From contig OZ287759.1 of NCBI GenBank assembly GCA_965649765.1, forward strand, positions 35,154,001 through 35,218,000: DNA of 64,000 nucleotides, written 5' to 3'. This stretch comes from Bispira polyomma. Its lineage: Eukaryota. The translations under genes were made by a program, and so were the position numbers. The number at the start of each line of letters is the position of its first letter. Positions within the stretch are counted from its first letter, which is position 1. This document shows positions 1 through 64,000 of this stretch, one piece after another. The notes under the pieces were generated by a model. It was not told the DNA's origin and did not search any database. It worked only from the letters and a program-made list of their open reading frames with translations.

Positions 1-256
1 ACAACCAGTCATACATCCACATAAACACTGCTATATGGCCTCAAGTCCTACATGCAAACTCTGTTTAAGACAAGGTACCAGCCATACAACCACACAGTCA
101 TGTAGCCTAACACTTGCATGTTTATATAGCCATTTACATAGGTAGTCACACAGTCATAAAGAGTCATCAACCACTAGCAATTCTAATCTAGATGAAATGT
201 CATATTTCTTAGTGTAAAAAACCCAAGTTGGTAATACTAAATGTAAACTAATATTA

Positions 257-480
257 CTACTGCAACCCTGCGTAATATGGGCATAAAGGCGCATTATGGG
301 TATATAAAAACATTTTTCTACAATAACTTTGCAATCTTGACAGAAAATGGTTTGTATTGAGTGGAATAATATTCTCAACATTTGTTGCAAATCAAAATAA
401 TTAATATATGCAAATATTTATCTGGATAAAAAACAATATGCCCATTATTGCGCCCATTATTTGCCCAGATTGCAGTGTAG
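257..480. mobile_element. Degenerate MITE-like inverted-repeat element in SRF intron
   Basis: Left end ctactgcaaccctgcgtaatatgggc resembles the reverse complement of the right end gcccattatttgcccagattgcagtgtag. Confidence 0.4.
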
Positions 481-587
481 CACTGTATCTACAGCAGTTT
501 TATATAACCCATTTTAATGGTAGCATATATTTAGAAGTCAGTATCACATAATATTTACAATAGACATATTAATTTGCACGGTCTCAC

Positions 588-1082
588 CTTTTTTAGCATG
601 CCATTCTTCCGTTTATTAAAGGTTGTGTTCCTCTTAAGCTTGTCTTCCAAGTATTTCATCTCGACTTTTAGACGTCCTTTTGTTTTCTTCCTGTCTGGGG
701 TTCTGGATCTCTTCAGGCCGAGCCCCGCTGTTGCCTGACTAGGTGGGTAGCCTGTGGCTTCCTGTGGTGATGATGTCACTAGACCGCTGGCTAGTCCCGA
801 GTGGTCTCCCAGTGGCGGAGGGGAGGAGAATAAGGGGCTGCTGTTGGTCTCGGAGTCGGATTCCTCACTCTCCTCACTGAGATACTCGTTATTATTATTA
901 TTGTACTGCAGATCCTTACACAACTTCTTGTGAGCACTGATATTATGATTATAACTGTCCCCGTCACAAGGCTCTGTATAGTGACACTCTGTATTTGGTC
1001 GTCTGTACACCACCTCAGGTCTTGTGTACACCAGATTGTTGTTCACACTTTGGCTAATACTCGATATACTTACAGAATCCAT
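588..1082 (-). CDS. SRF: SRF-type MADS-box transcription factor, first coding exon (gene continues left of the window start)
   Basis: ORF 555-1082 ends KKTKGRLKVEMKYLEDKLKRNTTFNKRKNGMLKK, matching the SRF MADS N-half (KKTRGRVKIKMEFIDNKLRRYTTFSKRKTGIMKK). It also has an SRF-like GLKRS motif and an acidic Ser-rich stretch. A phase-0 donor AAG|GTGAGA follows at 588/587. Confidence 0.85.
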
Positions 1083-1175
1083 ATTTGTCTAATTCCATAT
1101 AAAACCCGCCCGTTTCAGCTGATATTCCAAGTCAGTGCAGACTCGATGTGTTTAAAGTGTTTAAAGTTCGTCTGT

Positions 1176-1346
1176 CCAAATAAAGAAGATGGACTAATTT
1201 GGAAAAACTCGGGGGCCCCAGTCGATTAGTTTCAAGCCCTTTTTAGTATGTACCAGGGACGTATATATATATATATAGCTCTATTATCAGTGACAGTGAA
1301 GTTATGTACACTGGTTTAGGTAGACCCACTAACACACCATATATGA
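1176..1346 (-). promoter_or_regulatory. Possible SRF promoter/5'UTR: (TA)n TATA-like tract and three one-mismatch CArG-like boxes
   Basis: CCAAATAAAG (1176-1185), ACTAATTTGG (1193-1202) and CCATATATGA (1337-1346) each differ from CC(A/T)6GG at one base; TATATATA tract at ~1262-1277. Confidence 0.25.
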
Positions 1347-2149
1347 AGTCTGTATTTTATACCAACAACACATATATACACACACAGTCCAATGTAAACA
1401 CCACTCACACACATACATTCAGTCTGTCCTCTGGAGTGGAACTGGCTCAGACATATTTCTAATAATTCCTTAGTGGTATATTTTCTTCGTGTTCGTATTA
1501 TACCCATGCACCCAGTAGAGCGTGCACGTCTAGTGGTAAAAGGATAGAACACTGACACCCATTGAAAACAACAAGCGCGGTTGGACAATAAGGCCAGACT
1601 TTGGGAATTCTATGGTGTACACACAAATTAAAGTGGAGGTGTACAATAGGGGGAATTATACAGCTAATTAGGTGACATTAATAAAACAAGTGTTTTGCTT
1701 TGATATTTTAAGAGAATTCTATACATCAAAACAAAATAGTTGTTGTTGAGTGTAATGCTATAAGCCTGCTTATGGCGAAGTCCCACTGTGTGTCTGTATA
1801 TACAGAAGGTTGTTTACAATAGTTTAACTACAAAGTAGAGATCACGTAAAGCCCATCTATTATGTAAAACAGCCTGACACTAATTCACACAAACCTCTCT
1901 CTTGTATCATGTTTGTTTTATAGCCGTTTTGTTTATTGTTTCAATCCACCCCAAAACACTTAACTCCTCATTCATCACATTATTCCAGTGTTTGGGGCGG
2001 TGGGGTAAGTTTGCTTTAAATCGCAGTCTTAAATCGTCCGTTAATTACAAAAGAAATGTCGGGTTTCTGTGAATTGGAGATTTCAACTCAAGTTGTGTGA
2101 AATTTGACTGGTGTTTTAATTATAAAATAAACACTTACAAATAAAATCG

Positions 2150-2950
2150 AGAACTTGGGACAAATTTGGACTCAACACCACAATTTTGAAGGCGCTATCA
2201 ATTAAAAACCCACCACGCCTACTACTTTGTGGATGTCCAACCAATGGTGCGGTCCTGAGTCAGCCTTTCCAAATCTCTTCTAGAGTGGAAGGACTGTGGT
2301 AAACACAGAACACTCTAATAGGGATAATAGTGGACTCTAAAAATCATTATATTGATCCAATAGACCACTGCATCAATGTTGAGCATTGGAAAAAGTACAT
2401 ATAAAGTACGATGTTACCTTATTCTGATGTTAACTACCTGATAAAGTTGCCGCTTGTGGAAGGCTAGAGAAGTGTGAATATGTCTGAAATTGAGTTTTAA
2501 TAATGCACCCATGACTGTAGAGTAAGGAGACAAGAGTAACTTAGATTGTATTGGACATTTAAATGTAAATTAAAACATAATAATTATTTTGAAATACCGT
2601 TAAAAAATCATATATCTCGCCTTGCTCAATTTCACACTGGTGAGGATAAAAACAGGGAGATATAATTTGATTAAAGATGTAAATACTGAAAAGTTTAAAA
2701 AGTATTCCCCGTAAAACGATTATGTCTTCTTTGAAAAAGTAGATTGTAATGTTATTGAGGATGAAATACATTTTGTCTGTAACTCTCCTGCTTACAGCAA
2801 ATCAAGAGTTACTTCACTTACTCCATATAATGTTATACTGCAAAGTGTTCCTTCTTTTTTAACTATCCCTGATACTGAAAATATTGCCAAACACTTTTAC
2901 AAAGCTCTAGCAAATTACCTTAATGCATCTTGGGAAAATACGGCAACATT
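2150..2950 (+). mobile_element. Decayed CR1-like LINE ORF2 3' end with an internal inversion
   Basis: Plus strand encodes LRLYWTFK...YFEI, then SIPRK/RLCLL*...NVIEDEIHFVCNSPAY, a typical LINE C-terminal Cys/His region. The intervening SLIKL...HQCEIEQG(R)Y motif is on the minus strand (~2610-2690). Confidence 0.55.
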
Positions 2951-3840
2951 TTATCTGAAAATAGTATTATGTAAATGGTAAACATAATTGATCTGTAACT
3001 AAATTGTTATGGTATGTATTGTAATATGAAGCACTTGTAAAAATAAAAAAAAATTAAATTTGGTAATACAGTGCAAATAGTGAAAATGTGAAATTGATCT
3101 GAAATTAAATTGTTGTGATATATGATATAATGTAAAACATCTGCATAACTAAAATAGTGTAAAATAGTGAAATGTATCTATCACACAACATAATATGTAG
3201 TAAATTAAAGAGACTTATAAGCCCATGTGTATTGGGCAACCATATTTATGTAATAATATATTGATATAGAAAAGAAGTGCATTTCACTATAATAATTAAA
3301 ATACCTCTACACACATAGCCTCACAGTAGATGGTGTAAGGAGTAGAATAGATTAGACTATAAACAGCCTCCTTACAAGGCTATCATTATGTGAGCCCGTA
3401 CCTATATCTAGGCCACTTCTCTTATAAATCAACATTTTAATGAGATGCACAAGTCAAATTTTATTACCCATATTGGGGCTAGGACTGAGGTTTTCATTTA
3501 CAAGTTGTAAATATTTAGCGGCTGAAGTCTAAACAATTACTTTTGTGCCTTGGAGATCAGTCTTGTAATTCCACCGTGCTGTAAAAGTTTACAGATTGCA
3601 TGACATGTCGTAGGGTACCTGATCAGTACCAATTACTTGTACCTAGTGGTATTCAGGTACCATAAGGACCCATTCTTGATGTCATATACTTATATATCCA
3701 CCAGTCCCACCATCAGAATTTCGAGCCATTGTCCATAACGTCTACATACAGTTTACTATAAGTAGACGGAAATTCTGCAGGTCAATCTATAAATCCCCCC
3801 CCCCTCCCCCTCTAAATTATTCCAGGATACTTTTTTTGTA

Positions 3841-4478
3841 GTGGACAGGTCAAGCATCATTAAGTTCGTGCCACAGGTTTGCCAGGCCATCATAGAGAAG
3901 TTCCAGGAAGAATTTCTATCCCCCACCACCCAGAGGACTGGGAGAATGTTGAGTCTGTCTTCAGGACACATGGAATGTAGTAAATGCCCTGGGGGCCATA
4001 AATGAGAAACATATCGCCATTCGACGTTCATGAAAAGAGGGCAGTGAAAATTTCAACTAGAAGGGCTTCCACTCCATAGTGATGCTGGCCTTGGTGAACA
4101 CAGAGTACAGGTTCCTGTGGGTCGACCTGGGGCCTAGTTGGTCCAGCTCAGATTCTCAGATATTCAATAGGTCAGAACTGAAGGACAAGATAGAAGAGCA
4201 GTATATAAACTCCCCCCCCACCCCCTCCTGAAGCCATCAGCCCTTTTAGGCACCCCATCCCCTACTTTATCCTTGGAGATGATGCCTTTGCACTGAAGAC
4301 CTGGCTCATGAAACCCTTCTCCAGACGAGGAATGGACCCGAATGAGAGGATTTACAACTACAGGATTTCACGGGGGGAGAAGGGTGGTCGGGAATTACTA
4401 CTTTCTACCATGCAGAAAGAACTACCAGTGGTAGCCATCTTAGCCCTAGCCTGTGTCATCCTACACAATATGTTGTGA
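3841..4478 (+). pseudogene. Harbinger transposase (HARBI1-like DDE nuclease) pseudogene
   Basis: Manual translation across frameshifts and stops: SIIKFVPQVCQAI...ALGAINEKHIAI...FN*KGFHSIVMLALVNTEYRFLWVDLG...SDSQIFNRS...PYFILGDDAFALKTWLMKPFS...ERIYNYRISRGRRVV...ACVILHN. Confidence 0.85.
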
Positions 4479-5234
4479 ACCACTACTATAAACAAGGGAA
4501 ACTAAACCACAAACTAATGTCCTCTGTGACAATTTCAAAACCTCTCACCAGTGATGATACTGATAAAGTGTTGAAGAACGTCAGACTCCAATGTGGGTGT
4601 GGGTGCCTGGTAGTACTGAACACCACTGGTGCTGGCCATCAAATTTCCAACTAGGATCCGTGATGTGACGACGACCTGAATGGACTGCTGTGGTGGCTTG
4701 ACCAGTGAGTGCTGAGGAGGATGTGGTTGTTGTTGTCTAATTGGTAGACAAAGTGTCCTTGCTGCTGTTGTTGCTTTGGGATAAGGGAAGGTTGCGCCAT
4801 CTGATACAAGGTAATAGTCTGTTAAAACTGTTGTGGTTGGAAGTGTGGAACGATTTGTTGAGAAGTAGAAAGCCCTCTCTTGGATATTGCTGACCGGGTT
4901 GAATGCTTCTCTCCTAAATTGCGTTAAGTACTGTTCGGGAAGTTTCTCCGCTTTAAGAGTTCCTTTTCAAGGTCCCTCTGTCTTAATCTTGGTGGCCTCC
5001 TTCAAAAACCCTGTGAGGCTGTCCTCCATCCGACCAAATATGTCCCTCAGCTTAGTGGAAAGTACACCTTCTGGGACAGGGTCATATGTGGGAGACTGCT
5101 TGGAGAGTCTGCCAGACTAAGCAATGTTTATTGAAGGCTCCAACTGGTGGTGTCGGTGAATCCACTGGTGCTGCCTCTGCGGATGCTATTGGCTTGAAAG
5201 CAGCAGTCTTGTTGACATGATGGATAGTATCAGG

Positions 5235-6469
5235 AGGAGCCTAGCCAGACTTGTGTGGACTCAGTTTGCTGTATGTTACATATAAGGACATTGTGGTATG
5301 TTAAAGCACTCTGCTAGAGTGATCTATTTATAGAATTGGGGAAACCCATAAGCTTCCAGAAACTGGTTCTATTTTGTTTCTGTTGTTATTAAAGTTGTGT
5401 TAATATGTATATATATATCTCATTCTGGAACGTTCTAGCAATTGTTTACATATTCTAGCAACTTTCTCTAGCAGTGGTATATATAAGGGTTGACAGCCTG
5501 ACCACAGGCAACAGTTTATTGAGTTGGTGTGCTATACGAACTGCTATACATTTTATTTCTTCTCCTGTGGATATAAACTAATTATTATATACATTTTGTG
5601 GTGAACTCATTGGAGTGAACTGGATATAAAGTTGTGGATCTACCAGACATTATCGAATATTGTTTGCATCCTGGACTAGGTAGCTTAGTTGTGCAGACTC
5701 TCTGGATATTTACATTTTGTGTTTGTGGACACCGAACGGATAACAGGATACAGGCATTGTGTGGACAACGAGCGGATCTCAAGACAGATTGCTGGATACA
5801 GTGGGCAAACTTGTTTATTGTTATTTATGTGGACAGGACTGTGATCAGGTCAGGTCGGTTCCATTATTGTATTATTGTATGAACTATTAAGAGTATCTCA
5901 GTTGACTGTAATTCTGTAATTGTGTAATTGTTATTTCATTTGTTAAATAAATTTGTTAAGTGAAATATTTTGTCTTTTCCTGTTACAATCTAAAAGCAAC
6001 TGGTAACTGCTACCGCGCTTGCTCCCGTGACTGTAACACTGTACATGGTACGCTGTGACGGGAACCACTTGGTTACCTCATCTACATCCAATCCCCTTGT
6101 GAAGCGGAAATCTTGCCAAAGGATGTCCTTCTTCTGTGTGTCCTTATACAGTGTGTGCCTCTTGTTATACAATAACTCATGATCTTTGAGGAAATCCACC
6201 ATGTCCTCCTCCTGGTCATCTGCCAGTAGAACTGTCCTTATTTTCCTCTTCTTTTGCCTCCTGACGATATTAGCCACTTGTCCACTGTCCCCAGTGGTGT
6301 CCTGGGTCTCATCCTGTGTCTCATCCTGGGTCTCATCCTGTGTCTCATCATTATTCTCATCCTGGGTCTCATCCTGGGTCAGTAAACCCATCTGTGACAG
6401 CTGTGTCTGTGGCATGCTTTCTTCCCGAAGTGTCTCCCCAAGATGGAACTTCCTGTACTCCTCCTCCAC
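5235..6469 (-). pseudogene. Harbinger Myb/SANT-like (MADF) DNA-binding protein, disrupted by a solo LTR
   Basis: EEDMVDFLKDHELLYNKRHTLYKDTQKKDILW...VTKWFPSQRTMY is MADF-like. Removing 5274-6038 plus one TSD restores RTMYSKLSPHKSG*. The N-terminal part has 12-bp (DETQ)n repeats. Confidence 0.75.
5274..6038. mobile_element. Solo LTR (765 bp) with 5-bp target-site duplication
   Basis: Begins TGTTACA and ends TGTAACA (TG...CA, inverted termini). Flanked by CTGTA at 5269-5273 and 6039-6043. Contains TATA-like and AATAAA motifs. Confidence 0.85.
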
Positions 6470-7980
6470 TATCTCTATCCTCCGGTTCCTTGATTTCCTT
6501 TTCTATGGCATTATAATATTTTATTTTGAAGAAAAAAATACACACCCTGTCTAAGTAAAATATTTTTTGTTGCCAATGGATGTGTTCTCTGTGGAAGCTG
6601 GAATTGAATGTGAGTCAGAAGACTGTCACGACCTATCTTTTAGAAAACCTGAGTTATCCTCTCACTCATGCCATTTCTAAAAACCTATCATTGGCATATG
6701 ACTCGAAAACTTCGGAATGCATGACGATAAGTTGGTATGATCCCGACCTATCGTTAGAGATGGGAATATAAGCTGTATCTTGAATATCAAGATAAGTCTT
6801 ACAACCTCCCCGATTATGTCCTGAGTATGCCCCATCGAATAATCTTAATGGTCAGGGGCTATGATCAGCATAGTTGAACAAGGGTATTACTGTCACTGGG
6901 ACTAAGACCAAAATAAAAAAAAAACAAAGTTTTTCGGCCAAAATCAAACACCAAAATCTTAAAGTTAAGAATGAGATAAGAAGAATAACACTGGTCGTGG
7001 CTCTGTCAGAGGAGTTACGTTTTTTGCCATTTGTTGCTTTTATCACTAAAACATTCAATATTCTCGGTAGCAGTGTTATAATTTGGCAATTTATCTACAT
7101 CAATTTAAAACTATTACCCTCACCTCACTTTTCACCTGCTATAAAACAATTACTTGTGCTCTTTGTACACTTTTGGGTACCTTACCCCATTATCGCCCAA
7201 TTGTTTATTTTCATTGGTCATATTGCTTGATGCCTTGTCATGCAAATATACAGTACTTCTACAATATTCTTACAATATATCTACTGAAGTTAAAAAAACA
7301 TCACCCTTACTTCACTTTTATCATATCACTTTTTATACAATTTTTGATAATTTCGCCTATTATCACCCAAATGTCCGTTTTGACCTTGCTACTATACAGT
7401 AGTATTGCTACAATATCTTTAAATATCACCTTACCTCATTTTAGTTAAATTATAAAACCTTCTCCCACCTCCTCTTTCCCGGTCTTAAAGTAAGCAATCC
7501 TCTCAACACCCTTGTTTTTATTTTATTTGCTGTCAGGGTGTCAGAACCATGCTTACAGTAAGCGGATGTCCAGCCCGTCAGCCATGTACCCTAACTCAGA
7601 CATCTTTCTGTTTTAATTTGTCAATCCATGACTTGATGGACTTGCTAGCTGCCTCTGACGCAGTACCATCCGGACAGTTACGATCGGACAAAAACTTAAG
7701 AAACAATAAGAAGTATATTCTCTGTACATAAACTATCAGATCCGAGCTGACCACCGTGGCATTTGCAACGAACATTTTTGAAATGTAAACATTTATAAAA
7801 TGTACACAGCAGATATGATCTATTTAGTGATTTAATGTACTTGAGGCTTTCCAGGTATTGTTTCGGCTAATGGAAAAAATTCCCCCTGTCGCTTCAACAA
7901 TTTTAAAAAGTGGTTCCCCCAACTAAAAAGTAGTTCCTATTATATATATACTATATTATATTGATTCTATTCATGATATG

Positions 7981-7985
<5 letters not shown>

Positions 7986-8048
<63 letters not shown>
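7986..8048. repeat. (TA)n microsatellite inside a small inverted-repeat element (~7875-8078)
   Basis: About 30 TA units; flanks aaaaattccccctgtcgcttc / gaaggccaacagggtaattttt are roughly inverted. Confidence 0.9.
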
Positions 8049-8053
<5 letters not shown>

Positions 8054-8102
8054 CGAAGGCCAACAGGGTAATTTTTTTATTTATCAAAGGCAATTTTTTT
8101 CT

Positions 8103-8190
8103 TTAGGGTTAGGGATTTTTCTTTAGCCTAAGTATTTCTTATACCTAAAGTTAGGGTTGAGGTTAGGGTTTCTTTAGACCCTAACCCTAA
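8103..8190. repeat. Short interstitial TTAGGG/CCCTAA-like repeats in both orientations
   Basis: ttagggttaggg, gttagggttgaggttagggtt, then ccctaaccctaa. Confidence 0.6.
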
Positions 8191-8408
8191 AGCCTAACAA
8201 TCCCCAACAAGAGCATCTCCAGGTTTTCGGGATGAACCTTTCAAACCTGTGAAATGGGGTTATAGATAAAAATTCAAAAGCATTTCTGCTGCATAAAATT
8301 AGGTGTTGTATTAGAAACACACTGTCGTGTATGACTTCGTTATTTATACAATTAATATTATTTATAATAGAAAAAATTCGAAGCAATACACATTTTTGAC
8401 CCGTATTC

Positions 8409-8487
8409 ACTAAGGACTTAGCCAAGACTGAGGCTCAGTCTGGTATTGTGCTAGATTTAAGCCTAAGACTTGGCTAAGTCCCTTAGT
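8409..8487. mobile_element. Palindromic MITE-like hairpin
   Basis: actaaggacttagccaagactgaggc ... gcctaagacttggctaagtcccttagt form inverted arms. Confidence 0.55.
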
Positions 8488-9374
8488 TATTAGAAACCCA
8501 GGGTTCTAGAGCATTGACTAGTGTTAATTTATAGCAGGTCAGTTGACTCCGTCAGACCCAAAGTGCTGGTTATAATACACGTCCAATGGCGTAGATTCCA
8601 TAATGCACTCAAGAAACACACCAGTGGAGAAACACACAAAATGATTTGGCGTAGAAATCCATACGGCAACCAAGGTCACAACGCCCTCTTGTATGAAACC
8701 ATTATACGTCGACATCTGAACTGAGTATTCATTGTTATTTTTGTGACGAACAAGTTGGTTCCATATTGTATTGATTTACTTAGATCATGTCTATTTTATA
8801 CACAAGAATGTATCCTGTACCAAAACAATTATACATGGAGTTTTGAATCTACGAATATTCAGAGCAACTATACAGAGTAACTCAATATAATATCCACGGA
8901 CTATACAAACATCATCATGTACTCCTATCTAACAGTTACGTTGAGGGCATTGTGGTAATGACGTCAGTAACCTTTCTCTAACATGGTCCACACATATAAC
9001 ATTTTCCTGATCATTGAATTTTTACAGCATTGACCAAATATTTAAAACTGCCACATTTCCACATGGCATTGGCATTTTCTGAGTTTATGACATTTGCTAT
9101 ATAAGCCTAGTCTACCAGATTAAAATCTAATATGGCTTAGGTGGATTTTAATTTTGACATATATACAATCTATATTAGAATATTTTTTGTGAAAATTTCT
9201 ATATTTTCTATTTGTTAATTCATGTTGCATACTTGTGAGCTTGGTTGTAACAGAAACTATATAAGAACAACAGTATTGAAGGTGGATAAACCTGTATGAA
9301 ATGTAGATTGAATAACAATACCTAAGTTTCATAGCTCTTAATCCAAAATATGTTTATAATAGCTTGTGATTTAG

Positions 9375-12221
9375 TGTGTGGATAACGAGCAAGTTTCTAC
9401 CATATCAAAGGCTTCATCCTGGTCTTTGTATGTGAAACAGAGTTGATAATGAATTGACTTCAACTTAAAATGTATACTTTACATTATGAATCAGACAGTG
9501 TTTTGTTCAAGATAGATTTTGAGTAATACCCAATGTCTGGTTGGATGGCACACATATCTACTTCTTGATTTATACAGCATGTTGTAGATTTTATTTCAAG
9601 TTTTAGCAGTCAATTACTTGAGAAGGGTATTTATAGTGCACCTTGATTTCTAAATGTCTGTTCCATATGTTTATGTCAGAGTATGTAATTAAATCATGCT
9701 GCAATCCAGTAAACCTTCAAAAATTAAGGTTTTTAACACAGGGCTGGTATTTACGATGAATAATCAGATTAACATCCGATCAAATTTAAGAAAAATGTTT
9801 GAAGTAATCCCATTAATAAAAATCTGGATTCACAAAGCAAAGATCACTTATTCAGAAAATATCAAATATTTTATGTGTTTTTTGTATTCGTCGTCTTTCC
9901 TTAAACAAATCCTGTCAGCTAGCTATATTTGATCCGTCATAATCCAAATTTGATCCCCCAGGTTGGCTGGCTTAAAGTTCATCCGTAGTTTAATCCCCAA
10001 AATATCAGATGAATACCATTCTAAACTGATCTAAAAAGTGAATATTTATTTTTAAAATTTTATCAGATCTTAATTTGATCTCAAGAATACCACTCCAGTA
10101 CAATAGTTTTAATTATGAATCTCGTCCATCCCACACATGTATATACATGGTAGTTTCTATATAATAATAGTGTTCCTAACAGTCCATGTTTTTGTGGACT
10201 GCTCACAGCTTCTTGTAGTTTTGTTCATCTGTATTGAGAAACAAAGATATGAGGTTTTCATTAAAATATGTAGATTATACGATGGTAAGACGCTTTAAAA
10301 ATTACAATTATTGTTAAGATGGTATAAAACACAGTTATTGGTAGGATGTTACAAAACACGGTTATTGTTAAGATCTTATAAAACACAGTTATTGTTAAGA
10401 TGTTATAAAACATTGTTATTGTTAAAATGTTATAAAACACAGTTATTGTTAAGATGTTATTTAACACAGTTATTGTTAAAATGTTATAAAACATTGTTAT
10501 TGCTAAAATGTTATAAAACACAGTTATTAGTAAAATGTTATAAAGCATGGTTATTGTTAATATGTTATATTTGTCTATGGACATGGCTAGTGTTAAGATA
10601 TAAAATTGTTAAATCTGTAAAATTGTACATGGCTATTGTCAAGATATTTTAAAACAACTTTCATCAGTCTAAAAGATTTAGAGCACATTTTCCAGTCTTT
10701 ACGGTAGACCACGCTTCCCTCCACTCTTTGCATTCCACCAATCTCCAGCCATTTATCTCAGTGAAGCAGATGATATTGAGACAGGTGACGTCACTGTGAC
10801 AAAAAGTGTCCTCGACATTGACAGATTTTATGTCAACCAAGCCGCATTTCTGTTAATATTTATTAAATTGTTATATAGATTGGCCAGTGACAGAAAGTTC
10901 TAGTTATGGATGATGTAAACTGTTATATATGAAGCCACTAAGCTAGCGAAATGCTAAGCTATAAAACTATTGTTTTGTTGCATTCATTCATATGAAAAAC
11001 AGTTTTTTGGTGACATAATATGCTTCAATATGAGCACTTAGTAAGCTGCACATTATTTAGTTTCTCACATTAAACAAAGGATTACGGGTATCATCTTTTA
11101 GAATTATTACACTCAAATAAATTCTATAAAATACCTATCCAAAGGTAGACTCGGTATAGGGCCCCAAACAGCAATCCTACAGGGAAGTTTTCCCCGGTTT
11201 CGGTCCTGTGTCGCTTGGAGGTATATGCCTTACTATAAGTTTATGGGTTATTTCCTGGTGCATACCCTAATCCTCCACAAAATGTGGTCAAAATTGGTTC
11301 AAAAGTTTTCTTGTAATCCCACAGGACTCTAAATGTTTTACTTCTATAGCACCACAATCCATAACCAGGCATCCCCTGTGGGTCACATCTCAGTCAGTAG
11401 GCAAAACAATACTCCAATGAGAGAAAAGGTTTGTGATCACGTTTGTGAGTTCATTCATAACCAGCAGACGCATAGTAAGAAAAGCTAGTTGATATCGATG
11501 TTCTGAGTGTTCTTCTGAAGCCTGTAATCCTTGTCTCAGTATGCAGACTAGACAGACTATGCCACTCGGCAGGTGCTGCAACTTTGATGATTTTGAACCA
11601 GCCAGTTTTTGGTTTAAGATGTCAGAGGTAGAGAGACGATTTCCTTTCGTGAGATTGCTGTTACAACATAGATGATAAGTAAGCTGGCTACTGGACATAG
11701 TTAGTTTAAAAATTAGGACATTTACTTTGAATTATATTATGGAACTCAATAGACAGAGCAATTTTTGAAGCAGAGGTGTTGTGCGGACCAGCATGGCATA
11801 CAATTCTGTATAGATTGTTTTAAATTGCTGCAACTTATTTATTTTTTAATTTCATAGAACAGTGTGTTGCTATAATCAAGTCTACTTGCCACTAATTTAC
11901 CACCTCACAAACGCATTTTACAGAATTAAATTCTGTGTAGATTCTTTGAATTGCTGCAGCTTGTTTATTTTCCAAGTATATACAACAGTATGTTGCAGTG
12001 ATCAAGTCTACTTGCCACCAATTTTGCACCTACAAACACATTTTACAGAAATAAGTGTCGACAAACTTTTGAATGTTGCAGTAGCAGGATCGATAGATCT
12101 TTGAAACATCTTTCTTGAGGAAAAATCTAAAGTGTCATGTTTTTGGTACTTTAGGCAGGAAGAGTGTTGCTACCAATGAGAGTTGCTGGAAAGAGCCTTT
12201 TCCCTCTGATGTTTGGAACAA
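9375..12221 (+). CDS. Candidate exons of an unidentified gene (9375-9427, 10696-10784, 12155-12221)
   Basis: Three AG...GT-bounded segments join in compatible phases (2, then 1) into a stop-free peptide CVDNEQVSTISKASSWSFLYGRPRFPPLFAFHQSPAIYLSEADDIETGRKSVATNESCWKEPFPSDVWN. Last donor is AA|GTAAGT. No homology recognised; no start or stop found. Confidence 0.3.
9740..10097. mobile_element. Degenerate MITE
   Basis: ggtatt...atcagattaacatccgatcaaattt versus the reverse complement of aaattttatcagatcttaatttgatc...aatacc. Confidence 0.4.
10300..10650. repeat. 27-bp minisatellite (~12 copies)
   Basis: Unit acacagttattgttaagatgttataaa; period 27 measured. Confidence 0.9.
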
Positions 12222-12289
12222 GTAAGTAGAAATCCTGTTTTGTCAGGATTCAATTGGGCTAGAGGGTTAGGGTTAAGATGATTCAGCCG

Positions 12290-12850
12290 AGATTCAAATG
12301 ATGTGAGAAGCTACCAAGCTAAACAAGGGTCAGATAAAAAATTGGGGGGGGGGGCTAGGGAGCAGTAGATTTGTGTATCGTCCGCATAAAAGCGATAGTT
12401 AATATTCTGGTGTTAGAATATTATTTTCTAGATGGAGTTGTGTACAGTGAAAATAGAAGGAGTCGTGAGACAGACCCTGTGGGACACAGGACCGGAGATC
12501 AAAAGGGAAAGACTTGACACCACTGACCCTGATGACTGATAGAGTATCCTGTGATCAATTGTGTCGAACGCAACAGGCAAGTCAAAAGGGGTTAGGGCAA
12601 CTACGCTATTTCTATCCAAGAACATGTTGTTATCACTGCTAGTTTACAGTAGTGCCGTTTCAGTTGAATGGAATTGTCTGTAGGCTGATTTGTGTGACAT
12701 AACCATGTATGGTTGGTGAACAAGTGTTCATATATTTGAAGTGCAACAGCTTTCTCAATCAACTTAGAGACAGAGCTCATAATTTGATACTGATTTGTAA
12801 TTGTTAAGGTTATTTCAGTCTAACTTTGGCTTATTTAGTAGAGGTATACA
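12290..12850 (-). mobile_element. L2/CR1-clade LINE reverse transcriptase remnant
   Basis: Minus strand gives FDLPVAFDTIDHRIL and YADDTQIY motifs, plus an upstream QSAYRQFHSTETAL-like motif. Confidence 0.8.
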
Positions 12851-13180
12851 CAGAGGTATATGTTTTCCTTGACCCATGCCATAACTTTCCACACAGTTCT
12901 GTGATAATTGCTTCAGTAGTTATTTTCCATAATCCTGCTAAGAAATAAATCAACAAACAATGAGGCAGAGTACAAATCTCACCTGCTGGCAGAGGGCTTT
13001 GGAATAAGTCAAACTATGACTCTCTGATAGCCTGTATAGTCTTCAATAAAAGCATAATTTAATATTATATGCAATTGCAGTGGAAAGTTAATACTTCTGT
13101 CGCTGTACATGTTTCCATTCGGAGAATTACAATTTTGACGGTTATACTCTTAAGTGGACAAAGCCTTTTATTCTGTACAG

Positions 13181-13670
13181 GCCTTGGTGGACAGTTCTAA
13201 CACACTTGGTTTCCACCTCCAAGGTCCCGGTTTGTGGGGCCGCGGTGGCCTAGCAAGCATTGCGCTTCACAATCACTTGTCTCTCACCTCTGGGCAGCGT
13301 GAGTTCGAATCCCGTCATTGCCTATGTGGGAAAGGTAGTAGTTCCTTACTGTGCCACTGGTTTCAGTGCAGAACCTTAATCAACTGTATGCAATGTTTCC
13401 TCTAGCATTTCCAACTACCCGTCCCAATATAACCTAAACAGGTAATAACTAGAGTGGACGTTAAATTTCCCAATTTAAAAAAACAAAACAAAAAAAAGGT
13501 CCCGGTTTGAATCTCGGCAGGGGCTTTAAGTGGGAAAGTTGGCAGTTACTTGCCAATAGTTGCTGGTTTCCAGTGTCGTACCTTCACCAACTGATATACA
13601 CTGGTTTCCTCTGGTGTATAAGTTATACAATGTGTTGAAAGCGATGTTACATCCAAATCCAATCGAATCC
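13181..13670 (+). mobile_element. Older tRNA-derived SINE split by a younger SINE
   Basis: Head gccttggtggacag...ggtcccggtttg|aatctcggc (B box), continuing gtgggaaagttggcagttacttgcc...ggtttcctc...tgttgaaagcgatgttac. Same family recurs on the minus strand at ~53250-53410. Confidence 0.65.
13235..13495 (+). mobile_element. Young tRNA-derived SINE, copy 1
   Basis: GGGGCCGCGGTGGCCTAG head, GTTCGAATCC B box, A-rich tail; 14-bp TSD aaggtcccggtttg. Confidence 0.9.
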
Positions 13671-13910
13671 AATATTTCAATTTTTTTTACATATCATGTA
13701 ACTAAGCTTTAAACCAAGGTTATTTTATGTAAGTAAAAAAATGTAATTTTTACACCCAAGGTGCAAAATACAGTCTTGATTTATCAAGTTCTTTTTTTTT
13801 TCTGGACTTCAAGGCCTCATTATATTATTTGAACCAGTCACACTTGTCCAGACCTGTAATCTTCTGATATTTACTTACAACATTAGTATTGATTTTAAAC
13901 AGATGGTTTT

Positions 13911-14089
13911 TACGGAGCCCCTATTAGGACATCAATAATTTTTTTTTTCATTTTATAAGGTCGTGATCACCAGATTAGTCGTGATCATGAGATCATCTGG
14001 TGATCAGGACTTATTAAGTGGTGATCACGAGATCTCACAACTTTATAAATGAAAAATATATACATTGATGTCCCAATAGGGGCTCCGTA
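13911..14089. mobile_element. MITE with ~26-bp TIRs, TA ends and internal tcgtgatcac palindromic subrepeats
   Basis: tacggagcccctattaggacatcaat ... attgatgtcccaataggggctccgta. Confidence 0.8.
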
Positions 14090-14569
14090 GCTTTTTACCT
14101 AAATTCAATAATACATTCTATTGTGCTATATGTTTACTTTATTAATTATTCCTTTGGGACTTCCACATTCTCACATAAATGTTGGATATTTTTGTAAGTG
14201 AACACTAAACATAAATCAAGATCGTTTGCAACCCACACAAACATTATTTAATAAAATGTGTAGGTATTTGATTGTACATACTTGAGATTCAAACCAACCC
14301 AGGGTTGTCAATAAATCACCCGCCCCCCTCCCCACAAACACACATGAACACATCCCCCAAACCTCACCTCTTTATGCCCCAATCATCTGCCAACAACCCG
14401 CCCCACCCCCGGGTAATTTACTGTCACACAAACGGTTGGTCCCCACACCTCAAAGGGCTTTAGACGTCACCACTAGACCTTGGTAGTAGCCTTGTCAAGT
14501 CTCCCATTATAAAGGGCATTATAAACTGCCGACTATGTAAATGTGTGTGTGTGTTGGTTTATAGTCTGG

Positions 14570-14880
14570 TATAGTCTATTGAGGTCTCAGGCGACTTAAC
14601 AATTTACACTCCAGCCTAATTCTTCAACTTATACTTATCAACCATTGTTCAGTCTCAGCTCCCTCAGGAAGCATACTAGCCGTGCTGTCACATATGGCGC
14701 ACAAAGACTAACCCATGAGGCCAGGTACCTATTTATACACCTGAGTAGAGAGGGACAACTTTGTGTAAAGCACCTTGTCCAAGAGTAAAATCTCCAAGCC
14801 TGCAGTGAGGATTGAACTGGGGCCCTGAGATCACTCAGATTCCAAGTCTGACACTCTAACCACTAAGCCACAGAGACCAC
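14570..14880 (-). mobile_element. CORE-type tRNA-derived SINE
   Basis: Reverse complement has a tRNA-like head gtggcttagtggttagagtg followed by cttggacaaggtgctttacac...ctctctactcaggtgtataaataggtacc; homologous to 52965-53245. Confidence 0.7.
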
Positions 14881-16859
14881 TACACTACAGGGGATGACAC
14901 AGCACTAAATAATCCATGTAAAATCAACACATCACCAACACAGAATCTTTTCCTTTGCAGCTATTTGTGTAAAAAGAATATGGAAATATGCAACCGTTTT
15001 TTAGAGATTTCTTATCATTCCAATTGCCGTGATGTGTAGTGTAGTGACGTGTAGGGAGCAGTCTGAATAATCAAATGTGCATTGTTTTATTTCTATCTTT
15101 TTGTAGTGATGTGTCGTGTAGTCGGTGGTCTGTAACACCCTTAACACGGTACAAATAAAATGCCACAGTGAAAAGTCAATTTTAAAAACATTAAAACTGT
15201 GTTTGCATCTGAACAAATCCATCAATATGGTAAGCACACATTTTCTTAACAGCTAAGTATACAATCCACAGTCCATCATCACCACAGAACAGTCTTAATG
15301 AACACACAACTTCAATTATCTGCCATATTCTCGCCTAAGAAAGGCTACTTTTCTGTTGTAAATCGCATAGCACTATTTCTAGTAAGACATTCACCCTCAC
15401 CACTTTGTATAAAGTCTCATGGAGTATATAACTATAAATATGGTTACAGATGTGTGATGTTTTATGTATGTGAAATTTCTTAAAAATACCATGCATTATA
15501 AATATATCCTCGAAAATAAAGACGCTGTGAATTAAGTCTACCTTGCCACTGGTCCTAAGGTCACCTTAAGGTGGTTTCACACACCCACTCACTGGTGTAA
15601 ACTTCTACCCCATATGTCGTGACTTTCTGTAATGCCACAAGCTCAAATCTTCCAAACAGGTTTGGGGGAGTTTGACAGAAATTACACCACAAATAATGAG
15701 GAAGATGTATTGAGCGACTTGATGTGTCTCTTTATAATCACTCTGCAAAGGAGGCTAGTTATAAGTAAATCTGTTAAAACTAAACTGGGTGTGTTTTGGT
15801 GTGGGACACTGAACACTTAGATATTGGATTTAAAAAAAACCCGCCAGTTTGAATTCAATGACTAAAAGAACTAGTTGTAGGGGGGAGAGAGTGAAGTCAC
15901 ATGACTTATTTCTGTACGAGGACCTCTTAGTTCACCTCATGGTGGTAATGTGTCAGTCCTATGCTTACTTTTTTGATTGATCACACGTGAGTACTTCTGT
16001 TTAGAAAACCAATAGGGAATATTTCACTTAAAGAGAGAGCTATCTTTGTATTTTTGTTGTGGATTGGTTTGAATGACAATAGAAAGAGGGAGGTGATTTA
16101 CATCAGCTTACAGGACACAATATAGAGACCTCGAAGTTTGGAGAGCTTCATTGAAGGTGTACCCATACATACAGACAGAGATATCAAAAGTGAATGTACC
16201 AGAAAGTCAATGTGTTCCTCTGTCAACAACTTCCACAGGGTGTACAGTGTGTGACCTTTGGACTTTTGTGAATAAGATTGTCACACAGAAAACTCAATGT
16301 CTATATGCTGGTGTGTTAACTACAGAGCTGTCATCTATATCTAGAATATTCCACAATCTTGTTGGACCCTAGGATTTGCATTCTGTGATATTTACAGACA
16401 CGAGCAGCTAAGATCCTTTCTGACAGTAGGCTTAGTGGTAAGTTACCCAATTTACTGTTTTCAATAACTTAGCTTTTTTTGTGGTTGTGCTGTAAGATAA
16501 GAGAAGATATAACATACATATAATTATGTAGTATTACCGTATCAGAGAAGTTGTGTTTCTACTTGTAACTGAACATTGACTTGTACACCTGTCATGTGAC
16601 TTTTAATGTGAATTATGTGATTCTGTATACCAGTCATGTGACTGTGACAGTTGTGAAAGTAAGAAACATAGCCAACCTTTTAAAAAACTTACCCATTATA
16701 CTGACAAAGTTACAGCAATGTGAACTACTCTTTGGTAATAGCATTAATCTTATAAAATCACTACACACATGTCAAACAATTAGACCTCTAGAAGTATGCC
16801 AGTTAAGTGCCAAACACATGGTGTAGTAGAGATATGTGTACTTGCTATTGTATCAACCT

Positions 16860-17740
16860 GTAACCCCCTCATGGTCATCCGGTGGCTTGTTTATCTAATC
16901 ACAACAGCTTTACGATTACCATGTGGCCATCAGAGTGAACATTACCCCAACTGACCTCCACTGACCACCAACAGCCACTACTTGTCACTCTATACACACA
17001 CTCATGGTCATCTGGTGTCTTATGGTGTGAGTTAGCCTAACTGACAATCACTGACCACCAATAACCAGTACACATGTCAGTGCATACACCTGTAGTTAAC
17101 CTATTCTGTCATGTAGTGGCTTGCTTTCTAATAACACGGGGCCGCGGTGGCCTAGTGGTTAGCAAGTATTGCAATTCACAATCATTGGTGAGTTCATATG
17201 GCGTGAGTTCGAATCCTGTCGATGCCTATGTGGGAAAAGTGGTAGTTTCTTACTGCGGGCTGCTGGTTTCAGTGCAGAACCTTGAACGACTGTATGCAGT
17301 GTTTCCTCCAGTGTTTCCAACTACCCGTCCCAATATAACCTACTAAAAGGTACCAGAGTGGCCGTTAAATATCCAAATTCAAATTCTAATAACACAAGTT
17401 TTACCGAGATGGACATTAGGGACACCTGACCATCACTGACCACATGCAGCCAGTACTTGTCACTGTATATACCTGTAGTTAACCCACTCTTTCATTTGGT
17501 GGAGTGCTCTCTAATCACACTAGTTTTACCTAGACGGCCATCAGGATAGGCATTTACCTAACTGACATCCACTGACCCATCAATAGCCAGTACTGTATGC
17601 ACATGTATTTAACCCACTCTGTCATCTGGTGGCTTGGCTTTCTAATCACACAATTTCAGTTGTACCTAGGTTGTCATTAGGCTGACCTTTACCCTAGCTG
17701 ACCTTCACTGACCCACAATAGCCAGTATCCCTATATAGAT
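16860..17740. repeat. Diverged ~125-bp tandem repeat (about 5 units) interrupted by a SINE
   Basis: Recurring aacccactctgtcatctggtggctt...ctaatcac...actgacc...agccagtac. Confidence 0.75.
17138..17383 (+). mobile_element. Young tRNA-derived SINE, copy 2
   Basis: Same family as copy 1; (CAAATT)n tail; 12-bp TSD ttctaataacac. Confidence 0.9.
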
Positions 17741-18299
17741 GTGAATGCTTGCAGTCTTTCTGCTTCTTTTTAAAATTGCTAACATCTTTAAGCCTTATCT
17801 CCTGAGGTTTTAAGTATGTTAGTTGACTGCTTACACGTGACATCCTTTGAGGGCCTTGCAGGTATAAGCAGAGTGGCGCATGCGGGCACACATTTTGATT
17901 TCTGAGAAGGAAGCACTTTTTACCTAACGTTGCACAGTATATACGACTTTCCATGCAAGACGCTTTAGAATCGGGGTGAAAATGAAAACATCACTACCCC
18001 ATTCACTCAGTCTCTGCCCTATTATTGGACTAGTATCTTTGGACATTGAGACTGTCTTTCATAAAGTGTATGAGACTCTACATAGCCTCATATTGCATTA
18101 TTTTTCTGACACCTCACTCACTTGTTTTCTGTACACGTAAATTTAGGTTGTACAGGTGATGTAACCCTGCTCTGTCAATATATTAATCATGTTAAAGAAA
18201 TAGTTCGAATCACAGTGTACATAAGCCACACTTAGCCTACGCCTCCTTTCAGCACATTCCGACCAGTCGGCCAATTTAAATGTGTCCAATCTGATCCGA

Positions 18300-18995
18300 T
18301 GTCGGCAGATTTTACGTGTTTCCTTTTATCCTATGTACACTCAAAATTTGTCGGTGGATTTGGATATTTAACGCCCACTCTAGTACCTGTTTAGGTTATA
18401 TTGGGAGGGTAGTTGGAAATGCTGGAGGAAACATTGCATACAGTTGATCAAGGTTCTGCACTGAAACCAGCGGCCCACACTAAGGAACTACCACCTTTCC
18501 CACATAGGCATCGACGGGAGTCGAACTCACGCCACCCAGAGGTGAGAGACCAGTGATTGTGAAGCGCAATGCTTGCTAACCACTAGGCCACCGCGGCCCC
18601 CTTAAAAATTTGTCGGATGTTGACTTTAAAATAGCAGGAAAAAGCTTATTTTATTGTGATTACTGTGCTTTTTCCCCACCAAAATCCCTTTAGAAACATT
18701 TCAGATGTTTATGTTTAGATGGGTCCCCCATTTAACTTCCTTTTCTACTGTCAATAATACGTCACAGCAACGTCGTAATGACGTCAGTTTTGCAGCTACG
18801 TCACAACTTACGCATAAGGAAGTAAAATTGGGTACCCTTATTTAATTTTAAATATTTCAGCTGTTTCTTCACAGATTCTGATGCAATAAAAAGCACAGTC
18901 ATCACAATAAAATAAGCCTCCTCCTGCCATTTTTAAAGTTATCATCGGACGAATTTTGAGTATACATCGGGTGAAAGGAAACACAACGTCGACCG
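18300..18995. mobile_element. Long-TIR non-autonomous DNA element hosting SINE copy 3
   Basis: Left arm gtgtttccttttatcc...ctcaaaatttgtcggatgttgactttaaaa...gcttattttattgtgattactgtgcttttt mirrors right arm aaaaagcacagtcatcacaataaaataagc...tttaaagttatcatcggacgaattttgag...aaaggaaacac. Confidence 0.75.
18355..18604 (-). mobile_element. Young tRNA-derived SINE, copy 3
   Basis: Reverse complement of the family; 12-bp TSD aaaatttgtcgg. Confidence 0.9.
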
Positions 18996-20249
18996 AAATA
19001 AAAAAAATAAGTAAAAATTGATGGCCGGATAGAAGCTAAAAACATACCCTGAAAAATATATCAAGCGTTGCTGATACTTAAGACTATTATTTAGATTTTT
19101 TAGCATTTTCATAATATTAATTACTTAGGTATATTCAAACCAATTTGTGACATTATGTATCTTACTGAAAAATAAAAATAATTTGAAACTGGAAACCAAA
19201 TCAGTTTATTTTCTGTTAATGATTACTTATAAAACGGGTGTAGTGTATGTGAGTTTAAGTTTTATAAATAAATCATTTTCGTGTGTTTAGAATTGTTTTA
19301 CTTGCTTCAACTAGATATTCAGCCAATTAAGGCCACAGACAACTGATAGATATGATGCTCTTGAAAAAGGTCTATACTTGTTATGTAACCAAGATTGGTA
19401 ATAAACACTTACAAAGTGAGTTATTGGTCCATTTTCTATTGTATTTTATCTCTGACACATCTCCATATATTACGTCAAAGAGACTATTTTTAATATCTGT
19501 TGTTTATTGGTTTCCAGCTGTATTAGTAAATCTGTGATTTATTGGTGTTTATTACTATGACAGAGATCCACTGGAAAACTCAGGGCCAAATTTGTAACTT
19601 TTTTTTTACACCTTACCAACCATATGGTGGCTGGAAATCAAGGAAATATAGGTGCTTGAGTTGTCTCACTGGGTTGTTATTTTACAAACTGTCAGTATAT
19701 TTTGTTAGATATCTTGTAAGGTATGTTCCCTTGTAAACAATTGTTATTTTACAATTATAGAGCAATACAATTTCTAATGTAATTTCGTGTAATAGTATTA
19801 CCTTTTTTACCAAGTAATATGCTAATATATCCAGGACATAAAAGTCGAGTTTGTTACTTAATCTTATCTCTATGTTATGGCTATCTGCCCCTCATCTCCA
19901 CCCCTTACACAAGAATTCCATCTGTCACCATAGTGTGCTGACGTCTTTAACTTGACACTGGAATGTTGAACCAAACGACAGTCATAATTATTCCTGTAAA
20001 AGATGTGTTTATAACCTTAAGGTTTCACTTAAAGTCTTAATTTACGTCCTGACATGTAAAAGTGTTCTACAGAAATAGATTGGTAAAAAGTGCAAAGAGG
20101 TTTCAAGAAATGGACAAAAATATAATTATATATGTTTCACCTTGATATGTTTTGGAAAAGCCTCCATTTAATCAGATACATATTATATTGATTTACATAT
20201 AATTATATCCCACCTTTTACTGCGCATATCCTACTTTAGATAAACAGGG

Positions 20250-20501
20250 AGGCCGTGGTGGCCTAGTGGTTAGCAAGCATTGCGCTTCACAATCACTGGT
20301 CTCTCACCTCTGGTCGGTGTGAGTTCGAAACCCGTCGATGCCTATGTGGGAAAGGTGGTAGTTCCTTACTGTGGGCCGCTGGTTTCAGTGCAGAACCTTG
20401 ATCAACTGTATGCAGTGTTTCCTCCAGCGTTTCCAACTACCTGTCCCAATATAACCTAAACAGGTACTAGGGTGGACGTTAAATATCCAAATTAAAAAAA
20501 A
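20250..20501 (+). mobile_element. Young tRNA-derived SINE, copy 4
   Basis: Poly-A tail; TSD agataaacaggg. Confidence 0.9.
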
Positions 20502-22409
20502 AGATAAACAGGGTTCCTTTAAAGATAAAAACATAAAGAAAGAGACTTTCTGTGCATTAAGTGCGATTGTGTACATCATCTAATTCTATAAAAAAAACTC
20601 ATGTATCTAGTCCAGCTTTAAGTTCTATGTGTAAATTGTCTACTTAAACTGCAGCAAATATGATCAATCAATACCAATATTCTACATGCAATGCTGACTG
20701 TATAATTTACTCCTTCACCGTTTCTATTTTGAGTGATATCGTCTTGTTTACCATAAACTGCTACCTCTACCATTAACTCAATCAGTCAGACCTCAGTTGA
20801 CGTAGGAGTTTTCACCAACCATTTATCAAGCACACCGAACGAGTTATTTCCTGAGGTGTTTCACCTATGAGGTCAAGGTAGCCTTGTTTATTGTCAATTA
20901 AAGCACATACTTACGTCTTTAGCTCTGTGAGTCTAACATGAGGACTGGACTGGTTTATGACGGCAGATAATTGTGTTCAGAATTTTCTTTAAAGCCTTAA
21001 AATTGATGGAGGTTTAAGGACGTTCAAAACACGGGTGATTACGGGTTTACTAGAAAAAACATTTAGGATATGTAATTGAAAGTTTACTAAATGATGCAGT
21101 ACTACCCATGTTTTGTGATATAGAGATTGAATTGGAAGCATGCTAACTAAAACACAACACTAATTAAAGAGCTGAGCCCTCTTTCAAACTAACATGATAT
21201 TAATGACTAAATTTTAGGTATGCTGACTAATAAAACATTCCTAATTTAGACATTCCGGATTCAGAGAACAAAGTTTAAACTTTTATCAAAAAGGGTTATG
21301 TACACGTTTTTATACATCAACTGCGTCTGACTTTAACCCATATCCAGATTTGTCTTTACACAGTTGGTCTGCAGTCTATTGTGTCAAACCCATCTGTAAG
21401 TCTAACAAAACTGGTGTTCTTGTTTCTTTGTTAACGAGATTGTGAGAACTTTTACTGTTATAGGTGTTACATTTTAGGTTCTTAGACTGGATGTAATATT
21501 GGCTACCACTTCACACATTTTAGGTTTTAAGAAAGTTGTCCTACTAAAGATTTTTGTAACAGTTGTTTCTACGATGGAAAAGGAAACAACATTGGCCTAT
21601 AATTTGTGAATGCACGATGTGTTTGCCAGCTTTAAATTTGATAGTAATTGCAATGTTCATTGTGATGTTGACACATTAAATGTGATAATTAAGACATTTT
21701 AAAAAATATCTTTCAAAAATTTAGAGCATAGTTTCAATGTAAGGTCTTGTAATGTCAACTGATTGATGGTATGTTCATGGTTGGATTAGTTAAATAAATG
21801 AATGGTCTTTAGAATAGTCAAACTCCTAATATCTGACCAAATTGCTCTTTTACCTCTGTATTTAAGTTTGTACCTTTAATAGTTTGTACGATTAATAAAA
21901 CATTAATTGTGGGCAATTTATTTACTAAAAACAAATTTTAGGCTCAAGTCTAATAGGTAAAGTGATTGTTTTGAGTTAAACCTGTTTAAAAATGTTCTTA
22001 TGGAAGAAATATATATATCATATATATCAGTAACTGATATGTCAATTTACTATGGTTTGAAATAAACAAGGACAAACTAATTGATATCCTTTGTAAATAT
22101 TTGTCCCAAACAGACATCAACCATCTCACATACCACATCACATCTGCCAACCCCTACCCTTAGTTCAAGGTCCACTGTTATTTGTCACTAATAAAGATAC
22201 TGCATTTATGACACTTTTGTAAACAGACCCACAAAAGGAGATGTATTGGCCAGGGTTGAGTTGGATACAGTGACAAATCCCCTACTATATAGGGGTATGT
22301 CAGTGATGAAGTGGTGTGTCTATATGATTAAATAGAGCCATTGGGAAACTGATGACTAACATTATAAGACACTCACCACTAGCCTTACCATAGGCGCATG
22401 TCTGTCATT

Positions 22410-23060
22410 TATTATTATTATGAATTTTTAACTCACTTTACTGATGCGAGGCATCTTGTAAAGCACAACAGCAGAATCATTAGTCCAATCATTAAGTCCA
22501 TGGACAATGCAAATTCGTAAGGAAGGAAGTGGGAGCGTGCACGAGGGAAGCTAAGGTGGGTAGGCAAGGTTAAAAAGATAGGTTTTAAGCTTTTTTCCTA
22601 AAACTGATAAGTGTGTTAATGGATCTGAGGTCGACTGGGAGACTGTTCCATAACCATGGAGTTGCATTGGAGAACGCTCTGAATCCCGCCTTCCTGATTG
22701 GTCTGACCGAAGACACAGAGAGTCTGTTGCCTCTCTTGCGGTTACTGAAGGAGAGAAGGGAGGCAAGGTAGGGGGCTGTTGAGTGACTACAGCCTTAAAA
22801 GTAGTAATGTGAATCTTGAACAAAATGCAAGAATGAATGGGCAGCCAGTGTAATATTTTGAGGTAAGGAGTGACTTCTGTGCAACAACCCAGGCGACAAA
22901 TGACCCTATATAGGTAGTTTTTGATGGACTGGAGCTTCTTAATGTGTGACTTGTTTGCTCCATACAAGAGAGAGTTGCAGTAGTTGAGGCGGCTACTCAC
23001 AAGGACATTTGCCACAGTTATTGCTGTGTCCATGGACAAGTGGTTTCTGATTTACTGAAT
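22410..23060 (-). mobile_element. L2-clade LINE 3' fragment
   Basis: ORF 22551-23039: LVSSRLNYCNSLLYG...KLQSIKN...TPYLKILHWLPI...FKI...LKTYLFNLAYPP, followed by a 3' UTR ending in (aat)n. Confidence 0.85.
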
Positions 23061-23224
23061 GTCTGTATCACTGGATATATCTACTAGAAAAAGTACCCTT
23101 AATAGAGACTCACCACTAGTTTTGTTTAAGACTGCTATATATCATACTTGATATTTTCTGCAATAATTTCAAAAAAATATCAACACATTGAATGGAGTAT
23201 AAACTACTCTTGGAATTATCAAGG

Positions 23225-23500
23225 AGTGATGTAGTCTATATTGCCCAGTTATTAAAGTGTTTAACTTTTGATCATCGCTGCTGGCCTGAAGATTTTATGG
23301 GCAAGATACTTTACAAAAGTTCCTCCTCTCCACCCAAGGGTATAAATGGGTACCTGGCTGCTAATGAGTGTGAGTGTTTAAGCAGTATATGTGGTAGCAT
23401 GGCTAGTATGCTTGCTTATGGAACTAAGAATAGTTTAAACTGTGAAGTCAGGTGAAACCACATCATGGGTGATATAACACCATAAACTTACTATTACAAT
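23225..23500 (+). mobile_element. Old CORE-type SINE
   Basis: atgggcaagatactttac...ctctccacccaagggtataaatgggtacctggc core motif. Confidence 0.55.
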
Positions 23501-25239
23501 TACAAGGAAAACTTCCTTGTCGAATCATCAGCTTCCTTGTCCAATTTTCAGCTTATAAAACCGATCTAATCATACCCTGGGCCTTTGACAAGGCTACTTC
23601 GATAAACAGAGAGTCCCTGGAATGTATATACTGAGTGTAGAACCATCAACAGGAGCTCAGTCTAAGGAGTCTGTGTGTTGTGATAAGTTTACTATAGTGT
23701 CATTATGAGTGGTACATATAGGTGAGATATAAACAGATTACAACAAATTCCATTGTTATCACATTTCGATAAGAAAGCAACCATGAAACAGTTCCTAAGT
23801 AGAAATATACCTATAATAGTAGAAATCGCGGGAAAGTCTCAAAGTCTAACAATTGAATATATATAAATAAAACACACGACAGGCTAGATTTACATGCAAA
23901 GTAGCTGGAACTATTCAGATGTACACATGTGAACTAAAATTAGGATAAATGTGTTTGGGTGTGTATCATAAATACACTTGTATTAAAATCTACCTGTCTG
24001 CACAATTAGCAGCCTAATCAACATGCTAGAGTGAATTTAATTTGAGTTTTTGTATGTCATTTCAGCCAATAATTAACTGAGTTTCGTAGTAACCTTGCCA
24101 AGACTTAATTTCGTGCATGTCGTGGGTTTTTTGGTGACTGTGACCTGCTATGACATGGACATTATAACTGTAAACGTCACGGTTTATCATCTCATACTTT
24201 GTAGTATGGACCCTTTACATAATTAAGGCATCAATAGACATGTAAATAAAACAACACATGACTAGGATTAGAGTAGAGGCTCTTTAGCTACTATCTCAGT
24301 CTGGACATTGAAGTGATGCTGGCAAATGCACTTGTCCTCAGACGGACTACTGTAACTCCCTCTTATATATACCGTGTCACTGTTCAACATTGTTTCTGTC
24401 GCTTGTTCGCTGAGTTAATCCAGAAGCCATATCGAACCCCCTTTTCAAAGTTCTACACTAACTTTTTCAATTCAAAATTGCATCATCTTAAAGCTAAATG
24501 TTCTTTTTTTGAGGCCTTTGTTGCTTGCTAAACCAGTAACTGGCAACTTGATCAAAGAAATTATACTCAAACTCATCCCAGAATGAAAGTTGGTGGTCAT
24601 CGTTTTACTTATACAGGTCTGATTGAATGGAACAAACTTCATGCAAATTTCTACAATCGGATACCTGAATCTAAAAGCATGCGATAAAAATAACAGCAAA
24701 ACTGCTGTGATAAATATGAATATAAATAACCAATACCAGGCTATATTCAGTTCGGCAGGTCATAGTATATACATCTAATTCTGTCCCATTCTACCGAGCT
24801 GTGAGATTTGAACCATTATAAAACAGAGAAGGATGTGATGGTACTGTCCAATTCACTGCACACATGTGGTATAGCTTTTAGTGTGGGAAGGCATGAGAGT
24901 AATTAAAGTAATCATAAACTTTACCAGACAAGTAATTAAACCTAAATACTTACTGTCACACTAAATCACCACTGAGACAAAAAATAGTATAAATTTTTGC
25001 TACATATTTAAAACGTTTTCATTTAAATAAAACGTCAAATATATCACCATAATTGACATATTTTGGTGAATGAATTGTGTTCAATATGATTAATGTATTT
25101 AGAAAATATGTATGAAGATACCAGTGGAATATATCTATTTCTATACCAGTACTTTATAAATAACTAAAAGTTATCTTTACTACTTGATATAATATTCTAT
25201 TTTGACCTTAGTTTTCGAATCTTTAGAACTTTGTTACAC

Positions 25240-26363
25240 TGAGACTATTTCAGATTGCTGGATATATAAAGCTGTCCTATTACCTGACTCCCCACCCTTC
25301 CATTGTTACACTAAGACTAGTTAAGATTGCTGGATATATAAAGCTGTCGTGTTACCTGACTCCCCACCCTTCCATTGACACCTGACTCCCCACCCTTCTA
25401 TTGACACCTGACTCCCCACCCTCCCATTGACACCTGACTCCCCACCCTTCTATTGACACCTGACTCCCCACCCTTCCATTCATACCTGACTCCGCACCCT
25501 TCTATTGACACCTGATTCCCCACCCTTCTATTGACACCTGACTCCCCACCATTCTATTGACACCTGGCTCTCCACCCTTCATTGACACCTGACTCCCCAA
25601 CCTTCCATTGACACCTGATTCCCCACCCTTCTATCGACACCTGACTCCCCACTATTCTATTGACACCTGACTCTCCACCCTTCCATTGACACCTGACTCC
25701 CCACCCTTCCATTGACACCTGACTCCCCACCCTTCTATTGACACCTGACTCCCCACCCTTCCATTGACACCTGACTCCCCACCCTTCCATTGACACCTGA
25801 CTCCCCACCCTTCTATTGACACCTGACTCCCCACCCTTCTTTTGAAACCTGACACCCCACCCTTCCATTGACACCTGACTCCCCACCATTCCATTGACAC
25901 CTGACTCCACACCCTTCCATTGACACCTGACTCCCCACCTTTCTATTGACACCTGGCTCCCCACCCTTCCATTAACACCTAACTCTCCACCCTTCTGTTG
26001 ACACCTGACTCCCCACCCTTTCATTGACACCTGACTCCCCACCTTTCTATTGACACCGGGCTCCACACCCTTCTATTGACACCTGACTCCCTACCCCTTG
26101 CTTGACACCGGACTCCCCACCCTTCTTTTGACACCTGACTCCCCACCCTTCTTTTGACACCTGGCTCCCCTTCCTTCCATTGACACCTGACTCCCCACCC
26201 TTCCATTGACACCTGACTCCACCCATCTATTGACACCTGACTCCCCACCCTTCTATTGACACCTGACTCCCCACCCTTCCATTGACACCTGACTCCCCAC
26301 CCTTCCATTGACACCTGACTCCCCACCCTTCTATTAACACCTGACTCCCCACCTTCTATTGAC
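25240..26363. repeat. 27-bp C-rich minisatellite (~38 copies) preceded by a ~71-bp duplication
   Basis: Unit ttgacacctgactccccacccttc(c/t)a; minus strand reads ggggagtcag|gtgtc, with two terminal gtcag|gtaa copies. Confidence 0.95.
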
Positions 26364-26870
26364 AAAACACAACCTATTAATGGGGATATTGGAGACCTAC
26401 TGTTTGTGACACCATAATATAATGCAGAAAATATCACATACGCTACAGACACTACAGGTGATCAAGTATAACACATTAAGTTTAGTTAAAAAGGTTCACT
26501 TGCATTCTACTTACACATATGTTCATAATACCGCTTATGTCATAATACCGGTCTTTTCATAATAACGGTTGACTCATATTTATGGGCATAAAACGTGGAT
26601 ATGTGTGACAAAAGTTTGATTTCTGTAGTCTAATTGATATTCGCTAAATTAAATCTGTTTGCATTTAGAATTTCCGTGGTTTAGTACTTAAAACCACAGT
26701 ATTCTGATCCAACTAGAATTACGAACACCTGTGTACAACACTCTATTCAAGTTGTAAGGTCAATACAACATACATATATGTGTCTCCAAAGACATATCGC
26801 TATGTACAGAGGATTAGTTCTGGTAAATGATTCCATTATACTTATCTATATGAGGTCCATATGTTTGAGG

Positions 26871-27127
26871 GGGGCCGCGGTGGCCTAGTGGTTAGCAAGC
26901 ATTGCGCTTCACAATCACTGGTCTCTCACCTCTGGGCGGCGTGAGTTCGAATCCCGTCAATGCCTATGTGGGAAAGGTGGTGGTTTCTTACTGTGGGCCA
27001 CTGGTTTCTCTGCAGAACCTTGACCAACTGTATGCAGTGTTTCCTCCAGCGTTTCCAACTACCCGTCCCAATATAACCTACTAAAAGGTGCTAGAGTAGA
27101 CGTTAAATATCCAAATTCAAATTCAAA
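26871..27127 (+). mobile_element. Young tRNA-derived SINE, copy 5
   Basis: (CAAATT)n tail; 15-bp TSD tccatatgtttgagg. Confidence 0.9.
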
Positions 27128-27216
27128 TCCATATGTTTGAGGTAGTTCCTTATAAGTGGTTTAGTGACTTTCAGCTCTCTGGAACCTATTTCCTTCAGTA
27201 TAAATACTGCCTCCAG

Positions 27217-27959
27217 CAGTGAAAGGGTTAACACCAGACTACAACTAACTCTATATCGTTTGTACAGGACAGTGAAAGGGTTAACACTGGACTACAACTA
27301 ACTTTATATATTTGTACAGGGCAGTGAAAGGGTCAACACCAGACTACAACTAACTCTGTATCCTTTTTACAGGACAGTAAAAGGGTTAACACCAAACTAC
27401 AACTATCTCTATATCCTTTGTACAGGAAAATGAAAGGGTTAACATCAGACTACAACTAACTCCATATCCGTTGTACAGAACAGTGAAAGAGTTAACACCA
27501 GACTACAACTAACTTTATATACTTTGTACAGGGCAGTGAAAGGGTTAACACCAGACTGCAACTAACTCTATATACTTTGTACAGGACAGTGAAAGGGTTA
27601 ACACCAGACTAGAAATAACTCTATATCTTTTGTACAAGACAGTAAAAGGGTTAACACCAGACTACAACTGACTTTATATACATTGTACAGGACAGTGAAA
27701 GGATTGACATCAGACTACAACTAACTCTATATACTTTATACAGGACAGTGAAAGGGTTAACATCAGACTACAACTAACTCTATATACTTTGTACAGGACA
27801 GTGAAAGGGTTAACATCAGACTACAACTAACTCTATATACTTTGTACAGGACAGTGAAAGGGTTAACATCAGACTACAACTAACTCTATATACTTTGTAC
27901 AATACAGTGAAAGGGTTGACATCAGACTACAACTAACTCTATATACTTTGTATAGGACA
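27217..27959 (+). repeat. 53-bp acceptor-site tandem array (~14 copies) before the ATG-containing exon of the vWA gene
   Basis: Unit ...actacaACTAACtctatatactttgtacAG|gacagtgaaagggttaac; last copy tttgtatAG|GACAatg leads into the signal-peptide exon. Confidence 0.9.
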
Positions 27960-28002
27960 ATGCTCTACAATCAGTGGTCGGTATAAAGTAAGCAGACCTA
28001 AG

Positions 28003-28093
28003 ATGTCAAAGATCCCAGTGCTCTGTCTGGTGTGTGGACACCTGTTATTGACCTTGTGGAGCCAAGGGGTAAGGTCACAGAGTGTGGTCAGAG
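28003..28093 (+). CDS. vWA/EGF gene coding exon 1 (signal peptide)
   Basis: [30 protein letters not shown]; donor AG|GTGAGT, phase 1. Confidence 0.75.
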
Positions 28094-31000
28094 GTGAGTA
28101 CATCTAGTATGTTGTGACCCAAATAGGTCTGGTGTCCTTTGGGGATATCTCAACAGAATATTGTTATGGCAACACTATATGTACATGTAATGTTGGAACA
28201 GAGTAAACTTAGTAACTGTAGTCAATTGTCTACAGTAATAATCTCTGACCTAACCACACATTGAGGGGCTGTATTCGGGAAAGTTGTATTCTTAACTTAG
28301 ACCTGACAATTTTGCACAAATATTTAAACATTTCTTTTATACTGCCTGGTGCATCTTCATGGTCAAACCACAATCATTAGTAACCTAACAACATTTCTTG
28401 ATGCACTTATGACTAAAACTAAAATAGTTACGTCTTCGACATTAGAATACAACTGAGACTCACCTATGACCTTCTTAAAGTAAAACCACCTCTACATAGT
28501 TGTATGAGTCTTCTTTTACCTTTATTGTCTACTTACTGAGATGTAACATCTGTCCTATTTGTTATCTCATATAAGGTATACAGTAGAATACTGTGTGGTA
28601 GTTGTTGTGTAACATAATTCTGTGTCTTTTTATACAACCCAATCCCTGGCAGGCTGTGATGGAGAGGCAGATGTCGTATTTCTACTTGTATCATCTGATG
28701 ATGTCACAGATGCTGACTTCACAAATGTCAAGGAGTTTGTGCGTAGCCTTGTTCTGGGGATGGATATTGCCTTTAACCACACCAGGGTGGGGGTAGCCAT
28801 CACAGAGGTGGGGGCATACAGACGGCTCTCCTTGAATGAGTTCAGTGACAAAGGTTACCTGATGAATGCCATTAACCTCATTACCAGGACAACCAGTGTC
28901 TCCACCAGTATAAGTAGTGCCCTGGCGTTTGTACGGGACAACATGTTCTCACTACAAGCTGGGGCACGAACCTTTATACCTGACATAGTCTGGATTATTG
29001 CCCCTGATTCCCTTGATTACGACTCTTCAGAGGTTTTACAAGAGATCCGGCTGACCAAAGAGAGATCCATGTTTGTAGGGATGGTTCTGTATGGTACAAG
29101 TAAACAAACTGATGAGAAGTTAAGGAGAGCCATGGACTTAGTGAGTGCTCCGTATGACAGAAGTCTGGTGTTGGTGACTGATTCAGGGGCGCTCAGTTTT
29201 GTGAGGGATACAACACTCACCGCCTTGTGTGTGGAGGTACCAGGTGAGTGGTGTACTTGTGTAACTAGGTATAACTAGGTGTATCTGTATGTTTACCTGT
29301 ATGTTTACCTGTATGTTTGCCTGTATGTTTAGCTGTATGTTTGCCTGTATATTTACCTGTATGTTTACCTGTATGTTTACCTGTATGTTTATCTGTATGT
29401 TTACCATTGTGTTTACCTGTAAGTTACCATTGTGTTTACCTGTATGTTTACCATTGTGTTTACCAATTTTGTTTTCCTGTATGTTTACCTGTATGTTTAT
29501 CTGTATGTTTACCATTGTGTTTACCTGTATGTTTACCTGTATGTTTACCATTGTGTTTACCTGTAAGTTTACCATTGTGTTTACCTGTGTGTTTACCATT
29601 GTGTTTACCTGTATGTTTACCTGTATGTTTACCTGTGTATTTCAGCCTGTGCTGGTCTGGCAGACATTGCCATTGTGTTAGACAGAACAGGCTCTATTGG
29701 TGCCAGAAACTGGGAGACGATGCTCAAGTTTGCCTCCCGTGTTGTAGAGAACATGTACATCTCTGCTGATGGAGTGAGGATTGCTCTGATTGTCTATGGC
29801 AGCACAGGTACAATAGAGTTCTACCTGGATGAAAATCGAGACAAGCTGGAGATCATGGCTGCTATAGAGGCTATTGAGTATGACGAGGCCCAGAGGACAA
29901 GGACTGACCTAGCCCTGGCAATGGTGACAAACCAGGTGTTTGGTGTGGGTCATGGAAACCGCTTGGGTGTAAGAGACATAACCATAGTCGTAACAGACGG
30001 CTCATCATCATTCGCTGATCTAACTGAAACAAGAGCCAAAGAAGCACACAATGCTGGAATACGGATATTTAGTATTGGAGTGGCAAATACATTTGACCAG
30101 TTCTTCCTGTCGGAGTTAGATAATATTGCTTCAGACCCAGACAACGACCATGTATTTCAAGTGACACATTTTAACAACTTGAGAGCGATTGAAGATACTT
30201 TGGTGAGAAGGACTTGTAGAGAGGCTCCACCCGGTGAGTACAAAGGACACTGACTAATCAAAGTGTAACTGAATGATCCTAAATATTAGGTGTAATGAGA
30301 AGTGATACAATAATAAGTCCTGTATCACCCAATGTTTATAGTAGAGATGTATTTAACAATCAGTACTAAGTCACCCTCTTTATGGTACAACTTCATAACT
30401 ACCTCATGGAAAGTCAGCTGTTAGTAAAAATGAATAATCGAGTATACTGTGAGGTACCAAAAATGTGTTCTCTATGGAAATGTGAGAAAGGACATTAATG
30501 CTATGTTGGCATTGAATGTAATATACCAGTTATCATTTGTGTATTTTCTGACTTCCGATATGGGTACATATAACTCAGATTGTAGTTCTCTGGGAGTGTC
30601 AAATCTTTCCATGTCTCTACTTCAGATTGTAAAAAAGCATGCGCTAAATGGTTGAGGTTATGGCTGTTATGGGTTAATGTTATATATAACTCGTTGTGAA
30701 GTATCTCCATGTTTCAGAGTATAAGCAGGTAGATGCTAGGGATTAGAAGGGGCAGGGTTAATGGTCAAGGTTATATCTTACTCATTGTTTTTAATGTTTC
30801 AGACTTAAAGAAGCAGGTAGATGCTAGGGATTAGAAGGGGTAGGGTTAGTGGTCAAGGTTATATTTTTCTCATTGTTCTCCATGTTTCAGACTTAGAGAA
30901 GCAAGTAGATGCAAGGGATTACAAGGGGTAGGGTTAGTGGTCAAGGTTATATCTTACTCATTGTTTTTAATGTTTCAGACTTAAAGAAGCAGGTAGATGC

Positions 31001-34000
31001 TAGGAATTACAAGGGGTAGGGTTAGTGGTCAAGGTTATATCTTAATCATTGTTCTTAACGTTTCAGACTATAAGCAGGTAGATGCTAGGGATTAGAAGGG
31101 GTAGGGTTAGTGGTGAAGGTTATATCTTACTTATTGTTCTCCATGTTTCAGACTTAAAGCAGAGTACGTAGATGCTAGGGATTACACGGGGTAGGGTTAG
31201 TGGTCAAGGTTATATTTTACTCATTGCTCTCCATGTTTCAGACTATAAGCAGGTAGATGCTAGGGATTAGAAGGGGTAGGGTTAGTGGTCAAGGTTATAT
31301 CTTACTCATTGTTCTCCATGTTTCAGACTTAGAGAAGCAAGTAGATGCAAGGGATTACAAGGGGTAGGGTTAGTGGTCAAGGTTATATCTTACTCATTGT
31401 TTTTAATGTTTCAGACTTAAAGAAGCAGGTAGATGCTAGGAATTACAAGGGGTAGGGTTAGTGGTCAAGGTTATATCTTACTCATTGTTCTTAACGTTTC
31501 AGACTATAAGCAGGTAGATGCTAGGGATTAGAAGGGGTAGGGTTAGTGGTGAAGGTTATATCTTACTCATTGTTCTCCATGTTTCAGACTTAAAGAAGCA
31601 GGTAGATGCTAGGGATTAGAAGGGGTAGGGTTAGTGGTGAAGGTTATATCTTACTTATTGTTCTCCATATTTCAGACTATAAGAATGGGTTAAGGTTACA
31701 TATTACTCACAGCAATATCCCATGTTTCTACTTTAGACTGTGAGAAGAGGGTAGATGTGATCTTTGCTCTGGATGCCTCTGGTAGTATCACTCGGCCTGA
31801 CTTTGAGCGTGTTGTTAACTTTGTCCGGGACCTGGTGAGTCGTATGGATGTTGACAGTGGTAATGCACACGTGGGTGTGGTCACGTTTGCTGATGAACCC
31901 AAACTACAGTTCCACCTCAATACGTACACCTCAACCTCTGATATCTCACGCGTCATCTCCCGCATCAGATACACCACTGGGAAGACATTTACCCATGATG
32001 CCTTGTACTATGTGAAGGACGTGATGTTTACAGAGGCCAATGGTGACCGACCAGATGTGGACAATATTCTAATCGTCATTACTGATGGGGATTCAGAAAA
32101 TGCTACCCAGACCATTGTGGCTGCCAGGGAGGTGAGGGCAGATGGCACAGGACTAATCTCCCTGGGTATTGGCGACTGGGTTGCAGAGTATGAACTGGAA
32201 GGCATGGCCAGTCACCCCAAAGTCAGGAACATGTTCCGTGTGGAGGACTATGAAACTCTCTTTACGGCCACAGATTTGCTAGTGGAGACTGTGTGTGATG
32301 GTAAGTGATTAGCTTACAAATCTTTAGATTTAACGTCACTTTTCAGTTCACTTTTAACAACCGGCAGGCTTATTAGTAAAGTAATGCTGAGCTGAGTAGT
32401 TCACTTTTAGACAACCGACAGGCTATTGGTAGAGTAAAGCTGAGCTTTAGGTAGTTCATCAAGGATTTCTGAACTGCCACCACTTTCCTTAAAAAACTTA
32501 GACAATTTTCACTCATACATCGTGTGGGTCAGATTAAAGGAAATGGTGGGAGGAGAGAGTATTTTACCTCTTGCCATCGAGCCCACTCCGCTCCCCCCCC
32601 TCTTTGTATTCACTTTGAGTAGGGAACTCTGAATAAAAACTTTGCAGTTAATTTGTAGGTTTGTTTAGATTACTTTTCATTTTACAACTGAATCATACTC
32701 ACTAGCTTTGTCAAAAAAGCCATGTTTGTTGCTGATGTTTGTGTTCTGTTACAGCCGAATCTCGAGTATTATGGAAATTATGTACATTACAAGCAAAGGT
32801 ATTCACCCACTAGATGTGTCTTGTTTTTAGTGGTAGATGACTGTAACAGCAATCCCTGTCAAAATGGTGGAATTTGTATTGACTCCATGAACCAGTACTA
32901 TTGTAAGTGTGCCTTGGGCTACACAGGAAGGGACTGTGACCAGTGTAAGTACTCTACTTTAGAATTTTGGCATACATTTTGGCATACATTTTTACACATT
33001 AAAGTTACTGTGTATTATAATTTTGTCTGTTTTAGGGATACCTTTTCTACACATTAAAGTTACTCTATAATAATTTAGTCTGTTTTGGGCATACCTTTTT
33101 ACACATTAAAGTTACTATGTATTATAATATAGTCTGTTTTGGCGTACCATTTTACACATTAAAGTTACTCTGTATTAAAACTGAGTCTGATTTGGCATAC
33201 ATTTTCACACATTAAAGTTAGGTCATAGTTAGAGTTAATACATACATGTTTCCCTCAGCCTGCCAGCACAAGGCAGACGTTGTGTTTGCTCTCGACTCAA
33301 GTGGTTCCATCAAGAGAGAGAACTTCCACGTCATGCAGCAGTTTGTACAAGATATCATACATGGTGTAGACATAGAGGGAGGGGCCAGAGTGGGGGTACT
33401 GACATACGCATCAGAGGCACAGGTGAGTAGGTGCGGCCGGATTAGGGGTACTGAGGTACACATCAAAGGCACAGGTGAGCACAGGTGGGGCCAGAGTGGG
33501 GGTACTGACACACACATCAGAGGCACTGGTGAGTAGGTGAGACCAGGGTGGGGGTACAGATGTATGTATCAGAGGCACAGGTGAGTAGGTCGTGCCAGAG
33601 TGGGGGTACTGATGTATGCATCAGAGGCACAGGTGAGTAGATGGGGCCAGAGTGGGGGTACTACGGTACACATCAGAGGCACAGGTGAGTAGGTGAGACC
33701 AGAGTGGGGTACTGATGTATACATCAGAGGCACAGGTGAGTAGGTGGGGCCAGAGTGGGGGTACTGATGTATGCATCAGAGGTACAGGTGAGTAGATCGG
33801 CCCAGAATGGGGTAACTGAGATTCGCATCAAAAGCACAGGTAAGTACAGGTGGGGCCAAAGTGGAGGTACTGATTTGCGCATCAAAGGTGCAGGGAATGC
33901 ATAATTGAATACATAGCTCTTTAAACTATGCCAAAAGGAATGCAGGGATGGAGCTGTTCTAATGTTTTGAGGGTAAACTATTCCATAGAGTAGAGAGCTT

Positions 34001-37000
34001 TATTTGCAAAACTTTTATCAAAGTAAACCTTTGACCTGTGTACTTTGGGCTTATATTTACTGACATACAGAGGCACAGGTAAGTAGGTGGGGATACTGAT
34101 ACAAAGAAATGAGGGGATAGTGTTGGTGTACTGATATACTAAATGTCAGGTAAATGGTGTGTGATACCCATTCACACACATATAAATACCTGTCACTTTA
34201 GTGATGTGATTACTTTTTAAATTCTGAGGTACATAGTTCCCTAATGTCTATGTGTGTCTGTCTGTGTGGTGGTTTTAAAAGCTAAATAATGTTTTAAATG
34301 TTTAAAATATGTCTCAACATGAATACATATAGATCATGTCAAGTCAGAATATATACTTAGTTGCCTGTTTTGACATTTTATAAATACACTAATAGTAGGA
34401 TTTAATTAAACTATTTAAATGGAATGTTTGTAGAAAAAGTGTGTATATATTTATCTGATATGTTTTATAAGGTTAGCGTTAAGTTCTTCACTGTATTTGT
34501 TCTATATTGCTCATTTACAAATATAATGCCCACTATTGTCTGTGGTCTGTTTCCCAAAATGTGTTTACAATTGACTCATTAGCCTCGTCAACTTAGTAAA
34601 GACAAAACGACAATTACATCTTTAACCTGGTTTTCACTCAAAGAATTCTCTTTGTTGTAAGATTGAGGTGGGTTATTTTATGTATTTCTCTTATAATACA
34701 ACCCCTCATTATGAAATCTACCTGCGCAATTTATATACATTATATATGTCTTTGAAACTTTTTTTCATTGCATCAAAGAAAAGAAAACAATTTCTTAAAA
34801 AACCAGGCCCATTTAGTATTTAATGTGTGGTGAATTCTATTGGTGTTTGAGGGGGAGAGTGTCAAAGTGTTGTCTATAAAGGCTTTCAGAAATAGTATCA
34901 GTATCAAATAAAAGTGTTTTCGTCTTTAATTTACATTTGATTTGTTTACTATATTGTCATAATTTTCATGGTCGTTTTTGTTGTACATAAAGAAATACTA
35001 TTTATTATTAGTATATAACAGCAGACGTCCTTATGGCAGGTTATATATTCAGCTTGTACAAAATACTACAAAATTACACACCTACACACGAGACCTAAAT
35101 GTGTACTCCTTACACAACCAAACCATTTGGATATTCATTAATCAATAAGGTTTATTATTATTATTATTATTATTATATGATTTAAGGTTACTATTTACAA
35201 CTGTAGTATACAATGCTAAAATTTCTGTAGTTGATACATTGGCAGTGATTGCCTATTCAGACATATGTAAACTGATCCTATTTTACTGTATAAGGTTTGT
35301 TCTTGACTGTACTATTTACTTTGCCATCATGTAAGCCAATAATGTAGATCCACTTTAGTTCAGATTAGATACCTTAAAAAGCTTTACCATCCGAGGGATC
35401 AGGACAAATCTTCACCTTTCAGAAAAAAAAAAAAAAAGTAATCCAAGTGGTCTTACGGTTTGTAACTAATATTCACTCCAGTCTTTGAACAGCTCTCTAG
35501 CTGTCTGACATCAATTGAATCGTGAACGAATCATTCTGAATTGAAGTTAATCCCAGAGTAAACAGAATTTCTACTTATTGGTGCTACCATCAGAGGGAAA
35601 CGATTCTAACGTTATTTCCTGCAACTCTCCTGAGTAACAATACTCTTCCAATTCTCTGTCCAATGCCCTTCAAAAATACGTTTCAAACATCTGTCGATCC
35701 TGCGACTGCAACATTCATGACTTTTGTAGGGTTCGTCAACACCAAACTTTGGAAAATGCTGTTGCAATTGGAAATACCCTAGTGGCTTGTTGTCTTGATT
35801 ACTGCAACTCACTATCACATGGTATCGGAGAGGGGCAAATAAACAAGTATAAAATTCAAGGTAAATGTCCTCATTTTTAAGACTGCCTATGTGCAGCAGT
35901 CTCTCCACCTCTGACTTCTTACCCCCAAAAAAAACTAGCATGTTCAAATCATTTAAGGATGCAGCACATGCTGAATGAAATAATCTCCCTATCAGTCTTT
36001 ACACTGAGACAAGGATTAAAAAAAACCTCTCAAAACACATCTGTATCATCTTGCATTTCCGTTTTAACATTAGTCTGCTTGTTTTGAATAACCTTACATT
36101 ACAAACCTTTTCTTCTATCGGACTATTTTTTTGCTTACTGATTTGGATGTGCGCCACATTGATTGTGGTGCTATAGAAGTAAATCTTTCACATTATCAAC
36201 ATTACTCAGAATCCTCCGTCAGGAAACATCAATGGCTCTTCAACATGGCTCTTTCGTAACCCTTCACACATCCAGCTTCTGACTTGGAACCTTTTTACCC
36301 CTCTACTATTCCCACTACAGCATGTTTTATATTCGCCATAAGGAAGAAATTACATTTTGTTATATTTACATAATTTATGATAATGACATGTGTACAGAAC
36401 ATCCAACCCACCACAGGCCTTATATGTCACTAATCTAAATCTAACTAATCTAAACACAAAACATAATGCATGGTGTCAAAAGAATGACTACTATATGTAC
36501 CAGTACATGTATAAGAAACTATTTCTGAGATTTTAAGCTTTTTCAATAAATAAATGTAGAGGTTTTAATTCTTTCTTCATAACTTAAAAAAATACACAAT
36601 CATGCACGGAAACAATTGAAATCTCCAGAATATAATTCGCTTTCTCCAATAAGGTCAAACTCATCCTCGATCTTAACAATACACTTAAACACTTTCTCTC
36701 ACTAAATGGGATGTTTGTATATCTACCAACTACAACAGCTAGAGCTGAAATCATCATTCGTAATTTGTCACACTTCGTTGACATTTTGATATATTGTATG
36801 GGATTTTACTTAACTGCTTTAAAGTAATTTTTCCACTTTCTGTAAGTTTACATTAAACTTTATTATTGCACATACTACAACTAAGCTCTGACCAATATGG
36901 GTTCAAATCCAGTTTGTTCCTTTACGCAAGAATGTTTGTCAGGTACTTGACATATGTTAGTGGTTTTCAGTGCTTTATCACTAGTTTCTTCCACCACTGC

Positions 37001-40000
37001 ATCTGGCCGCCGCAATATGACCTAAGCTGTGGAAAGCAAACTAAATTGAATTCACACCACTACACCGACTCTTATTACTGCAGTAATGTCACTTCAGGCG
37101 GTGTTTAACTTGGGGGATTATAACACCACACAAGCAGTGCTGAATGCCTTTAACCTCCGGTTTTCTGGGGGGACAACAAACACTGCAGCTGCTCTGAGGT
37201 TATTAAGAGATTTGATGTTTACACCGAACAATGGGGACAGACCAGACAACATCAATGTGGTGATACTGATTACTGATGGCAAGTCTGATGACAGGTATAG
37301 TGTAATGAGACATGTATAGTGTGATGACAGGTGTAGTGTGATGAGAGGTATAGTGTGATGACAGGTATAGTCTGATGACAGGTGTAGTGTGATAACAGGT
37401 GTAGTATGATGACAGGTATATTGTGATGACAGGTGTAGTGTGATGACAGGTGTAGTGTAATGGCAGGTATAGTGTAATGACAGGTATAGTGTGAGGACAG
37501 GTATTGTGTAATGACAGGTGTAGTGTAATGACTGGTGTAGTGTAATGAGACAGGTATAGTCTAATGAGAGGTATAGTGTGATGACAGGTATAGTGTAATG
37601 ACAGGTGTAGTGTAATGACTGGTGTAGTGTGATGGCAGGTGTAGTGTAATGACAGGTGTAGTGTGATGGCAGGTGTAGTGTAATGACAGGTGTAGTCTGA
37701 TGACAGGTGTAATGTGATGACAGGTATACTGTAATGACAGGTGTAGTGTAATGACAGGTGTAGTGTGATGGCAGGTCTAGTGTGATGACAGGTGTAGTGT
37801 AATGAGACAGGTATAGTGTGATGACAGGTGTAGTGTGTTGACAGGTGTAGTGTGATGACAGGTATGGTGTGATGACAGGTGTAGTGTGATGACAGGTGTA
37901 GTGTAATGACAGGTATAGTGTAATGACAGGTATAGTGTGATGACGGGTGTAGTGTAATGACAGGTATAGTGTGATGACAGGTATAGTTTAATGACAGGTG
38001 TAGTGTGATGGCAGGTGTAGTGTAATGACAGGTGTAGTCTGATGACAGGTGTAATGTGATGACAGGTATAGTGTAATGACAGGCGTAGTGTGATGGCAGG
38101 TCTAGTGTGATGACAGGTGTAGTGTAATGAGACATGTATAGTGTGATGATAGATATAGTGTGATGACAGGTGTAGTGTGATGACAGGTGTAGTGTGATGA
38201 CAGATATAGTCTGATGACAGGTGTAGTGTGATGACAGGTATGGTGTGATGACAGGTGTAGTGTGATGACGGGTGTAGTGTAATGACAGGTATAGTGTGAT
38301 GACAGGTATAGTTTAATGACAGGTGTAGTTTAATGACAGGTGTGGTGTAATGACAGGTGTAGTCTGATGACAGGTATAGTGTAATGAAAGATATAGTCTG
38401 ATGACATGAAAAAAGGTGTATATGTGCAATTGTGATAAACTTAGTGACAGTCATTCGGAATATGGGGACAAGTGACACACTGGGCCAAGAACAAGCAGCT
38501 GTGATGCTCATTGGTGATGGCTTTATGTGCACCTGTGCATGAACAGGACACTAAAAACATTCTGCATGCATGTAGATTCCCTGATAAAAGTATACCGCTA
38601 TGTGGTGGGCACGTTTAATGTTAATTTAAATTACCTGACCACAAATAAAGGTGAAAAATTACTAGTTGCAAAGTAAGGTACATTTTGACAGCACATTGCA
38701 ATCGTTTAACATTACTACATGTAATTCACATTCTCTGAACAGATTTAAAGTCACAACTAAAGAGAAGTGCCAAATGTCTAATGTGTAAGTTATCTTACCA
38801 CAGAGAGCGGACACTTGAGGAAGCGGTAGAAACCAGAAATGCAGGAATACACTTATCTGTGATTGGAGTGGGACAAAGTATCCGGCCAGCTGAACTGAGG
38901 GGTGTGGCGACAGATCCAGATGATAAGAATGTGTACACAGTGAAAGACTTTAACGCACTTACAGGGATCATCACTAATGTGCTCAATGATGTGTGCAATG
39001 GTAAGGGACTATTAAGTAATTCGTGTCAAACAATCGTGTCTGCTGAAAATGGTGAGGGAGCATGAAGTAATTTATGTTCAACGATGTCAGGGACAATTGT
39101 TAGGGTGCATTCAGTAATTAATCTTTAATTATGTTTTTGTAAAGGTAAGAGGACATTAATTAATCCATTTTAATGATGTCTGCAATTCTAATTAAAAGAA
39201 AATTAGAATATAAGATTTTGTTGGTCATCTTTGATAAATCTGGTAATTCTACCTTTTCTAACCTTTTCTTGAACACTATATCCTATATCCCAAAGTTGAT
39301 TCACCGGATCTAATTGAATGTAATCAACAAGACCATGTCATGATTATTCTATGACAATTTGAATATAGTATCATATCTGGTAATAGGTAAAGACAACTAT
39401 AAAAACATTAAATTGTCAGCTAAGAAAGCACTAGACTTGGAAGGTAATTCTTCTTTACAATTGGGTAAGATAGTGTTTTTTGGGGAATGGACTAAAGTTT
39501 TTATTACATATATATAACGAATATTAAAAATATATGCTTTAATTCCACAGAATAGATTATATTTCTAGTGATTTATTGTCACAATTCACATAATTTTAGT
39601 TACAGTAGCTTTAAATTGTATTGTACTTCCACAGAAAACAATGATTGCTCTCCCAATCCTTGTCAGAATGGTGGCACCTGTCTGGATGGTATTGGGATGT
39701 ACACTTGTAGGTGTGCACCTGGATTTACTGGACCCCAGTGTGAGAGAGGTGAGCTGGCTACCCGGTGTTAGTCATAGATTCAAGTATAACATAGATATAT
39801 CTGAAATTTAGTTGAATAAATACTGTGAAACCAACGGTTCTGTCAATTTGTGCATGTTTTAGATTTTAAAAAGTAACTTAAGAAGTGCTATATTTACTCA
39901 TATACCCACTTCAACAAGCAGAAGTAAAATCAAAAAATTTAATTAGAACTGGAAAAATGTTAATTATTACTCACATAACAATTAGATAGTCTTCCACTTT

Positions 40001-43000
40001 TATCCCATAAATAACCTGTCATACCTCTTTTGTACCTGGCATTAAGATTAGTCTGTTGCAGTGGCATTTAACTGTCCACATGTCCCCCCGCTTATCACAC
40101 CCAGCTTGTGACACTGAGATGGACATTGTATTCATTGTGTACTAAGTAGTGATATCAGTCTGTTGAAATTGTATTTAACTGTACTTTATCCTTTATAACA
40201 CACATGTCCCCCCTCTTATCATACCCAGCCTGTGACAATGAGATGGACATTGCATTCGTTGTTGACTACTCAGGAAGTATCCAGAGAGAGAACTTTGCCA
40301 TGCTGGTCACCTTCCTCAAACTCCTGGTGGATGAAATGGATGTGGACTCTGGAAAGGTATCCCCAGAGTAACAGCAATACTTCATGTGATAAATAGGACC
40401 GTTTTAATGTTAATGCGTTACAGCTATAACACAACAATGTTTTAAATATCCTCTGTTGCGAGAAAGGTTCACAATCAATCGTAAGCAGCAGACATGTTAA
40501 GGTGGAAAAGCTAGCTAATGTTTTGCATTTTCCCCCCGAAAGCCTGTAATCCTTTTCACAGTATGAAGATTATTCCATTCAACAGGTGCTGCAATTTGAA
40601 ATGATCTTTAAGCTGCTAGTTTTGGGTAAGTCAGAGGTGGTGAGATTGATAGGGGATAAAATAGAGGATAATCTGGACTCCCAGTACTTCATGTGGGCTC
40701 TTTACACAGATTATTCATGGTTACAAACCAGCAATATTAATGAACCAATATTTAAATAGAACCTCCGAATTTCACCATAGCCATACATGCTTGTTGCTTT
40801 GGCAAACACTGTCCCTGTTCCAACAATTTTGAATATGGAATATGTCATTTCATGTTTTTCATGATATCAGGTAAAACAACCTTTTCAGCAATATGCAATA
40901 GTCATGTATGTTACAAGTATTCTATGAAAATTATGTTTGATCAGTTCAATCTGTTCTAGTTTCTATTTCCATGCCCCCTACTGTTGCCAGTAGTTTCCTA
41001 GTTTGACACTGTTTATGTGACCTTCACCTAGGTGCGCGTGTCAGTACTGACTTACAGTGACAATACCACCATCAACTTCTACCTGGATGAGCATAACAAC
41101 ACAGAATACATCAAGTTCGCACTGGACAAACTCAAGTTTGAGGGAGGCAAGACCAACACAGCAGGTGGGAAACTAGTGACAAACTCAGATCACACCGATT
41201 TTAAATATATAATTATTTAGACCTAAAAAACATCTCAAGTAAAGTAGCTTATTGACGATTCAAATTTAGCAGCAATGATACTGCTGCTGGTTTGGTTTAT
41301 GACCGGTTATAGTAAGGATTATTTGATATTTTACATCATAGTACCAACTTTAAATGTTTAAATTTAGCAATACACTACAAAATGAAAATGCTCTATTTGT
41401 AAAGCAAAACTTTGCACACTATATCTGTCTAGAACTTATGCCATTGGCTAAAGCTAAAACTAGGGAGAGCTGCTTTGTGATTACTAGTCTTGGACCTTTT
41501 TGTAGACAAAATCAGTTTTGCCAGTCAGAACTAATTCTTGCATATATTTGACACTACACCCAGGCATGACTGCTATGGTATCTATGTCTAGTGGGAAGGT
41601 TTTTCTATCAAAGATGTTATGCTCATGACAATATTATCATCATTTTGACCTTGTAGTTACGATGATCTTAACCTTAAGTGTCTTGTCCAAAACTATTCCT
41701 ACAGCTCCAAATAAATCTGGATTTGGCAACATTTTCCCATATCCTATATTCACTGTTTTACCTTGAGTAATTGTGCTTACAATACTGCCTGAATGATATA
41801 TCAGAAGACATATCTTGAAGAATGATTATATTTTATTCAAATTGTTCAGACTGCCGACATGTCAGATCAGTATGCTGATATTTGAAAATTCTTACAACTT
41901 TTGTGTTGATTTTGTTTACAGCTGATGAAGTTTTTTGTACCTAGTCACCTCTGTTTGTTTACAGAAGCCATCAGTACTATGAGACAAGATCTCTTCAATG
42001 TAAGCAATGGTGACCGCCAGTATGTGCCAAACTTTGCACTGTTGTTTACTGATGGGGTGCCAAATATGAACGAACATATGACCGTGAAAGAAGCTATCAA
42101 GGCGAAGATTGATGGGACACATTTAATTTTGGTTACTATGGGTAAGACATCCAAATGTGTGTCACACACATACCACTATAGATAGTTGTAACATGTAATA
42201 CAGGAACTGCTGAAGGTGGGTTGTTTGCAGAAAAGAAACAACTTCATCAACTACTCTGTTCTGATTTCCTCCACCAGTGTTACTACTGTAACAGTAATAC
42301 GTAATACAACCTTGTGTATATTTAACAACACTTACATCATGTAATAACAGACTTCAAAGGAAGTCAACAAAATGGTACAAAGATGACTCACGACTTCAAT
42401 CTCTTTTACGGTACACTAGAATTGTTAAAGACATCCACAGACACCAATATCACTTATTTTCTAGTACACAAATTCTGAGGCAACATCTACTCACACCATA
42501 GTATAGTCCAAAGTCCAGACACAGAAAGCATTGGATATATTGCTTGCTTGATATTTTGTATTGACGAGTATAATACTGTACTATTTGTACACATCCGGTT
42601 CAGTTGTCAGTGTATTCCTGGTGTAGTGTGTCTTACTGTTTGTTTAAACACATCAGTTTCAGTTCTCAGTGTATTCCTGATGTACTGTGTATTACTGTTC
42701 TGTTTATACACATCAGGTTCAGTTCTCAGTGTGTTCATGGTGTAGTGTATATAACTGTTCTGTTTATACACATCAGGTTCAGTTCTCAGTGTATTCCTGG
42801 TGTAGTGTGTATTATTGTTCTGTTTATACACATCAGGTTCCTATATTCTCTATTTTTATTCTTTTTGTACACATCAGGTACAGGACTCACCAGAGGTCAT
42901 AACTACCTCAAACTTCAGGGTATCCCCAGCGAACCGACTGCTGCTAACTTCTTCAATGTCCCTCGTTACAGTGAACTGAACAGGATTGTACCCGAAGTGG

Positions 43001-45527
43001 CCAACGCCATGTGTAATGGTAAGAGCTAGTGTGTGTCTCTGTATGTGTGAAAATTATGTAGTTTATCAGTTGTTTATCTGAGCTTATTAGGCATGTTGTA
43101 GAATTCACGAGGGATTGTAAGATATACTTTTAATTGTCATTTTATGGTATGATAAAGGGAACTTCTCAGTAACAATTCTTTGATACTTTCTGTGGAGATG
43201 CAATTTGCCATTGGCCAGCGACACTATTTATTTGCCAATTCATTGAACGCCTTTAATAAGAAAAAAGGTCATATTTGTGAAAGTTTTGTTATTTCAGACA
43301 TTGATGAATGTCAGGACAATCCCTGTGAGAATGGTGGTGTCTGTAGAGATGGTCTAAGGTCTTATCTGTGTCAGTGTACTACCAGGTTTACTGGTCTCAA
43401 CTGTGAGAGAGGTAAGTCAATGTATTATCAGGTTTACTGGTCTTAGCTGTGAGAGAGGTAAGTCAATCTACTACCAGGTTTACTAATCTCAACTGTGAGA
43501 GAGGTAAGTCAGTGTACTACTAGGTTTACTAGTCTCAACTGTGAGAGAGGTAAGTCAGTGTACTACCAGGTTTACTAGTCTCAACTGTGAGAGAGAGAAG
43601 TTAGTGTACTACCAGGTTTACTGGTCTTAACTGTGAGAGAGTTAAGTCACTGTTCTACCAGGTTTACTGGTCTCAACTGTGAGAGAGGTAAGTCAGTGTA
43701 CTACTAGGTTTACTAGTCTTAACTGTGAGAGAGGCAAGTCAGTGTACTACTAGGTTTACTAGTCTTAACTGTGAGAGAGGTAAGTCAGTGTACTGCCAGG
43801 TTTACTGGTCTTAACTGTGAGAGGCAAGCGAGTACTAATTGGTTTACTGGTCTCAACTGTGAGAGGCAAGTGAATATACTAATTGGTTTACTGGTCTTAA
43901 CTATGGTAAATCGAGGTCATTCACCTGAAATAACTAATTGTTAATACAAGATGAATACTATCAACAACCAGGACTACATTTTGTGAGTTGTCAAGTCATC
44001 TTGGACATTCTGATTTAGGACTTGTAGCTTGCAGAGTTTGGAGAGTTACCTTTTCAGTGTGTAAAAGAGTAGTTTGACCAGAATGTGCACATGTATTATG
44101 ACTGGTTTGACCTTGCATAACCTACTTCATGTGTTTCAGAATAGGCACATTTATTATAAACTATTTCAGAATAGGCACATGCATTATAGACTATTTCAGA
44201 ATAGGCACATGTATTATAGACTATTTCAGAATAGGCACATGTATTATAAACCATTTCAGAATAGGCACAAGTATTATAAACTATTTCATGTTGTATGACC
44301 TGTTTTATGTATTTCAGAATGTATATTTCAGAGTATACACAATATACCCTGTGTTAACTCGTGTGTAACCTGTTGTACACTGTGTATTTCAGAATTTATA
44401 CATCACAGAGCTATAGTGTTTGGGGCAGACATCAGTGGCAGTACATGTCAGTGTGTAGACACGTATTGTAGCCTGTTATATGCGTTTCAGAATGTTTCAC
44501 CTGTTTTGTAATATGTATTTCAGAATGTATGCGGCACAGACATTTGTCTTTGCAGCAGACATTCAGTGGCGGTAACTGTCATTGTGTGCACGTATTGTAA
44601 TCTGTTTTACTTGTATATCACAATGTATCTCTCACCTGTTTTATACCATGTTATTCAGAATGTATGCAGCACATAGACATAGTCTCAGTAACCGTACATG
44701 TCGGTGTGTATACATATAATATAACCTGTTGTATACCATGTATTTCAGAATGTATGCGGCACAGAGACCTAGTCTCAGTAAAAGACATCAGTGGCAGTAC
44801 ATGTCGGTGTGTATACATGTAATATAATCTGTTTTATACCTAGTATTTCAGAATGTATGCAGCACAGACATAGTCTCAGTAGAAGACATCAGTGGCAGTA
44901 CATGTCGGTGTGTATACATGCAATATAACCTGTTTTATACCATGTATTTCAGAATGTATGCGACACAGAGACATAGTCTTTGTAGTAGACATCAGCGGGA
45001 GTATAGAGGACAACAATGGCTTTGACACAGAACGCTCCCTTATGAAGGAACTCATCTACGGCCTGGACTTCAGTTTTGGCAGGACTCGTGTTGGATTTGT
45101 GACCTTTGCCAACGTCGCCCAAACCAAGTTTTATTTGCACGACTACATCTCCGACTTTGCACAGCAAGACGTGCTGAATGCGCTTGTGATTGACACGATA
45201 GGACACCAGACTAACATTTCAGACGGGATCAAAGAGGCCAGAGACAAGCTGTTTGTAACAGAGCTGGGGGACAGAGGTGGGGTGGATGACATCCTGGTAC
45301 TGATAAGTGACGGCAAAAACACTATTGGCAAGAATTCAGAGACTGAGTACGAGGCCAGGCTGTGTCTGGAGAGAGGTATAGAGGTGTACACAGTGGCTGT
45401 AGGGAATGTACCTAATGTGGGATTACTAGAGACACTGGCTGCCTCCTCATCTACCAAGTACTGGGTCAAAGAAAGGGCAGATGTGGAGGAAACAGCGAAG
45501 GAAATGTTAGACACGCTGTGTCTGTGA
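28003..45527 (+). CDS. Secreted vWA/EGF extracellular matrix protein (matrilin/collagen VI-like; SP-vWA3-EGF-vWA-EGF-vWA-EGF-vWA), 15 coding exons, ~1295 aa
   Basis: Exons 28003-28093, 28653-29243, 29646-30233, 31737-32300, 32831-32944, 33259-33422, 37098-37294, 38804-39000, 39635-39748, 40229-40356, 41032-41164, 41965-42141, 42878-43018, 43298-43411, 44953-45527 sum to 3888 nt. All introns are GT-AG with matching phases. DxSxS/TDG MIDAS motifs and CxxNPCxNGGxC EGF motifs are present. Confidence 0.9.
28653..29243 (+). CDS. vWA/EGF gene exon 2 (vWA1, degenerate MIDAS)
   Basis: [16 protein letters not shown]...TRVGV; 591 nt, phase 1-1. Confidence 0.9.
29280..29640 (+). repeat. 12-bp minisatellite filling intron 2
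   Basis: (tgtatgtttacc)n with ccattgtgttta variants, running directly into the acceptor tgtgtatttcag|CCTGT. Confidence 0.95.
29646..30233 (+). CDS. vWA/EGF gene exon 3 (vWA2)
   Basis: [18 protein letters not shown]...VVTDGSS; 588 nt, phase 1-1. Confidence 0.92.
30705..31700 (+). repeat. 85-90-bp acceptor-junction array (12 AG copies) in intron 3
   Basis: Unit ...ccatgtttcAG|acttagagaagcaagtagatg... resembles the real junction ccatgtttctactttAG|ACTGTGAGAAGAGGGTAGATG. Confidence 0.9.
31737..32300 (+). CDS. vWA/EGF gene exon 4 (vWA3)
   Basis: [17 protein letters not shown]...VITDGDS; 564 nt, phase 1-1. Confidence 0.92.
32831..32944 (+). CDS. vWA/EGF gene exon 5 (EGF1)
   Basis: [35 protein letters not shown]; 114 nt. 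Confidence 0.92.
32965..33220 (+). repeat. ~54-bp tandem repeat filling intron 5
   Basis: ttttggcatacattttacacattaaagttactgtgtattataat...gtctg, about 5 copies. Confidence 0.85.
33259..33422 (+). CDS. vWA/EGF gene exon 6 (vWA4 N-part)
   Basis: [17 protein letters not shown]...[12 protein letters not shown]; donor CAG|GTGAGT, phase 0. Confidence 0.9.
33381..33890 (+). repeat. ~52-bp donor-junction array (~9-10 copies) in intron 6
   Basis: Unit ggggccagagtgggggtactgatgtatgcatcagaggcacAG|GTGAGTaggt copies the last ~42 nt of exon 6 plus the donor; one more copy at ~34060-34100. Confidence 0.92.
36600..36800 (-). mobile_element. CR1-like LINE C-terminal remnant
   Basis: [23 protein letters not shown]...EDEFDLI motif; further LINE-like scraps at ~35600-36180. 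Confidence 0.5.
37098..37294 (+). CDS. vWA/EGF gene exon 7 (vWA4 middle)
   Basis: AVFNLGDY...[10 protein letters not shown]...GDRPD...LITDGKSDD; phase 0-2. Confidence 0.9.
37282..38410 (+). repeat. 17-bp donor-junction array (~65 copies) in intron 7
   Basis: Unit agtgt(g/a)atgacAG|GT(g/a)t derives from the junction AGTCTGATGACAG|gtat; exact agtctgatgacagg copies recur inside the array. Confidence 0.95.
38804..39000 (+). CDS. vWA/EGF gene exon 8 (vWA4 C-part)
   Basis: [23 protein letters not shown]...ATDPD...VCN; phase 2-1. Confidence 0.9.
39635..39748 (+). CDS. vWA/EGF gene exon 9 (EGF2)
   Basis: [37 protein letters not shown]; 114 nt. Confidence 0.92.
40045..40270 (+). repeat. Single ~124-bp duplication of the intron 9/exon 10 acceptor junction
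   Basis: Decoy cttatcacacccAG|cttgtgacactgagatggacattgtattc (AG ends 40104) versus real cttatcatacccAG|CCTGTGACAATGAGATGGACATTGCATTC (AG ends 40228). Confidence 0.85.
40229..40356 (+). CDS. vWA/EGF gene exon 10 (vWA5 part 1)
   Basis: [22 protein letters not shown]...MDVDSGK; phase 1-0; not in the ORF track. Confidence 0.85.
41032..41164 (+). CDS. vWA/EGF gene exon 11 (vWA5 part 2)
   Basis: [18 protein letters not shown]...GGKTNTA; phase 0-1. Confidence 0.88.
41965..42141 (+). CDS. vWA/EGF gene exon 12 (vWA5 part 3)
   Basis: [10 protein letters not shown]...[16 protein letters not shown]...VTM; phase 1-1. Confidence 0.88.
42575..42885 (+). repeat. 60-bp acceptor-site array (~5 copies) in intron 12
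   Basis: Unit ...ttctgtttatacacatcAG|gttcag versus real tttttgtacacatcAG|GTACAG. Confidence 0.88.
42878..43018 (+). CDS. vWA/EGF gene exon 13 (vWA5 part 4)
   Basis: [19 protein letters not shown]...AMCN; phase 1-1. Confidence 0.85.
43298..43411 (+). CDS. vWA/EGF gene exon 14 (EGF3, calcium-binding type)
   Basis: [38 protein letters not shown]; 114 nt. Confidence 0.92.
43370..43905 (+). repeat. 46-bp donor-junction array (~11 copies) in intron 14
   Basis: Unit gtcagtgtactaccaggtttactggtctcaactgtgagagAG|GTAA equals the last ~42 nt of exon 14 plus the donor. Confidence 0.95.
44125..45005 (+). repeat. Acceptor-junction arrays of intron 14: 30-bp units (44125-44300), then 90-103-bp units (44300-45005)
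   Basis: tatttcAG|aat is repeated; long units copy ccatgtatttcAG|AATGTATGCGACACAGAGACATAGTC...GACATCAGCGGGAGTA. Confidence 0.9.
44953..45527 (+). CDS. vWA/EGF gene exon 15 (vWA6, stop codon)
   Basis: [17 protein letters not shown]...RTRVGFVTF...LISDG...LDTLCL*. Confidence 0.92.
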
Positions 45528-45934
45528 GGAGAGCCAGGCTGAGACATTCGGATGGATTCAAATATTAAACTTATGGTAGCTTAGGTAAGAACCAAAAACA
45601 TGCTTGTGTAAACTAATGGTCCACACATCAATGATTGCATTGAATGGTTGTGTACTTCTAATGTTGAATGCATTTAAAATGTCAATATATGGGACTCCAA
45701 ACGTATATCAAATACCTCAATGTCTGTACAGACCAAATGGCTCATATACCAGTGGTAAGGTCTAAATGTTGCTGTAGTATATAAGCTTAGTCATTGCTAG
45801 TAACATACATGTACTAACTAATAATACTAAGGAAGCTGTTGTCTGTCACAGTAAACCTGCAGGTTTGTCATTGGTATTTCTGTGCTAACATACTCAAATC
45901 AGACCTTAGGATCAGAGAGCACTTGAGTGATATA

Positions 45935-46626
45935 CACGGGTCAAAATAAAATAGGACTCAGACATATAAATGTTGGTAATTTTTAAAGTGTGGAAAATTT
46001 TTATTATTTTGATATGTGTTTGTATAAACATATCTATTTACCTAATTTCAAGCTACTGTTGCTTCCCCCAAAAATTTCTTTAAGGAATTACCAATCCAAG
46101 AATGTGATGGCCGAGAAATTAAAATTCACAAGCACAGGAAAACAGATGCCAAGAAAATGAAAGTTGTCTTTTACTTTCAAATTTATTAAAAAAATCAACC
46201 GTATATAGTGGATTTTAGCCACATTCAGGTTAATAAACTCAGTAGAATGTTTTTGCATAGTCACAACAGTGTTCCGGATCATAATCCACCTGTTCCAATG
46301 TGGCAATGCTGATCGAGGCCCTCAGGAATGAATGGGTAAACCTGGAAAAGCTGTAATACTGTTTTGAGTATTCAAAGACACTGTATGGATTGTGTAGAAC
46401 CCACAATTAAAAGGAAATTTTTCAATAAATTTGCAAGTTAAAGACAACTTTCGTTTTCTTGACATCTGTAAATCTGAAGAAAAAAAAAAAAATTAAAAGC
46501 ATTAAGCTTAGAATAAGGAAAATGGATATGTTAATACAAATACATATCAAAGTAATTAAAATTTTCCACACTTTTGAAATTACCTGGTGCATTTATACGA
46601 CGAGTCCTATTTTATTTTGACCAGTG
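45935..46626. mobile_element. Tc1/mariner-type MITE (TA TSD), probably within the vWA gene 3' UTR
   Basis: ta|CACGGGTCAAAATAAAATAGGACTC ... GAGTCCTATTTTATTTTGACCAGTG|ta, with extended imperfect TIRs. Confidence 0.8.
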
Positions 46627-47810
46627 TATATATAGTCTGAGCACTAAGAAAACATAGGCTCTTTGACTGGGTTATCTGGAGGTGTTGTTTTTTTTCATTG
46701 TGTGTATGTATATCTGTAAACCTCTGTTTCTAAGGACTGATTTGTGTAAAGAGTATCTTGGCAGATAAAACTACCTCTGTGAGTTGTTAATTGTACAGGT
46801 ATACAGATAAAACACTTCACCACTAAGGATTTCTGAAACCAAAAAACACACACCCACAATTTCTGTTTGGTAGTATGTTTAAAACAAAGAACCGTGGACT
46901 TAAAGATGAACCTGGTACCAAATACCATCAATATCACTATGTAGACACAGAAGTTTAAAGTTTTTTTGTAATTTCTATAATGATCATGTCTCACTACTGG
47001 GAGACAGTAACCCAGTGTGCCTATATATGGTGACAACAGTCGACAAATCTCAGTAAAGTCGGCCATCAGTGGATAACGTGAACCACATGGACGGATCCAG
47101 GGGGTGGGGGACCACTCCAGAATGTACTGTGAACATAAATGTAAGAAAATCTGGTTGAGAGACTCCCCCCCCCCAGGATCCACCTGTGTTGTAAGACATT
47201 GTTTGACCACTGACAGGTCTCACTGATAAAGAGAGGCTACTTGTTTACAATATAGAATTCTACTCTGTTATAAATTAAAAGCAAAGTCAAGTGTTGTAGA
47301 TAAAGATTTGGAGTAGCAAGTTTTGTAAACCTCTATTGTATAGGAATGTCTATTGTCTGAAGGTGTCATTTGAATACTTTGTTTTAAATGTGGATACTTT
47401 TATTATGTTCTAAGAAAATGAAACCAATGTGCCCTGAAGAGTGTCCTGATTAAAAATACTGAGCAGACAGTTCTAGAATAAATTTCAAAGAGTAAGAGCA
47501 GTCAAAGAAAAAGTGTCTTTCTGTTTCCTTGTCTTGTATTGTGGGACTTGTAGAAACTGGGTATGTCATGTTATGACTTGTAGAGAGGTGTGGCGAGTGA
47601 GTGATTGATAGGGAATCGCAGTAACCAAGACCGCTGCTTACTGCTACATTTGTGAAGATGACATGTTCCAATCCTTATTATCCAGACAAAATCTTGCCAT
47701 TCCAAAGTGTCTGGCAAATATAGGTTTACTTTACAAAGGCGATGTCCAAATGTTATTCTTTACAGCAGTATAACTAGGTGTAACTATTTGTTAATGTGAC
47801 TTTCATCCAT

Positions 47811-47948
47811 GTAAATACACTGTATACCCCAGTGCTGTGAATACACTGTATACCTCAGTGCTGTGAATACACTATATACCCCAGTGCTGTATATACACTG
47901 TATACCCCAGTGCTGTAAATACACTGTATACCCCAGTGCTGTAAATAC
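47811..47948. repeat. 26-bp tandem repeat x5
   Basis: gtaaatacactgtataccccagtgct; AATAAA follows at ~48052. Confidence 0.9.
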
Positions 47949-48796
47949 CAGTTGTGTGCTTGTTTTCTAATGTATTTGCTTGTTCATGTATTTCACTTTT
48001 TAATTCTACACGTTTTAAAATGTACAAAATGCAACATGTGATATGTGGAGGAATAAACTTCCACAGCAGTAGTCGGGTTTTTATACTACACTTTTAACAG
48101 CCATTGACCATAATGTTCACCTGAACGCAAACCTTTCCACACCAAACAAGTAATATTGAGTGAACGCAACTTCTGGTAAACACGTTTCTGAAGGCCATCT
48201 GTCCAGTAGTAAAGGGGTTTATATTCAGTGTAAAAACTGTACTGTTCACCACACTGAGTGTATGGTTCAGGCAGACATCTTGTTTTTCATAATGTCATCA
48301 CTAAAGAAAGGTATTCTGGTGATACCAGTAAAACTACTTCTACTTGCCAGTGCCATGTCCTTCGGTCAGCAGTCAATGGCATGTAATATTATTATATAAC
48401 TCCCTCAGCACACAGGAATACAATATATGTGGTACATTGCTTTTTACCTTAAATAAAATGTATTTTTTAATTATTAAGGTAATAAGTAGTAGCAAAAAGG
48501 TCATCTGTGATCTCATGGAAGTGGGTCAAAGTTTCCTCCCTCGGTACAGCAGAACAACTGCATCAGTGGCGAAGGGATTAACATTGATGAAATGATAAAC
48601 ATTAGCAAAACACAAATAACAAAATACGAACACAAGAAAAATATTGAGGCTTCAAAAAAACAATGAACAAACAATTAATTTTCAAGATTTTAAGATCAGA
48701 ACAGACAGTGTAAATTGACAAGATCAAGATGGTTTAGATGTTGATGAGGACGATATCTGATGTATTTGTAAACTGCAATAATCCTTGCAATAGGAG

Positions 48797-49059
48797 TTTG
48801 AATTTGAATTTGGATATTTAACGTCCACTCTAGTACCTTTTAGTAGGTTATATTGAGATGTGTAGTTGATAACGCTGGAGGAAACACTGCATACAGTCGG
48901 TCAAGGTTCTGCAGAGAAACCAGCGGCCCACAGTAAGGAACTACCACATTTCCCACATAGGCATCGACGGGATTCGAACTCACGCCGCCCAGAGGTGAGA
49001 GACCAGTGATTGTGAAGCGCAATGCTTGCTAACCACTAGGCCACTGCGGCCCCACCTCC
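48797..49059 (-). mobile_element. Young tRNA-derived SINE, copy 6
   Basis: (CAAATT)n tail; 9-bp TSD caataggag. Confidence 0.9.
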
Positions 49060-49964
49060 CAATAGGAGCCACAGACAGCTATCTGTTGTTAACTGGGCCC
49101 GATGCATCTCACTTTCGGTCAACCATTACGTGTTATTAGGCCTGGAAAAGTATTAGATTACCCACACTGTGAAGGCAGCAAACAATATAATAAAGATAAT
49201 TGAAGCATTTAGAAAGCACTAAATTGATAAAAAAACATCCTCTAAGGCCATACTATCCAAAAAGGAAGGTCTACAGCCAAGCCAAAAAGGTTGTTACCAA
49301 AACAATCCCACCCCTAAGAAAGGGGGTAGGCCAGTCTGAAAAGTTATGTTTTAAGTTGGCTTCTGAAACCAGTGATTGTATCCTGTGATAACTACTCACC
49401 AAGGCATACCTAGGTATAGTCATATATTTTATTATATTAAACATTGTAAAAATATTTGTACACAAATTATATTACTTTGAGATATATTCATGTTTAGTCA
49501 TAAATATCTACAATTTCCAAAACTTTCCCTTGTTGCTGTGTTCTAAAGTATTTTTATAGCCAAGATTTTTAGACACCAACTATTCATCATTGCAAAAACT
49601 AAATTTCCAACTGATTTGGCCATACATTGCTTTGAAAAGGGAAAAGCGCCAGGAAAAAATAGTTAATATTTGTATTGTGTTGAATATATGTATGATCCTA
49701 TACATATATATATACCCCATGGTATGTTTTACATCTCTTACTCATTTAAATAAACTCATTTCAGTTGCAAAAATGTAAAAGCTTTTTAAAGTTATATGGT
49801 ATATTGTTGTCAAATGGGTCATCTCCCATTGCAATTGTAAATTTAAAAGCCCACTTGCAAGTAACTTTTTTGGTGTAAAACATTTTTATATGTGAATTTG
49901 AGACTTTCACAAGTTTTTGCTGTGTTTACCTTACATAAATTTGAAAAGGTCCAGTAATTTTTTA

Positions 49965-50042
49965 CATGGGCCAGTCACTTTTCTCATGGGCCAGTCACTT
50001 TTCCCATGGGCCAGTCACTTTTCCCACGGGCCAGTCACTTTT
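49965..50042. repeat. 20-bp tandem repeat x4
   Basis: catgggccagtcacttttcc. Confidence 0.85.
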
Positions 50043-51051
50043 GAGAGATGGTCTATGGTCTTCCAACTTTGCTGGCCAATATATCATGCTGCTCTCTATG
50101 GATATCTATGTCTTTATTTTTTGGGCAATTTCAGTTTCTAATATTTAATACTTGTTTTATATGATCATACTATATAATCTTGCTTGTTAGATAAGCAAAG
50201 CTTCAAACATATAACAATTCCTCAAAATTCTGGTCTAACTGTAACCAGGAAGAAAACATGAGTTTTACAGTACGCCGCAAGCAATGTGGCTTCCTGTAAG
50301 GACACAGCAAAACTACAAGAAAGTAAGTGTTTTGTTTGTCAGGTTAAATTAAATAATGGATATCTCTAAGCTGGAACTGTTGAAAAGTACAAAATATGGG
50401 CTTTTTAGGACACCAAAACGTAATTTGTAGGTTAAAAGATTCACATACATACAGCCACTTAATACAGTAAAATATTAAGAGAACCTCCACCAGGATATTC
50501 CTGGATGGTTAAATGTTTAAAAGCCGTGATAGTAATTTTTGTTATTTAAAGTATGTGAAGTGACGTCATGGGGAAGTTCTCATATATATATCTCCAAACA
50601 TATATCATATATATCATTTATATATATTCATTTATGCGCATTCACTACACGAAAGAAGAACATTACAAAAAATCCCGGTAATAAGTAGATTAAACAGTAA
50701 ATCTTATATGACAAACAAAATCAAATAGGATATGAAAAAATAAAACCGGGGGACATATCCTTGAGCAACAACCACTCCTGAAAGGTAATACCGATAGTAA
50801 CAATATAGAAAAGTGCTGTCTACACTATGACGGTCCTCCTTGCCACATCATCTTGAATTGTGCTAGTAGTCCAAATTCTCGATAAGAGGAGTAGAACCCA
50901 GGACCTTCTCATAACCAGAACAACTCCCTAACCACTAGTTCACGGGGGGGGGGGGGGGGGGGGGGGCCGGGTGTTGATGTTCTCAGTACATAGTTCGCAT
51001 CACGTTGTACTAATTTTTCCACTTTTAAAGGGGCGGGTGTTAATGTTTGCA

Positions 51052-51177
51052 TTACTTTTTAAACTTTTTGAAAAGCGGGTGTTGATTGCGGCTGTTCTTT
51101 GACCTTGACCTGTATTCCATGTAGACAGCGTCATCGGCTCCTGATATAGAACTCATACTGCCAACACGCCTCTGCAT
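51052..51177 (-). CDS. ERCC3: TFIIH helicase/translocase XPB, terminal exon
   Basis: [41 protein letters not shown] matches the XPB C-terminus ([21 protein letters not shown]...HPLFKRFRK); acceptor ttttAG. Confidence 0.93.
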
Positions 51178-51914
51178 CTAAAACACAACGCATTAGTGGG
51201 ATTATTGGTGCAAGCTTTTTACTAAGGGTGACATTGATAAACAGTATACATTGAGGGGTCAAGTCTTCAAAAGGGGTAAAATAAAGTTAGTTATATTCTC
51301 AACAATTATATCTGATTTACAAACTTCATCCAAGGAGCTATAGCTTGAAACTTGATGCTTCCTTAGAGATAACCTGTATGGCGACTAATTCAAACCAAGT
51401 TCTTGACTTTGGCTAACTTTTAATGGCCATTTAGTTATTCTCTATCCCACGTTACCTGTGCACACCGAGAATGACATTCACACAGGCCCAATGGTACCTG
51501 GGATAGTAGTTTTCAATTAGGGAAGTATTTTAGCCACTGACTTAAGTTTTTAAGGTCAGGACAGCCCCTCGACTAAAATTAAACTATCTCTTTTTATCCG
51601 TCAAGTCACTCAAGTCAAGTTTTTTTTGGAACAGAAAGAGTTTTGGCTCATTGATACTATATTGAGGGTAAGTACGTAAACAAGTCATTCAGATACCTCG
51701 CATGTGACAGTAGGTATTTCCATTATAAGAAACCAAGTTACTGCGCATGCACCTCTAACACATGGACAGAATTCATCATGAAAACAGGCCCTAAACATAG
51801 ACGTCCAGTGAAATGTCATGGCTAGCTACAATATTCAATGATTTTATAAAATTCCCTCAAAAAGTGCTTTGACAGATGCAATTTTTGCATCATACTAATA
51901 ATATTAAAGCTCAT

Positions 51915-52730
51915 CAACCTGACCTTAGACAGTAGAGACGCCCACTCCCCCACCCCTCTCTATACAACCTTACCTTAGACAGTAGAGACGCCCACTCCCC
52001 CACCCCTCTCTATACAACCTTACCTTAGACAGTAGAGACGCCCACTCCCCCACCCCTCTCTATACAGCCTTACAGTGGACAGTACAGACACCCTCCTTCC
52101 CCCACCCTTCTCTATACAGCCTTACCTTAGATAGTAGAGACGCCCCCTCCCCCACCCCTCTCTATACAGCCTTACCTTGGACAGTAGAGATGCCCCCTCC
52201 CCCACCCCTCTCTATACAGCCTTACCTTAGACAGTAGAGACGCCCCCACCCCTCTCTATACAGCCTGACCTTAGACAGTACAGACGCCCCCTCCCCCACC
52301 CCTCTCTATACAGCCTCACCTTAGACAGTAGAGACACCCCCACCCCTCTCTATACGGCCTTACCTTAGACAGTAGAGATGCCCCCTCCCCTACCCCTCTC
52401 TATACAGCCTTACCTTGGACAGTAGAGACGCCCCCTCCCCCACCCCTCTCTATACAGCCTTACCTTAGACAGTAGAGACACCCCCTCCCCCACCCCTCTC
52501 TATACAGCCTCACCTTAGACAGTAGAGACGCCCCCACCCCTCTCTATACAGCCTTACCTTAGACAGTAGAGACATCCCCTCCCCCACCCCTCTCTATACA
52601 GCCTTACCTTAGACAGTAGAGACGCCCCCACCCCTCTCTATACAGCCTTACCTTAGACAGTAGAGACATCCCCTCCCCCACCCCTCTCTATACAGCCTTA
52701 CCTTAGACAGTAGAGATGCCCCCTCCCCCA
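51915..52730 (-). repeat. 50/44-bp donor-junction array (~16 copies) in the last XPB intron
   Basis: Minus-strand unit ggggagggggcgtctctactgtctAAG|GTAAGGctgtatagagaggggt copies the end of exon 52702-52824. Confidence 0.95.
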
Positions 52731-52824
52731 TCAATCTTTCCTCCTCAGCGTCAGTATCGTTGGCTGCACACACTTTCTGAAGTAACTGGGCTTGTTCTTC
52801 TTTAGTGCTGTAGTACAGATCCGC
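52702..52824 (-). CDS. ERCC3: XPB penultimate exon
   Basis: [41 protein letters not shown] (compare XPB [28 protein letters not shown]); phase 0-0. Confidence 0.93.
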
Positions 52825-52964
52825 CTGAAACAGAAAGATTGACCCAACTGAAGTCATTGAAAGTAATGTCAAACTATCCATTTCTGTTACCAGGAGTGGG
52901 CTGTGGATTCTCTACATATTAACTATAATAGACAGCTCTTGTCACCCAAGTCTTACATTGATTG

Positions 52965-53410
52965 ACTGCTTGTAGTTTAACATCCATTTTGGCACATTGT
53001 ATCGGTTATAGGTTTGATTCTTTCTGCAGGCCTGGAGATTGTACCCTTGGACAAGGTGCTTTACACATAGTTGTCCCTCTCAACCTAGGTGTATAAATGG
53101 GTGCCTGGTCGCTAATCGGTGTTAGTCTGAGCACTGTATGTGGCCGCACGGCTAGTAAACTCCCTGAGGGAGCTGAGACTGTACAATGGTTGGCAGGTTA
53201 AAGAACCAAGACATTAGATAACAGTGGCATTGATAGTGCGTTATATCAAATGAATAATTATTATTATCAAGATTCTGCACTGGTGATCCACCAGACATCA
53301 GCAAATAACTGCCAACTTTCTCACACAAAACCATAGCCGAGATTCAAACCCACGACCTCAAAGGTGGGAGGTCAGTGTGTTACCTACTATGCCACTACTA
53401 AGCCCCCTAG
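52965..53410. mobile_element. Two old SINEs tail-to-tail (CORE-type on +, 52965-53245; 13181-family on -, 53250-53410) in an XPB intron
   Basis: cccttggacaaggtgctttacac...caacctaggtgtataaatgggtgcc; and aactgccaactttctcac...gccgagattcaaacc. Confidence 0.6.
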
Positions 53411-53468
53411 TAAGTCTTACATAATAATATGTCTAAGGTTATCCCTTTTTTAGCAATACACTGCCTAC

Positions 53469-53617
53469 CTCCTCCATCCCAGCTAACTTAGTAATGACTT
53501 TGTAGCTGTAACCTTGGTTGACTAGGAAACGTTGTCTCTTAGTGGCGTAGTTCATCTCCATGGTGTCCTGGGAGACGAGAGTGTAGAAGAAAGCATTGTA
53601 CTCCTCTGCTACCGCAC
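53469..53617 (-). CDS. ERCC3: XPB antepenultimate exon
   Basis: (G)[49 protein letters not shown], near-identical to XPB; phase 1-0; not in the ORF track in this frame. Confidence 0.95.
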
Positions 53618-53990
53618 CTACAAGTACAGGAGGGTAAAGTTATCACCCCTACTATAAGTAGGGCAGTATAGGATAAAGCTAGCACCCCTACAACAAGTAG
53701 AGGTAGATAGGATAAAGCTAGCACCCATACTACAAGTAGAGGAGTACAGGATAAAGTTATCACCCCTACTACAAGTAAAGGAGTAGAGGATAAAGTTATC
53801 TCCCCCACTACTACTACAGGAGTAGATGATAAAGTTATCACCCCTACTACTGTACAGGAGTAGAGAGGATAAAGCTATCACCCTACTACAAGTACAGGAG
53901 TAGAGGATAAAGTTATCACCCCTACTACAAGTACAGGAGTAGAGGATAAAGTTATTACCCCTACTACAAGTAGATGAGTACAGGATAATG
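53615..53990 (-). repeat. ~39-bp acceptor-site array (~9 copies) upstream of XPB exon 53469-53617
   Basis: Minus-strand unit ggtgataactttatcctctactcctgtacttgtAGtagg; real acceptor cctcctgtacttgtAG|GTGCG. Confidence 0.88.
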
Positions 53991-53994
53991 GTGA

Positions 53995-54910
53995 CCCCAC
54001 AGTGTCACGTGATTAAAGGGACCATAGTGTCAGGTGATACAAGAGATCAGTGTTAGGTGACCCAAGGGACCAAGGTGTCAAGTGATACAAGGGACCAAGG
54101 TGTCAAGTGATACAAGAGACCACATTGTCAGATGATCCAAGGGACCACAGTGTCAGATGATTCAAGGGACCACAGTGTCAGGTGATTGAAGTGACCACAG
54201 TGTCAGGTAATACAAAAGATCAGTGTCAGGTGACCAAAGGGACCAAGGTGTAAGGTGATACAAGGGGCCATAGTGATACAAGGAACCACATTGTCAGGTG
54301 ATACAAAGGACCAAGTGATACAAGAGACCACAGTGTCAGGTGATACAAGGGACCACAGTGTCAGGTGGTAGAAGGGACGACAGTGTCAGGTGATACAAGG
54401 GACCATAGTGTCAGGTGATACAAGGGACCATAGTGTCAGGTGATACAAGGGACCAGTGTCAGGTGATAGAAGGGACCACAGTGTCAGGTGATACAAGAGA
54501 CCATAGTGTCAGGTGATACAAGGGACCACAGTGTCAGGTGATACAAGGGACCATAGTGCCAGGTGACCACACAGTGTCAGGTGATACAAGCGACCATAGT
54601 GTCAGGTGGTAGAAGGGACCACAGAGTCAGGTGATACAAGGGACCACAGTGTCAGGTGATACAAGGGGCCATAGTGTCAGGTGATACACAATGTCAGGTG
54701 ATACAAGGGACCATAGTGTCAGGTGATACAAGGGACCACAGTGTCAGGTGATACAAGGGGCCATAGTGTCAGGTGATACAAGAGACTATAGTGCCAGGTG
54801 ACCACACAGTGTCAGGTGATACAAGGGACCACAGTGTCAGGTGATACAAGGGACCACAGTGTCAGGTGACCACACAGTGTCAGGTGATACAAGGGACCGC
54901 AGTGTCAGGT
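53995..54910. repeat. ~25-bp minisatellite (~35 copies)
   Basis: gtgtcaggtgatacaagggaccaca. Confidence 0.92.
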
Positions 54911-55282
54911 GGGAGGCAAGGGTGAGCAGTATTTTGCTATGTGGATGATTCTTGGAGAGTTTATAAAATTTACCTTACAAAGATTGCTGATACAGGCACA
55001 ATTGTTGTATAATCCTTACACTATTTAAGTGTATAATTAACCCAAAATACTTTACTATATATAGTAACATCCAGTTTACAGGATAATTGTCGTCCTACAT
55101 ATTTGTCTGTGCACCTGTTGATGCATGCAAATAATATTCCTAGAAGAGTATCCAGTTATTCCTAAAACCCGGAGGTAAACATCGATTACAGATTTCCATG
55201 GAAATTTTGTTGGTGTACATTTATTGAAGGTTGGAACTAATAGATCTGATCAGTGTGCAAGCACTTGCAAGGTAAACAATGA

Positions 55283-56460
55283 ACTAGAAAATGGTTTTTG
55301 ATAACAAAAACAAAGTGTCCCTGAAGTTAAAATAATATTGAAGATGTTTAGTGTACAAGGTATTAAAAATTGTTTTAAAATTTGACATATATAAGCAGAA
55401 TTAGCTCTGTGGTCAAAAATAAGCTAGAAAATGCTCTATCTAGCACCGTTTCCGAGATTAGACATTTTTGGAAAAAAAAAAAAAAAACAGAAATTCAAGA
55501 TGGTCGCCAAAATCAAATTTTTTTTTTGAAAAGTTTACATATAAGCAGCAATTCTGTCGAAAATGAGCTCAAAATCCATCTTTCCAACACCGTTTCCGAG
55601 ATAATGGATGTTTTAAAAAAACACCCTGAATTATCATAATTTTTGAAATTTCAATCGTTTTATATCAGTAACGATCAAATATTTTTGGATGGGGTAAAAA
55701 ATAACAATTCAGGCTATTTTTTAAAAGTTACCCGCTGCATATACTAGTCTAAAATAAAAAATATCCTGACTTGCTCAATAAAGCACCCATCAACACTTTT
55801 TTCCCCTATTTTGTATGATTCACGGACATCTATGCTTTGGTATTTGCATTGTGCATGCCAAATTTAATTAAACTATCACAAGTACTTCAAAAGAAAAGTT
55901 AATAATAGTGCAAGATAGAAAAAAATAGAGCAAACTACTCATTTGAAGTACAAAATACTCGAGTACTGGACTTAGAATTGTGAGATTTTTACATGATACA
56001 TAAAATCAAAAAGTAGATAAATAACTTATACCAAGAAAAAGCCGAAATCCAAATAGTTTCCGAGAAAGCAAAAAGTATCAATTTTTTCGCATTTCAATAA
56101 AAAATTCAAACGGTCCGCCATCAGTCAATTATCATCCGATTGATCTCAACAGCATGTCCAGAAAATTGCCTTACTAAAGTACATACACAATTTCATTGAG
56201 CTATGTCAAATACTTTTTGAGAAAACCTAGTGACAAGCACTTTTACACCCCCAGGGTCAGGTGACATTTAAGTAGGCCAAAGTTGAAAGCCAAGAATTTG
56301 AAAAAAATTTCCCACTTCAGGTTAAGAGAACTGCCAAAATAATTTTGATGCAGATAATATTAAAGGAGATATTAAAAAAAGACCATGTGGTGGTGGTGGC
56401 GGCGGCAGCGAGGAAACTAGAGGTGGAACCAAATAAGTGGCCTTTCTAAGAGATGCTCAA
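55283..56460 (+). mobile_element. Possible non-autonomous Helitron/Helentron-like element
   Basis: Starts aactagaaaatg, has internal ccgtttccgagat subrepeats and a ggtggtggtggcggcggc microsatellite near the 3' end. Recognised from general appearance only. Confidence 0.3.
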
Positions 56461-57468
56461 TTACAAAGACTATCAGGTTGAGGAAAAGTAAGTTGTATCT
56501 TAAGGATATTTATGTCATCAAAATAGAATATATCGAGTGGTCTAGTAAGTTTTAAAACATTTTAAGGTTGTAATTGTAGTTAGACTTTTATAGCGCTTAA
56601 TCTTCCCTTAACAAATGGGACTCTAACGCGCAACAGCACATAAGACAGTAATCCAATTTCAATATCCAGAGACAGAAAAGGGTCAAGCACACAGAGCACG
56701 CCGGGGGATGATTCGGACTAAGGTGGGTTACTGGACCTAACTGGTCTACTGATTTGTTGAGGAATATTGCAGGCTGTGTACAAGTGAAACAGCCATCTAA
56801 CCCTATGGGGAACACTAATGCCCAGCCAATTTAGAAATAGCATTTATACAATGTGAACAAGGCAACATTAAAAGTGATGTAAAATTTCTGAAAGAAAATA
56901 CTGTTTAATTAAATACCATTTATTTCCTGTATACAATAAATGGACATATTCATGCAAGTACATCAAAGTAAAACGCCATAGAAAGAATTTCTTTAAAAAA
57001 GCTTTAAAAATAGCTAATAATTAAAATCTGCATAGAAATCTATGATATAAGATTGTGTATATAAAACTAAAGGAAGAGACTGAATACTGGAGTTAGCAGT
57101 GATGGGTGTAGATTAGACTACATACTGGTGTCCAACAACTTATACACACTACACTGGTACATCAGACTAGAGAACATTATCAGATCTAAGTGAACTAGAC
57201 AATGTTTACACTTTCTGTACATAATATACAGGATTACAGAATACAATATAGAGTAGAACCGTGTCAAGTCGAATCTGAAGAGACTATCAAATCACTATAT
57301 TGTGTACCTACATGTATGAAAGCAGTTTTACGTCATCCTTCAAAATAATAATATAAAATACAGAATACAATATAGGAATACAGATAATTCTAGAACTGAT
57401 CAAATGTTTGTATACAATGGCTTGAAAGGTGTGTTCTTAGATTATTTCTAAAATGTGCAGTTTGTGGG

Positions 57469-57584
57469 TAGACTAATCCAGATCATGGGTGGAGCGACAT
57501 GGAAGGCACAAGATGTACCCCGTTAATAGACTAATCCAGATCATGGGTGGAGCAACAGGGAAGGCACAAGATGTGCCCCATTAA
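57469..57584. repeat. ~58-bp direct duplication downstream of MMP
   Basis: tagactaatccagatcatgggtggagc...gaaggcacaagatgt..ccc.ttaa twice. Confidence 0.85.
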
Positions 57585-58087
57585 AGAACAATTAGCCAGA
57601 ATACTGTAGAACCAAAAGCAACTGTTGGAAATTCGTTTGCATTCTTAAAACCCCACTATTCAATGCACAATACAAATGAGAGTGAAGTGGCCCATGGGGG
57701 CCACAGTGCCAGATGACCATGTGGGATACACAGGTAGACAGGAACTAGGGTATATGTCCTTGGAATATCTTTAAAGCCATTTTTAGACATGGAATACATC
57801 TATGGATTTATGCAATATACAGTAGAACTATCCAAACTTCTATTGTCCAAACATTCAAATTTAAAAAGTAACACAGTTTGGCTCTACCAAATTTACACTT
57901 TCCTTGTGTTTTACACTAAAATGCCTTTTCATTTTTCAATTTTTCAAACCTTCTATTATCTAAACACAATTTAGCTCACTGTTCAGATAATAGAGGTTCT
58001 ACTTTATATAGTTATATAATATCTGCATTTAATTTACTAGTAATGTTAATTTGTGAAGTTTCCAATCTTGATTTTAACGGAGTGTAT

Positions 58088-59690
58088 TTAGGTCATTAAG
58101 TTAATGAGATTGCCTTTCATGTCAATCAGTACTTTTTTCTGTGTGTACAAGCCGGTCTTTCCTTTAGTTGTCTCCTTGGCAGTGTGATGGTATATTCCTG
58201 ACCCCTGGTGTGTGTTGTCCCTCTCCACCACACTAGCAGTAGTACCGGTCCAGTCCTTCATCTCCTCTGGATCCTCCTGGATCTGTGCTGTTCCAGACTT
58301 AGGACATCCAAACCACCAGGTGGCTGTATCCCTGGGATAGGGATCGCCTGGACTTGAATCTATGGCACCTTTAACTTTAGACATCCTGTAATACTGGGTC
58401 CCTCTAAAGAAGTAGGTGTGTACCATGCTGTCTATGTAGAGACTCAGACTGGCGTCTATTGGTGTGGTCAGTCCTTTCACTGTGTTAGAGAGTGACCGTG
58501 GGTAGCCGCTATCTACCCGCCCTGTGCCTACCCTCCGAGTCACCCTCCAGTACTGATCTCCCTTCACAAAGTACACCTTCCTCCCGTCTACTGTAAACAC
58601 TGTGTCTATAGGGGTAGGGATGCCTGGGTACAGCTCACTGATAGCTTGACTCTGAACAAACGCCGCCGAGTCCAACACTCCATCCTCGTACATAAAGTAG
58701 TGGTCACCTTTAAACAGTAACAGTTGCTGGCTCTGTACCCGTTTATAGGAAGAACAGTGACTAGTGACGCCGTCATACTTACACCGATACTGCCAGAGCT
58801 CAGGCAGATAGAGCCCTGCGTCCAGGTCTCTAGGCAACTCGGGAAAGGCATTACCAATGAGTTGTGGGTAGCCGGTTACATGACCTGGTTTATACAGATC
58901 TATCTGAGTAACGTACTGACCAGTGAACACAAAGATACGACCCTGTCTGTCTGTGGTGACAGCGTCCACAGAGGGGTCAGTACACAGGTCAATGTCTGCT
59001 TTGGGTGACTGGTCCAATGTGGGGGTGGTAGGTTCTGAAGTCTCAGGGCTTGTGGACTGGTCCAATGTGGGGGTGGTAGGTCTTGAAGTGGGATTATTAG
59101 TAGTTTGTGTAGTAGGCTGTGGTGCTGTAGTGGAGTGCAGTGTAGTAGACACAGATGTTGACTCTGTAGTGCTGTCCCCTGTAGACCCAGGCATGCCATA
59201 CAAGTGCTGGATACCCTCAATGTCATCTCTATGAAGTAGGACTTCAAAGCCAGGCCTGTAGTAAGGATACATGACCGAGTTATAGACATTGGAATGACCT
59301 AACCCTAAGGCATGACCTATCTCATGGAGTACCACCTGGTACAAGTCTTTGGACCTCTGTGTTAGCCGTCTAATCACCCAGGGCTCCGTGTCATCCACAT
59401 GGATATCTCCAGCATAAAACAGACTCCGTGGAGAGTAGGCGTGGGCGAGTACCCCCCCTTTCCCGTCAAACGGGTAGGAGTCACCATGACTACCGTTAGT
59501 AAACTTGATGTCAATATCTGCTGTGTGGGAGAGGTGGTGTTTGGTAAAGGTTAGACCAGAGACCTCCTGCCACTGACTGAAGGCTTCCTCTACTGTGTAC
59601 TGAGTGTCTGACTCACTCACACTGTGGGGGGAGTTAAGGACTCGGTATGTGAGGGCAGTCTTCTGCCACCCAGCTTCCAGTATTGTGTAC
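58088..59690 (-). CDS. Matrix metalloproteinase exon 2 (catalytic domain, Thr-rich hinge, hemopexin domain, C-terminal tail)
   Basis: HGDSYPFDGKGGVLAHA, HEIGHALGLGH zinc motif, SVMYPYY Met-turn, hemopexin DA...FFRG/GYPR repeats ending WFGC. Phase-2 acceptor ttacAG|GTAC gives RKKR-YTIL. Confidence 0.95.
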
Positions 59691-59992
59691 CTGTAATATT
59701 GTAAATATAGAGTATTGTGTACCTGTAAAATAGTAAATATAGAGTATTGTGTACCTGTAATATAGTAAATATAGAGAGTTGTGTACCTGAAATATAGTAA
59801 ATATAGAGTGTTGTGTACCTGTAATATAGCAAATATAGAGTATTGAGTACCTGTGATATAGTAATTATAGAGTACTGTGTAAATGTAATATAGTAAATAT
59901 TGAATATTGTGTACCTGTAATATAGTAAATATAGAGTATTGTGTACCTGTAATATAATAAATATTGAGTATTGTGTACCTGTAATATTGTAA
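59681..59992 (-). repeat. 32-bp acceptor-junction array of the MMP intron, proximal block (~10 copies)
   Basis: Minus-strand unit ctctatatttactatattacAG|gtacacaata, identical to the real junction. Confidence 0.95.
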
Positions 59993-61631
59993 CAAGAGGA
60001 GAATGGCCTGGCGGCCATATCATGATAATGCCACTAAAAGCTATTGTGAGATTCACATAAAGTATTTACAATTTGTAAATTATATCAAGGTAAATAATAA
60101 TGCTTTTTGTATTTTGCTTTATTTATCTATATGAAATACATCAATGGTTAGATTTTAGAAATAAAACAGTTGCATTTTTCTTTAAAAACATACAGAAATC
60201 CATCCCACCAAAATAAAAGATCAACTGTTTTTGTTCTCTTTTTTGAACAGTGTGTAAATCTGGTATGTTATACACGTGTCATTGTATGCCCCATTCACAC
60301 ATTGGTGGTATGGTAGGAGGTACTTACAAATTTTTATAACTTGTCATTCCGCGTGCCATTCCGGCTGATCCATCTAGAAGAAATATAACTTTCAAATGGC
60401 GTAAAACTTGTCAGATAAGTTTCACAGAAAATTACTGGAACTAAAGTTATGGTAGGGATACGGAAATACTAAGATTTCTGAGTACTAAGTTTTTTAAGTG
60501 AAAGATTTCTTAGTGATATACTCGGGAAGGAAAAGGCAATTTTCATAACTTCTCTTATAATCTTTCCATACCGTCATAGTGTGAACCCTACATTAGTATG
60601 TAGATGTGTTAATCACTTGTTTCTAAAAAAACTGTTCAAGACTTGACATCATGGTATACATGTTTTACTTTACTATATTGAAATACAAGATATATATTTT
60701 ACTTGTTGACTGGAATTTCTTCAAGAAATATGGATTTACCTTAAATATAAACAAAAGTTCTGATGATGTAAAATCTTTGGTAAGACAATGTAACAAAAGT
60801 TCTGATGATGTGAAATCTTTGGTAAGGCAATGTAGCATATTTTTTGTATCTTGCAACTGAACTTACACTGCAAAGTCATAAATCTAAACTATCCAGACAT
60901 GGTGCTGATAGATTTATGGTTGCACACAGCAGGGGATGGGGGAGGGAAAAAAAACATTTAAAGGTTCCGAAAGACACTTATTCCATAGACTGTATATTGG
61001 GTTCACAATATTTTTTTCCTCAGCTTGATACAGTAAAGAATCTAAAATTTGCTCCTGTATCTAAAATTTGCCACCCCTAAAATTTAAGCCAAATAAATAA
61101 AAACTGGAAAAAATAACTGGTAAGGAAGGCCAATATTAGTCATAAAAATATCAATTGAAGCAAATATTTTTAACCACAATTCCACCCAAAACACGTTTTC
61201 TAGGTGGCGAATTTTAGATGGTGGCAAATTTTATATTTCTTACAGCCACAACCACCAATCAACCAAAGTATATATATATATATATAGGTTATATATCTTC
61301 CCAAACCTGATGTTTATCATACACTGTATATATATATTCCCTTTGAAACCATTTGAAATGGGCGGTAATGGACCCTTCAATCAAATCTGAGGCTCCCAAT
61401 ATATAAAACTTTAATAACTTCTACTATACTGCACATAATCACACCAAATTAATTTTGGACCAACTAGAGACAAAAGAGTGTATATATACCAAATATAAAA
61501 GCACAAATCCCTACAGATTCAGAGATTACGCTGTGGACACGTTGTAACCATGCGTAACCAAGGGTCTTTCACTATCTCCTTCTGTCTCTACTAAAACATG
61601 ATTATGCCAATAAGCATTGGCATAATCATGC
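59993..61631 (+). mobile_element. ~1.64-kb insertion (Helentron/Helitron-like, probably composite) splitting the 32-bp array
   Basis: Array phase continues across it (tattgtaa|...|aaatatagag). Starts (aa)caagag; ends with a perfect 15-bp hairpin catgattatgccaat-aagc-attggcataatcatg (61597-61630). No TSD seen beyond the A run. Confidence 0.6.
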
Positions 61632-62182
61632 AAATATAGAGTATTGTGTATCTGTAATATTGTAAATATAGAGTATTGTGTACCTGTAATATAGTAAGTA
61701 TAGAGTATTGTGTACCTGTAATATATTAAATATAGAGTATTGTGTACCTGTAATATATTAAATATAGAGCATTGTGTACCTGTACTATTGTAAATATAGA
61801 GTATTGTCTACCTGTACTATTGTAAATATAGAGTGTTGTGTACCTGTACTATTGTAAATATAGAGTATTGTGTACCTGTAATATATTAAATATAGAGTAT
61901 TGTGTACCTGTACTATTGTAAATATAGAGCGTTGTGTACCTGTAATATATTAAATATACAGTGTTGTGTACCTGTACTATTGTAAATATAGAGTGTTGTG
62001 TACCTGTACTATTGTAAATATAGAGTGTTGTGTACCTGTAATATATTAAATATTGAGTATTGTGTACCTGTACTATTGTAAATATAGAGTATTGTGTACC
62101 TGTAATATATTAAATATAGAGTATTGTGTACCTGTACTATTGTAAATATAGAGTGTTGTGTACCTGTAATATATTAAATATA
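61632..62182 (-). repeat. 32-bp acceptor-junction array of the MMP intron, distal block (~17 copies)
   Basis: Same unit as 59681-59992 (tattgtgtacctgta(a/c)tat...aaatatagag). Confidence 0.95.
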
Positions 62183-62189
62183 AGGTTTT

Positions 62190-62772
62190 ATTTAACAAAT
62201 CTCATTTCGTTTATTTCTATTGATCTTTCTATAACAAATCTCACTTTTTCTTTATTTCCTGTTACAGTTTACAAAACAAATTTTCTTTGTTTTTGTTCCT
62301 CTATACTGTTAACAGAACACTATAAGAAATATCAACTTTTATTTCTATATTCTATTAAGCTCAATACAACAACTCTCATTTTTCTATATTTCTATTGAAC
62401 GGTCTATAATAAATCTCACTTTTCTACATACCATTGACCTTTCACTGACCAGTCTCACTTGTCTATTACCCTTTCTCTACCAAATCTCACTTTTCTATAT
62501 ACCATTGACCTTTCTCTAACCAATCTCACTTTTCTATATACCATTGACCTTTCTCTAACCAATCTCACTTTTCTATATTCCATTGACCTTTCTCTAACCA
62601 ATCTCACTTTTCTATATACCATTGACCTTTCTATAACAAGTCTCACTTTTCTATAAAATTATATCCATTGACCTTTCTCTAACAAATCTCATCGTTTCTA
62701 TATTCCATTGACCTTTCTCTAACCAATCTCACTTTTCTATTACCCTTTCTCTAACCAATCTTACCTTTTCTT
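62190..62772 (-). repeat. 39-bp donor-junction array of the MMP intron, decaying distally
   Basis: Minus-strand unit agaaaa|GTGAGattggttagagaaaggtcaatggtatat versus real AGAAAAG|GTAAGattggttagagaaagg. Confidence 0.9.
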
Positions 62773-63099
62773 CCTCTCTGCCAGTAAGTTGCTGTCAGGA
62801 CAGCCACATCTTGGTTTCTCCATCCATTCCCTGGTTTCTGTGTCCACTTTTCCTGTTTCTGGCAGTCCCCACAGATGCTGGAAATTGCGTACACTCCTGG
62901 TATAGCTGGTGTCACCCGAGTGGGTGTATCCAAACTTCTGCAAGAAGACTTGGGTGTTGAGAGCGAGGGGGAGTGTTCCAGTGGAGGGTGGAGGATATCT
63001 GGGGTGAACTCTCCATTGAGGTAGGGATACACTCACGCTCACTATACCGGTCAGTATTACTACCGTCCAAGGGGTCAGTGGGAAGAGGTGACCACACAT
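62765..63099 (-). CDS. Matrix metalloproteinase exon 1 (signal peptide, propeptide, cysteine switch, furin site)
   Basis: MCGHLFPLTPWTVVILTGIVSVSVS...FLQKFGY...RNFQHLWGLPETGKVD...MEKPRCGCPD...RKKR; donor AAG|GTAAGA, phase 2; joined protein ~645 aa. Confidence 0.92.
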
Positions 63100-64000
63100 C
63101 TTTACATAAATTCCCACACGATTGTCTCTGATGCGTTATATCTCAGTTACTCCAGGAAAAAAATGTTTCACTAAAAATCTGTGCGCATTCAGATACTAAA
63201 ATACCATCTGCCATAGTTATAGAGACCGATTCTCACATAAGTAAATACATTTCACTACATGTTTTAAACTAGAAAGGTTTTTACTAACAAATCCTATACA
63301 ATGTGACCAACACTTCTGAATGACTAATAACTATAGAGAGAGCTTCTCATTTGAGTGAGTACTATTTCTCAAAGTCACTGGTCTGTGTCAACAATCCCAC
63401 ACTAGTCATGGTTACACTCATGCTTTAATACACACTCACTGCCTGTATTAATAGTCTAATTCAAATATTGTGAGTAATTCAGAATATCTCAGCTGTTTTA
63501 TCCCCTGGGTTCAGACATGCTGTGCTTCACATAGAATTATATAAAGGGATTTGGTGACTAAGGGACACTCTAAGCTATTTATAGCCTATCTATATATATC
63601 CCCAAATTGTCACAACTTCCATTCATACATTTCAAAAAGCTTTTTAATGAGTAGATCTGAATGAGTCTTTAGCTGAGTAGTTAAGTGAGTAGTGTCCCAC
63701 TTTGCTAGAGAATAACCAAATATGGTACTCAAATCCCACAAATTATCACATACCATAAACTACTGAAGAACTGCTTGAATGAATATTTGTACCACCAGGT
63801 CACTTATATTATGTAAATATCATTCTGTATATAAACTTTAAACAAAAAAATGTCTTCTTCGAAGTTGATTTAAACATATACTACAAAATAGAATAGGAAC
63901 TTATTTACTCAGTTTATAAGGAAGTGTGTGAGTTGAATTTCAGGGTTGTATACTGGATTTCCACTTCAATAGAAGATTTGTGCATAGTGTATGACATACT

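What the first reader, a model, noticed from the sequence alone, without database searches (positions are those of the whole stretch)
27217..62772. Pervasive splice-site-seeded tandem arrays: each junction amplified into its own private decoy array
Seen: at least 12 arrays in three unrelated genes (vWA/EGF, XPB, MMP; both strands) have units that are copies of the adjacent exon-intron junction. Donor arrays: 33381 (52 bp), 37282 (17 bp), 43370 (46 bp), 51915 (50/44 bp), 62190 (39 bp). Acceptor arrays: 27217 (53 bp), 30705 (85-90 bp), 40045 (124 bp x2), 42575 (60 bp), 44125/44300 (30 and ~100 bp), 53615 (39 bp), 59681+61632 (32 bp). The units are unrelated to one another, so this is not a mobile repeat family. 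Arrays always grow into the intron, leaving the coding-compatible site as the first donor or last acceptor. Known: isolated junction-spanning VNTRs exist (e.g. the human CBS exon 13/intron 13 repeat), but I do not know of this density, about a third of the junctions here. Inference: either a duplication process is focused on splice junctions (e.g. spliceosome/R-loop-linked breaks or RNA-templated repair), or duplications arise everywhere and only junction-safe ones survive. Both require strong exon-definition splicing that ignores many near-perfect decoys.
Basis: partly seen in the sequence, partly recalled or inferred. Interest (0 to 1): 0.92.

Follow-up and report, generated by a model that had tools for sequence, protein, structure and literature searches.

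The report
Splice-junction minisatellites ("mirages") genome-wide
In this animal about one exon edge in eight (one in three in this window) has been copied head-to-tail into the neighbouring intron, leaving rows of look-alike splice sites; such repeats are already named "mirages" in lancelets and look like tolerated by-products, but here they are common across the genome and nearly absent from a relative.

Summary
Observation confirmed: 12 of 36 junctions in three genes (vWA/EGF, XPB, nested MMP) carry locus-private tandem arrays, and DNA-read contigs match four of them. It is not confined to this window: in 63 dynein introns from 17 genes on nine other contigs, 14-15 of 126 junctions are copied, and 12 of 13 clear arrays span a junction (3.0 expected, P=1e-7). 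A relative with the same intron positions has 0-1 of 92, and 1 local duplication against 27, so this is a lineage-specific burst, not intron gain. These are the "mirages" of amphioxus genes and resemble the human F7 intron-7 VNTR, where splicing stays normal. Growth "into the intron" is a geometric necessity, not evidence of a mechanism. Decoys drift neutrally and real sites are not weak. Enrichment is about 3-fold for all duplications but 20- to 36-fold for intact or multi-copy arrays. Donor units keep about 8 intron bases, acceptor units about 41. Best reading: a duplication-prone genome, events biased to exon edges, filtered for intact splice signals; the cause is untested. No RNA data exist. 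The scan had already reported this on other DNA of this genome; the name came from those notes.

The parts
27956..45527 (+). vWA/EGF secreted-protein gene, 15 exons, 1295 aa; hosts 8 junction arrays
27217..27959 (+). Acceptor array, 53 bp x14; last AG at 27955 precedes the exon with the start codon (upstream exon not found)
30704..31685 (+). Acceptor array, 85-90 bp x11, about 21 exon nt per unit; real acceptor 31736 has diverged from the array
33383..33888 (+). Donor array, 52 bp x9.7 (45 exon + 7 intron nt); real donor 33423; 6 of 8 decoys score as high as the real site
37282..38406 (+). Donor array, 17 bp x66; real donor 37295
40045..40268 (+). Acceptor duplication, 124 bp x2; real acceptor 40228
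42574..42889 (+). Acceptor array, 60 bp x4.5 plus diverged anchor copy; real acceptor 42877
43370..43902 (+). Donor array, 46 bp x11.7; real donor 43412; 4 of 9 decoys have lost GT
44134..45003 (+). Acceptor array, about 101 bp units near the exon, older longer units and a 30-bp x5 sub-array; real acceptor 44952
51052..53617 (-). Last three exons of XPB/ERCC3; earlier exons lie beyond the window end
51918..52730 (-). XPB donor array, 50/44 bp x16.7; real donor 52701
53618..53988 (-). XPB acceptor array, 39 bp x9, purely intronic unit ending at the AG (53618); absent in the relative
58089..63099 (-). Two-exon matrix metalloproteinase gene (645 aa) nested on the same strand in an XPB intron
59679..59992 (-). 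MMP acceptor array, 32 bp x9.8; real acceptor 59691
61632..62182 (-). Detached part of the same 32-bp array (x17), separated by about 1.6 kb of other sequence
62374..62772 (-). MMP donor array, 39 bp x9.5; real donor 62764; decoys weak
29285..29636 (+). 12-bp x29 array abutting acceptor 29645; unit has no AG; not counted among the 12

Best explanation
These are 'mirage' minisatellites: DNA-level tandem duplications of 17-130 bp that straddle an exon-intron border and are then amplified like ordinary minisatellites. Shown: this lineage makes short local duplications far more often than a relative; the introns are older than the arrays; intact and multi-copy arrays sit at junctions far above chance; the copies drift without coding constraint. 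Inferred: duplication and especially amplification are biased to exons and their edges (for example recombination or repair that starts in exons); duplications inside exons are purged, and those that survive leave one intact exon with a whole donor (about 4-13 intron nt) or a whole branch point, pyrimidine tract and AG (about 20-85 nt). Inferred from F7 and amphioxus work: ordinary exon definition and upstream-first donor choice use the site next to the exon, so the arrays are tolerated, not functional.
For: Enrichment in an independent sample: 12 of 13 arrays at junctions vs 3.0 expected, P=1e-7; all local duplications 14 of 27 vs 7.5, odds 2.8; those with 2.6 or more copies 9 of 10 vs 2.0. 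Shuffles give none; the relative has 1 cluster in 23 kb vs 27 in 37 kb. Orthologous MMP, XPB and dynein introns are at the same positions in the relative without arrays. Intron part of the unit: median 8.5 (donors) vs 41 nt (acceptors), P=5e-4; acceptor units with under 20 intron nt are depleted, 2 vs 6.5, P=0.014; donor units with 13 or fewer are in excess, 7 vs 3.0, P=0.007. Differences in exon-derived parts are even across codon positions, 31/21/32, P=0.22; unit length shows no frame bias, 8 of 33 multiples of three. Precedent.
Against: The cause of the exon-edge bias is not shown. Acceptor arrays outnumber donor arrays (16 vs 9 in complete introns, not significant), whereas an exon-centred source predicts more donors. 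Several arrays hold no exon bases or only abut the acceptor. Low-copy duplications show no junction excess (5 vs 5.5), so the bias may act only on amplification. The 33-array set used for unit anatomy was curated by hand after inspection. Samples are small and come from one gene family plus this window. No RNA data.
Confidence: 0.55

Rival explanations
1. Transcription- or splicing-coupled instability: polymerase pausing, R-loops or nicks at splice sites make the stretch from branch point to donor break and re-anneal out of register.
For: The affected zone is shifted towards the acceptor side, and arrays with no exon bases end at or just before an AG (53618, 29645, three in dynein introns). 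Donor-side breakpoints cluster 4-13 nt past the GT.
Against: Breakpoints are scattered, not at the splice sites; the survival filter alone predicts much of the donor/acceptor asymmetry; the relative has the same introns and almost no arrays. Germline expression was not testable.
Confidence: 0.2
2. Uniform duplication plus shielding: duplications arise everywhere, but intron interiors turn over by deletion and insertion while sequence beside an exon is protected.
For: Interior duplications are real and common (13 clusters, none in shuffles), most are partial or interrupted, and low-copy events show no junction excess.
Against: Shielding from one side should give roughly a two-fold effect (my reasoning), not 20- to 36-fold for intact arrays; 9 of 14 junction clusters but 1 of 13 interior ones reached 2.6 copies, P=0.004.
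Confidence: 0.13
3. Selected splicing aids: extra U1 or U2AF sites beside the exon strengthen exon definition or tune expression through decay of mis-spliced RNA.
For: Most decoys keep GT or AG (124/142, 71/80) and many score as high as the real site; all 10 array donors follow AG.
Against: Real sites at arrays are not weaker (donors 11.3 vs 8.6 bits, acceptors 7.6 vs 7.9); decoys were found by similarity to the junction, which inflates retention; AG before GT is the norm here (55 of 71); arrays are not conserved in the relative and decay in old cases.
Confidence: 0.07
4. Intron gain in progress by duplication of AG/GT proto-splice sites (Rogers model).
For: Proposed for amphioxus mirages; some units contain CAG/GT.
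Against: Array-bearing introns tested (MMP, XPB, dynein) are at ancestral positions in the relative; acceptor-array exons start with GT no more often than others (7/23 vs 20/64).
Confidence: 0.03

Closest known systems
'Mirage' minisatellites of amphioxus (Adh3, globins BflGb6/9, troponin C, PGBD5; PMC3087553, PMC3902484)
   Same: Tandem duplications of exon-intron borders, both donors and acceptors, units of 10-160 bp, many with intact AG/GT, end copies often diverged, origin unexplained.
   Different: In the papers I could read they are described gene by gene, without a null test. Here the frequency is measured (11-12% of dynein junctions, 33% in this window), tested against intron interiors and nearly absent in a relative. 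The animal is probably not a lancelet (dynein exon 78% identical to the best Branchiostoma floridae hit, 87-89% to unnamed relatives).
Human F7 intron-7 37-bp VNTR (PMC1557585)
   Same: First unit spans the exon-intron border; following units carry identical donors; only the most upstream one is used.
   Different: A single locus, donor side only; it explains tolerance, not frequency.
Human CBS exon 13/intron 13 VNTR and CBS 844ins68 acceptor duplication (from memory, not checked)
   Same: Junction-spanning repeats with mostly normal splicing.
   Different: Isolated cases.
Intron creation from tandem duplication (Rogers 1989; Zhuo 2007; Gao and Lynch 2009, as cited in PMC3087553)
   Same: Duplication of splice-site-containing DNA.
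   Different: Those create new introns; here the tested introns are ancestral.

Membership tests
Mirage minisatellites | Tandem unit spans an exon-intron border | tested here: met
   11 of 12 window arrays hold exon and intron bases; 53618 holds intron only and ends at the AG
Mirage minisatellites | Occur at both donors and acceptors, units about 10-160 bp | tested here: met
   10 donor and 23 acceptor cases, 17-130 bp
Mirage minisatellites | Many but not all copies keep GT/AG | tested here: met
   124/142 and 71/80
Mirage minisatellites | Normal splicing of the mRNA is unaffected | not testable with these tools
   No RNA run; only the open reading frames and conserved intron positions are consistent with it
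Mirage minisatellites | Copy number differs between haplotypes or cells | tested here: inconclusive
   Three runs of one study show no second form over 39900-45400; contigs drop variants
Mirage minisatellites | Concerted evolution with end copies left out | tested here: inconclusive
   Clear in some arrays (42877, XPB 21-mer, anchor of 31736), not in others; farther copies less like the anchor in 13 of 18
Mobile or dispersed repeat family | Related units at several loci | tested here: not met
   Only cross-hit is between paralogous dynein exons; window units hit only their own intron. Not searched genome-wide.
New introns by tandem duplication | Intron absent from the orthologous gene of relatives | tested here: not met
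   MMP intron, XPB acceptor and dynein C6 intron conserved in the relative
RNA-templated insertion | Unit ends at splice sites or contains spliced exon-exon joints | tested here: not met
   Exon share of the unit runs from 0 to 0.91; units align as contiguous genomic copies

The most novel reading that the evidence does not exclude
This lineage has a transcription- or splicing-guided DNA process that aims tandem amplification at the stretch between branch point and donor, making splice junctions the main nursery of its minisatellites and a source of intron growth.
Probability: 0.2. Interest if true: 0.8.

Novelty: new member of a known kind. Interest (0 to 1): 0.5.

Why it matters
The origin of mirages has been called unclear since they were described in single lancelet genes. 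A genome with them at roughly one junction in eight, next to a relative almost without them, makes the origin testable by breakpoint statistics and population data. It also offers many natural cases of a real splice site competing with identical neighbours, including acceptors where the last AG must win. Practically, such arrays will mislead gene prediction and spliced read mapping in this genome.

Tried and rejected
RNA evidence: none on record. Assembly artefact: not supported. Dispersed repeat family, intron gain, RNA templating, compensation for weak sites, recursive AG/GT self-correction and reading-frame bias: each tested and not supported. My first interior control was contaminated by the far ends of junction arrays and was redone. 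In the per-dinucleotide version donors were only slightly above interior GTs (4/63 vs 16/428), acceptors clearly above (11/63 vs 8/414). The original mirage paper (PMC117041) is not held. The organism could not be named.

Full report
Setting. The window is C12:35154001-35218000 of a 1.035-Gb animal genome in 75 contigs. It holds a 15-exon vWA/EGF gene on the plus strand (27956-45527), the last three exons of XPB on the minus strand, and a two-exon matrix metalloproteinase gene. The next XPB exon upstream lies 1.6 kb past the window end, so the MMP gene is nested on the same strand in an XPB intron of about 12 kb. The organism could not be named; its dynein exon is 78% identical to the best Branchiostoma floridae hit and 87-89% to unnamed relatives, so it is probably not a lancelet. 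An earlier scan note calls it an annelid; I did not check that.

The observation. Joining exons at the first donor and last acceptor gives open frames of 1295 aa and 645 aa and a normal XPB end. Twelve of 36 junctions carry an array. Units are 17-124 bp and match only their own intron. Contigs from three DNA runs cover 39900-45400 with no differing letters, including diverged internal copies; these runs may be the assembly's source, so this excludes gross assembly error but says nothing on variation.

Is it more than chance? Because the window was chosen for its arrays, I used loci picked only by a dynein domain search: 17 genes on nine other contigs. A spliced alignment to reference dyneins gave 63 introns agreed by at least two of three references. 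With arrays collapsed to one unit and placed at random, 12 of 13 clear arrays span a junction against 3.0 expected (P=1e-7); with a looser threshold 12 of 24 against 3.6. A more sensitive scan finds 27 local duplications, none in shuffled sequence: 14 at junctions against 7.5 expected (odds 2.8, P=0.005). The excess lies in the intact and amplified ones: 9 of 10 with 2.6 or more copies, but 5 of 17 against 5.5 for the rest. So 11-12% of dynein junctions are copied; this window is about three times richer.

Age and distribution. One ENA assembly (ERZ22147071) holds orthologues of the MMP gene, the neighbouring XPB exon and two dyneins. Intron positions are the same, including introns that carry arrays here, and 0 of 92 junctions pass the test (one weak candidate by the second method), against 15 of 126 (P=2e-4 to 3e-3). 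A fish dynein (0 of 158) and a second animal (0 of 48) have none, though their introns are shorter. The relative also has almost no local duplication of any kind (1 in 23 kb vs 27 in 37 kb, P=2e-5). The arrays are therefore younger than the introns, the first donor and last acceptor are the ancestral sites, and the lineage is duplication-prone in general as well as at junctions.

Anatomy. In 33 hand-curated cases the exon share of the unit runs from 0 to 0.91, so breakpoints are not at splice sites, and units align as contiguous genomic copies. Donor units keep a median of 8.5 intron bases and acceptor units 41 (P=5e-4); acceptor units with fewer than 20 are depleted and donor units with 13 or fewer are in excess. 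The lower limits fit a survival filter that needs a whole donor or a whole branch point and pyrimidine tract; the excess of exon-heavy donor units suggests events that begin in the exon. These tests were chosen after seeing the data. Decoys mostly keep GT or AG and often score as high as the real site; real sites are not weak; unit lengths show no frame bias; exon-derived parts change evenly across codon positions. Old arrays drift from their anchor (30704, 42574, 62374), spawn sub-arrays (44134) or are split by insertions (61632). This is how neutral minisatellites behave.

Mechanism. Shown: elevated local duplication, junction bias strongest for amplified arrays, ancestral introns, neutral drift. 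Inferred: duplication and amplification favour exons and their edges, exon-internal events are purged, and normal exon definition tolerates the rest (0.55). Rivals: transcription- or splicing-coupled breakage (0.2), uniform origin with shielding from intron turnover (0.13), selected splicing aids (0.07), intron gain (0.03). No RNA run exists for this organism, so which sites are used is inferred from reading frames and orthology only.

What is known. Tandem duplications of exon-intron borders are named 'mirages' in amphioxus Adh3, globin, troponin C and PGBD5 genes, with 10-160 bp units, both borders, normal splicing and unclear origin (PMC3087553; PMC3902484). In human F7 a 37-bp VNTR gives five to nine identical donors, of which only the most upstream is used (PMC1557585). 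The arrays here meet the structural features of mirages; normal splicing and length polymorphism could not be tested. I found no paper that counts them across a genome, but the library lacks most subscription journals. Earlier notes of this scan report the same pattern on other pieces of this genome and supplied the name; my counts were made before reading them and agree, and I checked the papers myself.

Verdict. Real, genome-wide and lineage-specific, but a known kind of repeat and most likely a tolerated by-product. 

Noticed in passing
window 58089-63099 and L031: The MMP gene is nested on the same strand inside an XPB intron of about 12 kb; the relative also has the XPB exon downstream of MMP on the same strand, so the arrangement appears conserved. 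XPB splicing must skip the MMP donor, acceptor and their decoy arrays.
   Followed up: partly
window 25231-26364: A 72-bp duplication whose end seeds a 26-bp x39 array; the minus strand has CAG/GT in each unit. No exon identified; may mark an unrecognised untranslated or non-coding exon.
   Followed up: no
window 53997-54911: A 25-bp x38 array directly adjoining the 39-bp XPB acceptor array, unrelated to it.
   Followed up: no
window 32964-33220 and 32345-32446: Two unrelated 53-bp intronic arrays that do not span a junction; the first fills most of a 314-bp intron.
   Followed up: partly
window 34065-34100: A lone decayed copy of the 33423 donor junction about 180 bp beyond the array end.
   Followed up: partly
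window about 59000-59085 (minus strand): Short two-copy duplication inside the MMP coding linker, by eye about 48 nt and in frame; a surviving exon-internal event.
   Followed up: no
window 49951-50042, 57469-57584, 47810-47948: Small arrays downstream of the XPB, MMP and vWA stop codons, possibly in 3' untranslated regions; relevant to whether exons are the hot zone.
   Followed up: no
window about 13225-13460, 17145-17385, 18360-18600, 20245-20490, 26870-27125, 48810-49050: Several copies of a short dispersed element of about 250 bp with a tRNA-like head, probably a SINE; seen by eye only.
   Followed up: no
window about 3600-6480: Broken open frames and a 12-bp coding-like repeat that look like a decayed DNA transposon of the Harbinger type; by eye, not tested.
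   Followed up: no
dynein loci L030/L016/L019 and L027/L008: Interior duplications with perfect 21-24 nt copies separated by a short spacer; they may be a different class from the junction arrays.
   Followed up: partly
L032, L034/L035 (XPB beyond the window): All three further XPB acceptors examined have a duplication spanning or abutting them (21, 24 and 97 bp units).
   Followed up: yes

Follow-up and report, generated by a model that had tools for sequence, protein, structure and literature searches.

The window, that is, the whole 64,000-nt stretch of Bispira polyomma DNA that was analyzed, carries on its minus strand an MMP gene with two coding exons and one predicted intron. Exon 1 (62765–63099) encodes a hydrophobic N-terminus, the propeptide, the cysteine switch and the furin motif, and ends in phase 2. 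Exon 2 (58088–59690) is a single uninterrupted frame for the catalytic domain, a Thr/Pro linker and the hemopexin domain, with the ORF stop at 58088. The junction is a prediction from the reading frame and places a GT..AG, phase-2 intron of 3,074 nt at 62764–59691 (minus strand), inside the last Arg of the furin motif. Once joined, the two exons give an open MMP frame with the Pfam domains PG_binding_1, Peptidase_M10 and Hemopexin. In long alignments, no named homolog of the product exceeds 35% identity; P0001, the protein closest to it, is 52% identical. P0001 begins about 45 residues into the exon-2 product, a hint that an intron may interrupt its gene, too, somewhere in this region. A metagenome scan returned eight matches, distant or short, and no ortholog of the gene; likewise, no relatives of the exon-1 product were detected among proteins of 61–195 aa. 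No publication dealing with this position of an MMP intron turned up in a literature search of incomplete coverage.

The sequence-only reading had described the intron as a donor array and an acceptor array plus one insertion, with almost no unique sequence, and our analysis confirmed this anatomy. The donor-type array (62196–62764, minus strand) is built from a 39-nt unit made of two halves of about 20 nt; it is well conserved as far as 62374 and degenerate beyond. The half-unit that holds the repeated donor shares 15 of 20 nt with the real junction. The acceptor-type array has a 32-nt unit, in which 12 nt correspond to the start of exon 2 and 20 nt to the end of the intron. It lies on the minus strand in two blocks: a distal one (61632–62195), with units 1–17 and the start of unit 18, and a proximal one (59691–59990), which runs from the end of unit 18 to unit 27 and ends in the predicted authentic acceptor. 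AG is present at 26 of the 27 unit ends and AG|GT at 25. Without the insertion the intron measures 1,433 nt, and TRF repeats cover 1,222 nt of it (85%). Aligned to the donor unit, the stretch 62373–62190 outscored all of 500 shuffles; the exception is some 70 nt within it (62340–62270), where 180 of 500 shuffles did as well. As only these ~70 nt are not recognizably repeat-derived, the description as almost devoid of unique sequence holds.

Judged by their sequence, the two arrays are amphioxus-type “mirage” minisatellites, an already named repeat type and an ordinary one for this genome. As in mirages, the tandem units span an exon–intron boundary together with its splice dinucleotide. They are also specific to this locus: a 22-mer from the acceptor unit gave 20 local matches and three elsewhere, a control pattern also gave three, all five matches of a donor 20-mer were local, and a DNA search for dispersed copies of the units returned self matches only. 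Concerted evolution within the cluster, a further mirage criterion, is seen in the 88–89% identity of the units and in variants restricted to one block. The variant gtactattgt occurs in 8 of 17 distal units vs none of nine proximal ones (Fisher p = 0.023), so the earlier observation of a distal-only variant stands. The claim attached to it, that the blocks have diverged since the insertion, is not borne out, as the four distal units adjoining the insertion (14–17) are without the variant; unit 16 has a proximal-type variant and unit 17 is identical to the terminal unit. The gradient therefore need not postdate the insertion and may be older than it.

The element that splits the acceptor array (59991–61631, minus strand) is 1,641 nt long, non-coding and DINE-1/HINE-like (Helentron-associated), and it sits in the T run of acceptor unit 18. 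At its 5′ end, a 13-nt subterminal inverted repeat (subTIR) is accompanied by an adjacent inverted copy with an 8-nt loop (61597–61630). The 3′ end (60003–60033) holds the matching subTIR (60021–60033, 12 of 13 positions) and a hairpin with a 6-bp stem (60003–60018). Excising the insertion in silico restored an intact 32-nt acceptor unit. When 40 of 5,237 candidates were scored, 38 were other near-full copies (at least 1,430 nt aligned at 91–94%), and one more matched in two pieces. These results bear out the proposal that a hairpin-ended insertion had split the array, and show that it is a dispersed element. At the 17 measurable loci (20 fetched), TT lay beside the copy on the 5′ side in 16 and on the 3′ side in 15. 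No ORF of at least 90 aa was found inside the insertion. Its ends match loose ends of DNA contigs, which are collapsed contigs from three runs on two samples of one study, none of them spanning the arrays.

Three of ten Rep-domain loci share the last 44–56 nt of the insertion at 88–91% identity, downstream of their ORFs and in sense orientation. No match to the 5′ end of the insertion was found upstream of the Rep ORFs. The shared 3′ end suggests that the Helitron-Rep loci could supply an autonomous partner for the insertion. Separately, the Helitron-Rep open frames at L094, L096 and L092 extend over 2,246, 2,246 and 1,982 aa, and frames of this length suggest that the genome holds intact rolling-circle elements. 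The insertion resembles the DINE-1/HINE non-autonomous Helentrons (PMC4067079) in its 13-nt subTIRs, the inverted copy by the 5′ subTIR and the 3′ stem-loop, as well as in its T-rich target, which has T's on both sides and is otherwise unaltered, the lack of a coding frame and the high copy number. It differs from those described in that its family is unnamed and that its autonomous partner is indicated by the shared 3′ end alone. We classify it as an ordinary high-copy transposon insertion of the DINE-1/HINE-like kind.

To rate the many splice sites of the intron, we used matrices derived from 41 inferred introns. The authentic donor scored 11.0 bits vs at most 9.7 for the decoy donors. The authentic acceptor scored 6.7 bits, and several decoy acceptors scored higher, up to 10.1; local strength therefore does not explain the choice of the last acceptor. 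Use of a decoy AG|GT acceptor would yield a truncated protein in 22 of 24 cases and add 32 or 96 residues in the other two. The extra splice sites are probably silent decoys, and the arrays likely harmless: splicing would proceed from the donor that is both first and strongest, and exon definition would select the last acceptor, which alone borders a real exon. The intron offers a clean natural test of 3′ splice-site choice, with 25 near-identical decoy acceptors, some of them higher-scoring, ahead of the real one.

The AG|GT context of the units had also been read as compatible with stepwise splicing, in which case the acceptor array would be a chain of recursive (ratchet) splice sites that rescue or stage intron removal. 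Like ratchet points (PMC8605326), the units juxtapose an acceptor and a donor (AG|GT) inside an intron. Splicing to any of the 25 AG|GT unit ends would leave a new donor behind, and the scores of many decoy acceptors are good. We nevertheless consider this role highly improbable, because the donor that it would regenerate is weak: with 2.4 bits, against the 11.0 bits given above, it outranks only 2 of the 41 inferred donors. Nor are AG and GT conserved beyond the rest of the unit (0, 1, 2 and 0 mismatches at these positions in 26 units, with 14 of the 32 unit positions having none). An identical weak donor would moreover persist in the mature mRNA, and acceptor arrays in the neighboring gene also form with AG|GA or AG|AA, without the GT. 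At most known ratchet points the regenerated donor is strong and the host intron long (PMC8605326), whereas the MMP intron is short (3 kb), its regenerated donor is weak, and its dozens of unconserved copies, 32 nt apart, are known here from sequence alone. On the predicted junction, the GT of the unit is just how exon 2 begins: it is dictated by Arg-Tyr codons and found in paralogs too.

Similar arrays occur at other splice sites of the window. The VWA/EGF-repeat gene (27956–45527, plus strand) has 15 exons and a stop-free spliced frame, and a word test detected arrays at 6 of its 29 splice sites, namely acceptors 27956, 42878 and 44953 and donors 33422, 37294 (62 copies) and 43411. In the same gene, an 88-nt array before acceptor 31737 is array-like by eye and failed the word test. 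Our comparison set consisted of 41 other introns, 14 from the VWA gene and 27 from MMP genes, the latter left after 14 of 41 automatically called MMP introns were dropped as doubtful or duplicate. Four donors and three acceptors in this set were repeated at least twice, and both-end arrays were found in two introns, VWA intron 14 (78% array) and an L032 intron at the ancestral catalytic-domain position. Since the L032 intron occupies an ancestral MMP position, such arrays do not reveal how an intron was born. Of 82 junction-spanning 16-mers, one per site, 7 (8.5%) were repeated, vs 11.6% of 820 random intronic 16-mers, a control that includes arrays. Random words being repeated as often, the arrays show no preference for splice sites in this sample.

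Further repeats were noticed. As read by eye, another minus-strand gene has a 50-nt donor-type array (51918–52730) after a short exon near 52730–52826, and a 39-nt array (53630–53988) ending at a likely acceptor near 53630. Arrays with 26- and 25-nt units and AG|GT-like words lie at 25354–26364 and 53997–54911, where no adjoining exon was found. Two similar copies of a dispersed element of about 250 nt, SINE-like by eye and with a tRNA-like head, lie in opposite orientations at ~26870–27130 (plus strand) and ~48800–49060 (minus strand).

We then compared the intron position among MMP paralogs. A Pfam search gave 61 exon-level MMP matches, and 39 surrounding stretches were fetched, in which 32 paralogs were readable at the furin site, the others being incomplete here. 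In all 12 readable multi-exon paralogs the donor, in phase 1, follows the furin-site Arg by four codons, which puts it exactly 14 nt downstream from the donor studied here. The other 20 read straight through the furin site without an intron, one of them with a stop codon. None of the 32 shares the position of the studied intron, which is not the ancestral site; relative to these paralogs, the position is derived. The AG|GT proto-splice context reported previously is indeed present at the intron position. It is favored by the Arg-Tyr/Phe codons and also occurs in paralogs such as L033, L034, L040 and L049.

The studied gene is without the ancestral propeptide, catalytic and hemopexin introns. 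Trees were built from alignment-derived fragments, with nine partial loci omitted (L056, L058–L062, L064–L066). The studied MMP and P0001 come out together (100/100); the group around them (92/72), which the trees do not resolve, also holds three multi-exon genes and an 8-gene clade keeping only a propeptide intron. The trees likewise do not resolve the sister group of the gene. MMPs with no coding intron at all form two separate lineages, L021/L022 and L047–L052, and the former groups with the multi-exon L030 (100/99), as expected for retrocopies. The 8-gene clade (L023–L026, L028, L037, L053 and L057; 100/100) has one coding intron, in phase 0, shifted downstream by 5 nt (non-3n) relative to the ancestral propeptide intron, which is in phase 1; the donor was read in L026 and L028, and L053 has a stop at the furin motif. 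By its predicted position, this intron is a second near-intron pair in the family. Fully intronless genes in two lineages together with an intron-poor clade indicate that wholesale intron loss is recurrent among MMPs.

The sequence-only reading had taken the AG|GT context as compatible with an origin by tandem duplication. Such a birth should leave an intron whose first part resembles exon 2 and whose last part resembles exon 1, and an old duplication could be erased. Compared with shuffles, the intron start did not resemble the exon-2 start (p = 0.58), nor the intron end the exon-1 end (p = 0.88), and this origin found no support. In the Rogers model, tandem exon duplication around the proto-splice site would have created the intron and the arrays would be its fossil. 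A position shared by none of the paralogs (12 use the site 14 nt downstream and 20 have no intron) fits this model, as does AG|GT, which is among the criteria in PMC2891723. The donor and acceptor units are unrelated, however (p = 0.71), and both-end arrays are also found in the L032 intron at an ancestral position, and we judge birth by this route unlikely. The intronic part of each unit is non-exonic, which means that the arrays copied an already formed intron; as read from their units, the arrays are young. Derivation from a small TIR transposon (Introner-like), which would have brought the GT and used a duplicated AG, is less likely again. Its terminal inverted match (8/9 and 13/20 nt) is the highest of 42 introns and AG flanks both ends, but part of the match is splice consensus and the test was chosen post hoc. 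No dispersed copies of either intron end and no Introner family were found in the genome, and the donor and acceptor arrays paired with each other no better than shuffled units did (as low in 351 and 246 of 500 shuffles). The inverted match itself pairs 62756–62764 with 59693–59701, before the final AG (8/9; 6 and 10 of 1,722 cross pairs, again post hoc).

Relocation of the ancestral post-furin intron 14 nt upstream, possibly by boundary duplication or reverse splicing, would make the studied intron one of a near-intron pair. The constant 14-nt distance to the donor of all 12 readable multi-exon paralogs fits this reading, and so does the 8-gene clade, also intron-poor, with its single intron 5 nt from another ancestral site; two near pairs in one family would be unlikely under uniform gain (rough estimate under 1%). 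On the other hand, 14 is not a multiple of 3, as stepwise sliding needs (PMC2891723), no trace of a relocation remains in the sequence, and the tree leaves its sister group open. The first codons of exon 2 also follow the pattern seen across the family, with Tyr behind the furin site, and hence are not exonized intron. Relocation is thus a possible but doubtful origin, and a move to AG|GT driven specifically by mirage-type duplication is improbable. If true, the latter would give a real example of intron repositioning by a model that has until now been a proposal for amphioxus globins, and the MMP clade with the 5-nt shift would be an independent second case in the same family. We lean slightly towards loss of all introns followed by an independent gain, through an insertion that is no longer traceable.

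Altogether, we have fairly good confidence in a history in which boundary arrays grew in a pre-existing intron and received a Helentron-type insertion later, the extra splice sites being silent decoys and the position derived through intron loss followed by gain or repositioning. Most likely, the ancestral introns of the gene were lost by way of a cDNA, as happened in other MMP lineages. An intron would then have been gained or repositioned at the AG|GT site fixed by the Arg-Tyr codons, and the arrays would have come later. Each of them copies one exon–intron boundary, and the copies likely multiplied locally, by slippage or unequal exchange, at the two ends of the intron. A Helentron-associated element subsequently entered the T run of one acceptor unit, as its excision shows. 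The derived position is the part worth following: the data show that it is derived and single out no mechanism of origin. If it could be tied to boundary duplication, this unusual position would bear on how new intron positions arise.

The studied intron and the ancestral site 14 nt downstream resemble the near intron pairs of Lehmann et al. 2010 (PMC2891723), whose table classes a 14-nt, non-3n distance as of “unknown origin”; those pairs come from orthologs, whereas our comparison is between paralogs. For the arrays, the closest known systems are the mirages of amphioxus Adh3, the globins BflGb6 and BflGb9, troponin C and PGBD5, reported not to disturb splicing (PMC3087553, PMC3902484). In the same sources, mirages had been proposed earlier for amphioxus, by Ebner et al., as a route to new introns or intron positions. 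The 32- and 39-nt MMP units fall within the 10–72 nt range quoted for the Adh3 mirages. Compared with the amphioxus cases, both ends of the MMP intron were amplified until they met, one array was split by a Helentron-type element, the intron position is unique in its family, and splicing is known here by prediction alone. The 37-bp VNTR in intron 7 of human F7 is a donor-type repeat of identical copies, of which the most upstream donor is used (PMC1557585). The MMP intron likewise has an authentic donor followed by repeated pseudo-donors, but none of its decoy donors is as strong as the real one, and it carries an acceptor array too, whereas the F7 repeat is a donor array only. The MMP intron is an unusually complete example of a known repeat type, combined with an ordinary Helentron-type insertion.
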